From the NCBI GenBank assembly GCA_038087875.1, contig CM075989.1:10542001-10602000 (forward strand): DNA of 60,000 nucleotides, in the 5' to 3' direction. Below the pieces are notes generated by a model that saw only the letters and a program-made list of their open reading frames with translations, was not told where the DNA came from and did not search any database. The DNA comes from Malacoraja senta (lineage: Eukaryota). The position numbers were made by a program, and so were the translations under genes. Positions 1-60,000 of this stretch are shown piece after piece; position 1 is the stretch's first letter, and each line of letters begins with the position of its first letter.

Positions 1-465
1 TTCTGAAACTAACCGAGATAAATTCAGCCTCCTGTCGTGCAAGAGTGAAGCAGGCGAATGAAAATCATTTGTATCATGAAAGGTGTGTGGTAAAATATTA
101 TGCCGAAACGCATGTGTTGGATTACAGACATGTGTTTGAACAGACTCGGCACTGGTTGAAATTGTTGCAACGTTTAGCTTGGGCTGTACACAGATTTCAC
201 AGTTAATGGTGACTGGAGTGAATGCATGCAGACTAAATGCTTACATTTATTATGTGTGTTTTCTTGGTCTTAAAGTGTATCAGGTAGGTTAACAGCATAA
301 TTCATTTTTGTACAGAGGAAACATTCATTTTAACGAGGATGTCCTGATAAATCTAAACTCATGCAATGTTGGATTTGTTCTCAATAACTTTCTGAGATTT
401 ATGGCAAGCACTGTCAATGGTATCTATAGAAACAAACCATTTTGCAATGCAGAGTAATTGAAACT

Positions 466-770
466 AAGAACTGCATTTGTCTAGTATCTTTCACAACCTC
501 TGGAAACCCCAGAGCATCTCATAGTCAAAGATCTATTTCTGAACTGCAGTCACTGTTTAATAACAGCAACACTGCAATTAATTTGCACGCAATACGTACT
601 AAATGCATTGAGATAATGAGCAGTTAACATGCTTTAGGCGATGTTTGTTGAAAGATAAGAAGAATGAATCTTCCGTGCTCTTCTTGGAAATAGTACAATG
701 AGATCTTTCATGCCCACCACAGACAGCAAACGGCCTCAGTTTGGCACTCAATCTAAAACAAAAGATGGCA
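466..770 (-). mobile_element. Decayed Deu-domain SINE (SacSINE1/AmnSINE1-like)
   Basis: Reverse complement resembles the Deu core and tail of the better copies at 26060-26370 and 57710-58130. Confidence 0.55.
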
Positions 771-1415
771 ATAGTCATAGAATTATGCAGCATGGAATCA
801 GGCCATTCGGCCTACTACGTTCACACTGATTAATGGACACCCATCTGAATTAATCTCTGCTTCCAGCACTTGGTTCCTAGCCTTCTGTGTCTAGCTAGTT
901 TATAAGTACTTGTCTAGACATTTCTTAAATGCAATTAGTTACTCTGATTCCATCACATTCCAGGTGAAAAATGTTTCTTTCCGATTCCCTTTAAAACTCT
1001 TGCCACTTGTCTTAAACCTTTGTTGTCTAGTTTTATTCACCTCTGATAAAAAAAAAGATTTGCTGTAGTCTACCCTATCTGTACCTCTCAGAATGTTCTT
1101 TACCTTTTTATCCCTTAACTTCCTGCTTGCTCTTAACTAAGACCTAGCCTCTCCAGTCACTCCTCATAACTGAAGTGCTCCATCCCAGGCAACATGTGGT
1201 GAATTACCTCCTCACCCTCTGCAGTGCTATCGTATCTTTCCTACAATGTGGTGGCCCGAACTGCATGTAATACTTCAGCTTCTGATCAATGTTTTATAAA
1301 GTTGAAGCATAAACTCCCCGTACTTTGTATTCAGTCCCCTGATCAATATAAGCCAGCATCTCATGTGTTCTTTTAGCTACATTATCATTATCATTCTGTG
1401 CTACCACTTTCAAAA
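771..1415 (-). mobile_element. CR1 LINE 3' fragment
   Basis: Inverted CR1 tail (caggccattcggcc) followed by decayed ORF2 C-terminal sequence like 15020-15425 and 23440-24240. Confidence 0.7.
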
Positions 1416-1465
1416 ATAGTGTTGGCCATCTTATAATGAAAAACCATTATTTAAATAATATATTT

Positions 1466-1567
1466 AAGAAGGAACTGCAGAAGGGTTTCGGCCCGAAACG
1501 TTGCGTATTTCCTTCGCTCCATAGATGCTGCCTCACCCGCTGAGTTTCTCCAGCATTTTTGTCTACC
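1466..1567 (+). mobile_element. Penelope-derived short insert with hammerhead-like motif
   Basis: agggtttcggcccgaaacgttg motif plus family tail; exact 18-bp TSD tatttaaataatatattt at 1448-1465 and 1568-1585. Confidence 0.8.
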
Positions 1568-1687
1568 TATTTAAATAATATATTTGCCATGAGCGGTATA
1601 AATGAATTAGAGGAGATAATTGTCCCATCATAAGTTGTACTGATCTGCCTACTTTCTGCAGCCCTGTCCTAACTACCTGATCTAGAA

Positions 1688-1852
1688 GGTAGACGCAAAA
1701 TGCTGGAGTAACTCAGCGGGACATGCAGTATCTCTGGAGAGAAGGAATGGGTGACGTTTCGGGTCGAGAACCTTCTTCAGACTGCTTGTCCCACCGAGTT
1801 ACTCCAGCATTTTGTGTCCACCTTCGATTTAAACCAGATCTGTAGTTCTTTC
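1688..1852. mobile_element. Penelope-derived fold-back insert with hammerhead motif on minus strand (1750-1782)
   Basis: Inverted arms (aaaatgctggagtaactc / gagttactccagcatttt); 15-bp TSD ctacctgRtctagaa at 1673-1687 and 1853-1867. Confidence 0.8.
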
Positions 1853-1949
1853 CTACCTGGTCTAGAACGTGGTTGGGTCCTTTCTCAGTGTATGGTGCCG
1901 CTGCACTTATGATGAGTTCATTCAGTTATAAAATAACGTAGAAATTTAA

Positions 1950-2340
1950 CAGAGAGAAGCAGGAGAAGGAGAAGGCCATTCTGTAACCTGATCCGCATTC
2001 AAGTCGATCATGACTGATCTCATCAATGGCTTCAATTTCACTTTCCACCCTGTTTCACATAGTCCTTGATTTTCAGTAGTCCAAAATGTATCTATATGTC
2101 CATTCGAATACACTCAGTGATTTAATGTCCACAGTTCTCTCTCTCTCACTTGAGAATTCCAAATATTTATCACCCTGTGAGAGAAGGAATTCCTCTTCAT
2201 CTCTGGGTTTAAATGGGTGACCTCTTATTCTGACCCCTTATCCTCCTTGTTCCAGATTGCCCTTTGAGGAGAAGCATGCTCTCGGCATCCATACTATTAA
2301 TGCCTCTCACAATTCTATGTTTCAGTCAGATCACCTTTCA
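1950..2340 (-). mobile_element. Decayed CR1 LINE 3' fragment
   Basis: gaaggccattc...gatcatgactgatctc inverted CR1 3'UTR pattern. Confidence 0.55.
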
Positions 2341-2769
2341 AATGCCATGGTGAACTATAAACCAAGGCTTTACTGTTGGCGACATCAGCTGACAGTGTGT
2401 TCTTGTGACATCCTGCTATCTGTTCTGTTAGCAGAGGTGTAGCCTATTTAAATAAATGAGTCGGCGCCTATTACGGAGAAATGTCTTGTGAATATATCAT
2501 GCATTAATTTAGTGATATTGGTGCCTGTGAGTTCAGAACTGAAGCTGTGATACTCCCGCTAACAGTTCTTAATTTAAACATTGTGAAATTACAGGAAGGG
2601 GAGTGACTTTACAGAATGCTGTACAGTAAAGGAGGAAGGGGCAACAGACACTCTCCTGCTCCCTTAACACAAAGAAAGTTTCCAATGTGTTTTGCAAACA
2701 GAAAACAGAGTTAGGCATCCATACAATAATCCCAAAACTCTGCTTCTGACCAACTTTAGCCCGATTTCT

Positions 2770-2975
2770 TGCACTCTTCCAAGAGTGTCCAATCTATCAA
2801 GATTCTATGCTCTGGAATTCCTTCCCGTTCCCTCTTCCCTCTTCTGCTTTAAGACCCTTTTTGCAAACTATTGATTTCACAAAGCTTTTGCTCACTGTCC
2901 TAATATGTCACCAATAGTTTGATAATATCCCTGCGAAGCACCCTGTGATGTATTTTAGCGCTAATAAACATAAGC
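2770..2975 (+). mobile_element. L2-like LINE 3' end remnant
   Basis: ctctggaattcccttccc...ttaagacc...caaagcttttg...gaagcaccctgtgatg resembles an L2 ORF2 end and tail. Confidence 0.45.
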
Positions 2976-3504
2976 TCCCATTTGATTTTTCCTCGAAACA
3001 TAAAAGGCGGTGGCTTGGCCCAATGCCAGTGTTCAAAGCCATTCCGTCAGAACCCATTCTCTCTCTCACCATTCTGATTGTCTTGTCACCAGGGTTAATT
3101 AGTGGTAACTAATTAACCCACCAACCAGAATTGCCTTGGGATGTGTGCAGAAAATGGAGCTCTCTGGGCAAACGACATACTGACAGCACCAGAGGTTGGG
3201 ATCAAACCGTGGAGTTGTGAAACACAGTATTGCACGAGCCTCTGTGTGCTTGTGTGGCAGCAGCTTTGCACGCTGCACCTCCGCACACTTTAGTTTTTAA
3301 AATTTAGAACAAATGATTCGAGGTTTAAGAATTTAAGGAGGTTTCAGAGAATGGACAGGAATAGCGTAGACAGGAGTCAATTATACTCTGCTGCCAAAAG
3401 TGAGGAAAAGTAAGGGCGTAATTGTGCAGAATTCTGCATGACTAAAAATGACAAGCTGCAGACGGCTTAGAATAGAGCACAGACCCGAGCTGGCTGCAGA
3501 AGAT

Positions 3505-3700
3505 AAAGAAGGTCTGAAGAAAGGTCTCCACTCGAAACGTCAGGTTGAGACCCATTGGACTAAGAGTCAGGGGTCTGAAGAAGGGTCTAGACACAAAACG
3601 TCACCTATTCCTTCTCTCCAGAGATGCTGCCTATCCCACTGAGTTACTCCAGCATTTTTTGTCTACCTTCGATTTTACCAGCATCTGCAGTTCTTTCTTA
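3505..3700 (+). mobile_element. Penelope-derived insert with two tandem hammerhead-like motifs
   Basis: ctgaagaaaggtctccactcgaaacgtc (3514-3541) and ctgaagaagggtctagacacaaaacgtc (3575-3602), followed by the family tail. Confidence 0.75.
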
Positions 3701-4199
3701 AATTTGTAAATGTAATGGGTGAGTGTATTGGGAGCCAATGCAAGTCAATGAAAATGGGGCTGATGGTCACTGTGTGTGTGGCTACAGAAGAGATGCCTGA
3801 ACAAGGTTCATCTTGTGCCCTGTCTGTGGGATTCTATGAGCTGTTAGGTGCTGTTATTTCAATTAATGAATGGAGGGGGGCAGAGAGTATTGGAGGCAGA
3901 AATATTCATGTATTTAAAGATTTTCTGCATGAGAACTTGAAGAGCAGAGACTTCCAGAATGTAGCCTAGGGAATGGGAAAGAAGATGAACTCAAGGCCAA
4001 TTTCAGACTGGCATGAACGTGATGAGCTGCCAGAGTTCTTACTCACAATAATACAGAACTACTTCATTTGGCCCATCAGGTCCATGCTGGCTTCCAGCAG
4101 AACAATCTGACCAGTCTCATTCCTTGGCCCTAACCTTGCTTTCACAACCCCATTTTGATTCTTTTTGCTACTTGCCTAAACTAGGGGTTAATTTGTTAT

Positions 4200-4468
4200 T
4201 AGAGATACAGAGCGGAAACAAGCCCTTTAACCCACCAAGTGCGCACTGACCAGCAATCACTATCCTACACACACTTGGTAATTTATACCAAGCCAATAAA
4301 CCGGTATGTCTTTGGTGTGTGAGAGGAAACCGAAGATCTCAGAGAAAACCCACGCGGTCGCAGGGAGAAACTCCGTACAGACAGCACCCGTAGCCGGGAT
4401 CGAACCCGGGTCTCTGGCACTGTAAGCGCTGTAAGGCAGCAACTTTATCACTGCTCCACCATGCCGCA
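4200..4468 (-). mobile_element. HE1-type V-SINE (tRNA-derived, CR1 tail)
   Basis: B-box ggttcgatccc on minus strand; close match to copies at 16858 and 47012. Confidence 0.85.
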
Positions 4469-4489
4469 GTGAGTAAAAAAAAAATAATA

Positions 4490-4645
4490 GCTAATTAACT
4501 TGCAAACTTGTCTTTGGGATGTGGGAGCACTTGGGGGAAACCCTGTGATCATGGAGAAAACCTGCAAGCCCCACACAGACAGCGAGGTCAGGATCAAACC
4601 CAGGTCCATAGTATTGTGAGGCAGCAACATTAAATTGACTACCAA
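4490..4645 (-). mobile_element. Older HE1-like SINE fragment
   Basis: gtctttgggatgtgggag...ggtcaggatcaaacccaggtcc. Confidence 0.65.
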
Positions 4646-4649
4646 TTTG

Positions 4650-4945
4650 GTAGGTGAGAATTTTAATTCAAATAACGAAATAAATTGGTAAATTAGGAAG
4701 AAAAAATATATATAATCTCTGTAACAGTAACTCTGAAACTACTGAATTATCATTAAAAAACAATTACTGAAGTTTGGTTCACTAATATCCTCCAGGAAAG
4801 AAAATCTGCTGTCCTTACCCCAGCCTACGTCTAATTCCAGACCAATCAATGTGGCTGCCTCTTATCTGCCTCCTCAGTAAAGATGCAATTAGGAACAGAC
4901 AACAAATAAAGGGATTGCCACATCCTGTGAGTGAGTAAATAAGAA
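4650..4945 (+). mobile_element. Second SINE-like family (ggttcactaatgtcc...ggaaatctgc core, CR1-like tail)
   Basis: Shares core with 8650-8970, 26480-26735 and 44440-44775(-). Confidence 0.6.
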
Positions 4946-5049
4946 AACAATTCATTTCCTTCTATGCTGTAATTTTCCGTGTATTCCTGCAGTACAAGTA
5001 CAAGAGCATGTTTGAACTTTGGACGGGGTAAATTGAGTTTAAAAAAATG

Positions 5050-5360
5050 AGTGATACAGCAGGAGGTGCTGCTGCCACAGAGCTCCAATGACCCAGGTTT
5101 GATCCTGGACCTCCAGTGCTATCTGTTTGGTGTTTGCACAATCTCCTTGGGACCATGGGCATTTCCACCAGGTGCCTGATTTCATCCCACATCCCAAAGA
5201 TGTGCCGGTTGCTGTACATTACCTCTCATTGTAGGTATGTGGCAAAAATACGAAAGGGAAGTCAATAAGTCCATGAGAGATAAAATGCTGGGGAATGGGA
5301 CAGGTGGGATCAGACTACCGCTGGCTGGAATGAATGTGGGAGGCTAAATAGCTTCTTTCT
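5050..5360 (+). mobile_element. Older HE1-like SINE
   Basis: gacccaggtttgatcctg head and tcatcccacatcccaaaga V-domain-like core. Confidence 0.6.
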
Positions 5361-5384
5361 GATTTAATAATGAGAGAGGAAGAT

Positions 5385-5650
5385 TTGCATTTCCATAGCA
5401 TCTTTCACAATCTCAAGAGATCCCAAAATCCTTAACAGCCAGTGTTGGAATGTGGAAAGCATGGCAGACAGTTCTTCACAGCAAGCTCCCAAAACCAACG
5501 CGTTCATGAGTAGAAAGTCTGAATGAGGTATTGGTTGGAATGTGGTATAATTCCCATCTTCAAGACAATGCCAATGGATATGTTGCGTCCATCTAAAAGA
5601 GCAGGTAGTTTAACACCTTAATCAAAGATCACATCTCCAACCGTGCAGAA
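5385..5650 (-). mobile_element. Decayed Deu-domain SINE
   Basis: ttgcatttccatagcatctttcaca tail and cacagcaagctccc core in reverse orientation. Confidence 0.55.
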
Positions 5651-6385
5651 CCTCATTAGTATGGTCCAAGGAGTATTAGTGAAAAACACAGAGATAGTTC
5701 AGGGGAAGTGGACTGTTGGTTCAGGAAAAAACAGAATGAGAGGATATTGGTTAAGTATGTCATACTGCTGTGTGGCTTTAGTCAGGGTTGTAATGGTATT
5801 GACTGATTCTAATTCACAACTTTCAACCTCTCTTCATAATCAATGAAAATGAACTTTGGAAGCAGACTATAATAGTTGCGAGTACATTACAAACTTCTTT
5901 CCTGGCAAGCTCATCCCCAAGCCTTAAATCATACACTATCCTTATTTGCTATTCTTTTAACATGTTCAAGTCTAAATTCAGGAGCTTCCTCCCCATCTGC
6001 ACTGGGAGAGCACCCTTGCCTAGGTTTAGAGAGATATGAGCTACACATAGGCGAATGGAACTAGCTCGGATAGACAGCTTGGTGGACAACTGAGAAGGGC
6101 CAATTTTTGTGCTGCATAGCTCAGTGGCTCTATCTCAGGTGGTTCATCATCACTGTCTCAACTATAACGACACTGTCCTTGCCATTAACAAACTTTCACA
6201 CACAGTGTCACATACTGGGAAAGGCCAATTGAACCAGATACTTGTCGAGCTCCCCGTACAATATTCTCGTTGGCACGAGGGACAAGCTGTGTAGCAGGTC
6301 GTACACACTCTGGGTGGGAGGAACTTTGGCTAGATCACAGTTGGCTCACCTTTCACTGAGATAGGGTGGGTGGAGTGGATTGGTT

Positions 6386-7321
6386 GATGGGGGCGCTGTG
6401 AGTCGGCTGCCCTGCTAACACCGTGTTCGTTATTTCTACTTTTTTTGGTTTTTTCGGTGTGTCTAGTGTTAGTTTGGGTGTCTCTCAGTATGTCTTATGT
6501 GGGGGGTGGTGGGGAGGGGAAAGGGGGAAACCGTTTTCGGTCGCCTCCTCGACGGAGAAGCGATTTTTTCCATGTTGCCTCCCACGGGCCTAACACCATG
6601 GATTGGAGCGGCCTTTCCCGGAGTCAGGCCCGGAGCATCGGCAGCAGTCGCAGCGTGGACTCTCCGTCGTGGAGCGGGTGTAGCCAGAGAGGAGTGCTCA
6701 GATCGCCGGCCTGGTGTCGTTGACACGATGGAACTGTGGTCCGCGGAGCTTGAGCCGCGGGCGTGGAGTGGACTTACCATCCGGATCCTGGGATCCCTCG
6801 CCGGGGATCACCGGAGAAGAGCTCCGACCTGCGGCCTATAACATCCTGAAGCCGCGGTCTGCGGAGCTTCTAGCACGAGGGGGGCATGGACTTACCTTCC
6901 GGAGCCTGGGATCCCCTTGCCGGTGATCGCCGGTGAAGAGCTCCGACCGCCGGCCTGCGGCCTATAACATCCTGAAGCCGCGGACTCCATTAGGAACGTG
7001 CCGATTCGGGACCTCCAAGCCGTGGAGTGTGTTCCACCGTCCCGACGTCAGAGTTTAGAGCATCCCGACGAGAGGGCTGTACATCGGGCTGTCTGTAGTG
7101 CCGCCTACGGAGGGTCTGTGCCCCCAACCACGGGTGAACAGAGGAGGAGGACTGGCTGACCTTTGTTGCCTTCCACCACAGTGAAGAATGCTGTGGTGGA
7201 TGTTTGTGTTCAATTTTATTGTGTATTGTGTGTTCTTTTTGAGTGTTTTGCTGCTGGCAAATTCATTTCACTGCACCTTCGGGCGCATGTGACGAATAAA
7301 ATTGACTTTGACTTTAACTTT
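6386..7321 (+). mobile_element. GC/CpG-rich non-coding retroelement (Rex1-like tail)
   Basis: Homologous to 21620-23175(-); ends gtgacgaataaa plus (ttgact) repeats; internal duplication 6770-6857 / 6888-6983. Confidence 0.75.
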
Positions 7322-7659
7322 GAGAGGACTAGTGGAGGCTGAGGACCAATATGTTGAGTTGGGTTGTGTACATTTGAGGTGGCAGTGAGAGCTCTAATGG
7401 AGATCCTTTGCATTGTCAGCAAATAACATAGAGGGTATAAGTACAGATGGTTACATCAGCCAGACGCCACGGCAGAACGTGACAAATGTCCAGATCTCTC
7501 TGTGTACAACGGTCAAATGTTCAGAGGGCCCAGAATAAATCTGGCGTCACTGAGGAAATGTAAATAGTGGATTGTTTTTAATCGTCAGTTTTCTGATAAG
7601 ATTCTATTGTGTAATGTACACTAACTTTGAATTATGCAATACAATTTCTTAGCCTCTGT

Positions 7660-7829
7660 ACCCCCTCTCCCTCTCTCCCCCCTCCCCCTCCCCCCTCTCC
7701 CTCTCTCCCTCTCTTCATCTCCCTCTCACTCTCTTCCTCTCCCCCTCTCTCCCTCTCCCCCTCTTTCCCTCTCTTCATCTCCCTCTCTCTCTCTCTTCCT
7801 CTCTTCCTCTTTCCCTCTTTCTCTCTTCA

Positions 7830-7888
<59 letters not shown>

Positions 7889-7920
7889 TCCTCTCTCCCT
7901 CTCTCCCTCTCCCTCCTTGC
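7660..7920. repeat. CT-rich polypyrimidine / (CT)n microsatellite
   Basis: Seen directly. Confidence 0.95.
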
Positions 7921-8649
7921 CTGTCTGGGAACTCTTAGACTTACTTCCTCATGGCAGGTTTGACTTGATAAAAATCCATGCCCGGCATTCCCAAAGGATG
8001 GCATCCTGAACTCAGACATTTCCCATTCTAGTCACCTGGCAGAAACTTGGCTTTGGATCTTAGCCTAAGAAAGGCATAAAGATACTGCATGGCGATGCCT
8101 GTGTTGTGCGGACTACTAGATAGTTCCCGCTCCTAGTTATGGGTTACACAATTGATAGTCATTCAAGTAATGGCAGGGTATGGAGGAAGTTAGAAATTGT
8201 GCAACATGATAGTTAGCAAAATAGTTCTGGTTTGTTCAATTGAACCATTATTGAGTCATAGTTTAAAAACTCAGCCCAGAAGTGAGATGGCGCCTGGAAT
8301 TATCTCAGTTAAGATCCTCTGCTTCTCACAGAGAGATACAAATGCAGTGAACTTTTAATTAACAGCAGTTGTGGAAGCATGGATCACATTTGCAGAGAGT
8401 CTGAGGACAGAGACATGGCACTCACCCTACATGAGCCTCATCCTAACCCTCTTCTGCTCACTCTACCATATCCATCTATTGCTTTCTCCCACAAGTGATT
8501 ATCCAATTTGATTTTCAATGCATGCTAGATATGTCAACTACTCTCTCAATGGTAATATGTACCTCATTCTAAGTACATTCCGGATATCATATTACATTAA
8601 AATCTGCACAGATAAATAGTACACCAATGCAACTCTGGAAAGGGGTACT

Positions 8650-8970
8650 TTAGAACAGTGGTTAAATTACAGAACTCAATGGCCTGAATTCTGAACAATT
8701 GCATCAGAGACATCAGTGTGAATTCCACCATGACAGGTGAGATTCAATCTGTTATTAAATACATCTGGAATTAAAGCTCATATCCATGGAAATACTAAAA
8801 TGTTGTAAAAACTCAATAGGTTCTCTAATGTCCTTCAAGGAAGGACATCTGCCAGTCTTGCCTACATTGGCTCAAGACCCATCACATGTGGCAGACACTT
8901 CAAGGGCAACTATGGATGAGCAATGAATGATGGCATTTCCAAATGGTGTCCTCATCCTATGAATGATTTA
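8650..8970 (+). mobile_element. Second SINE-like family copy
   Basis: aattccaccatg...atctggaatt...ctaatgtccttcaaggaaggacatctgcc core. Confidence 0.6.
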
Positions 8971-11900
8971 CAAGGAGAATCTAGCACAATGGCCACTACT
9001 TAACACCAATGAGCTGCCCATTTTAGATGTGAAGAGGTTGCCAAACTGATATCTCTCAATCAATTGTTCAGAATTCAGGCTGCTTAAGTCCTGTAATTTA
9101 ACTACAACACTATATCCATTTTCTAATGTTGCATCAGGGTTTTTTTTACTTGGAAGTGTTATACCAAATATTACATCCAGGATGTGCTGAGAATGAGGAA
9201 CACATCAGAGATTCATGAATTTTTAGAACTCTCTTCGTTAGCAAATGGGACTCATTTAGATGGGGCATCTTGGTTAACAGGGCTGAATGGCATGTTTCCA
9301 TGCTGAATGACTGTTCAACTCTATAAAGGGTGGTGGAAGCAGAGTCTTTGAATATTTTAAGGCAAATGTAAAGTGATTCTTGATAAGAAAGGGGGCAAAA
9401 TGCAGAGTTGAGGTTACAATCGGATCAACCATTATTTTATTAAATGGCGGAGTAGTTTTGGGGAGCTGGGTGTGTACGTCTCCTAAATTGTACGTAAATG
9501 GATTTATTGCAAGACTGTGCACTGTCAGGAATGTGTTGAACAATTAAAGCAGAAGGTTGCTTTGGGGTGAGAAAATCCTGTCATGTTCCAAGAGCCTACC
9601 CATGTTTCATTGTTTTCAACCCCACCTTCATGACCACTGCTCTTCACTTTATACAAACATCCAGGGCAGCTTAGTGGGCAATGTGTTGAATGGCAGCATC
9701 TGGAATGTGGGCCCTTAGTGGAAATGTTAAATGCCTTGTTAGATTGAAATCCTGGCTTGCAGAGGGGCTTCACGTAACTATATATGTGCACTAACACTTC
9801 CACACCAGCACAAACTGAAAGGCCATCTGGTGGGTTCTTGTTTTGGAGCAACTTGATAAGAAACATCCAAATGCACTTAGACTGGGAAGATACTGCCTGA
9901 CAAACCTCTTTGATTTCACTGAGGATATTGCGAATTTATAATGCCAGCCTTCCTGTGGGAAAGTTTATTTAGACTTTCAGACAGGATCTCAAAGCTTGCA
10001 ATGCAAGTTAAAAAAAAATGCTGGAAAACCAGGATAAGATGCAGGATTAGGTAATGTATTGGATAAAAGGAAAATAAAATGTACTTGTTAATGATGTGGT
10101 GACAGACTGGGAAAGAGTTCTGGAGATAGGAGGTGAGAGCAAGACTTTGTGACTCTCAAAAATGGATGGCTCTGATTCAGTCATCTGTATTCCATCATTC
10201 CTGAATTGTACTCCCTTTGAAGTGAATGAGCTTTTAAAAATACATTTTACACCAAAAGCTATCAAGTGGTATGTGATAGGATGGTCCTTTTTCCAACTCC
10301 TTAACACAAGTGCAGAAGAAACTGAATAGACATGTTAATTTTGACATTTTCACAGCGCGTTTCATGTCCTTTTAGGAAGCATTGAAAGTAGTTTTCAGTC
10401 AATGAATTATACAGTAAAGTCTTGCTGTAGCCTGTTTGTTAAACAAGACACCATGTTAACAGATAGCGTAGCAGGCATGATGCTGGAAAGCTGCTGCTGC
10501 GCTTTTGCAGGGAGATTTACTGCTATGTGATGTACACAAAGCAGTGAAGCTCTCTGGAATTCACTCGCAAAAGCAAATTAGTAACAGAGCAGGTCAAAGA
10601 TGTATTCAGGCCTTACTTTACACGTTAAATTACCATGACAGAGCATGACAATCAATTCCCTAATCATATAACATCTTCAAAATGAAAGAAGAACAAGTGA
10701 AAGCAATATTTTCAGTTCACATTTTCCTAGGATGTGGTTATTCCCACAAGAGCCACCAACTCTTGGTAGATGGGAAAGACTGACGGTCTTTCACACCTTA
10801 GGACCTCCCAAATGCTTTGTGTCGTCAGTGAAGCACCTCATGGAGTGTAGTCTCTGTTATAAGTGGAAGCAGCAGCAATTTTACACAACTTGCATTGTTT
10901 TTTTGACTGAAAATGAGATCATCAGTCTTTAGGTGTTGGTTGAGGGATGTCGAGGCCTGATTCCCCTGATCTTCTATGAACACTGGCAAGGGAATCTTTA
11001 CCTCTACATGACTGGCTCAATAGGGATTCCAGCCCGTTGTTACCTGAGATACATGACTGCAGATGTCCCAAGAGACTCTTTGACTAACATTTAGGAATTT
11101 TCCCTACATTCCTGAAGACAACTTTCAAGCACAGCCTTTCAAGCATTGTTTCACTTTTTTTTTAATGCTTAAAACTTTCGCATCGTCTTCAAATATTAAT
11201 TTACACTGGGAACTGAATTTCTTATGCTCCCTTTTAGAGCTGTTATTAAGCTCAAAATGAAAATATTCGCCCACACCTTAATACCCCACTTTATATTTTG
11301 AACCCACAACATGCCACGATGCTTGTCCCTTGTGAAAATAACCCATAGCTCCACATTACATTGTAGCTCTGTGATAATAGCTGTCTATTCATTACTAGAA
11401 GCATTCTCCGAACCAGTATTATACTGAACACTACTACACCAACCTCCTTGTTTCAATCATTGAATATACATTCCCCGCACACAGTCCAATGCTATAAAAT
11501 TAAGAAAAGAAATTACTGCAATGTGCTGTGCTTTGGGAATTTCTGGCAAATTGCACAAAAAAAACTTACGCCAAGCCCCTGGTCTGCTCTTGCTCTTGCA
11601 ACGCTGTAGAGAGCAACAGGCTATTAGCACATGTCACGAGCAATAAATCAATGTGGAACGTTGGAACTGAATGTAGGCATGGATGCTTCCAAACCTTGGG
11701 AAGCCTTAAAAGAATTCCTTGAAGCACAGGGAAAGCACAGTTACCGAATGTGATTTCACGACTTGGGCTTTCTTTTTGAAGAAACGTCCTACTTTTCTGC
11801 ATAAGCCTCTCAGCTCCAAGATCTTGATTTCCAGCCCTGCTCATGTTCCGATACAACCTGACATGTGAGTTTTTACAGATTCGTGAAGATTACATTTATT

Positions 11901-12429
11901 TTCAATTTGGGGATAAAGTAGGGATAGGTTTGTGTATAAAATTATTTAATTCGTCGGGCATTTGGGAAGCAGCGAATAAGCCATTGCAGAGAAAGAGAAA
12001 CATTTGAGAAGTTTGGCCAGGGGTCCCCGGCTCCTGAGCTGGGTGGCATCGAAAGAAAACATTCTCCCACAATTTCCATTAATGTTCATTGTCCAATGAC
12101 ATTCCCTACTGGAATTTCCTGGGTCTGTACAGTTGCAGGAGCTTCAAGAGATGATGTGAAGCCTCACAAGGTCAAATGGACTGCCACCATACACTGTTAA
12201 CAGGCATGTCCTACTGTAGGGACAATTGATGGTGCAACATGTTGTTTGGTAGAAGAGTTGGGGTGAGGATGAGAGTAGGTTTTCAAAAAGAAAAAATTGT
12301 TAAAAAGAATGCACATTTCAATTTTTAGGTTAGTTTTATCTTCTAAAGCCAGAGTTTTGTCTTGACATATAATAAATTTTGCCCTGGTTATCTAGCTGAA
12401 AATTATTTTTACATGCTTTAATAGCAGTG

Positions 12430-12766
12430 AATTAATGTGTGTTTGTGTGTATGTAATTCTGATTGTGTGTTGGTGTATGTGAGAGCTGCTGGATGACTGT
12501 GTCTGTTTGAGTGTGCTTGTGTAAGTCTGATGTGTGTTGGTGTGAGTGAGACAGTGTGTGGGTATGTGATTCAGTTGAGTGTGCGTTTAAGTCTGTGTGT
12601 GTAAGTTTGGTGTGTGAGAGAGAGAGAGAGAGCGAGAGAGAATCTGATGCAGGAGATTGTGTGTAAGAGTGTTTTGTGTGTGTGTTTGATTCTGCTGTGA
12701 GGGTGTGTGTAAGTGGTGTGTGTGAGTGTGTATTTGATTCTGTTCTGTGTGTGTGTGTGTGTGTGC
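12430..12766. repeat. Degenerate (TG)n/(GA)n microsatellite
   Basis: Seen directly. Confidence 0.9.
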
Positions 12767-13309
12767 CTACACTACATCCATTTCTGCCTATTCATTACCT
12801 GATGAAAGGTTACCAGCTCTCAGTGCAAACACTGGGATAAATCCCTCTTTGTAACCTTTCGACATTACCTCATACATCAGGCTTTTTAAAAAAATGATTA
12901 ATTTTTATATCCTCCTCAAATTGGCTCAGGAATGTCATATAAAAATGTGACATTGTCCCAGTGTGCAGTGCGGCTCTGAAATATAACTCAGTCTGCATCC
13001 TGCAGAATTTCAGCCCATTTTCACCTTATTTCTTGCAGCTTCAAATGAGATGAAACAGCATTGCTGAGCCCTTAGTAATATCCTTCAGCAGACCTGTAAT
13101 AAGATAGTGAACAGTATTAATCGCCTTCCCTCTGCCTGTAAGGGCATGCTGGCAAACAGTAAGACACTTATTGATAAAACAGGATTCCTGGAATACCTAT
13201 CTAAGAACCAAAATGATGTGTTTTAAGGTTTTTTTTTGCAATCAATCATTTTCTGCAGGATGGAAAAATGTATAATTAAAGCAATCATTGAGGATGCAAA
13301 GAATGTGGA

Positions 13310-13790
13310 CGAGACTGGCAAGGCTAGTAGTTATTGCCTATCTCTAATTGCACATGAGAAAGTGGTGGTGAGCCACCATTTTGAATTGCTGCAGTGTTGT
13401 TGAGCCAGTGCTGCTGGCCAAGGAGCTCCAGGATTTAGACCCAGCAATGATGAAGGGACGGCAATATGTTTCTCTGGTCAGGATGATGTGTGACTCAGAG
13501 GGGAAACTATAGGTGGTGATGTTCCCATGCGCCTGCTACCCCTGTCCTTCTTGGTGGTAGAGATCATGTGTTGGGGAGGTGTGGCTGGAGTAGCCTCGAC
13601 AAGTAACTGTACTGCATTGTGTAGATGGTACACACTGGAGCCACTGTATGCCACTGGTGGTGGGAATGAATACTTGGGGAGGTGGTTGGGATGCCAATCA
13701 AATGGGCTGCTTTGTCCTGGATGGCGTCAAGCTTCTCGAGAGTTGTCGGAGCTGCATTCATCCAGGCCAACAGCGAGTATTTCACCACTT
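13310..13790 (-). mobile_element. CR1-like LINE (second family) 3' fragment
   Basis: Minus-strand translation VKYSLLAWMNAAPTTLEKLDAIQDKAAHLIG matches the same region in 25500-25620 and 56220-56320. Confidence 0.75.
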
Positions 13791-14715
13791 GAGATTTAAA
13801 AATTATTCCTTTTCTGATCTCCCCTGCCTATTCCTGCAGCCCTCCCGCAGATGTTAACTCATGGACAGCACGCCATGGTTTCAGGCACTGTACTAGCTGC
13901 CTTCTTCATATCTCCTGCTCTTAACTCAATGTTCCAGACTGCGGTTAGCAGGCTATTCCACCATAGTCTACATCACAACCAAGACCGTTCCCAATCCGGC
14001 ACCCATGGGATTTCCAGCAGGGGTGACAGGGAAAAGTCTGAAGCACCAACCCAGGCTGAATTAACTGTTGGGTGGGAGCAGCAGCCCCTGGAGTTGGTTC
14101 TGAGATCAGCACAAACTGGGTCAAACAAGTGCTCTTATAATTTGTATGGAAACACATTTCTAAGAGTAGCATTCTACCACAGCATAATGATGAGTTGAAA
14201 TGCTCGCAACCGAATACAGTTTGCGTCACAAGGTTTCTTTTATTAAACCTATTCCCCACCCCCAACTGAACAGTTCCATGTGTTCCTGATCCTGGAATTA
14301 TAGAGAGGGTTTTACCACATTTATCCCTTGAATGCTTTGTATTTTAGCATCATTACAACAGTGGCAACAAACATGAGAACATAAAATATAGAAGGGCTCT
14401 GGGGACTGTTCTACCAGTTAATAAGATCACCACTGGTCGTCAACCTCAAATCTATGTTCCCCCGCTCCTCCTCTCTGATCCACATGTCCCGTATTTCCCC
14501 CAGTGCCCCAAAAAATTAACCTCAATCCTAAATGTACTCCACGATGGCCTCTACCACCCTCCAGGGGAGAGAATTCCAAAAATTCGTAACCCTCAAGTGG
14601 AGAATTTTCTCCTCACTTCACTTCAAATTTTACATCATTGACTTTAAAGCACTTCAAGATATCCTGAGGTTGAAAAAGGTGGAAATGAATAATAAAGTAA
14701 AATATCATTTATAAA

Positions 14716-14902
14716 AGGTAGACAAAAATGCTGGAGAAACTCAGCGGGTGAGGCAGCATCTATGGAGCGAAGGAAATAGGCAACGTTTCGGCCCGAAACG
14801 TTGCCTATTTCCTTCGCTCCATAGATGCTGCCTCACCCGCTGAGTTCCTCCAGCATTTTTGTCTACCTTCGATATTCCAGCATCTGCAGTTCCTTCTTAA
14901 AC
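14716..14902. mobile_element. Young Penelope-derived fold-back insert
   Basis: ~75-bp near-perfect inverted arms centred on tttcggcccgaaa; 14-bp TSD atatcatttataaa at 14702-14715 and 14903-14916. Confidence 0.85.
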
Positions 14903-15019
14903 ATATCATTTATAAAGCTGGTTTTCCTTCTTGTTTCTCTCTTTCATTCTCCCTCCATTTCTCTTTTTTTTTTTCTTTCACTCTTTTTCTTTTTCTTTTC
15001 CTTTTGCTGTCTCTTTCCC

Positions 15020-15425
15020 AATTCCCAGGCTGGGACTCTATCCTTGGAGCGCAGGAGGACAAGGTGTATAAAATCACGAGAGGAATAGATTAGGTAGATG
15101 CACAGAGTCTCTTGCACAGAGAAGGTGAATCGAGAACCAGAGGACATAGGTTTAAAGTGAAGGGGGAAAGATTTAATGGGAATCTGAGGGGTAACATTTT
15201 CACACAAATGGTGGTGGGTATATGGAACGAGCTGCCAGAGGAGGTAGTTGAGGCAGGAACTATTGCAACATTTAAGAAACAATTAAACAGGTACATGGAT
15301 AGGACAGTTTGGAGGGATATGGGTCAAACGCAGGCAGGTGGGACTAGTATAGACTGGACATGTTGGTCGGTGTGGGAAAGTTGGGCTGAAGGGCCTGTTT
15401 CCATGCTGTATGACTCTATGACTGT
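15020..15425 (+). mobile_element. CR1 LINE 3' end (HER1-like)
   Basis: Translation SRTRGHRFKVKGERFNGNLRGNIFTQMVVGIWNELPEEVVEAGTIATFKKQLNRYM is a CR1 ORF2 C-terminus; tail gggcctgtttccatgctgtatgactctatgact. Confidence 0.9.
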
Positions 15426-16857
15426 AATACATTCATTAAAGAGGAACTTGACAAAGAAAATGGAGGCCAGCTATGCTGATGGGGAACACATATTTGGTTA
15501 TGATTTTGATGGGAATCGATGAGTAATTGTAAGCTTTTGGAAACTGGCTAGTGTGTCCTTGGAACTGTTGAAGATTTGGCATGAATTCCCCATGAATTTG
15601 CTAGTTGTTATCTAAAGGTGATCACAGGGCAAGATGGTGAACAGAGTTTTCTTTTGGTGGGAATCAAACACTGACCAGAGTGAGTCAAAGCTGCGGCCTT
15701 ACTAGCTTGTTGTAAAATATGTTACTGGAAGTAACTAACCTACCAGATGCTGTTTCTGTCTAAAAAGAGTCCCAATCGGAAACATCGCCAAACCATGTTC
15801 TCCAGGGATGCTGCTTTATCTCCAGCACTTTGTATTTTTAACCTATCAGGACATTACTCAGATAGACAAAGAAAGTATTTGCATTTGTGTAGTTGCATTT
15901 GTGTAGTTGCGTGAATTCAGGACAACCCACGACATTTTACAGTTGATGAAGGACGGCAAAAGGTGCAATTTAGGATATGCGGCAGCCATCTTGTGTACTG
16001 GTTTCTCCCAGCAATCATCAGCGATTGTTTTCAAAGAGAAGTATATCTTTGTGTCCTTCACCTCTAACCCACCCACCCTGCCGAGGAGATCACCATGTTA
16101 AATACTGCCTTGCTGCTTTGTGTTTGCTCTTTTGATGATGGTGAGCAGAACAATGGGATGATCCGTCCAGTCCCCACTAGTGCAGTTCGTTTGAAATAAA
16201 GGAGCTGCTATTTCTGACAGCACCGGGCATGGGGTGGGGGGTGGAGGGAGCATAGAACTTGGCGTTGGGGAGCTGTGAAATGGGCTGGATGTGAGGTGTG
16301 CATTTCAGTCAAGGCTGGCTGAACGGATCTCGACTCCTGAGCAGAGACACTAGTGTTGATGACATCTCTGTCTGTACAGCACTGTGGTGAGATATTTACA
16401 CCTTACTAAAATTAAAAAGGGCCTTGATGAGACCACACCTGGTATTATGTACAATTTTGGTCTCCCTCCCACGAAAAGAATACAATTGCCAAAGAGGGAG
16501 GGACTGGTTCCAGGATGGAACCATTCCCAGTTTTTCAAAAACACCGGGGCGTATCTTGTTTTCTGGATTCAGTGGTTCTGACTGGAGCTCTGTGTGCTGT
16601 GCCATTGAATTTACATTCGTTCATAGAATCAGAGATTTATAGAATATATTCAATGCAGCAGGGGTCCATTCAGCCCATTGGGTCTCTGCTCATAAAAGAG
16701 CTCTTCAACCTATCCTACCATTCAGCACAGAATCCACAGCTCCGCAGGTCACTGCTTTCCAAGTAGACAACCAAGTACTGTTTAGATTTAATAAGTGTTT
16801 CTGCTTCTCCTGCTGTTTTAGGCAGTGAGTTTCAGGTCCCCACCACCCAGCATGACA

Positions 16858-17188
16858 TGGCACGGCACAGTGGTACAGCGGTAGAGTTGCTGCCTTACAG
16901 CACCAGAGTCCCAGGTTCGATCCTGACTATGGGTGCTGTCTGTATGGAGTTTGTACGTTCTCCCTGTGACCGCGTGGGTTTTCTCCGAGATCTTCGGTTT
17001 CCTACCACACTCCAAAGACGTACAGGTTTGTAGGTTAATTGGCTTGGTATAAATGTAAATTGTTCCTAGTGTGTGTTGGATAGTGCGCGCGGGGGGGTGG
17101 GGTGGGATCGCTGGTCGGTGCAGACGTGGTGGGCTGAAGGGCCTATTTCCACGCTGTATCTCTAAACTAAACTAATACTAAGCTAAAC
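16858..17188 (+). mobile_element. HE1-type V-SINE, full length
   Basis: A-box-like gtggtacagcggtaga, B-box ggttcgatcc, CR1-type tail, (ctaaa)n end. Confidence 0.9.
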
Positions 17189-17189
17189 T

Positions 17190-17620
17190 CTCTGAGTCAT
17201 TGTGTCAGAGAGCTATGCAGCACAGAAACAGGTCCTTCAGCCCACCTGGTCCATGCCAGCGATGTAGGTGTTCCGGGCTAGTCCCATTGCCAGCATTTGG
17301 CCCATGTCCCTCTAAACCTTTCCTATCCATACATCTGTCCAAATATCCTTTGAAGTACAAATATTTTATTTCATATCCTCCCAAATTATTCAAGCAAATA
17401 CTGTATGTGCCTGATCATTGCCTCATTTATGAAGGAAAACAAGATCATAGAATGACAGAGAGAGCCCGAGAAGTTTTCAGCACAGAAACAGGGTCTTTTG
17501 ATCCCACCTCGTCCAATGCAACCATGATGAGGTCCAAGCTAATCCCATTGTCGTATTTTAGGTCCGAATCCCTCCTCAGCTATCCTGTTCAAGTAGCTGT
17601 CTAAATGCCTTTTGATGCCG
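17190..17620 (-). mobile_element. Two CR1 3'-tail fragments
   Basis: cagcacagaaacaggtccttcagccc...ctagtcccatt pattern occurs twice. Confidence 0.65.
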
Positions 17621-18439
17621 CAGATTGTGGATTTGTGAAGAGTGTCTATAGAAAGATGCAAAAGTCCTGGTCTCGGTTCATCCCGAACAGCTTTGTAACA
17701 GAGGACTCTCTGATTTACGCACTACTCCCAGGAACACATAGGGAGACAGATATCTTGAGCTGGAGAAAAGCCATCACCATTTTTGTTAAAGTCATCAAAA
17801 CTACTAAACTATGATTTTGCTGGGAATGGGGGTCAGTGATGATGGGTTAGTGGGGTTAGTTATGTAGTGAGGTTAGTGAAGACTGGGGAGGGGTTGCTGT
17901 TGGGCGAGAGATGTGTTGGCCATTTGACCATGTTGGTGATTCTGGGCAACATGTCTAAAGTCAGCCCATCCACCCTGTTTCTCTATCCCCAGGCACTGCC
18001 TGACCAATTGAGCATCTTTATAATGTTCTGTTCTTATTTCAGATTTCTATTTTATTTCTGTGTCAAAGTGTAGGGCGGTGTTAACTTACCCAATCATGGA
18101 GTCATCTTTCCATGTGACAAATATTATGGTATTAGTCTTTAGGTAGTCATGGTAATAATCACTGCATTACCTAATGCCAATCAGTAAAGGGGCCAGTGAG
18201 AGCATTAACAAATGTTATGAGATAAACTGCTCGTGGCTGGTGCCTGTTACCAACCCTCCCAGTCATGGATATGTGGATCTAGTGAGCTGTAAGTTTAAAG
18301 TTGAATTTGCACTTAGCTCATCGAGTTCAAATGAGGCTTCTAAACTCCACCACCCAACACATGACCCCAGTTCATTCTGCTATTCATGAGTGGATAGACA
18401 GTCTACATCAAGGGGCAAGGAACAAAAACAGGCCTTAAA

Positions 18440-19175
18440 GACTGAGGGTATGGCCTAAGAGAGGGAGAGAGGGGGAAAAGGTGGGAGGTAAGGTGCAGAG
18501 GAGTAGGCCATTGGTATTGAGTGGTGGAAGATAAGGGGAAGATGGGTGAGAAATGGTGTGGTTAGGAAAAAGGTGGGAGCTGAGGGGAAGAGGGGTAGAT
18601 GCATACTGCGGAGAGAAGTGGGAGGTTCTGGGGCTAGAGATGATGAGCCAGATTAGGAGTTGACGGGTGTGAGGTGAAGAGGAGAGGGGTGACAAATGAA
18701 GCAGGGAGGGTAGGAGGTGAGGAGTGGGGGAGAGAAGTGGAAGGTGAGGTGAAGAGAGGTGAGATGGAGAGGTGAAGGTATGGTAGTGGTAGATGAGGAG
18801 GACGTGTGTGAAATAAAGAGGAGGGGATGGAAGATGGAGAGCAGAAGAGCGTAAAATCATGAAGGGGAAGGAGATTGCACGCGAGGGAATAGAGGTAAGA
18901 AAAGAAGAGGGACGGGGCTGGACGGTGAGGAGAGAGATTGTGGTGAGGGAACAGAGGTGTGGGAGGTGAAGGGAAAGGGGGCAGAAGGTGAGGAAGAAAG
19001 GGGCAGACCTGAAGGAAGAAAGATGATGGTTGAAGAGGTGCAGTGGAGCAGGTGTGGTGGTGAGAAGTGGAGGGCATGGGTGGGGAAGGCAGGAGATGAA
19101 GAGAGATATGTAGAAGGATGAGAAGTGGGATGTGGTGAGAGAGGACAATCCATAGGAGAGTGAGAGTGGGAGCAT
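18440..19175. repeat. Long degenerate polypurine (GA-rich) tract
   Basis: ~730 bp that is nearly all G/A on the plus strand. Confidence 0.9.
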
Positions 19176-21619
19176 CAGAAAATCCCACGGTCCTCTTGAT
19201 TCCGACTGCTGTCAACCTGATATTAAGTGCTCTACGCAGGACATGCAGTGTCACAGAGCTGTGTGTCAGTGGGTCTCAATTATTACGTGAAAACGTGGGG
19301 AGAGAGGGGTGGAGATGTTTATAGGGGAGTAGGGCAGCAGGAGGCTGGTGACCTTAGTGGTCACTTGCCCCGTGCCTTAGATTTATTCTCTCTCTCTCAC
19401 ACTCTCCTTCGCTTCCCCTTCCCCTCTCCCCCTCTCCCCCTCTCCCCCTCTCCCCCTCTCCCCCTCTCCCTCTCCCACTCCCACTCCCTCATAATGCCTC
19501 TCCAAAAGCTGTGGGAGAATCATACCCACAGGGACTGCAGTAGTTCACCACTACTTTCTCAAGAGCAATAAGGATAAGCAGTAAATATCAACCTTGCCGT
19601 AAATCCAAGATCACAGGATGAGGATATTTTTAAAGATTCTAAAATCAGATGGTATAGAAGGAGGCCATTCAGCCCTTTGTCCCAGTGCTTGTCCAAGAGA
19701 GAACTTGCAAGAAAGGGACAGAAAGCAAGGCAACTCCTCTGGGAGGTGACGTTGGTTGGTTTACTGATGTTCTGTTGAGAATGAGATTGCTGGTTCCTGA
19801 CTGGGCCAGAGATTGCATGAGTGGAAGGCAAGAGCTACGCCAGTTCTTGGTGCCTCTGTGATCTCCTCGTCTGGTGTCAACTGGCAGAAATTGCCAGAGG
19901 AGAACTGTAATTGACCCTTGATGTTATTGACCCTCATTTTTCAGTTTTTTTCTGTTCTTCCCATTAGTTATCAGCAGAGGGTGTGCCACGAAGCTCCTGT
20001 CATTATAACTCACCTTTGTCTACTTAAACTTGCCCGCAAAGCATCTGCCTCATTTGATCCTGACTGGAGGAGGAATCCTGATGCCTAGTTTAGGGCGGTG
20101 TGGAGAGAGTCTTAGTATGAGAGAGAGTGAGGTCGAGTGTGTGAGAGAGAGAGGTAGAGAAAGAGACAAGGAGGAGAGAAAGAGAGCAGATAGAAGACTG
20201 GGCAGAGAGAGGGAAGATCTCAAATCAGGTTGAATTCCAACCTGTTAAATCTCTTTCAGCCATGATTTCCTATTCTCCTTGCTTCTCATTCCATTCAACA
20301 GGGGACTATTGAGGAACAAGAGTGAATAGGAAAATTCTCAGTATGGCTGGCAAATGTGAGGCATCACAGGGAAAGCGGCTCCTGGTGGAGAAAGTGCCGC
20401 TTTCTCCATTAGCCGGCTTTGAAGGAGAGATGGGGGAATTTTCTACATCCGAAATATCCTGTCACAGGCGAGCTCGGGCTGAGTCTGGCACCGCAGAGTG
20501 GCTGGGGGAATCAAAGAGTGCTTCTGCACTGTATGCCCAGGGAGTCTACATCAGTGGGGAGTTGGGAGTTAAGTAAACACTTACAGAATGACTGGCCATC
20601 AAGGAGGCCATAAAATAAAGCCAACAGCCTTCCCTTCACACCCTGTTGACATAGTTAGTAAACAATTTTCTCCTGAGTCTTGCCTCACATTCAGAATAGA
20701 ACTCAGTGTGAGCAAAAACTTCAAAGTTATGTTTGGTAGCAAAGACATCTTGATATATAGGACGTGGCAGGCATCCATGGTTGGCTATAAAGGGAACTAC
20801 ACACATGCTGGATCAGGTCATATATAACTTCTGCAGACTGGAGTCAATCAAGTTGTGAAGTACAGATTGCCACCAACCTCTGCCTAATTTACCACACTGT
20901 TATTAAGACTGAATGCGTGTTAATACCAAGAAAGACTAGAGGAAAGTTCCCTGCCTCAGACTTTCCATAACAGTGAAAACCAACTCTGTCTTACAACAGT
21001 TGAGACCTGTGTGTCGTCTGGTCTGGAGGTGAATATTTTGGGGACACTTTAGAAAAGCCAGTGTCCACAAATATTCACAAAGAGCGCGAGTGTCACAGAA
21101 AGGAGAGATATATGTCGGCATCAAGTTACACGTGGACAGGGAGGGAAAAAGAAAAGGGAAATCATTAACACTAGCGACTAAAACACAGAGACACTATACT
21201 TGATTTCAAGACCCACTCGAGCAAAATTCTCAAAAAAATTCAACACTTTGTCACCATCAAATCCACTTCATGTGAGTCTTCAATTAAAATTGCATATAAA
21301 TCTTAGCTTGTCCTTTCCCGACACTGGCTGGTATCTATTCCGTGACTCTACACAGGCTCTATTTATTATAGGGAAATACACCTGTGGTGAGGTAATTCCT
21401 CGCAAGGAAAGGGGGATGGGCCAGGTGCACTTTGGGAGGAAATTGCTCGTTTTATTTTCCTAATTTGCTTGCTAAATTATTATTTTTTTCTCAACTTTAA
21501 ACATTCGGAGCTCATCTTTTCAGGCCTCCTGGAAGCCCTCAATGGCATCATTTACCCACTACAAATCAGACGATTGCTCCCTGGATTAATGATCCTTGAG
21601 CAACTCTGTACTTTTATAT

Positions 21620-23175
21620 CGTCAAGTCAAGTTTTATTCGTCACTTGCACATAAAGTGCAAGTGAAATGAATTTGCCAGCAGCGGTACAATGATAAAGAA
21701 CACACAATACACAATAAAAATTGAACACAAACATCCACCACAGCATTCATCACTGTGGTGGAAGGCACAAAAATTGGCCAGTCCTCCTCCATTTCCCCCC
21801 GTGGTCGGGACCGCAACCCTCCGCAGTCCAGATGTTCAGACAAAGTAAGTCCAGATAAATCCTGAATCGGTGCCCCCCCACCGGAGACCGCGGCTTCAAG
21901 TTGGTGTAGGCTGCAGGCCGGCAGTTGAAGATTTAAAGTCCCCGCTGCGCCGCAGCCAGAAGGACCGCAGGGCCAGCGGTCGGAGCTCCTCTCCAGGGAT
22001 ACCCAGCGAGGGACCCTGCTCAGGATGGTAAGTCCACGCCGCGCCTGCGGTACATGTTGGCCGCGGCCGGCAGTCGGAGCTCCAACGAGGGATCCCAGGC
22101 CCAGGACACCGCCAGCTGGAGCTCTGCAGACCGCGGCTTCAGGCTGCCACGGAGCGCTCCCTTCCAGCGACCCCCGGCGAGGGCTCGCCCGCTCCGCGAC
22201 GAAAGAGACCTCGCTCCGCCCGCTGCTGAAGCTGAAGCCCCGTGCGCGTCTCTGGGAATGGCCGCACCGATCCTTGCTGTTAGGCCACGGCAAGAGCGGA
22301 ACTCGCTATCAAAACATGGAGGGTACGGGACACAATTTTTTGGCGGCCCCGCGCGCATGCGCACACTCACACATGCGCGCGAGGCTTCGGAGGCTCAATC
22401 CAGCGCTAAATGCAGCTCAACTGCCTGTCTCATCGGGTTAACTACAGCCCTGTCTGGACTGACGGGACACCAGCGCTGCTTCTCCGCGCTGGCCATATTT
22501 CCCGCAAGTCCAGGAAGGCTGTGGGCTCACCTGGCGGGACAGGCAGAGTTAGCTGGGTTTAGCGCTGTTTCTCTGCGCTGGCCCATCTGAATCCCGACCA
22601 AAGATCCTATAGCGGAGGATCTTTGCTGCCGACCTCGCTGGGGGGGGGGGCACTCGTGAGGGGACAGGACAGCGCCAGAGACCTGGCCGGATAGATCCTG
22701 GCTCCTCTAGTATCTTTGATCCTGCCTGCGGATGAGGCGCAGGTCTGTGCCACGTCTCCCTCCACCAATCATTGCGCTGAATCATGTCCCGCCCCCATTG
22801 CCTGCTGACCGGCGTCTCTCTCGTCCAATCAGCGCCCTCGATCATCAGTCCCACTGTCTCGCGGAAAGCGGAGATTTTAACATTCGGATCACAAAAACTT
22901 TGGCCCACCTCTCAAAACATGGGGGGGGGGACGTGTCCCCTCTGGCCCCCCCGGGTTTTCTGCCCCTGGGCCACGGGGGAGGCGACATGGAAAAAGTCGC
23001 CTCTCCATGGAGGAGGCGACTGAAGCAGTTTCCCCCTTACCCCCCCACACCACCCTCAACACAAGACACACAGAGAGACATTAAAAACACACATTAAGAC
23101 ACACTAAAAAAATGAAACAAGTAGAAAAAACTAACACGCTGCTGGCAGGGCTGCCGGCTAGCAGTGCCCCCACCG
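21620..23175 (-). mobile_element. GC-rich non-coding retroelement, interrupted by a DNA transposon
   Basis: Both ends homologous to 6386-7321; possible 10-bp TSD actYttatat at ~21610 and ~23176. Confidence 0.75.
22291..22968. mobile_element. Non-autonomous hAT-type DNA transposon
   Basis: Exact 8-bp TSD ggccacgg (22283-22290, 22969-22976); imperfect TIRs caagagcggaa / ttctgcccctg; absent from the paralogous host copy near 6585. Confidence 0.75.
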
Positions 23176-23230
23176 ACTCTTATATGTTTCAATTCGTGGA
23201 CAGCAATAAGACAGGGATGAGAATGTAGGA

Positions 23231-23355
23231 AAGAACTGCAGATGCTGGTTTAAATTGAAGGTAGACACAAAATGCTGGAGTAACTCAGCAGGACAAACAG
23301 CATCACTGGAGAGACGGAATGGGTGACGTTTCGGGTCGAGACCCTTCTTCAGACT
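23231..23355 (-). mobile_element. Penelope-derived insert with intact minimal hammerhead motif
   Basis: 13-bp TSD tgagaatgtagga at 23218-23230 and 23356-23368. Confidence 0.85.
23321..23354 (-). ncRNA. Minimal type I hammerhead ribozyme motif
   Basis: Reverse complement gtCTGAAGAa gggt ctcg accc GAAA cg TC accc: CUGANGA core, 4-bp stem II, GAAA, palindromic ACGU stem III. Confidence 0.7.
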
Positions 23356-23368
23356 TGAGAATGTAGGA

Positions 23369-24240
23369 GGTAAGATTAATAACTTTGCAGACGAAACAAA
23401 AATTGGTAGTCACATATAAAGACACAGCAGCCTATAGATCAGTTGGAAAGTTGGGCAGAGTGGTGGCAGATGGAATTTAATCCAGACAAGTGCAAGGTAT
23501 TACATTTTGGGTGGTCAAATTCTGGTCGGACATATAGAGTAAATGGCATGGACTTGAGGAACGTTGCTGTACAGAGAGACCATGAGACGCAAGTCCATAG
23601 CCTCTTGAAAGTGGCAACACAGGTGGATAGGTAGTGCAGGAGGCCTTCATAAGCAGAAATACTGAGTATAAGTGTTGGGATGAAATGTTGCAGTTGTACA
23701 AACATGGGTTAGATAGCACCCAAAGTATTGTGTGCAATTCTGATTGCCACACTAATGGAAGTACGTATGTGTTAGCAATAGAGAGAGTGCAGAAGAGATC
23801 AACAGGATGCTGCCTGGATTGGAAGGCTGCAGTTGGAAGAAGAGATGGGACAGGGTGGTTTTACTCTTTCTGGAACATAGGCTGATGGGGTAACCTTAGA
23901 GAGGCTTCTAAAATTATGAGGGGCCCAGATAGGATAGATGGTTAGAATTATTTCCCCAGGACAGGGGAGGGAGAGTCGAACTGGAAGGTAAGGTTCAAGA
24001 TGAGAGGTGAGAAATTTAATGGAGATCTGAGGAGTAAGTTTTTCACATAGAGAGGTGATAAATGTCTGGCATGAGCTGCCAGATGAGATGGTGGAGGCAG
24101 ATACAATTACAACATTTTAAAAATAATTTGGATAGGTATTTGCAACAGAAAAACATTGAAGGACAAATGGGATCAGCATAGGTAGGCATCATGATCAGCA
24201 TGGACAAGTTTTGTAAGAGCCTGTTTCTGTGCTGTACATT
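23369..24240 (+). mobile_element. CR1 LINE RT/3' fragment (pseudogenised)
   Basis: FADETKIG; WAEWWQMEFNPDKCKVLHFG; continues to a CR1 tail. Confidence 0.9.
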
Positions 24241-24454
24241 TTGTTTTATTTTATTAACTATGAACATTGTTGATCCTCCATCTCAAAACCATATTCCTAC
24301 TCTCTCCCGATAATCCCTTGATGTATTTTGCTTTTGTATCCATTTCCTTCTTAAATGTATACAATAACTTGATCTCTAACTCTTGATCTACAACTCTTTA
24401 CAGTAGTCGAGTCTGTTGGTTCACCAACATCTGACTGAATAAATTTCTCCTCAG

Positions 24455-24546
24455 ATTGACACAAAGTGCTGGTGTAACTCAGCGGGTCAAGCAGCATCTC
24501 TGGAAAAAAAGGATGGGTGACATTTCAGATCAAGACCCTTCTTCAA
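24455..24546 (-). mobile_element. Decayed Penelope-derived insert
   Basis: acaaagtgctggtgtaactcagcggg...caagacccttcttca. Confidence 0.7.
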
Positions 24547-24819
24547 TACCATTGACAAAGTATTTTACAGCTTCAAATTAGGCCATTTGGACAGAGTGCA
24601 TCGTGGTGACAATAGTCCACAAAGGTATCCTCTCAACTCCTGTTCATCAAATTCCTTCCATGCAAGTCCCTGCTCCTTTATTTCCTTATGTTCAAGGAAG
24701 CGAACCTCACTGGCCTTAAAACCCTTTAGGTGTGCTCGGCTTATGAAAAGGTGCAAGAGAAATGCACATCTTCCATTAAGAACTTTTATAGAAAGAATGA
24801 TAATGGTTACAGCAATCAG

Positions 24820-25830
24820 AGAATGTTACACAGCCTGAGTCCAAACATGGACAAGGAGATTAATTCCAGAGGTGAAGTGAAAGTAACTGCCCTAACATCT
24901 GATCAGGGCAGCATTTGATCAAGCTGGAGGCAATTGGAGGCAATTGGAATCAGGGCAATAAGCTGGAGGCAATTGGAATCAGGGCAAATTGGAATCAGGG
25001 CAAAAACCCTATTGGTTTGAATCATACCTACCACTACAGAAGATGGTTGTAGTGGATGAAAGTCAGTCATTGCACCACAGGACATCTCTGTAGAAATTCC
25101 TCAGGGGCAGTCTCTTAGGGCCAACCATCTTCAGTTGCTTCATCTAACCTTCCTACAATCATAAGTTCAGAAGTAGGGATGATTGCACAGTGTTCAGCAT
25201 TATTCACGACTTCAGATAATGCAGCAAGTCATGGACAATATCCACGTCTGAGCTGACAGTACAAGGAACACACATATTACAGGCAAAGACAATATTCAGC
25301 AAGAGAAAATCCAGCTATCGCCCTCTGACATTCAAAGACATTGCCACCACAGAATCCCCCACCGTCAATATCCTGGGAGTTACCATTAACAGAAACTGGA
25401 ACATTGACCATACACACAATGTGGCTGCAAGAACAGGTCAGAGGTTAGGAATCCTGCAGTGAGTAACTCACCTCTCAACTTCCCAAAGCTTGCCCACCAT
25501 CTACAAGGCTCGTCAGTAGTGTGATGGAATACTCTCCATTTGTCTGCATGAGTGCAACTTCAACAACATTCAAGAAGTTCAACACCCAACAGGACAAGGC
25601 AGCCCGCTCGACAGGTATCTCATCCACACCCATTCACTAACTCTCTGCTCCTTCACCGTTCTTTACTGTCCTGGAACTCTCAACCTAACACCGTTGTGGG
25701 TATACCCACACCGCAAGGACTGCAGCAGTTCAAGAAGGCAGTTCACCACCAGTTTCTCAGGGGCAACTAAGGATGGGCAATTAAATAATAGCTCAGCCTG
25801 TAAAGCCCACACCCCTTCAATGAACATAAA
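24820..25830 (+). mobile_element. CR1-like LINE (second family) RT-3' fragment
   Basis: Decayed QTWTKE.NSRGEVKVTAL and PQG..LGPTIFSCFI motifs; tail agggcaactaaggatgggcaat. Confidence 0.75.
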
Positions 25831-26059
25831 AAAACAACAACATGGGGCTCAGTCCTCTGCAATAGAGGTGTGACCTGGTGCTATTTACAATTCGGAAAGA
25901 GCATGTTAGGAGAAATAAAATCAGCTCCTGAAACATTTTTGGTTTCTTTACAGCTCTTATCAAGCAAGCACTTCTCAAGAGTGTAGCTCCCTCACTTCTG
26001 ACAGCTGCTTCTGCATTCAAGTCCCTTTCCAAAGACTTTACCACAATAATTTAGCCTAA

Positions 26060-26372
26060 TGCTTTGCTGCTGCACTGTCAGAGATGTTATCTTTTGGGTG
26101 AGATGTTAAACTGAGACCTCTATCTGCTCCCTTGAGTGAAGATGAAAGATCCCATGCCACAATGTCAAAGTGGAGCAGTGGAGATCTAACTAGTATCCTG
26201 GGTAACATTTATCCTCCATCAGGCATCACAAACAAAAATCATTGAGGGGGCTTACTATGGGCAATTTGGCCGCTGGGTTTCCTGCATGAATAATAACTAC
26301 AGATCAAAACTGCTTCATTGGCTGCGAAGTATGTTGCAACGACATGAAAGGAGCAATAAAAAGAGATTTCTT
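26060..26372 (+). mobile_element. Deu-domain SINE
   Basis: gctgcactgtcagag...gagatgttaaactgag...aaagatcccatg Deu core. Confidence 0.75.
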
Positions 26373-26479
26373 TAATGCTTGGCATGCAAGTGTAATGTTT
26401 ACCAGAAGCCTGGCCCATGGAGTTGGAGAATCAAGAACTCATAGCATACTTGAGAACTTAAACTCAGTACATCTGGGGA

Positions 26480-26735
26480 CAGAAACAAAATACAAGTAAC
26501 TGAAAAAGGTAATCATGAAGCTGCTGAATAGTCTTGGAAAGTCGATTTGGTTCACTGATGCCTTTCAGAGAAAGAAATTCCATGTCCTTACCCACTACAT
26601 GGGTAATATGTGACTCCAGATACATCAACATGGTGGACCTGAGCTGTCTCCTCAGTTCGTGGGCAGTTAGGAAGGGACAATAAATGCTGCCGTTGTCAAC
26701 AATGTCCATACCTCATGAAGGATCACATGAAAAAA
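26480..26735 (+). mobile_element. Second SINE-like family copy
   Basis: ttggttcactgatgcc...gtccttaccc...tgtgactccaga core. Confidence 0.6.
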
Positions 26736-27854
26736 GCATCATCCTTTTTGAGATATCACAGATGTTCCTGTTTATTCCTTTGACTTTTCACTTGCTCCAA
26801 CACTGTTCAATGTTTAAGCTCTTCTAGTTTTGACAAGGTCGCTGCCCTGAAACGTTAGCTCTATTTCACTCTCGGCAGACTCCGCCTGCCCTGCACTGCA
26901 CCTCCAACCCTCTCTCTAATTATTTTAACTAATTATTATTTCACTTCAATTCAAAAGCTTTGCACCACCTCCGTTCCTTAAATCTTCTTCCCACAAAGTA
27001 TGGACTTTGAAAACTAAAATGTGGCATCACTGATTATTCCCTCCTGATGTTCCTGGCCTCTGCTTGGATTGTTTGTCAAGCTTGCTGGGGTCCTGCTCTA
27101 CGACCCTTGCCCCTTCACCTAGATTTCTGAATGTATAAAAGATCTCCAGTCTCAGCGTAGATTACCAAAGGTAGCTTGGGATTTGCGATCAGCTTTCCCC
27201 AGAGCTCAAATTATTTCAGCTTAAGCTGTATTCAGACAATGAAAATCTTGTATTGCAAATATAATTTGACACCAGTAATTATGGGCTTGCAAAACAATTT
27301 CCTCAAAGCATTGAAACTCAGTGCTACAAGTATTTATATGGACTATTGGTGAACATATTGAAGCAGAGCCCTGTTATTATACTAACTTATTCTGAATATA
27401 CCATGCCATTTTGACGGTAATTTAAAATTGAAATCCGGGACCATTTCAATTCTGAAGTTGCTGCAGTTAAGACCTTTAATTGGGATAGCGTGCTTAATTG
27501 TGGGAGAAATGTTTCACATTTTGAAATGCAGCGTTTGATGTGTGTACAAATAGCTAAGATCACACGAGTGGCCATGGACTATTCTTCCCTTAAACATTTA
27601 AAGAAGAAGTTCAGACTTGTAGAGAGGGACCCTTTTTTTAACCTGAGGACAGTTCAATGACCATTGAGATGGTATATGTGTGATATTCCCATTAAGAATT
27701 GTTCTGACGTCTTACTGCTTGTGAACAATGTCCATTTGGGGAAGTTATCAGAAGCTGATGAAATTGTATGTCCCTTGCGGAGGAGAATAGCAAAGGGAAG
27801 ATTACCAAGTAATTTGTTGATGAAATGTACCAACCTGGTAGCTGTTGGTCATGT

Positions 27855-27986
27855 GCAGAAAGGAACTGCAGATGCTGGGTTATACTGAATATAGACACTA
27901 AATGCTGAAGTAACTCAGTGGGTCAAGCAGCATCTCCAGAGGAAAAAGGATGGGCGATGTTTTGAGTCAGAACCCTTTTTCAGACT
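27855..27986 (-). mobile_element. Decayed Penelope-derived insert
   Basis: aaggaactgcagatgctgg...aacccttttttcagact-like end. Confidence 0.7.
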
Positions 27987-28554
27987 ATGGTCATGGGTCT
28001 GCTTGGCATATTCTGATAGCTGGTTTGGGAGACATAACGAATGACCCTCACTGGACTTTTGATCCCCAGATCTCTAACGACAGAAAGCTACTCTCCCGTG
28101 GGATTTGGGTGCCTTGTCCATGAAGCACAGAAAGTTAATGCGCTAGCAATTAGGAAAGCAAATAGAAATGTATTGGTTTACTTAAGGATAAATATATTTG
28201 TATTTGGTTGATTCTTAAGATGAAAGCGTTGCCTTATTAGGAAAGGATGGGTGAAGTTTAAAGAGTGAGTGTTGATGTTATTGAAACATAGGATTTTGAG
28301 GGGGATTGACAAAATAGATGAGAGAGGACAACTTTTCTCACAAAAGAAAACAATTTGTATGAGGATAGGGCGTACGTTAAGACCATGATGAGGAGAAATT
28401 TCTTCCCTCAGAAGATTGTGAACCTTCAGAATTTTCTACCTCAGAGAGCAGTGCAGGCTGAATCCTTCATGGCCACTGGGACAGATTTTGTGACACTAGA
28501 ACAAACAAGGTTATGGGTAACAGGCAGGAAATTGGAGATGTGGCCAAGTTAGAC

Positions 28555-28819
28555 ATGGAGTTATAGAGTGATACAGTGTGGAAACATGCCATTCGGCCCA
28601 AGTTAACCACACCGGCCAACATGTCCCAGCTACTACACTAGTCCCACCTGCCCGCATTTTGTCCATATCCTTCCAAACCTGTCCTATCCATGTGCCTTTC
28701 TATATGTTTCTTAAATGTTGGGATAGTCCCTGCCTCAACTACCTCCTCTGGCAGCTTGTTCCATACATCCACCACCTTTTGTGATAAAGTTACCCCTCAG
28801 ATTCCTATTAAATGTTTTC
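28555..28819 (-). mobile_element. CR1 3' fragment (continues at 29645-29810 after an insertion)
   Basis: cagattcctattaaatgttttc joins cccttcaccttaaacctatg on the far side of the insert. Confidence 0.8.
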
Positions 28820-29644
28820 AATGGTTCAATAGTCCTTTATTGTCATGTGTACCCTGAGGTACAGTGACATTTTATTTTACCATAGTCATACCAAATTAAA
28901 GCAGCAAGATACAAAATTACATACAAATTAACATAAACAGCCACCACAGCGGCATGTGAGAATCCCTAGGCACACAACAGAAACGGAGACACACAGCCAT
29001 CAGTCCAATGTCCGGGCCACACACACGTTCCCTCACCGTGTTGTGACCAGAGTTGCAACGACCGTTTGTCGTTCTCTCTGCAGTCCTTGTCCGCCCGAAC
29101 AGTCAGAAAGCCGTCCGCACTCGCACCAGACTCCAGGACGCTCCCGCGGCGCGATGTCCCCGCAAACACCGAGACCACCACACACACGGCAATCCCTCCG
29201 CGTCCCCACCAGCGCAGGCAGCATCCATCTTGCTTTCGGTGACCTCGCACTCCTCACTGTGATGGAAGGCAAATTACTTTTAACTTCTTCCTCCTTTTCT
29301 CCCGCGGTCGGGGCAATCGAAACATCCGCAGTCGGGGCGATCGAAGCTCCCGCAGTTGGCGATCGAGGCTCCTACATAGGGGCGATCGAGGCTCCCGCGA
29401 TCGGGGCGTTCTAAGCTCCTGCAGCTGGATCTCCCTAGCCAATCCCTAACAAGGGGACTGCCAACTCCACGATGTTAGGCCACAGTGCGGACGGAGATAC
29501 AACACGGAAAATGTTGCATCTTCGTTGAGGAAAGAGATTTTAAAAAGTCCCCCCCCCCACATAATACAAAACTAAAGATGAACTAAAACAAATAAAACAG
29601 ACTAAAAACTCGCTGTTGGCAAGTCTGCCACTCACGGTGCCCCC
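28820..29644 (-). mobile_element. GC-rich non-coding retroelement relative with internal ~21-bp repeats
   Basis: Same terminal motifs as 6386-7321 (gggggcac start, gccttccatcacagtga, tgacaataaa tail); about 5 ggggcgatcgaRgctcccgc units at 29305-29410. Confidence 0.7.
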
Positions 29645-31119
29645 TTCACCTTAAACCTATGTTCTCTGGTCCTCTATTCACCTACTCTGGGCCAGAGACT
29701 TGTCGAATGCTGTGCTGAAGTCCATGTATACAACATCTACAACTCTTCCTTCACCGACCTTTTTGGTCACGTCTTCAAAAAACTCAATCAGATTTCAGAT
29801 TTGTGAGACACGAGTTACTTGTGATCTTATTGCCATGATGTTATTGAATGTTTGGGCAGGCCTAAGGTGCCAAGTGACTGATCCTTGCTCCCATGTCTTA
29901 TGTTCTTATGTCTACTTAAGTGTTCTCACCCATGGTTGATAAGGTGCACTGAATACAATTTCTCTCATATCTATAACTACACAAATAATGAATTTAATAA
30001 TAAGCAATGGTAATGCCATATCCACAAATAATGTCTCTAGATAGATATGAAAAGATTGTGTTTATTCTACCTATTTTTTAGATTATCATCTGTGTTTTTA
30101 CTACCCTATCCATTAGCTACTGATTGCTTGATTTAATGGCTCAAATCCCACAACAAAAACACTTGAATGCACTAATGGGCAAGTGTTCCATTGATGGACA
30201 TTTGACTTTTGGATGTGACCTTCAAACAAACCTTTACTTGCCCCCTCAAGATATAAAAGATCCAATGATACAATTTTGAATAATTTTAGGTAAGTTATCC
30301 CTGGTATCCCATGCCAATACTGCTCACTCAATCAGCATCTTTAAATTAGATCTGGGCTGTATCACATTTCCTGCATTAGAACAGTGGCTGCATTTCAAAT
30401 GAAGTTCATTAACTGGGCTAGAATGCACTGAAAGGGATGTGAAAGCTGCAGTCAAAATGCAAATCTTTTCCCTACCACTTCTTTTTGGAGCTCCCATCTC
30501 TCTCCCCTCCGAGTTCATCTTTATTCCCTCTCGACCTCTTCTCCCTTGTTTTCAATCACTGTTCCTCTGTTAATCAAAAGGATAATGTAGTCAAAGTGTT
30601 CTGAAGATCCATTCACAACAAGGGGTCAAAGCTTTATTCCCACTGCCCTGACACCGTTTTTTCATCTCACTGCAGACATTAAGTATTTAAAATCACACCC
30701 CAAATAATAACCTTTATTTACAATTAATCTTTAAAGCTATAACGATGAAGAATTATGAACACCAACCCATTTTGTGCAACCTTCTGGATAAAAGATCTAA
30801 AGCTCCTTCAAAAAGCATATTTAAGGAACATATTAAAAGAGAAATTGTTTAGTGGTGGAAGTTCCAAACCTTGGAGCCAAGGCAGCTCAAGTCATAGCAT
30901 AGATTCGTGGAATCTACAGGCATAGATTCAAACTGAGCTTGAGCAAGAGGCCAGCATTGGAAGAATGCAGTTATATTGAGGGGTTATAGATGAACCATGG
31001 ATAGGTTATAAAAAAACAAGGATAAGATTTTTTTTTAAATAAGTCTTTGCTTAACCAGGACCCAAGATAGGGCAACAAGTAATTAATGAGTTTTGATATA
31101 TTCCTTCTTGAACTCTGGT

Positions 31120-31340
31120 TTCATACAGAGGGTGGTGGGTATATGGAATGAGCTGCCAGAAGAAGTAATTGAGGCAGATGCTATGACAACATTTAAAAGA
31201 TATTTGGACAGGTACATGTATAGGAATGATTTAGAGGGATATGGGCCAAATGGAGGCAGGCAGGAGTAGTGTAGACGGGCCATCTTGGTCGGCATGGCCA
31301 AGTTGGGCTGAAAGGCCTGTTTATGTGCTGTGTGACTTTC
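31120..31340 (+). mobile_element. CR1 3' end
   Basis: gggtggtgggtatatggaatgagctgccaga...ggcctgtttatgtgctgtgtgact. Confidence 0.85.
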
Positions 31341-32012
31341 ATCTCATGCTGTACCAGAAGTTTCACTGGTTTTCTCTATCTCCAATATTGATTGTCAAGC
31401 ACACAAACAATCTGTTTTAAATACTTATTCCTTGGGACTATTTATTGAAGGTAACCCTTCCCTTTCAGAATGTCAACCTTCAGTGGTTGTCATTGTTAGT
31501 GTAGTTCATGCTCACATTCCAAGACTATGAATATCTCACACCTACAGACCAAGAAAGGCATTGGCAACTAAACCAATATGTTATTCCATGGGGCATTAAC
31601 ACCTGACAGATTGAAGAATTGCCATGAAGGTGAGTGTAGCTCAACAAGCAACAAAGAGTCTATAAAACATCCAGAGTGCTCTGTATAGTTTTCTTACATG
31701 AACACCAACACAGGAAATAGAAGTGGCTGTGTCAAAATCAGCAGACAACAGCGATATTTGTCCCAGAAGTAACTCTAGGACACAGGCTTACACAAGCTAT
31801 TCGTGTCTGTCTATGTTCTAAAGTGACTTGTTGGTCCATTGCCAAACTACGCAATGTACTATGCTGGCGCTTTAGAGTCATAGAAAGAGGTCCTTTGGCA
31901 CAACTCGTCCACGTCAACCAAGTTGCCTAACCAAGCTAGTCCCATTTGCCTGCACCTGCCCAATATCACTCCAAACCTTTCTGTGTCCATGTCTAAGCGT
32001 TTTAAACATAAA

Positions 32013-32170
32013 TGTGGCCTATATTACATCAGTGAGACCAAGTGGAGATAAGGCGACCCCTTTGCCGTATCTTGGTTCAGTTTCCTCGCTTTATCTGGAT
32101 CTCCCAAACTCGAAGAATCGCACCACTTGTTCTACGTACAAACCAACTGCATGAATATTGAGTTCTCCAC
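32013..32170 (+). pseudogene. Penelope-like element GIY-YIG endonuclease remnant
   Basis: Translates CGLYYISETKWR*GDPFA (compare CGLLYIGETKRRLGDRF), later KLEE..H and MNIEFS. Confidence 0.7.
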
Positions 32171-32850
32171 AACACCTAGCCTAGCCATTCAGTGGTATTA
32201 CCGTTGCTGACTCCTCCACCATTAGCAGTGGACATCACATCCCAAACCCATCAACTCCCCCATCCAGAAGGACATGGGCAACTGGCACAATGAGACTCCA
32301 CCGCCAGCAGGTTCCCCTCACGTTGCACACCATCCAATTGGAAATGCGTTTCCAGTTTATCATCCTTGCTGTCTAAACGCTGGAATTCCTAACCAGCAAC
32401 ACTGTTTGAATACCTCCACCAGAATGACTGCAATGTTTGACTCTAAGGCAATTAGGACGGGCAATAAATACTGGCCTTGCTGGGTAAATTGTATAAATCC
32501 TGATGAGTGGCTTGTGGATGATGGAAAGGCTTGGCAGTGTCAGGAGGTGAGTCAGCTGCCACAGGATACCCAGCCTCTGACCCAATAATGATGTGGTGTG
32601 TCAGCAGTTGTTTAAATGTTGTTATGACATATTTTAGCCATGCCAACAACACAACCAAGAAGTACCCTGGATTTTCCATGCAGCTTTTGATAAAATCAGA
32701 TGTTCAGAGCAATTCCCTATCTCCAGGTTAATTTTGAAAGGTGGTTCTTCTCGTTTTATGCATACACATAGCCTCACTTTTCTTATTTTGAGGTCCCACA
32801 GATTATTGAATGAACCATCATGGGAGAGGGAAGAATGTTAATCTGTGTAA

Positions 32851-33210
32851 TGGACCTGTCCCACTTTCCCGAGTTATTCACGAATTCTCCCGAGTTATTC
32901 ACGAATTCTCCCGAGTTTTCAAACTCGCAGAATGTTCGTAACGAGGCCGTAGTAGTCCGTGGATATATCGTAGCGGCTCGTTATGCCAGCCATAGGTACT
33001 CTGGGCTATTTTTTTACTCGTGGACATTTTTCATCATGCTGAAAAAACGTCCCGACTTACCTGATGCCCCGAGTACCTACGGCTGGCATAACGAGCCGCT
33101 ACGATATATCCACGGACTCCTACGGCCTCCTACGGACTCGTTACGAACATTCTGCGAGTTTGAAAACTCGGGAGAATTCGTGAATAACTCGGGAAAGTGG
33201 GACAGGCCTT
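32851..33210. mobile_element. PIF/Harbinger-type MITE
   Basis: Long TIRs (cctgtcccactttcccgagttattcacgaattctcccgag), near whole-element palindrome, TAA TSD at 32848-32850 and 33211-33213. Confidence 0.85.
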
Positions 33211-34794
33211 TAACATGTTAATCCCACTGCCATTCTATACAAAACAGTGAAGAAACTGCATGCATGGATGCAGCCAGTGAGCAATGTAGAAACACATTTG
33301 CTAAGATGCACACAGCAAGATCCCAGAACCATTGCGATAATTACCAGAATGTTGAGTGTGGATAACTATTGGCTCTGACATAAGGACGGCACATCCTGCC
33401 GTGATTCAAAATATAGTGTGGGATATAATATATCCACCTGGGAAGAAACCAAAGTTTACGAAAATCAAAACAACTGAAGTTAACAGCAGTTTAATACCTC
33501 AGTCAATAGTCAGTACCTCTAGATAGAGCAGCAATCCTTCAGTGTGGACCGAGCTAGGGCCAAGGGACCTATTACATTTACCTCAGCAGGCTGATGGGAC
33601 CACAGCTTTACCTCTCGAATGACAATGTGGCACTCCCTCATTTTACATTGACCTCAAATAGAATCATAAATCCAAGAGCAGGCTTGAAATCAAAACTTCT
33701 TGGGTCAAAAGCGAGAATGCTACCACCTGTGTTGATATGTGAGAACAACAGAGTACTGAAGGGGGGAGACAATCTTCCACTTATATTGGAAGAATATTGA
33801 TTATGATACAGGGCGTTCATTCATCCCATCCATCTGACTCCTAGCAGAGTAATGCCTACTGTAAGTCCGAGTTCCCTCTCTCCTTACTTTCTTGCAGCTG
33901 TCTAACATTATTTCCTCCCATGCATCAACTCTCCCTTTAATGTTTTGTTGCCACTAATATACACTGGGGTGTAATTGATAGTAACCTAACAGCACATCTT
34001 TGGGAGGAAAGCAGAGCACTCAACTGAATCTTCTGGTCTGAGGGAAAACATGCAAACTCCACACAAAGGTCAGGTTCAAACCTGTTCCTGGAAGTGTGAG
34101 GCAGCAGCACAAACTGCTACACGCTGTAGTGTATCATTTATCATTTCGCACTTGCTCTTTCCAATATCATCTTTTGTCTTATTGCACTCCTGAGCATTGT
34201 AGTACATATATAAACATGTGAACTATTGATTGTTAGTTGAAAGTGCCTTCTTCTCAAGAACAAACATACCATGCCTTGATCAACACCAAATTAACCAAGA
34301 AAAAGAAAGATTCCAACCCACAATGGGCAAGTGTGACAGACAATAGAATTTCCTTCAAAATACAAGAACTCAAAATACAAGAACTCGTATTCAGATCTCT
34401 GATTGCTGAGAATTCATACAGTGACGGGAAGGTCTCTGAGCTCCTCATCCGTTCAGACAGGCAGGTGGATCTCTGAAATAACAATGAAGCACAGTTTCTG
34501 AGCTCCTGGCAGATAATAACCTCTGTGTTGACAGGCGGGGAGAAGCTGGCTCTATGTCAGAAAGCAATGACTGAGGGACTCCTGTGCATGTTTAAGAACC
34601 GACGCTGTCCACCCCAGTACAACATTTGACATATTTGCCCACAGAGATGTCAAAGGTGAATTCCCATTTGAAAAAGAAACAATATTCCGTCGTCCCCCTT
34701 ATAAAACAGTATGGTTGGTCGTTTACCACATAGTTGCTGTTATTTTGCTCCATAGACTGGTGTGGTTCAGAAACTAAGGTCTTCAACCTTGAGG

Positions 34795-35085
34795 GTGGCA
34801 CGGTGGTGCAGCGGTAGAGTTGTTGCCTGACAGCGCCAGAAACATGGGTTTGATCCTGACTACGGGTGCTGTCTGTATGGAGTTTGTACATTCTCCCCGT
34901 GACTGCGTGGGTTTTCTCCAGGTGCTCTAGTTTCTTCCCACATGTCAAAGATGTGCAGATTTGTAGGTTAATGGGCTTCTGTAAATTGTCCCTAGTGTGT
35001 AGGATAGAACGTGTATGGGTGATCAATGGTCGGCGCGAACTCGGTGGGCTGAAGGGCCTGTTTCCATGCTGTGTCTCTAAAGTAA
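34795..35085 (+). mobile_element. HE1-type V-SINE
   Basis: ggcacggtggtgcagcggtagagttg head; CR1-type tail. Confidence 0.9.
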
Positions 35086-35116
35086 GTAAATTAAACCCAT
35101 TAAGTCCATGCCAGTG

Positions 35117-35509
35117 GAGAAATAAGGAACTGCACATGCTGGTTTACAAAAAATACAAAGTGCTGGAGTAACTCAGCAGGTGAGGCTGCATCTCTGGAGA
35201 ACATGGATAGGTGATGTTTTAAGTCAGGACCCTTCTTCAGACTGAGGTGAGTCTGAAGAAGAGTCACAACCCAAATGTCACCTATCCATGTTCTGGCACA
35301 GAAATAACAAAATACAAAGTGCTGGAGTAACTCAGCAGTCAGGCAGCATCACTGGAGAACATGGATAGGTGATGTTTTAGGTCAGTACCCTTCTTCAGAC
35401 TGAGGTGAGTCTGAAGAAGGGTCACAACCCAAATGTCACCTATCCATGTTCTCCAGTGATGCTGCCTGACCGCTGAGTTACTCCAGCACTTTGTATTTTG
35501 TTATTTCTG
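35117..35509. mobile_element. Compound Penelope-derived fold-back insert
   Basis: Two head-to-head units, each centred on cttcttcagactgaggtgagtctgaagaag; palindrome 35293-35515. Confidence 0.8.
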
Positions 35510-35849
35510 TGCCAGTGTTTGGGTTACATTCTAATGACCAGCTGCATCTCAGAATGCAGGGTAGTTGTGCTGAAGTTAGGCAGAACAGTTCTGCTGCCTT
35601 TGACCAAGGCAGTACATGGATTAACTGCCATTGCTCCTCTCTGAGCCTCCCTGAGGTTCATCGCACACACAGAGCCATGATCTCCAGCCAGGAGCTCTCC
35701 TACAACACTCAGGAAACCGCCGCACACCTTCAACTACGAGGCACTATGCTTCATTGGCATCTGATATACCATCACCACGTCAGTGTTTTCTGTCAACAAA
35801 ATGCACAGCATTTACCTGCCCAAGCTCTTTTGACAACAGCTCACAGACA

Positions 35850-36243
35850 TCATAATCATAATCACAATCATAATCATACTTTATTAGCCAAGTATGTTTG
35901 CAACATATGAGGAATTTGATTTGCCTTACAGTCATACTAATAAAAAGCAACAGAACACACAACATAAACATCCACCACAGTGATTCCTCCACATTCCTCA
36001 CTGTGATGGAAGGCGAAAAAAGTTCAATCTCTTCCCTTCTTTGTCCTCCAGCGGTCGGGTGCCTTTAACCTTCCGATGACGAGACATCTTACTCCCGTAG
36101 CTGGTGGCGGGCCTCCTCGTCGGGGTGATCAAGCTCCTGTATCGGGGGGATGTCAGCTCCCCGCACCGGGTGATCTGACCCCGGGTCAGGGCTTGTTGAA
36201 CGTCGTGCGGCTTTTGGAGCTCCGAGACATCGGTCTCTTCCTT
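35850..36243 (-). mobile_element. 5'-truncated copy of the GC-rich retroelement
   Basis: (cataat)n tail, tttatt, acatccaccacag and cactgtgatggaaggc motifs. Confidence 0.7.
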
Positions 36244-36630
36244 CAATGTTGTTGAGTCTAAGTTCTGGGATTCTCAATCAAACAGAGCTGTAGAAGTATC
36301 TACAACCATGGGTTGTAACAGTTCAAGAGGTTTTGTTATGACCCTTGCAATAGTGACACTGTGAAGAAACAAGGCCTGTGCTCATGTCGCTTGGGAAACG
36401 AATCCGAAGATTGAAGCTTCCCATTGGAATCACCGGTTACAAAATTGTCTTCCCCCTATGTATTTATTCCATTCTCCCATTTCCACTGACTTAAATTAGC
36501 TCCACAATCAGGATAATGTGTTAAGATATTAAATGCAGACAGTTCAATATGCATAAAGAAAGACACGTACAAACATATATGGGCACAAACAATGCAAGCA
36601 TACACGTGCAAACATACAGACACATGAGCA

Positions 36631-36987
36631 CCCAGCAATATGAATGTTGATTTCTCTAATTTCATGTAGCTCCTGCATTCCCCCCGCCTCCACACCTCCA
36701 CGACCCTAGTCATCCTACTCATTGCACTGTTGGCATCCTTGTATTCCTCTCGTCAGTTCATCCTCCCCAGCCAACAATAGGACATCATGGACTACACCCT
36801 TCCAGAGGTGATCTAATGCCAGCCCTGATTTGTTCTGACCTTTTCTTGCCTCCACTTTCCCTCCCTCCCTCCCTCCACCGCTATATTTTGGCCTGAAGAA
36901 GGGTTCTGATCAGAAACGTCACCTATTCCTTTCTCCAGAGATGCTGTCTGACCCGCTGAGTTCCTCCAGCATTTTGTGTTTACCTTC
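36631..36987 (+). mobile_element. Penelope-like element 3' end: ORF terminus, 3'UTR and hammerhead motif
   Basis: PSNMNVDFSNFM* (36631-36669), then ctgaagaagggttctgatcagaaacgtc (36893-36920) and the family tail. Confidence 0.75.
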
Positions 36988-37529
36988 TGCCAATGTACAT
37001 TGACTGCCTGGGGTTGCTGGCACCTTGCCAGAATGGAACCACCTTCTGGAGGTTTTTCCCTTCCAGTCACAGGTGTCTCCGATGCCAACTGTACAGCTCT
37101 TTTCACCAAAGTGTTTGAAGTATGGTCAGAGTTTGAGTTTGAGATGTCATTTTTCACTGACAGTGTCTGAAGAGTCAATCTATCAGCTGAAGAGAGGGCA
37201 GCGTTCATGGCAGAACTCCCAGTAGTTACACTGTAAGCTCATCTACAGAGAAAGTAACTGTTCTACATAAAACAAAACCATGAAACTACAGCAAATGGAA
37301 TTCACCGTTGAAACTCCAGAAAATCCTCTTGATATAGGGGCATTATTTTCCCAATGATGTACATTGAGCGGAGGATAGTTACATAATGAAGATTATGGTA
37401 CACTCTGCCGATGTTATTGAGAGGGGATTTATCCTATCACCTCCATTCTGGCTGGGCATACTGTTGTCCCCATGTGCACCTTAGTTAGCTATGGATTGAG
37501 GTCTGTACCCAGAGAACATTGTCTATACC

Positions 37530-37662
37530 ACTGTCTATATCCCTCGTTTCCATTTCCCCTGACTCTCAGTGTAAAGAAGGGTCTCAACCCGAAACGTCAC
37601 TTATTCCTTTTCCCCAGAGATGCTGTCTGACCCGCTGAGTTACTCAAGCTTTTTGTGTCTAA
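37530..37662 (+). mobile_element. Penelope-derived insert
   Basis: aagaagggtctcaacccgaaacgtcac plus family tail. Confidence 0.75.
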
Positions 37663-37699
37663 TATTGTACCAGAGTTGGGTGGCTTCCACATGCTTTTC

Positions 37700-38148
37700 T
37701 AGCCAGGCCACCACTCAGTGAAAGAGGCACTTTGGTCCACCTGAAACCTGTTGGTCTTGGAATCCAGTACAGTGAGATATTCGTAAGGGAGTGCTGCCAC
37801 ATGGCATATTCCATGCTGGAGAAGTATGTGCTTAGAAACGCACTGATGCTATGGTGCAACCAATGCAAAGGCATTGTGAGGCAGGACTGCAACCTAAGGA
37901 CCTGTAGCCACTGGGCACTGAGAGCTACTCTTATCTAACAGCCCCCCAAACACCTGAAGGGTGATCATTCAAAGAGGCCACATAAGTGGCATTGATGCCT
38001 CGTACATAGAATGTATAAACAAAGACTCTACCAATGTAGAGATTTAACAACATTACAGATATACAGACTGGAAGTCACTATGAATGTAAGGAACACTATG
38101 TTTTGCTTTGTATTTCATTTATATATTTTATTTCTGAAATAAAAAATT
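37700..38148 (+). mobile_element. Tx1-like (L1 clade) LINE 3' end
   Basis: VKEALWST*NLLV and ECCHMAYSMLEKYVLRNAL resemble a Tx1 ORF2 C-terminus; aataaaaaa end. Confidence 0.6.
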
Positions 38149-38519
38149 TAGAGTGCAATTAATGAAATCAGTAGAAAGGCATGGCAGTTAACATTTTCGG
38201 GTAATTGGGGGTGATCTTGCATCAAGTAGATGAAGTCACTCCATCAAAGTAAAAACACAATTTGATTAAAAATAGTCATAGAATCATAGAGTCATACAGA
38301 GCAGAAACAGGCCCTTCAGCGCAACCTGCCTATGGCGACCAAGATTCTCCATCTACGTTAGTCCCACCTGCCCGCGTTTGGCCCATATCTCTCCAAACCT
38401 TCCCAATTCAAGCCCCTGCCCAAATGTGTTTTATCATTTTTTACAGTGTGTAAGGATGAAGAATGTTGAGCTCAGTTACCATGCAGCAGGTTACCTGGGA
38501 ACTCTTGCCTTGTTTAGAA

Positions 38520-38775
38520 GATTCATGGGGTCCAAGTCCATAACTCCCTGAAAGTGGCAACGCAAATAGATAGAGTAATAAAGAAGGCAAATGTTATACT
38601 CGCTTTCTTAGGTCGGGGCATAGAGTATAAGAGTCAGGAAATCACGATGCAGCTTCAGTTGGGCCGTATTTGGAATATTGTGTACAATTCTGTTCGTCCC
38701 CATTACAGGAAGGATGTGGAGGCTTTGGAAAGGCTGCAGAGGGGTTTTACCAGAATGATGCCTGGATTAGGGGCA
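38520..38775 (+). mobile_element. CR1 ORF2 fragment
   Basis: VATQIDRVIKKA..ILAF..RGIEYKS...PHYRKDVEALERLQRGFTRMMPGL. Confidence 0.85.
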
Positions 38776-39609
38776 TCACCTGCATGCTATGAGTATTATT
38801 AGGGTTTGGTAAATGCAGACAGAACCCCATCAGGTTTCTGGCTCCAAACAGTGTGTGCACACCTAGTGGGTGGGGTGGGGTTGGGGACAGGTAAAGCAGG
38901 CCCAATGGCAGCCTGAAGGTTGGTCAACTACCAGGGGAGTTCACAAAGCCATCATCCTACTATCTACCCCACTTGTCAACAGGACAGACAGGGTGTTTTC
39001 AGGTCATGAATGCTGCTATGGAAATGCAGCTTTCCCTCCAAATGTAATTTCCTCGCCCTGTGCCAAAGGCCCTCCGACCTCTCCTCCTTTCAATGAATGG
39101 CATGTCAGAAACGACACCAAACTCAAATTATGTTCCTCAAAGGGCTTCTGTAATAAAGAGAGTCTGCCAGTAGCTTGCTGTGTGTCTGCAGATTACCATC
39201 ATCTTCAGAGTTTAATTAAAATGTCTTCTTGGGATTGTAGGGGCCGCTGCGTGTGCATGGGGGAGGGGAACAGGGCAAAGGGTGGGGGTTGTTTGAGAGA
39301 GGTCTCGAGACCCTCTGAAAGAGCCTCTGCAAACAAACAAACAGGGGTGGTGGAGCGTTTACGTGTGTCTGGAGATGTGGAGGAATGTGCAAAGTATGAT
39401 AACAACAGATGAAATGTGGGCAAGGGGGCCAAGAAGGGAGTGCTGTAACTATAGTAACCCTGCTCTTGTTTCATTGGGAAGTGAGTTGTTTGCCTTGTGT
39501 TGCAATCTACTGAATAGTGCCTTTTCACATTAACATTATCCTAATGAGATCCGCAAGCTGGAGCTCTGGATATCAACAGCAACTTGGGTGGTTTTTGTAG
39601 ATAATCAGG

Positions 39610-40030
39610 CAAGGAGAAGTCGGGTAGGGAGAGGCTGGTGAGGGAAGGTGATAGAGAGAGAGGGGAAGGATGTGGAGAAAGGTTAAAGAGAAGAGAGGGG
39701 AGAAAGAAAGGGAGAGGAGGAGAGGAGAAAAGGGTGGAGAGAATTAAAGAGAGTGGATGGAGAGAGAGTGAATGAAAGGAGGGGGCAATGGAAGAGAGAG
39801 AAAGAGGGGAAAGGGAAAGGAGGGAATGAGAGAGAGAGAAAGAAAGAAGGGGGGAGAGAGGGGAAAGGTAAAGAGAAGGAGACAAATAGTAAAGAGAAAG
39901 AGGAGTGGGAGATTGAATGCAGTGAGATGGAAAAGGGCAAAGAGAAATCTAAGAGGGAGCGTAACGCGAGAGGGAAGGGAGGGGGGAGAGGGGAAGGAGG
40001 AAGACAGAGAATGGAGACAAAGGGGGAGAG
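39610..40030. repeat. Polypurine (GA-rich) tract
   Basis: Seen directly. Confidence 0.9.
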
Positions 40031-41639
40031 GCTAATCTGTGACACATAATACCACACTGTAGCTGAACTGCACCATCATGTCACTCCTCACTGTAATAAG
40101 CTTTGCTGTGTAATCCAGCTTGTGACAAGCATACAGATAACTCGGAGACAGAGTCAGCCAATCACACTGGAAGAGAATAAGTATTCTACTGATTTTCTAG
40201 TTGCAAAGTCCAACAAACAGCTCCTGTGTTTTCCTGCAGCCCCCACAGCCCCTCCCCCCCACTCCTACCCCACCCCCAGACATTCCTCCTATGAAGTGTA
40301 TGTTACTTGCCACAGCTTTGAAGGCTTTGAATGCAGGCTGCTCTCTTAAAGGGACAGGGGCCGAGCTCTTCTCCATTAAAAGGTACCCAAGGTCCTTTCC
40401 TGTCTTTGGTGTAATGGGAAGTAACAAAAAGAAAGGAAAATCTTGTATTTGTATCATGTCTTTCATGATAATAGCATTCAAAACTTTAGTTTCTAAATCA
40501 TACTGTACATACATCAGCTGAGGTTCAGTGCCACTCTTACATTTGGGTCCAAGATTGTGAGTTTGTATCCACTCGATGAATTTCACTACATCAAATTACA
40601 TGAGATGTGGAACAGAAACAGGTCATTTGAGCCAAGCAGCCTATGCCAGCACTTATTATATATTTGAGCCCCAGCTAAATATTTCAGTGTGTTTCTCTGT
40701 ACCCGCTGCACTATTCACTTCAGTCAACTCCCCAGAGAAGCAAGGTCCACATTCTCACTGCAGTTGGGTTGAAAAAAAAATCTGAATTCCTGAATGACTT
40801 TCTTGGTGACTTGAAGGCCTCTCGGCTTGCTCTATCCACAAGTGTAAACTGTCTCTCTTGCCTCACTGTAACAATGTCTTCATCATCTTAAACACCTCTA
40901 ATAGGTCGTCCTCAACCTTGTTTTCACCTTTTCTCATTCTGTGACCTCTCCCATTGCTCATATCATCACTGCACCCTCTTCAGTCCCCCAATACTCTTGT
41001 ATAATCTAGCAATCCAGAAAGTTCTATTCTAAAAGTAGTCTAACCAAAATGTTGACAGAGACTCTCCAAATTTTACATACTTGACAGCCAAATCCCTCAA
41101 GGAATAAACCCTGATACCTGGTCTGTGTTTATCTGGTCTTGCCAAACGGTGGTGAAACCATTGATAATTGGTGTATTTGCAGTCTTGAGATCTCTTTACT
41201 CCTCTTATCAACCTGGACTCAAACCTTCCAAGCAATGTAATCTGAATGAACACAGTAGACTAGGCTTATGTGCTTTGTAGTACTGAAACAGTGTCATTTA
41301 TTGTTGGGGACATTGGCTTCCAACTGAAACAAACTGGGGGCCTCTTCTGCTCCCTCGGATGGAGATCAGATCTGAGAAACTACTTCAGTGAAGAGGAATG
41401 TTGTATCATAATAAAACGTTTGCATTAATAGAGTCATAGAGAGTCAAACAGCGTAGAAAAAGGCCCTTCAGCCCAACTTGCCCACACCGACCAACATGTC
41501 CCATCTACCCTAGATCTGACCTTAATGGGCGATGACAGGCACTTATCATTTTTTACTTCATCATTATCTCGTGCTTTCTCCCACCTCTACTTCATAAACT
41601 TGTTGTTGCCTCATGGGTCTTGGCTCATCTAGTTGGACA

Positions 41640-41860
41640 ACCAGAGAGTGGTCCTGAGCTAATGTCTACCACTTTGGAGACCATCGGATTATCTTTAATC
41701 GGACATTACTGGACTTTATCTTGCGCTAAAAGTTATTCCCTTTATCATGTATCTGTACACTATGGATGGCCCGATTGAAATCATGTATTGTCTTTCCGCT
41801 GACTGGTTAGCATGTAACAACCTAGGTACATGTGATAATAAACTAAACTAAACTAAAACT
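41640..41860 (+). mobile_element. Rex1-like LINE 3'UTR fragment
   Basis: ggtacatgtgataataaactaaactaaa tail related to 48300-48370. Confidence 0.55.
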
Positions 41861-42009
41861 ATCACCAAGGTTTCTCTGTAAAGAGTGACCACCATTAATT
41901 GCACACAATCTGCTGTTCTGTTACATAGACAGGTCAGTATGCAACATGATTATTGTCATCACCCACTCCTAAAATAAGGATTTCCCAATGACATTTCTAC
42001 ATTCCTCAC

Positions 42010-42216
42010 TTAGAGTCATAGAGTGATACAGTGCGGAAACAGGCCCTTTGACTCAACTTAAGCACACCGGCCAACATGTCCCAGTTACACATCACATTGC
42101 CTGCTTTTGGCCCATATCGCTCCAAACTTGTCCCATCCATGTACCAGTCTAACTGTTCCTTAAACGTTGGGATAGTCCCAGCCTCAACTACCTCCTCTAG
42201 CCGCTAGTTCCATACA
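42010..42216 (-). mobile_element. CR1 3' fragment (host of the Helitron)
   Basis: agagtcatagagtgatacagtgcggaaacaggccc...gcctcaactacctcctct. Confidence 0.8.
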
Positions 42217-43705
42217 TCTATATAACTAAAAGTCTCATCTTGACCACTTCCTGTCTGCGCTGTATATTGATTTTAGAAAAAATGCTACCATATATCGCTA
42301 TGATTTTTGGCCATCTTACTCACAGTCCTCCTCTGTTGAGGCAACCTTGAGGATTTTTCCGATCGATGAAAAATAAAAAAGTTATGAATGTTTAAAAAAT
42401 CTTGCGATCAGCTGATTGGTCCTCTCGCCTGTCAATCACCATGATGAAGGTAATGCCCCTTCCGGGGAGGGCAGGAGTATAAAGCCCAAATGGTATGAAA
42501 TTGCATTTGAATTTGGTGGCCTGCACTCTGCTTGAAATGGTTTGAAATTGCATTTGAATTTGGTGACCTGCACTCTGCTTGAAATGGTATGAAATTACAT
42601 TTGAATTTGGTGGCCTGCACTCTGCTTGAAATGGTATGAAATTGCATTTGAATTTGGTGGCCTGCACTCTGCTTGAAATGGTATGAAATTGCATTTGGAT
42701 TTGGTGGCCTGCACTCTGTTTGAAATGGAATGAAATTGCATTTGGATTTGGTGGCCTGCACTCTGCTTAAAATGGTATGAAATTACATTTGGATTTGGCG
42801 GCCTGCACTCTGCTTGAAATGGTATGAAATTGCATTTGGATTTGGTGGCCTGCACTCTGCTTGAAATGGTATGAAATAGCATTTAGATTTGGTGGCCTGC
42901 ACTCTGCTTGAAATGGTATGAAATTGCATTTGAATTTGGTGGCCTGCACTCTGCTTGAAATGGTATGAAATTGCATTTGGATTTGGTGGCCTGTACTCTG
43001 CTTGAAATGGTATGAAATTGCATTTGGATTTGGTGGCCTGCACTCTGCTTGAAATGGTATGAAATTGCATTTAGATTTGGTGGCCTGCACTCGGCTTGAA
43101 ATGGTATGAAATTGCATTTGGATTTGGTGGCCTGCACTCTGCTTGAAATGGTATGAAATAGCATTTGGATTTGGTGGCCTGCACTCTGCTTGAAATGGTA
43201 TGAAATTGCATTTGGATTTGGTGGCCTGCACTCTGCTTGAAATGGTATGAAATTGCATTTGGATTTGGTGGCTTGTACTCTGCTTGAAATGGTATGAAAT
43301 AGCATTTGGATTTGGTGGCCTGCACTCTACTTGAAATTGTATGAAATTGGATTTGGTGGCCTGCACCCTGCTTGAAATGGAATTTCAAGGAATAGACATG
43401 AGTGAACTGCAGCCTACCAGCCCTGAGTGATTGAGCTGCCAGCCCACCAGGCCTGAGTGACTGAGCTGCCATCCCACCAGGCCTGAGTGACAGCTGCCAG
43501 CCCAAAAATCCATTTGGCCCACAATGTCCATACTAGCCCTCTGGAAACCAGTCCCTTTACCCCTAAACACCCATACTAGCGCTCCAGAACCCCCCCCCCC
43601 TCCCACTGGCCACCAATATTGGAATTGATGGAGAGGTGGAATATTGGGTTGGGGGACCAGCCCTCCCATGTGAACATGGGACCCAAAGGGTCCCACTTAG
43701 TGTAG
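42217..43705 (+). mobile_element. Non-autonomous Helitron
   Basis: 5' TCTATATAACTAAAAG; 3' hairpin tgggaccc-aaa-gggtccca (43677-43695) followed by cttagtGTAG (one change from CTAG); inserted between A and T with no TSD. Confidence 0.8.
42488..43380. repeat. 47-bp minisatellite, ~19 copies
   Basis: Unit aaatggtatgaaattgcatttggatttggtggcctgcactctgcttg, head to tail, no spacers. Confidence 0.95.
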
Positions 43706-44439
43706 TCTGCCACTGTATTTTTATTTCAAACATTTATATCAAAGTCTTCCCTCACTATGGTGGCACATCAGTTTTGCATTGCTGTCTCACCACCAAAGAG
43801 ACACATTCTCCATGTCATTGCAGAGGTTGCACTCCATTTTCCTCCCACATCTAAAGGCATGCTGGTAGGTTAATTGCCCACTGGAAATTGCTCCATACCT
43901 CGATGTAGACAAGAGGCAAAATAATGAACAGGTAGTTGTTGGGAATCTGATAGAGAATAGACTGCATGGAAAACAAGGAAGGGGAATGGGACAGATTGAA
44001 CAACTGTTCTGTGAGCTGGCATTGATTTGATGGGCCGAATAACTTCCTTCTGTGTCATTACAGCTAAGTAAAGTGACCAAAATTTGACAAATGTCATAAG
44101 AAGCAGTGTTGGAATAAAGTGAAAAGTATCCTTCAGAATGATGATAGTCATCTCATTGGATTCTACTAGCTCCCATACCCATCCCTTTTTCTTGGCCCCC
44201 TCTTTTCCTCTCCATGTTTTGTCTTACATTTCTCTCTTCAGCTTCCTCTCTTAACAATATTAAGGTCTTGTTTATTTCCCCAGAGTGGATCTGGAACTTG
44301 ATGCCTGATAGAATGATGAAAGTGGAAAATTCTCCCACATTTAAGTGATTTCTCGGTTTGTATTAACGTACAAGGCTACTGGCCAAGAGCTGAAAAGTGG
44401 GATTGACTCAGTAAATTGTTAGAGGCTGGCATGCAGATT

Positions 44440-44775
44440 TATTTTCTCACACAATGTGGATATCGCCTCCACTTAACGTCCATTGCTAATTGCTCTTAAA
44501 TTGAGAAGATAGTTCAGAGTCAACTTCACGTTGGGTTTGGAGTCACAGAGAGGATAGACTGGGTAAGGATGACAGATTTCTCTCCCCGAAGGACATTAGT
44601 GAACAGATGGGGTTTTATGACAATCTGGCTGTTTCATGGTTATTGTTACTAAGAATAGTATTTTTTTCAAATTCCAGATTTATTTAATTACTTAAATTTA
44701 AATTCCCCAGCTGCCATGGTGGGATTCAAACTCATGGATCAATTGTCCCAAATTCCAGTTACTCATTCAGTACAC
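44440..44775 (-). mobile_element. Second SINE-like family, well-preserved copy
   Basis: ggacattagtgaac...ttccagatttatttaatt...ctgccatggtgggattcaaac (B-box-like on minus strand). Confidence 0.65.
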
Positions 44776-45529
44776 AACTGGGACAAATGGACCAGATAGC
44801 CTTCCTTGTGTCATGAATTTCGATCATTCCATAATTCTGCTTGTGGTATTTAGTCAATTCATTTTAATTTTTCCTCCCTTTTCCTCCCTATCTTATTCTG
44901 TTCTAATGCTTGAAAGCTCCAGTGATTGATGATCAGAAATGCGACTACATTGTTCGAAGAAGAGTAAAATTCGGATAATAATGAAAAAAAAAGAAAGCTA
45001 AAGTAATGTCTGTGTTCAAAATGATGAGGAGTTTTGAGAGAGTTCACAGGGAGATCACTGGTGGGAGGGGGCGAATGTATTTAACACCACGAGTTGTTGT
45101 GATCTGGGACGAGCTGCCAGAATGGGCGGTGGGTGGAGATTCAGCAACAACTTTCAATTTAATTAGAATATTTGAAAAGAACAAAAAGTCTGCAGTGCTT
45201 TGGGGAAGGAGCAGGGTAGTGCAAGCAACTGCACAACTAGGGCTGCACAGTCGTGCAGCTGGTACTACTGCTGCCTCACAGCGCCAGAGACCCCGGTTCG
45301 ATCCTGACCTCGGGTGCTGACTGTGTATGGAGTTGACATGTTCTTGATTCCCCTACTCTGGAGTAAAGAATTTGTGCATCCACCCTATCTATTCCTCTCA
45401 TGATTTTAGACACCTCTAAAATATCACCTGTCAGCCTCCTGCGCAGCAAGGAATAAAGTCCTAGCCTGCGTAAGTTCTCCCTATAAATTCCCCTCTGTAA
45501 ATTGGCCCAAAAATACATAATATTTAATG

Positions 45530-45825
45530 AGCTGGTAGTGTTGCTGCCTCACAGCGCTAGAGACCCGGGTTCGATCCTGACCTTGGCTGCTGTCTGTGTG
45601 GACTTTGCACATTCTCCCTGTGACAGTGTGGGTTTTCGCTGGGTGTTCCGGTTTCATCCCACATCCCAAAGACATGCAGATTTGTAGGTTAATTGCCCTC
45701 TGAAAATTCCCCTTAATGTGTAGGGAGTGGATGAGACAGTGGGATAACAGAGGAACTAATGTCAATGGTCAGAGTGGACTCAGTGGGCCGACTGGTCTGT
45801 TTCCATGTTGTACCCTTCAATCAAT
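45530..45825 (+). mobile_element. HE1-like SINE (preceded by a SINE head at 45265-45335 and an inverted CR1 piece at 45340-45484)
   Basis: gacccgggttcgatcctgac head and V-domain-like core. Confidence 0.8.
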
Positions 45826-47011
45826 TCAATCAATCAACTGCACTTGATCTTCAGAAGAGATGGAATATGTCAGAACATGGATTAATGGAGGAAAGGGCTT
45901 CTGGTTCTGTCCCAGTGACATGGCCTATGCCATTGATTCACCTTGAAAGATCCTTATTTAGACTGAACAATGATGAAGATGAAGAATTTCATCTTGAGTG
46001 CCCTTTGTACTTTTCATTTGGACTTATGTTTTTGATACATTTTATAATTAATCAGCACTAATATTTGATGCCATTCAGATGCTCTCTATATCCCAGTCAT
46101 ATTAATACTTCTCATCTATCAGGCTTGATTGCAAAACATTCACTCTATGAATATCTCCCAGAGAAACAGGATAAAACCACTTCCAGCCAAATGGAGCAGA
46201 ATGCCAAACGCTAAAGATGGAACATTAGAAATGTTTTGACATACTTTCCAGATTACCTGGCTGTAATGTGTCTGAAGCACAAAGGAGAATATTGACCCAA
46301 ATGAAAATTCCGTTATAACTCATTGCGTATTGCTATGATTTTTCATACAGACAAAACAACCTTCTCGAATCCCACTCACAGGATATGTCAATTGCACACT
46401 GAGGATTATTTTTCAATTGAAGACAGACTTGAATTTCTAATAGCCCCCTTTGTACCCTCAGAATATACCACAGTGCTTTACAGACAATAAGATACTTTTG
46501 GTCACCATTGTAAGGCAAAAAGTAGGCAGTCAAATTGTACACACCAATCCCCCACTTACTTTAATGTACGCCAAGTGGAAAGGAAGTAAAGCAATTACAG
46601 ATGCTAATTGTCCCCCTGGCTCCAACCTCTGTCAGGGTTCCACCTTGTCCAGTAACAGTAGGTATGTCGGGTGAAAAGTGGACTCAGTCGTGCTGCTTTC
46701 TCAATTCTATGCTTGAATAACCTTTCAAGGTCACTCCTTGTGCCCCTGAGTTAGAAGGATATATGTTTGAATTCCACATTGCTTAAAACAAGGCTGCCAA
46801 ATGAAGGAACGATACTTTATTGCTGCGCTTCATGTACCGATGAGATGGAAAGCTCTAAGCTTGTGGCTTTCTCATATTAATCTAAACCATCCCACAGTAT
46901 TGTTTGAAGAAGAGCTCAGTATTCTCCCTGCAGTCCTGACCAATCCTTTTCCCACTATCACTATCACTACAACAGATAATCTGGTCATCTGTGTACAAGA
47001 GCTTCCTCTCT

Positions 47012-47320
47012 AGTTTAGAGATACAGCGCGGAAACAGGCCCTTCGGCCCACCGGGTCCGCGCCGACCAGCGATCCCCGCACATTAACACGATCCGGCACC
47101 CACTAGGGACAATTTTTACATTTACCAAGCCAATTAACCTTCAAACCTGTACGTCTTTGGAATGTGGGAGGAAACCGAAGATCTTGGAGAAAACCCACGC
47201 AGGTCACGGGGAGAACGTACAAACTCCGTACAGAAAGCACCCGTAGTCGGGATCGAACCGGGTCTCCAGCGCTGCATTCGCTGTAAGGCAGCAACTCTAC
47301 TGCTGCGCCACAGTGACTGC
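47012..47320 (-). mobile_element. Young HE1-type V-SINE nested in a Deu-SINE (~46820-47460)
   Basis: CpG-intact copy; Deu sequence (aacagataatctggtcat ... attggctgc) on both sides. Confidence 0.9.
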
Positions 47321-47799
47321 CCTCAGAATCATATTGGCTGCTGTGCATCAGCTTTTCCTTTGTTACTTTAGCAACCACATTTCAAAAACGTCTCTATTGT
47401 CAGCAACACACTTGTGGACATCCTGAATTCATAAAGGTGTGATATAAATCCATTTTCTTTAAGATCCGCTGTCTAAACTCATCCATCAAAGATGGCCACT
47501 TGGGGAAGAGACGGGATGTGCTGCCAGTAACCGTAAAGTTACTCCCCTACAGAACTCATAGCTTCCTGGAGCAGAGAATACAGGGTGGGAGAAGCTTTAT
47601 ACATTAAGATTGTTGTGACATCTTAGTAAGCAACTTATTAAAATTAAAAACTCCTCCCTCACATTTGTACACCTTCAGAAGTAAATTTCTTAACTAGAGA
47701 TCATAAATTCTTTGAAAGAGCCCTCCAATGAATTTGCTTTCTCCAATGATTTTTTTCCAATTCAATATTGTAAGTTCCTGATGAATCTGCTTTCAGGGC

Positions 47800-48370
47800 A
47801 GTGCAGCCCACATCACAGTAACTTCTACAGATGCAATAGAAGGAAGCACCCTATCCACATGCATCATAGTTTGATTTGGCAACTGCTGCTAAATGATCCT
47901 CCCAAGACTGCAGGGATTTGTGAACACAGCCCAATCCATCACACAAGCAGTCTCCCGAACCCCACCCCTCATACATTCCATCTACACCACGCTGTCTCGA
48001 GAAACCAGCAAACATAATCAAGGACACACACCCTGGTCATTCCCTCTTCTACTGACTCAATGGGGCAGAAGATACAAAAACATAAAACCATGTATCTTCA
48101 GATTCAAGAACAGCCTCTCCCTTGCTGTTATCAGGCTCTTGAACGGCTTTCAAATCCAAAGGGTGATTTTCCAATCTTCCAAACTACCTCATTGAAGCCC
48201 TTATACTTAAAAAAAAATCTGCACTTCCTCTGTGACTACAACATAATATTCTGCACTCAATTTATTTTCTCTTTTGCACAACCAAATGTACTCATGTATG
48301 GTTGATCTGTCTGGATAGCACGCAAAACAAAGCTCTTCACTGTTTCTTGGTACACATGACAATAATGAAC
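47800..48370 (+). mobile_element. Rex1/Babar-like LINE 3' fragment
   Basis: LQGFVNTAQSIT..., GRRYK..., RFKNS...AVIRLLN; tail tggatagcacgcaaaacaaagct...acacatgacaataa. Confidence 0.65.
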
Positions 48371-48451
48371 CAACACCAAGACCAAAGCATTTCACAGAGC
48401 AAAACAATTGTCTCTGTTTTGCTTCTGGTTTGTTTACCAAGCATCTTATTA

Positions 48452-48842
48452 AGGGCCTGTCCCACTTTCCCGAGTAATTCACGAATTCTCCTGAGTTATT
48501 CACGAATTCTCCCGAGTTTTCAAACTCGCAGAATGTTCGTAACGAGTCCGTAGTAGGCCGTAGGAGTCAGTGGATATATCATAGCGGCTCGTTATGCCAG
48601 CCGTAGGTACTCGGGGCTATTTTTTTACTCGTGGACATTTTTCATCAGGCCGAAAAAACATCCCGACTTACCTGATGCTCCAAGTATCTACGGCTGGCTT
48701 AACAATCCGCTACGATATATCCACGGACTCCTACGGCCTCCTACGGACTCGTTACGAACATTCTGCGAGTTTGAAAACTCGGGAGAATTCGTGAATAACT
48801 CAGGAGAATTCGTGAATAACTCGGGAAAGTGGGACAGGCCCT
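48452..48842. mobile_element. PIF/Harbinger-type MITE, second copy
   Basis: TIR agggcctgtcccactttcccgag / ctcgggaaagtgggacaggccct; TTA TSD at 48449-48451 and 48843-48845. Confidence 0.9.
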
Positions 48843-49748
48843 TTACCAAGTCTCCTGCCACAGGAAATGGTTTCTCCATATTTTCTCCATCAAATATTGT
48901 CACGATTAAAAAAAACCCTCTATTAAATGTTCCATTGACCTTTTCTGCTCAAAGGAGATCTTGGCTTCAATTTCATTTTCACCACCATTTCAATAAATCA
49001 CCTCTGCAGTATCACACAAAAGTTGCTCCCCAGATTTGGTCCCAACTGAAGGGAAATCAGTGATTTTTAAATGTTTAATGAAGGTTCCTTAATTTTGTAT
49101 TTTCTGAGGTAGATATTTTCCTCAGGCATGCGTACCATCATGCACTCATACCCTCCAGGCATAGAGGCTTCGAGGTGGGAGTAGTTTTGCATGGGGAACT
49201 GATGTTGATCATACTGGACATGAATTTGAGAAGCCCAGTCCAATGTTTAGCAATATATCCCATTTTTTACTGAAAGACAAGAACTAATTGCCAATACGAC
49301 CTTGCAAAGCCCAGAATGCTGTAAGCATCATCAGAAGACTTTTCACCTGATCTGCCCATTACAAATATTTCTCCCTGTGAGACCACAGTTGTCTGTCCTG
49401 TGTCCCCTTTACAATAGTGACCATTAACAAGTCCTGGTGTCAGCAATGCATCCATGCATGAAGAGTCAGAGCACCATAGAACCAGGGAAGGCCTGGCGTC
49501 AGCACAAGGGAAGGCTCCAACTTCCAGGCACATTGGAGGAGACAGGGTGTCTGTATATACTGGTACCACCATGTGTTTCCCAGAATTGGTTTGCCAAGAC
49601 TGGTTCCCAAATCCCAGCAGGTGGAAGATCCCCAAATTTGTAATGGTTTACCAAACTCCATCAGAGGAATTGTCCCCTATCACCAGCAGGTAATGGTCCC
49701 AAAACACCAGTAGAATAAGAGGGCCCAAATATCACCAGGAGACTCACC

Positions 49749-49878
49749 CCCAAACACCAGCAGAGGAGATATCTCCAGACACCAGCAGAGGAGTTATCTC
49801 CAAACACCAGCGGGAGAATGATCTCCAAACACCAGCAGAGGAATGATCTCCAAACACCAGCAGAGGAATGATCTCCAA
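49749..49878. repeat. 25-bp minisatellite, ~5 copies
   Basis: Unit ccaaacaccagcagaggaatgatct. Confidence 0.9.
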
Positions 49879-51784
49879 TACGAAGAGAATAATTTTTCAC
49901 CGGACAGCAACTGGGGACTATTAATTCCTTGTATCATTCAAATGTCAAAGGCAACGACTGTCAGTATAGTGTCAAGAGAGGCAGCAGAGGCTGTAATCTG
50001 GAGCACAATAACAAGTTGCTGGAGGAACCCAGCAGGTCAAACAGCATTTCTGAATGCAAAAGGATGGTCAACCTTTTTGTGCCAAGACTCTGCATCAGGA
50101 CCGTGTGCAGGGAGAAAGCCTGTGACCGTCAGTAGGCCATTCAACCTTTGAGAGCCATGTATCAGTGTCAGCTTCCACTGAGGCTGCCTCCTGTTAGCTA
50201 CTAATGGATAGTGTTCTGGGGCAGATCCTTGGTCAATACCCTCTGCATTGCCCAGGATCACCAAAACACCTTTAAGGCTTCACAGAATGAGTCCAGCTGA
50301 GGTGAGCCAAAGGGGAATCAAATCAGTTTGGACTCTGTAGAGCAGGTGCAGATCACCTGTTGCCTTTAGCTGCTTACCCACTGCAGAAGCAAGACGAGTA
50401 TGTTCAACTACAGAGCATATTCTGCAGCTCAGTACTACCAGAGCAAATAGACTGCAAGAGGAATTGATGTAATCATTGCTTATATCATCTGATACTGGTA
50501 TTCACAATCCAAGACTGGCTAACATCCAGGAGTGACATTAATTCCTAGACTTCTTATTAACTAACGTGTTGAATAAACCAGAGCACAAAGATGTAATGAG
50601 AAATTTTAATCTGGCGCCACTGTTGGAATGCGATCAAATTGTGAAGCTTGTGTTGCAGCTATTAAAAAAATTACAGTGTGGAAAATTAGTTTAATGGCAT
50701 GTGCTGTTTAATTAAAATATCAACTCACACTTTGATCTGAGTGCCTTTTGACATCCTATGTTTAGGAAACTCCCTGAGCTGATTTGGAAGGTCTGTAATT
50801 GCTGACATTATGACAGGCGGTGAACTATTCATTCACTGATCAGCTCCGTGTGATGTCAATTCCCGCTCTCCCCTCTCTTGGTGCTGCCCCGCGCAGAGTG
50901 CTCGGTACGTCTCCTCAGTGTCCGTGGTCCATTCTGCAGCCCAGGTGGGTGCGACTCTGCAGATATGAGGCGGAGTGGACTTGATGGCCTAATTCTACTC
51001 CTATGTTGTGATATTCCACTGCTTCATTTGATGCTTAGCCAGAAGCATGGATTTTCTCGACTGCAAGCTCTGTTTCCTAAATTTATAAATTAATTAGTGA
51101 TCGGCGCAGAATTAGGCCATTTGGCCCATCAAGTGTACACCGTCATTCAGTCATGGCTGATCTATCTCTCCCTCCTAAACCCATTCTCCTGCCGTCTCCC
51201 CAGAACCCCTTACACCCGTACTAATCCCGTTTGTTACCAGGCATTGGCAAACTCCACGTTCCTGAAGAGCTTCAGCCCCCAGTAACCCCATGTCTTGCAT
51301 TCATAAACTTCCTGCGTGTTTGGCTCAGTAATAGAGTACAGGGTGAATGGCAGACGAGTGATCTAATTAGCTGAATATTATTGTAAACTATTGTTTCAAT
51401 AAATTGCAACAGTAAACACAGACGAGGATAACAACAGGCCTTGCACTGGAAATCAGCCATTTCGACAAGTAGGATAACACGTTTGGTATCTGTCGTTCAT
51501 TTCAAAATAAAGTCAGTGGTCATGCACACTAAGAAGATTGCAAGTTTTGATCCCGGCCCTTGTTCAGTTAGCTCATTTAGTGAGAGGTGAATTAAAATAC
51601 TGACTCTGATGCAGCAGGTAATGATAAATCTCCAGAGACTCAGTACAGCTTGTCTGACTTTAGCCATCAGCAACTGGTCAACGGCAACATTCAGAAGTTG
51701 GCCATTTTACTGACACCTACTTACATAGATCTCCCATTTTCTTAAAACCTTTGCAAAAACCATTGTAGCAAATAATACGTAGCA

Positions 51785-52170
51785 TCAGCTGTAGCTCAGT
51801 GGGCAGAGCTTCCACCTTGGAGTCGAATGGTTCTGGTTCAAGTTCCACTTTGATGACCTGAATACAACCGTATAAGGTAACCCTTCAGGTTGAGGGTGTC
51901 CTACACTGTCGAAGATTATGTTGCTTTCATCAAATATTAAATCAAAGCTCATCTCTACCAAGTGGATATAAAGGTTAAATTGTTATTGCTAAGAGGTGCA
52001 GGGGAGGATCTTGGGGCCAATACTGATCGCTCAGCCAACATTTCTCAAATAGATTAACTGGAATTTATCACCTTGATGTGCGTGAGAGCTGGCTATGCTT
52101 ACATTGATTGCTATGTTTCTTACCATAATGACTTAATTGACTATATAATAATTAAGGATATTACAAGGAG
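51785..52170 (+). mobile_element. Deu-domain SINE with tRNA-like head
   Basis: gtagctcagtggg A-box and ggttcaagttcc B-box, followed by a decayed Deu core. Confidence 0.65.
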
Positions 52171-52554
52171 CCAAACTCTTGACCCCTCCTATATTCTTTA
52201 AATATTATTTTTTCCAAACAAATACCTAGCTCTTTTTGCAGGAATTTAAGGACTCTGTTTCAACAATAACCTGTGTTAGCAAATTCCACTTTCTAATTAC
52301 ACTTTGTGTTAACAAGTAACTTCTAAGCTCACTTTAATGTTTTAAGATTATATTAAATTTGTACTCTCACATTACCACCCCATTGACCACAGGAAATAAT
52401 CCTTGGCTACTTTATGTCATCGTAATCATAAAGACTTAAGTAAGACCACCCCTTAACCTATTCAGTGTAAGCAAAATGAAATTTAATTCTCATGTTTGTC
52501 TTATGACTACAACTATTAGTAACTCATGAGCCTCTGCAACATATTTTCTTTGGG

Positions 52555-52852
52555 TTTAGTTTAGTTTAGTTTAGGATAACAGCGTAGAAGCAGGTCCCAC
52601 GGCCCACTGAGTCTGCTCCGACCAGCGATCACCCATGCACTAGCACTATCCCACACATTAGGGTTAAATTGGCACAAGCTAATTTACCTATAAACATGCA
52701 TGCTTTGGAGTGTGGGAGGAAACTGGAGCACCCGATGTAAACACACGCGATCAGAAGGCGAATGTACAATCTCCATACAGATAGCACCCGTAGTCAGGGT
52801 CGATCCCGGGTCTCTTGCGCTGTAAGGCAGCAACTCCACCACTGCGCCACTG
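52555..52852 (-). mobile_element. HE1-type V-SINE
   Basis: (tttag)n tail and family body. Confidence 0.85.
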
Positions 52853-53255
52853 ATTTCACAATTGTGAAAAGTATTATGGCAATACAAGTTGAATTCTTTT
52901 GTTCTTTGCTTTTGCATTCGCCGAGATATAAAAACAAGCTACCTTTTGTATATTGCTTATTTTTACTTGAGGCTGTACCCAAAATGTGCAGAGTTCTTCC
53001 CTGCCAACATTCTTCTGCAAGCTATTCCAACTTACAAAATGTATGACCTTCCCATATTAAGCATAATCTGCCCGCTCACCAACCCTGAGTATCTATGTGT
53101 CTTCAGAAACCTTTCTGATCTTCTGCTTTAACTTTGGTGTCATCAGCAAATTTGACTAAAGCTCCCTCAATTCTTCAATCCAAATATTTTTGGTGTATAA
53201 GTAGGTCCGCAATTGACGATCCGCAACCACCATTAATACCTTATTGCAGATCAAT

Positions 53256-53560
53256 GTTTTAGTTTTGTTTAGAGATACAGCATGGGAAACAGGCCCTTCG
53301 GCCCACCGAGCCCGCACCGACCAGCGATTCCCACACATTAACACTATCCTAACATACAGGGACAATTTACATTTTTACCAAGTCAATTAACCTGCAAACC
53401 TGTACGTCTTTGGAGTGTGGGAGGAAACCAAAGATCTCTGAGAAAACCCACGCGGTCACGGGGATAACATACAAACTCCATACAGAAAGCACCCGTAGTC
53501 GGGATCGAACCTGGGTCTCTGGCGCTGTAAGGCAGCAACTCTACCGCTGCACCACTGTGT
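53256..53560 (-). mobile_element. HE1-type V-SINE
   Basis: Close match to 47012-47320. Confidence 0.9.
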
Positions 53561-54119
53561 CGACCACAAATATCATCTCTACCCTTTTCTCCTACCCTTC
53601 AGATTTCCTCCCCAATCACATTATCACATTCTAGTGATTGTTATTTTGGATGGGAATATTTCTGGTGGAATCGTTAGTGTTGCTGCTTCAAACCTCCAGG
53701 ACCTGGATTTGATCCTGACTTTGGCGCTTGGTATATCTGATATTCACTCTGCTTGATTATCTATCAGGGGCTGTGGATTCCTCCCCTGTTCCAAAGCCGT
53801 GCTGTAGTTGAATTGGCCTCTGTGAGATATAACTGCAAATGGTGAAATAATTAGTGGTGATGAGAAGCCTGTAAGAGGGAGTAGGTTGTGGGGGTACAGG
53901 AAGTAAAGAGAATGAGAAGGGGTTCTGTTGGGAGCTGGCAGCGAACCCAATAAATGCCCACCTTCTGTATCTTAACAATTACGTAAAAGCCGCAGCTAAC
54001 TTTTTGTTCAAAAGTACTTGTTCAAAAACCCAGATATATCACAATGTTTCTTTTTACTAGTTTCTGTTATTTCTGCAAGGAATTCGAACAGGTTGAGCAA
54101 GCAAAGATTGCTTTTGAAA

Positions 54120-54266
54120 TAGACATCTTCAGATGCAGGAGGAACTCAGCAGGTCAGACCGCATCTCTGGAGAAAAGGAACAGGTGGCGTTTCGGGTCGG
54201 ACACCTTTATCAGAAGATTATACCTATCTTCGGTATAAGCCAGCATCTCCAGTTCCTTCCTACACA
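54120..54266. mobile_element. Decayed Penelope-derived fold-back insert
   Basis: gaactcagcaggtcag...gcgtttcgggtcgg...ccagcatctccagttccttcctacaca. Confidence 0.65.
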
Positions 54267-56029
54267 TTTTTATAGCTTTTGAAATTCAGTGCTCACTGAC
54301 TAAATTAATACTGCTTGAAAATCAGAAGCACCAATGTTCGCTGGAATAAGAAATGATTGAGAGGTCCTAAACGCCACCAAAATGTCTCTGATTCACTGTC
54401 CTATTTTTTTTTTCTTGCTCCGTCACTCTCCACTTTCAGGATTCATTGAAAACAGACTTCCTCAATTGTAATTCGTGATTAAAAGTGGCTGGGTGCCACA
54501 TTTTCTTTGATAATCCTCCTGTAAAACTCTTCGGATAGTTTTCTAGGCTAAGCGGACGACGTAAATGTGAGTTCTTGTTGTTACAATTGCATGAATATGT
54601 CAGCCCAGAATTGGAACTGTAGGTTCTGCTTACATCTCAATCAAGAATTGATTGGGCCAAATGAAGCTGTGAGACCCATTACGTACATATGGGTGGGGAC
54701 CATTCTCTATTCCAGTAAAAATAAGGTTGAATGTCGTTGGGTGGAATGTGAGCAATGTCAGAAAGCTCAGGGATAATTATAATCTGATTAATCTGTCTGA
54801 CACATCATCAAAATACTGCAGCAGATTTCTATGGGAATAAAGGATACACGCAAAGCATTCTTGTGAGAGATTTATTATGAGCCTGTTTTTACAGTTCTAC
54901 ACACTCCGATATATTTCCACTGGTTTTCCTTTGTGAAGACATCCATAATGATCCATAACAAGAAGAAGTCGGGAAACAAGGGGGATGATCGAAGGTAACA
55001 GGGATTACGGCCGTAGCAAATGTTGAAGGGTGTTGGGACTTATTTCCTTCAGGAATCTGAAGGCATTATCAGTGAAATTTCAAGTTTACAAAAGCACCTG
55101 ACAAAATCCACTGGGTAAAGTTTTTTCACTGCAAAGAGGAAATTAAATATCATTGAGTCTTGGCTAAAAATGCTAGGAGATTTAAACTAACTGTTATTAC
55201 CCAAAGTGTATTCGCCACATTGTACTCTGCCTTTGAGGTTCTTTACAAGATGTTGATGGGCAAATGGATAATTGCCATATCATTGACTCTCAGGAGCTAG
55301 AAGTTAGATTATCTCTTGGTGAAGAAATTTGGGTGTTGTGAGTGCAACTTTAGGAAGTATTGCTAATGATTGGAAAATTGTTAAGAACAACACTCATCAA
55401 ATCCATTGTCTTCTGCATTGAACACGGTGGCAAAAGGTGTTCAAGAAACAAGGAGAGGTTGCCTTGAAATTCTTTGGTGTAAAGTGTGTCGTATCGTAGC
55501 ATCAACACACTCTGCTCTGACTCTGATATTGACCTCAATGGAACGTACTTCAGAAGCAGACGTAACATGATGACGTTACCAAGGACAAATATTTAGGCAG
55601 CGTTTTCCCAAGATGTATTGTACCCATAGAAATTTTTACAATGTTAAAAATGATTTCAAAGATAGTATGGCAGTAAATTCAGGGCAAGGCGTTCTTAACC
55701 TGCTGTTCTAATAATTTGGAATCTATTACATGCACATAACTGTTTAAGAGCTCATCCAGAAGAATGTCCCTCTGTCAAAGCAATGATCCCTCAGCAATGC
55801 ATTATATTTATATTTTATGTTCAAAAATCTTGAAGTCACAACATTCTGACTCAAATACATAAGTATCCCAAACAGTCACACTGATGGTGAGGTATATATG
55901 AAGAAGTTAGACCAGTGTGTGGAAAACAATGGATTTGTTGGGTCTATTCTCCTGTCAACAGTCTGTGGTACCCAATTCTCCACAAATAGCATTGCACCAT
56001 AAAGGTGCCAACCAATTACCATCTCTACC

Positions 56030-56706
56030 CAGAGAGAGTCTATCCACTAGCTTTCGACATTCTCTGAAACTGCAATCGTCAAATTCCCATCAACATCCAC
56101 CAGTCACCAGAAACTCAAATGGTCCAGGTGTATAACAGCAGGTCAGAGGCTGGGTATCCAATTCGAATGACCACCTCCTGACATCTCAAAGCTTTTCCAT
56201 CTGCAGGGCACAAATCAGCAATGTGATGGAATACTCTCCACTGCAGCTCCAAGATCTCTCAAGAAGCTCAACACTATCCAGGACAACCCAGCTTGCTCGA
56301 TCAACACCCTATCCACCACCTTGAGCATTGATTCCTTCCACAGCCAGCACACAGTATCAGCAGTGTTTGCCACCCACAAAATGGACTGTGGTTACCTGCC
56401 CAGGCTATTCCAACTCGCAAACACTCAGCCTTGAACACCAAGCAGGCATGTGCAGCATGAGAATACCACCACCTGCAGGTTCCTCTCCAAGTCACACAAT
56501 CCCAAATTGGAGATAAATATCAGCGTTCCTTCATTGTTACTTGGAATCCAGGAACTCCCTCTCCAACACCACTGTGAGAGCACCTGTACTGGGTGGACTG
56601 CAGCAGTTTGAAAGCTGGTTCACCAGCACTTTCTCAAAGGCAATTATAGATCGGCAACAAACCCTGATCCTGCCACTGACACCCACATCTTGCAAATGAA
56701 TAAATG
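56030..56706 (+). mobile_element. CR1-like LINE (second family) 3' fragment
   Basis: gtgatggaatactctcca...aagaagctcaacactatccaggacaa...; tail ends aatgaataaa. Confidence 0.75.
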
Positions 56707-56745
56707 AAAATGGTCACAAGGGGACAACTTAAAACACAAAACGTT

Positions 56746-56943
56746 CAAGAAGAAACTGCAGATGCTGGAGAATCGAAGGTAGTCAAAATTGCTGGAGAAA
56801 CTCAGCGGGTGCGGCAGCATCTATGGAGCGAAGGAAATAAGCAACAGACCTGAAGAAGGGTTTCGGCCCGAAACGTTGCCTATTTCCTTCGCTCCATAGA
56901 TGCTGCCGCACCCGCTGAGTTTCTCCAGCAATTTTGTCTACCT
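56746..56943. mobile_element. Young Penelope-derived fold-back insert with intact hammerhead motif
   Basis: Inverted arms; TSD-like ttaaaacacRaaacgt at ~56729 and ~56944. Confidence 0.85.
56848..56880 (+). ncRNA. Minimal hammerhead ribozyme motif (UUCG-loop variant)
   Basis: CTGAAGA a gggt ttcg gccc GAAA cg TT. Confidence 0.6.
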
Positions 56944-57709
56944 TTAAAACACGAAACGTCAGACACAAAAACATTATACTTTAGAAGGGAAGACATTCAA
57001 CTGTCCCAACATTACAGAACCATGCCAGACCCAGTAAACATAACAGCAGCCATTTGGAGAGGATGAATAGCAGCACCGTAAATAGCTATGTGGAGATGCA
57101 ACTGTTTTGAAATTCATCCATTGCGTCTTGGACTCACTTCAACAATGTACTGCCAAATTCCTTCATATTTAATGCTTGGAATATTGAGTTTCAAGTTCTT
57201 GGTCCTTCTCCAAAATATGTTGGGCCCAAATTACTGGCAACTAAATGTGATTAACAATGGGTTTACTTGTCAGAGAAATTATAAACATAGAGAAGGATCT
57301 TTGAATAATTATCTTCAGAATATGACCTTATGGCTTGACATTTCCAAAAGATGCTGAATATTTGGCTGCATTTAGTGAGCTTAGAATGGAAGGTCCCAAG
57401 GGAATGGGTGGGGCTTGAGTTACATGCTGAGATATTATTACTCTGTATGTTTAATCGAATCCAGGCCAGAATGATGGGATACAAATTTCCTCTGTCCGTG
57501 AGTTGGACAGTCCCGCTGTAAAATGAATGGGTAGGTTCAGTCCAGTTCTTAGTAGGCATGGAGATATAATTTAACTCTAGATTTAAAACAGATAGGGCAC
57601 AAGTTGGCCAATTTATGCAATGGAAAAGTAAGTGTGAATCCAGGGGGAGGGGAATTGTCCAGGGCTGGGGCTGAGGCAAGTTGTGTGAGTCCATGTGACT
57701 AATTATTTG

Positions 57710-58130
57710 CAACCCAGCGGGTAGCTCTCTTGTCTGAGGCAGGAGCTGCACCTTCAAGTCCCACTCCAGAGATTAAACCATGAAAGGGATAGGAAGGTGC
57801 TCTGTTGCAACACTGAGGTGGGCCAACCGATGTGTGATGTCTTGTGGATGATTCAGTAAACCGAGACCCTGTATGATCACCCAAATGGACACAAAAGCTC
57901 CCCAGATAAAATTTTAAAGAAAGACAGGAAAGTTCCTTGTGGTGTCCTTGTCACTATTGAATGTTCACCCTGCACAATTAAAGCCAGTTATTTACTCATG
58001 GTCTTGCAGCTGTTTGTGAAAGCTTGCTATGCGCAAATTGGCTGCCAGCTTTACAGATTGAAACAGTGACAAAAGTACTTCATTGATAATAACATGTTTT
58101 GGGATGAAGTGATAGATGCTTATAAGTTCC
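57710..58130 (+). mobile_element. Deu-domain SINE
   Basis: ttcaagtcccactccagaga head; taaaccgagaccctgt; gcttgctatgcgcaaattggctgcc; caaaagtacttcattg. Confidence 0.75.
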
Positions 58131-58661
58131 CATATAACACAAACCAGGCTCTCTTTATTCTCCATTTAGTTGGGCTTGACCTGGCCTGGGGAGGTGTCTG
58201 GAACCATTCCATTTCCAGCATGACTCTCCGTCACTGTACAACAACTCACTAAATAAAGTTGGAATATTGAAATAAGGAAGAGACAACAAAACAGTTTGTT
58301 TATGGTAGGTCCAGAAATAGGATGGCAAAAGTGACCGAGTAATCTTCCTGCTCGCAGAAAAATGGTTACAGGAAAATGTAGGGTTCTAATGAAAGTTATA
58401 TTTAGACATAGAGTCATACAGCGGGGAAACAGGCCCTTTGGCCCAAATACTTCATGCCGACCAAGTGTCCATCTGAGCTTGTCACAATTGCTCTCTAGTC
58501 CCATATCTCTCTAAACCTTTCCTAACCATGTATCTGTCTAAAGTCTTACGATACTCATCTTCATTGATGTTCAGTTACCAAATGCGACTCCACTATTTAA
58601 GGAAGAGGGAGAAATAAAATAGAAAACTACCAACTTATAGCAGGGAAAAAGGTGCAGCCAG

Positions 58662-58847
58662 GCACAAGAAGCTGGAGTAACTCAGTGGGTCAGGCAGCTT
58701 CTCTGGAGAAAAAGTATAGGTGATGTTTCAGGTCAAGACACTTCTTCAGTCTGAAGCAGGGTCTGGACGTGAATGCCTTCAGACACCTATTCCTTTTCAC
58801 CAGAGATGCTGCCTGACCCGCTGAGATACACCAGCTATTTGTGTCTA
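58662..58847. mobile_element. Penelope-derived fold-back insert (decayed)
   Basis: agctggagtaactcagtgggtcaggcagc / gctgcctgacccgctgag arms with head-to-head cttcag-tctgaag centre. Confidence 0.75.
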
Positions 58848-58879
58848 GGGATATATATGGTAGGGAAATTTATAATGAA

Positions 58880-59150
58880 GGATGTATTACCAGAACGCCT
58901 TGGAAGGAATTGTAGAATCTAGCAAATTCTACAGGGATTTATAAAAGGAAAATCATGTTTGGCCAATTTACTGGAGTTCTTTTGGGATATGACTAGCGAC
59001 AGATAAGACGGAACAAGTGGATGTAGTTTATTTGGATTTTCAGAATGCTTTCGGTGAACTCACACACAGAAGATTGGGTTGACAAGGCTTATAGAACACA
59101 AAATAAGGATAATATACTGGGATGGATTAAGAATCGGTTAACAGATGAAA
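58880..59150 (+). mobile_element. CR1 RT fragment (resumes at ~59800)
   Basis: GFIKGKSCLANLLEFF...VDVVYLDFQNAF; after the insert AVTRGIPHGSVLG. Confidence 0.85.
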
Positions 59151-59169
59151 AACAATATGTGGGAACATG

Positions 59170-59798
59170 AAGAGGGACAGGCAGCATCTCTGGAGAGAAG
59201 GAATGGGTGATGTTTCGGGTCGAGACTCTTCAGACTGGTTAGGGATAAGGGAAATGAGAGATATAGACGGTGATGTGGAGAGATAAAGAACAATGAATGA
59301 AAGATATGCAAAAAAAGTAACGATGATAAAGGAAACAGGTCATTGGGTGAAAATGAGAAGCTGGTGCGACTTGGGTGGGGGAGGGATAGAGAGAGAGGGA
59401 ATCCTGAAGTGAGAGAAATCAATATTCATTTTCTTGCCGATCTCAGCATCTCATTTTCGCCCTACAAACAGCTTACAATGGCTTGTTTCCTTTCTCATCG
59501 TTACTTTTTTGCATATCTTACATTCATTGCTCTTTATCTCTCATCACCGTCTATATTTCTCGTTTCCCTTATCCCTAACCAACCTGAAGGACCATGATCA
59601 GCCATGATCACATTGAATGGCGGTGCTGACTCGAAGGGCCGAATGGCCTACTCTTGCACCTATTGTCTATTGTCTATTGTCTCGACCTGAAACGTCACCC
59701 ATTCCTTCTCTCCAGAGATGCTGCCTGCTCCGCTGAGTTACTCCAGCTTTTTGTGTCTATCTTCCGTTTAAACCAGCATCCGCAGTTCCTTCCTGCAC
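59170..59798. mobile_element. Penelope-like 3' region as a large inverted repeat, with a nested CR1 tail
   Basis: Minus arm 59170-59430 includes ORF end MNIDFSHFR; plus arm 59435-59798; CR1 tail at ~59591-59678. Confidence 0.75.
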
Positions 59799-60000
59799 AA
59801 GATTGTTTTCACGTTGTCTGGCTGTGACTCGTGGAATACCACATGGATCAGTGCTTGGATTCCAATGATTCATGATTCATATCAATGATTTGAAGCTACC
59901 AAAGATCATGTTTCCAAGATTGCAGTTGATGTCAAATCAGGTAGGATTGAGAATAGGGAGGAGCTTACAAAATGGATATGTGGATGGTGCAAGATGGTGG

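Follow-up and report, generated by a model that had tools for sequence, protein, structure and literature searches.

Short hammerhead-bearing repeats of Malacoraja senta are probably the pseudo-LTR ends of an autonomous Penelope-like retrotransposon

A profile search of the window, the whole 60,000-nt stretch of Malacoraja senta DNA analysed here, located 25 repeat arms at 16 insertion sites (Table 1), and the search of 660 kb of reversed sequence that served as a control returned 0 matches. An earlier note on this DNA had counted about 15 copies; a repeat is present at all 15 places that it named, and it missed the insertion at 50013-50099. The window units are solo or head-to-head, not tandem. 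The tail of about 100 nt that the note described as common to them is indeed shared and consists of 95 nt that may be followed by a further 37 nt; we found this extension in 54 of 141 high-scoring arms. The hammerhead motif that it reported at the named sites is real but intact in only two of the 25 arms, in which all 11 core positions and all four stem II pairs are kept; in the remaining 23 the hammerhead is decayed or cut. The strict motif occurs only at 23329-23352 (minus strand) and 56850-56873 (plus strand), with 0 occurrences expected from 100 shuffles. An Rfam search of the window gave no hammerhead family at E<=5, and the microRNA matches it returned were rejected as artefacts, because the head-to-head arms form hairpins. 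We found no remnant of a Penelope-like element (PLE) ORF in the window by tblastn and no PLE frame in its ORF list. The arm load of the window is typical of the genome (24 arms per 60 kb in this comparison vs 5-46 per 50-kb block elsewhere).

Table 1. Repeat arms, duplications and hammerhead motifs in the window (pLTR, putative pseudo-LTR; cleavage positions are predicted).
Position	Strand	Feature	Details
1466..1568	+	pLTR arm, youngest (UUCG-loop) subfamily	Short inverted tail piece before the arm; 18-bp target-site duplication, 1448-1465 / 1568-1585
1685..1856	.	Head-to-head insertion	Minus arm 1785-1685 and partial plus arm with tail; 15-bp duplication, 1 mismatch
3511..3704	+	Partial duplicate, then pLTR arm with tail	Hammerhead only (3511-3542), then arm (3571-3704)
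14714..14903	.	Near-perfect head-to-head palindrome	Joint at hairpin inside stem II; hammerhead 5' half missing; 14-bp duplication, 14702 / 14903
15757..15833	+	Old decayed pLTR arm	Profile score 32 bits
23224..23355	-	Solo pLTR with tail	Starts 3 nt before hammerhead core; 13-bp duplication directly adjoining, 23218-23230 / 23356-23368
23325..23352	-	Intact minimal hammerhead motif	Core, bulged A, 4-bp stem II, ACGU palindrome, GUC triplet; cleavage predicted after 23325
24451..24545	-	Older pLTR arm	
27850..27986	-	Older pLTR arm with tail	
35117..35495	.	Four arms, older subfamily	Direct and head-to-head
36890..36987	+	Solo pLTR arm	
37529..37662	+	pLTR arm	Plus about 40-50 nt of element 3' UTR
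50013..50099	-	Arm of very old subfamily (CUGAUG core)	Absent from the earlier note
54119..54268	.	Minus arm and inverted tail piece	11-bp duplication
56743..56947	.	Head-to-head insertion, youngest subfamily	Forward arm preceded by inverted arm with tail; 16-bp duplication, 1 mismatch
56850..56877	+	Intact minimal hammerhead motif	UUCG loop, GUU triplet; cleavage predicted after 56877
58655..58848	.	Head-to-head pair	Joint at hammerhead 5' edge
59171..59800	.	Head-to-head pair, both arms with partial 3' UTR	UTR type is post-endonuclease in L034; plus arm split by another repeat (59594-59670)

The high copy number proposed earlier is borne out at the genome scale: arm density is 454 arms/Mb, which extrapolates to ~0.9 million arms per genome, and about 4% of the genome consists of this one 100-nt unit. 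The intact hammerhead motif is present in 51 of 601 sampled arms (1.26 Mb), or ~79,000 genome-wide by extrapolation; the corresponding figures for coelacanth and Xenopus are about 4,000 and 9,000. Copy numbers fall from the 3' to the 5' part of the element, with 110,700 endonuclease candidates, 9,952 RT, 1,300 ORF-start and 340 exact leader matches (100 of the 340 among the matches listed), and the youngest subfamily has 21,989 exact cores, of which only 10,020 are accompanied by the next 9 upstream nt. The unit was also seen in contigs from other organisms' sequencing runs, and the depth step at the hammerhead edge may reflect divergence of the 3' UTR.

Comparison of the units with longer genomic copies suggests that the short repeats are probably the 3' pseudo-LTR (pLTR) of an autonomous Neptune-type PLE. 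In agreement with the Penelope origin put forward in the earlier note, the unit sits behind an ORF for RT and GIY-YIG endonuclease, and at 19 of 20 endonuclease loci the end of this ORF precedes it by 116-234 nt. The element reads ORF end, 3' UTR, hammerhead, 95 nt, 37-nt tail, 33-nt leader and ATG, such that the tail is continuous with the ORF leader. Its single ORF encodes a PLE-type RT and, at its C terminus, a GIY-YIG endonuclease (Pfam GIY-YIG, with RVT_1 below the curated cut-off) and contains the motifs DKG, QGxAMG, YIDD and YIGET. Among 15 long copies examined, three carry an intact ORF (intact ORFs span 1226-1290 aa) and 11 have a 3' hammerhead 3.7-4.0 kb behind the ATG. Partial-tandem pseudo-LTRs, inverted 5' copies and an optional 30-40 nt tail, all traits of EN+ PLEs, are present as well. 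The closest named protein relatives come from sharks and rays (64-73% identity), consistent with the chondrichthyan host that had been proposed from the letters. Assignment to the Neptune type is indirect; it rests on a CX4CX2C linker, found at residues 1105-1113 of the L262 ORF between RT and EN, and on metagenome relatives of the present RT, which carry the hammerhead printed for Acropora digitifera (a Neptune entry in Table S1 of the PLE hammerhead survey). A CX2-5CxxC Zn-finger linker is a trait of Neptune that is common to Nematis (PMC8557442).

Two of the 25 window arms carry CUGANGA, the extra base, a stem II with G10.1-C11.1, GAAA, a palindromic N15.2-N16.2 and NUH, and the minimal type I hammerhead motif recognised earlier fits the consensus of Cervera 2014. 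Apart from CpG decay, the consensuses of all large subfamilies conform to this motif, and they differ from each other at tolerated positions, namely N7 (A/U), the loop, N17 (C/U, never G) and 1.1 (A/G opposite U). The two versions of stem II described in the earlier note both exist, but only one side of the stem changes (U-A to U.G, with a further change in the loop), and among 12 subfamily consensuses we found no two-sided compensatory change in stem II. Non-CpG columns vary at 1 of 10 core positions vs 20 of 51 downstream (p=0.07), in a profile that was seeded on motif-selected copies and with stem changes that are one-sided. In a cross-family comparison with metagenome relatives, core, bulge and triplet were kept together with wholly different stem II sequences in 14 of 80 loci (reversed control, 0). 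Minimal hammerheads of PLEs have 2-6 bp in helix I about the cut site; here it comprises 2 bp at the core, a 2x2 loop and up to 2 bp more. Folding of the monomer into a hammerhead was not predicted (z about 0), and the drawn hammerhead dimer was placed at -6 to +5 kcal/mol vs -21 to -25 kcal/mol for the best dimer fold.

We next consider where copies begin and end. In about half of the youngest copies the 5' start lies <=9 nt from the 5' edge of the hammerhead, usually adjoining a target-site duplication. We found 362 arms that reach this edge; 160 of them stop there, in 104 an inverted arm follows and 98 continue into the 3' UTR. Duplications accompany 41 of 113 stop-class copies and, in a shifted control, 2 of 113; of the 41 copies, 31 end within -9..+5 of the core; the duplications measure 10-21 bp and are 66% AT. 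In old subfamilies the stop class may be inflated by 3' UTRs that lack a partner. The 5' ends pile up over 10 nt, most often at -2, in a zone that microhomology blurs and that is not confined to a single base, and no clear cap-derived extra G was detected in duplication-defined copies (1 of 41). At the other side, 3' ends of young copies fall at site 1 in 68 of 105 and at site 2 in 24 of 105, the two sites flanking the tail. Paired arms are head-to-head in 112 cases and tail-to-tail in 12. Longer copies behave differently at the edge: in confirmed full-length copies the second crossing passes it in 10 out of 10, a sample whose members may derive from few masters and hence not be independent, and single copies with an ORF start pass it in 26 cases and stop in 2 (binomial 1.5e-5 at a 45% stop rate).

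Retrozyme-like tandem arrays, which are deletion derivatives with a period of 219-384 nt and one hammerhead per unit, are rare; they occur elsewhere in the genome (for example 384 nt x 13), and none lies within the 60-kb window. When ten arrays were examined, the joint coincided with the predicted cleavage site in three and with the hammerhead edge in two, with oligo-A at the joint in one. The joints of array L321 vary between units. A 32-nt cluster lies at G000:C4:62559829 and a 122-nt cluster at G000:C2:122472024. Among dispersed copies, we saw no clear enrichment of element 5' starts at the cut site (3 of 501); genome-wide, 210 starts fall at this site vs 154 and 57 at the neighbouring bases. 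By eye, ~45 of the first 100 cut-site matches listed look like microhomology deletions or fold-backs.

Judged from these junctions, copy start points and array joints likely record the element RNA's 5' end and its predicted self-cut site, respectively, and most units are likely dead-end short insertions from an internal RT start on that RNA. We propose that the RT would start inside the element RNA, about 95 or 130 nt behind the hammerhead, with the GIY-YIG nuclease nicking the target and priming at the tail sites in the manner of the Anolis element, and that it would then run off the 5' end of linear RNA at the 5' edge of the hammerhead. The run-off point may be the transcription start, fold-back of run-off cDNA could yield the head-to-head pairs, and circular or multimeric RNA could give rise to long and partial-tandem copies; the hammerhead, whose cleavage is predicted, would cut at least sometimes in the germ line. 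We hold this account as a whole (pLTR ends of an autonomous PLE, internal start, run-off at the hammerhead edge) with good confidence. A more far-reaching reading, in which solo pLTRs are 'strong-stop' run-offs, cut-site arrays are footprints of cleavage in vivo, full-length partial tandems come from circular RNA and the family thus forms a fossil record of these steps, is tentative and somewhat more doubtful than an even chance.

The earlier note had instead taken the repeats for a separate non-autonomous, retrozyme-like family. An independent retrozyme- or SINE-like family whose own units are transcribed, self-cleave and are copied again by a Penelope RT would account for the very many units with sharp, similar ends and for the existence of tandem hammerhead-bearing deletion arrays, and neither of two small old clusters, of 9 and 7 sampled arms, has an endonuclease-linked member in the sample. 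All six large subfamilies, however, have endonuclease-linked members, young short copies are 91-96% identical to the pLTR of the intact element, and the intact motif is kept in few of the sampled arms. Dispersed units are, moreover, non-tandem, and downstream of their tail there is none of the ORF-start sequence that is required by the Anolis enzyme (PMC11167929). Autonomous parents exist and the unit appears to be their pLTR, and therefore not an independent retrozyme family, which we consider highly improbable.

Two further explanations concern the edge and the ribozyme themselves. The pile-up could reflect a polymerase stop at the C/U-rich 3' UTR or the product of a 3' splice site, and the edge is in fact a good splice acceptor: it reads as a pyrimidine tract followed by CAG/U, the base composition at -2, -3 and -4 is similar to that of exon ends, and in Drosophila virilis Penelope the 3' end of an intron maps to the start of helix I (PMC4209133). 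Yet the duplications abut the edge and therefore no upstream exon was copied, full-length copies cross the same sequence on their second pass, a donor-like GT near the stop codon is missing from the youngest subfamily, and no GT-AG joint at the edge was found among the joints listed (contigs), such that we regard a stall or splicing origin as unlikely. Somewhat less unlikely, albeit still well short of our preferred run-off account, is the view that the hammerhead is kept as a structural or promoter element without cleaving here and that cut-site arrays arose by microhomology slippage. This would be consistent with the predicted weakness of helix I and the failure of modelled monomers to form the ribozyme, with short homologies by the cut site (5 nt to 3' end site 1, 4 nt to the ORF start), with one 122-nt array that starts one base further on (among the matches listed), and with the Anolis element, for which cleavage was unneeded in vitro and RNA-seq revealed no ends at the cut site (PMC11167929). 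It is opposed by the confinement of subfamily changes to tolerated positions, by the core, bulge and triplet retained in distant relatives, and by the joints themselves, which in L321 do not have the base expected to remain under clean microhomology and in L304 share only 1 nt of homology.

The kind of element described here is already known (Cervera 2014). Like known EN+ PLEs (PMC8557442), it has a single ORF that joins RT, Zn-finger linker and C-terminal GIY-YIG; its pLTR hammerhead fits CUGANGAH-G...C-GAAAN-NUH as in other PLEs, with which it also shares heavy 5' truncation, partial tandems, inverted 5' copies and the short tail. It differs from them in its weak helix I, in a Pro/Ser/Thr-rich repeat region that extends the ORF to about 1240 aa and in the clustering of 5' ends around the hammerhead edge, which does not appear in the accessible part of the published description. 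Fig. S3 of the PLE hammerhead survey covers 40 species and no chondrichthyan. In the literature that we searched, we did not find the edge pile-up, read-through on the second crossing or array joints at the cut site; the family itself may well be in Repbase/Dfam. The role of the hammerhead in EN+ PLEs and the origin of pseudo-LTRs and partial tandems are questions posed in the literature, and a young family with intact ORFs and tens of thousands of near-identical copies makes junction statistics countable. The model predicts exact RNA ends. The more far-reaching reading, if true, would lend support from genomic data to the 2014 proposal of self-cleavage and circles and give a view of retrozymes born as deletion circles of an active element.

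Poseidon of Anolis carolinensis (Frangieh et al. 2024, PMC11167929) resembles the present element in its two internal start sites flanking the tail, in a tail that continues into ORF-side sequence and in AT-leaning targets. It belongs to another clade, however; in the present element the ATG follows the core at a distance of 163 nt and is not in stem II, the start sites are in a non-coding leader, and three arrays rejoin at the cut site, where no RNA ends were found for Poseidon. Animal non-LTR retrozymes (Cervera and de la Pena 2020, PMC7229834) are likewise non-coding, hammerhead-bearing and pLTR-related, and the 219-384 nt arrays fit their definition. The units of the window differ in being scattered pLTR ends, solo or head-to-head, whose hammerhead is minimal instead of canonical and which have autonomous parents. 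Retrozyme families with a mean of 363 bp are reported for one chondrichthyan in the preprint of Li, Clavereau and Pollet 2026 (10.64898/2026.07.22.740005), and the arrays found here may overlap with these families.

Searching the window with a profile derived from 85 copies in the genome, we found the unit at all 15 places named in the earlier note and detected 25 copies (arms) at 16 insertion sites. The same search identified 282 arms in 660 kb of genome sequence and none in reversed sequence, which served as a control. Many of the window insertions are head-to-head pairs, and target-site duplications of 11-18 bp are clear at several. The strict hammerhead motif occurs twice in the window (0 expected), the two arms bearing it are the only ones of the 25 with the whole core and stem II intact, and Rfam named no hammerhead family there. 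As for the two proposed stem II subfamilies, the difference exists but is one-sided. The claimed high copy number was upheld in a content-blind sample of 1,260,000 bases, made up of the window and 120 other stretches, each of 10 kb and 20 of them adjoining it, where 572 arms scored at least 20 bits; these correspond to 454 per Mb, occupy 3.7% of bases and extrapolate to ~0.9 million arms per genome. The motif was intact in 51 of 601 aligned arms, or ~79,000 per genome by extrapolation. An exact 31-mer from the unit had 13,276 genome matches, and exact matches to the youngest subfamily's 23-nt core numbered 21,989.

No ORF remnant of a Penelope-like element (PLE) was found within the window, and endonuclease sequence (Pfam GIY-YIG) lay upstream of the unit in 4 of the first 30 genome copies. 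A protein search of the genome with this endonuclease yielded 110,700 candidates, and in 19 of 20 loci taken from them (18 scored by pattern and one by eye; the twentieth could not be assessed, and some loci duplicate a single event) the unit follows the last conserved endonuclease motif by 116-234 nt. Longer copies add a PLE-type reverse transcriptase (RT), in agreement with the suggested Penelope origin. Young full-length copies open with a partial upstream copy, followed by the 3' UTR, the hammerhead, a stretch of 95 nt, the 37-nt tail and a 33-nt leader; the ATG comes next, 163 nt behind the hammerhead core. Three of 15 long copies examined have intact ORFs (1226, 1238 and 1290 aa) bearing DKG, YIDD, C-X4-C-X2-C linker and GIY-YIG motifs, which according to the available text of PMC8557442 characterise Neptune/Nematis elements. 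Their nearest named relatives are proteins of Chiloscyllium, Rhincodon, Hypanus and Mobula (64-73%), which favours a cartilaginous fish as the host. Endonuclease-linked members occur in six of eight arm clusters, the other two being small and old, and mean divergence ranges from 4 to 21% between age classes. Because of the endonuclease linkage, the intact ORFs and these clusters, we conclude that the unit is the 3' pseudo-LTR (pLTR) of a family of autonomous elements that spans several age classes, and not the independent non-autonomous family previously envisaged. An independent retrozyme family, retrozymes being defined by tandem repeats in the available part of PMC7229834, is highly improbable.

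The ORFs at loci L261, L262 and L267 (1226-1290 aa) contain a long Pro/Ser/Thr/Ala-rich region (residues ~160-520), located after the N-terminal motif and before the DKG region, whose in-frame repeats vary in number; this region resembles the in-frame inserts of low complexity in Adineta Penelope elements. Chance in-frame fusions were seen at two loci: a truncated PLE within another LINE's ORF (L065:2122-6075, 1318-aa frame) and a different LINE within the PLE ORF (L270:1566-5360, 1264-aa frame).

The motif fits the PLE minimal-hammerhead consensus in the available part of PMC4209133, as the earlier identification had it, and judged by sequence the Malacoraja hammerhead is a predicted ribozyme of this type. 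Subfamily differences sit at positions that tolerate change; within the genome, 1 of 10 core columns vary versus 20 of 51 downstream, which is not significant (p=0.07). Among 80 metagenome loci of relatives, 14 have core, bulge and triplet in common with the Malacoraja hammerhead, whereas their stem II sequences are unrelated; the reversed loci contained no motif. Of the 41 metagenome loci that extend far enough beyond the endonuclease, 11 passed the strict test, including one whose motif lies upstream of the ORF. Five loci match the Acropora hammerhead printed in the supplement of PMC4209133, whose Table S1, in the portion available, assigns that element to Neptune. Helix I is weak, and structure prediction favoured the hammerhead fold in neither monomer nor dimer; a non-cutting hammerhead, which would be compatible with other readings, is possible, if rather doubtful. 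At locus L153 (1360-1505), the predicted fold of unit plus tail pairs the core with the tail end (z -2.27), an arrangement that might inactivate the ribozyme; for older subfamilies, different folds are predicted.

Copy ends are non-random. The 3' ends form two clusters flanking the tail (68 and 24 of 105), like the two internal RT start sites described for Anolis Poseidon in the accessible text of PMC11167929. At loci L311, L319 and L320, the 3' end lies ~30-55 nt inside the ORF, which suggests rarer start sites behind the tail. The 5' ends concentrate at the hammerhead 5' edge: 362 arms extend as far as this edge, of which 160 stop there, 104 are followed by an inverted arm and 98 by shared 3' UTR (61, 35 and 40 of 136 high-scoring arms). 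In the youngest subfamily, the next 9 nt are retained in 10,020 of the 21,989 exact cores; after allowing for mutation, an estimated 45-47% of copies end within this zone, where per-base loss is roughly ten times that elsewhere. Upstream match lengths of 0 to 7+ were seen in 10, 13, 31, 18, 9, 6, 3 and 10 of the first 100 listed copies, counted by eye and by design without most UTR-bearing copies. Target-site duplications, found for 41 of 113 copies that stop at the edge versus 2 of 113 in the control, confirm this edge as a true copy boundary, and 31 of the 41 copies so defined end within -9..+5. That the pile-up reflects a polymerase stop or a splice site instead is unlikely. No clear excess of dispersed-copy ends was found at the predicted cut site. 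In contrast to short copies, all 10 confirmed full-length copies pass the upstream edge; among single copies with an ORF start, 26 pass and 2 stop. This tally merges two duplicate pairs and omits arrays, copies truncated short of the edge and those with just ~30 nt of ORF.

Among 100 listed of 340 genome matches to the leader pattern, at least nine arrays or pairs have periods of 138-961 nt. In two of them (138 nt x 11; 165 nt x 4) the 5' joint sits at the predicted cut site, in another two (219 nt; 299 nt, the latter with oligo-A at a joint that varies between units) it is at the hammerhead edge, and in five it lies further upstream, that of the 961-nt array being mapped imprecisely. Array ends, where seen, are at or close to RT start sites. 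In a tenth array, made up of five 61-62-nt units, each of the four internal joints begins at the cut site, an additional A being present or absent, and the pattern looks like repeated run-off and re-priming; detected via a cut-site-directed pattern, this array is not independent evidence on position. Short homologies adjoining the cut site may account for two of the three arrays that join there, and the numbers are small.

Element anatomy, duplications, two 3' sites, 5' pile-up and array joints are read directly from the copies, and we infer a model which we consider probable as a whole. Reverse transcription would be target-primed, start internally in the element RNA and run off an RNA 5' end positioned at the hammerhead edge. 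The edge sequence, TCAGT, resembles an initiator. PLE promoters are situated in the pLTR according to the available part of PMC2377424. Fold-back would produce the head-to-head pairs, an origin discussed in the accessible text of PMC3846280, and circular or multimeric RNA would template long copies. Alternatively, strands may be transferred from the 5' end to the 3' pLTR, with more frequent success on the second pass.

The element belongs to an already known kind of PLE. PMC4209133, as far as available, already describes truncated PLEs as the source of dispersed single minimal hammerheads, along with opposite-strand pairs and a circle model. The accessible portion of a 2026 preprint (Li, Clavereau and Pollet, 10.64898/2026.07.22.740005) regards retrozymes as derived from PLEs and reports families of them in one chondrichthyan that may include the tandem arrays seen here. 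The available part of PMC12602865 added no information on copy ends. Literature searches found no publication on the 5' pile-up, the cut-site joints or the Malacoraja family, which may well be listed in Repbase or Dfam. The kind of element is ordinary and its scale unusual, and its junctions allow an unsettled question of mechanism to be tested directly.

At loci L024, L030, L091 and L099, an older subfamily forms short head-to-tail repeats that restart at the core GAAA, 8 nt before the cut site. Young cores recur at ~2.4-kb intervals at G000:C1:3872248-4035109 in the genome, where a pLTR was probably caught in a larger tandem repeat. The window also holds other repeats.

Other repeats in the window
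Feature	Positions	Description
Second dispersed repeat	16863-17085, 34789-35003, 45257-45724, 47087-47262; further copies 52703-52852, 53358-53569, 4260-4409	~200 nt; presumably a tRNA-derived SINE of sharks and rays
Third dispersed repeat	773, 17203, 28553, 38276, 41428, 42008, 47009, 58398	40-140 nt; presumably LINE-derived ends
MITE-like element	48451-48843	167-nt inverted arms (94%) around 59 nt
MITE-like element, related second copy	32847-33194	
Tandem repeat	42347-43492	47 nt, over 20 units, ~94% alike
Tandem repeat	49700-49899	25 nt
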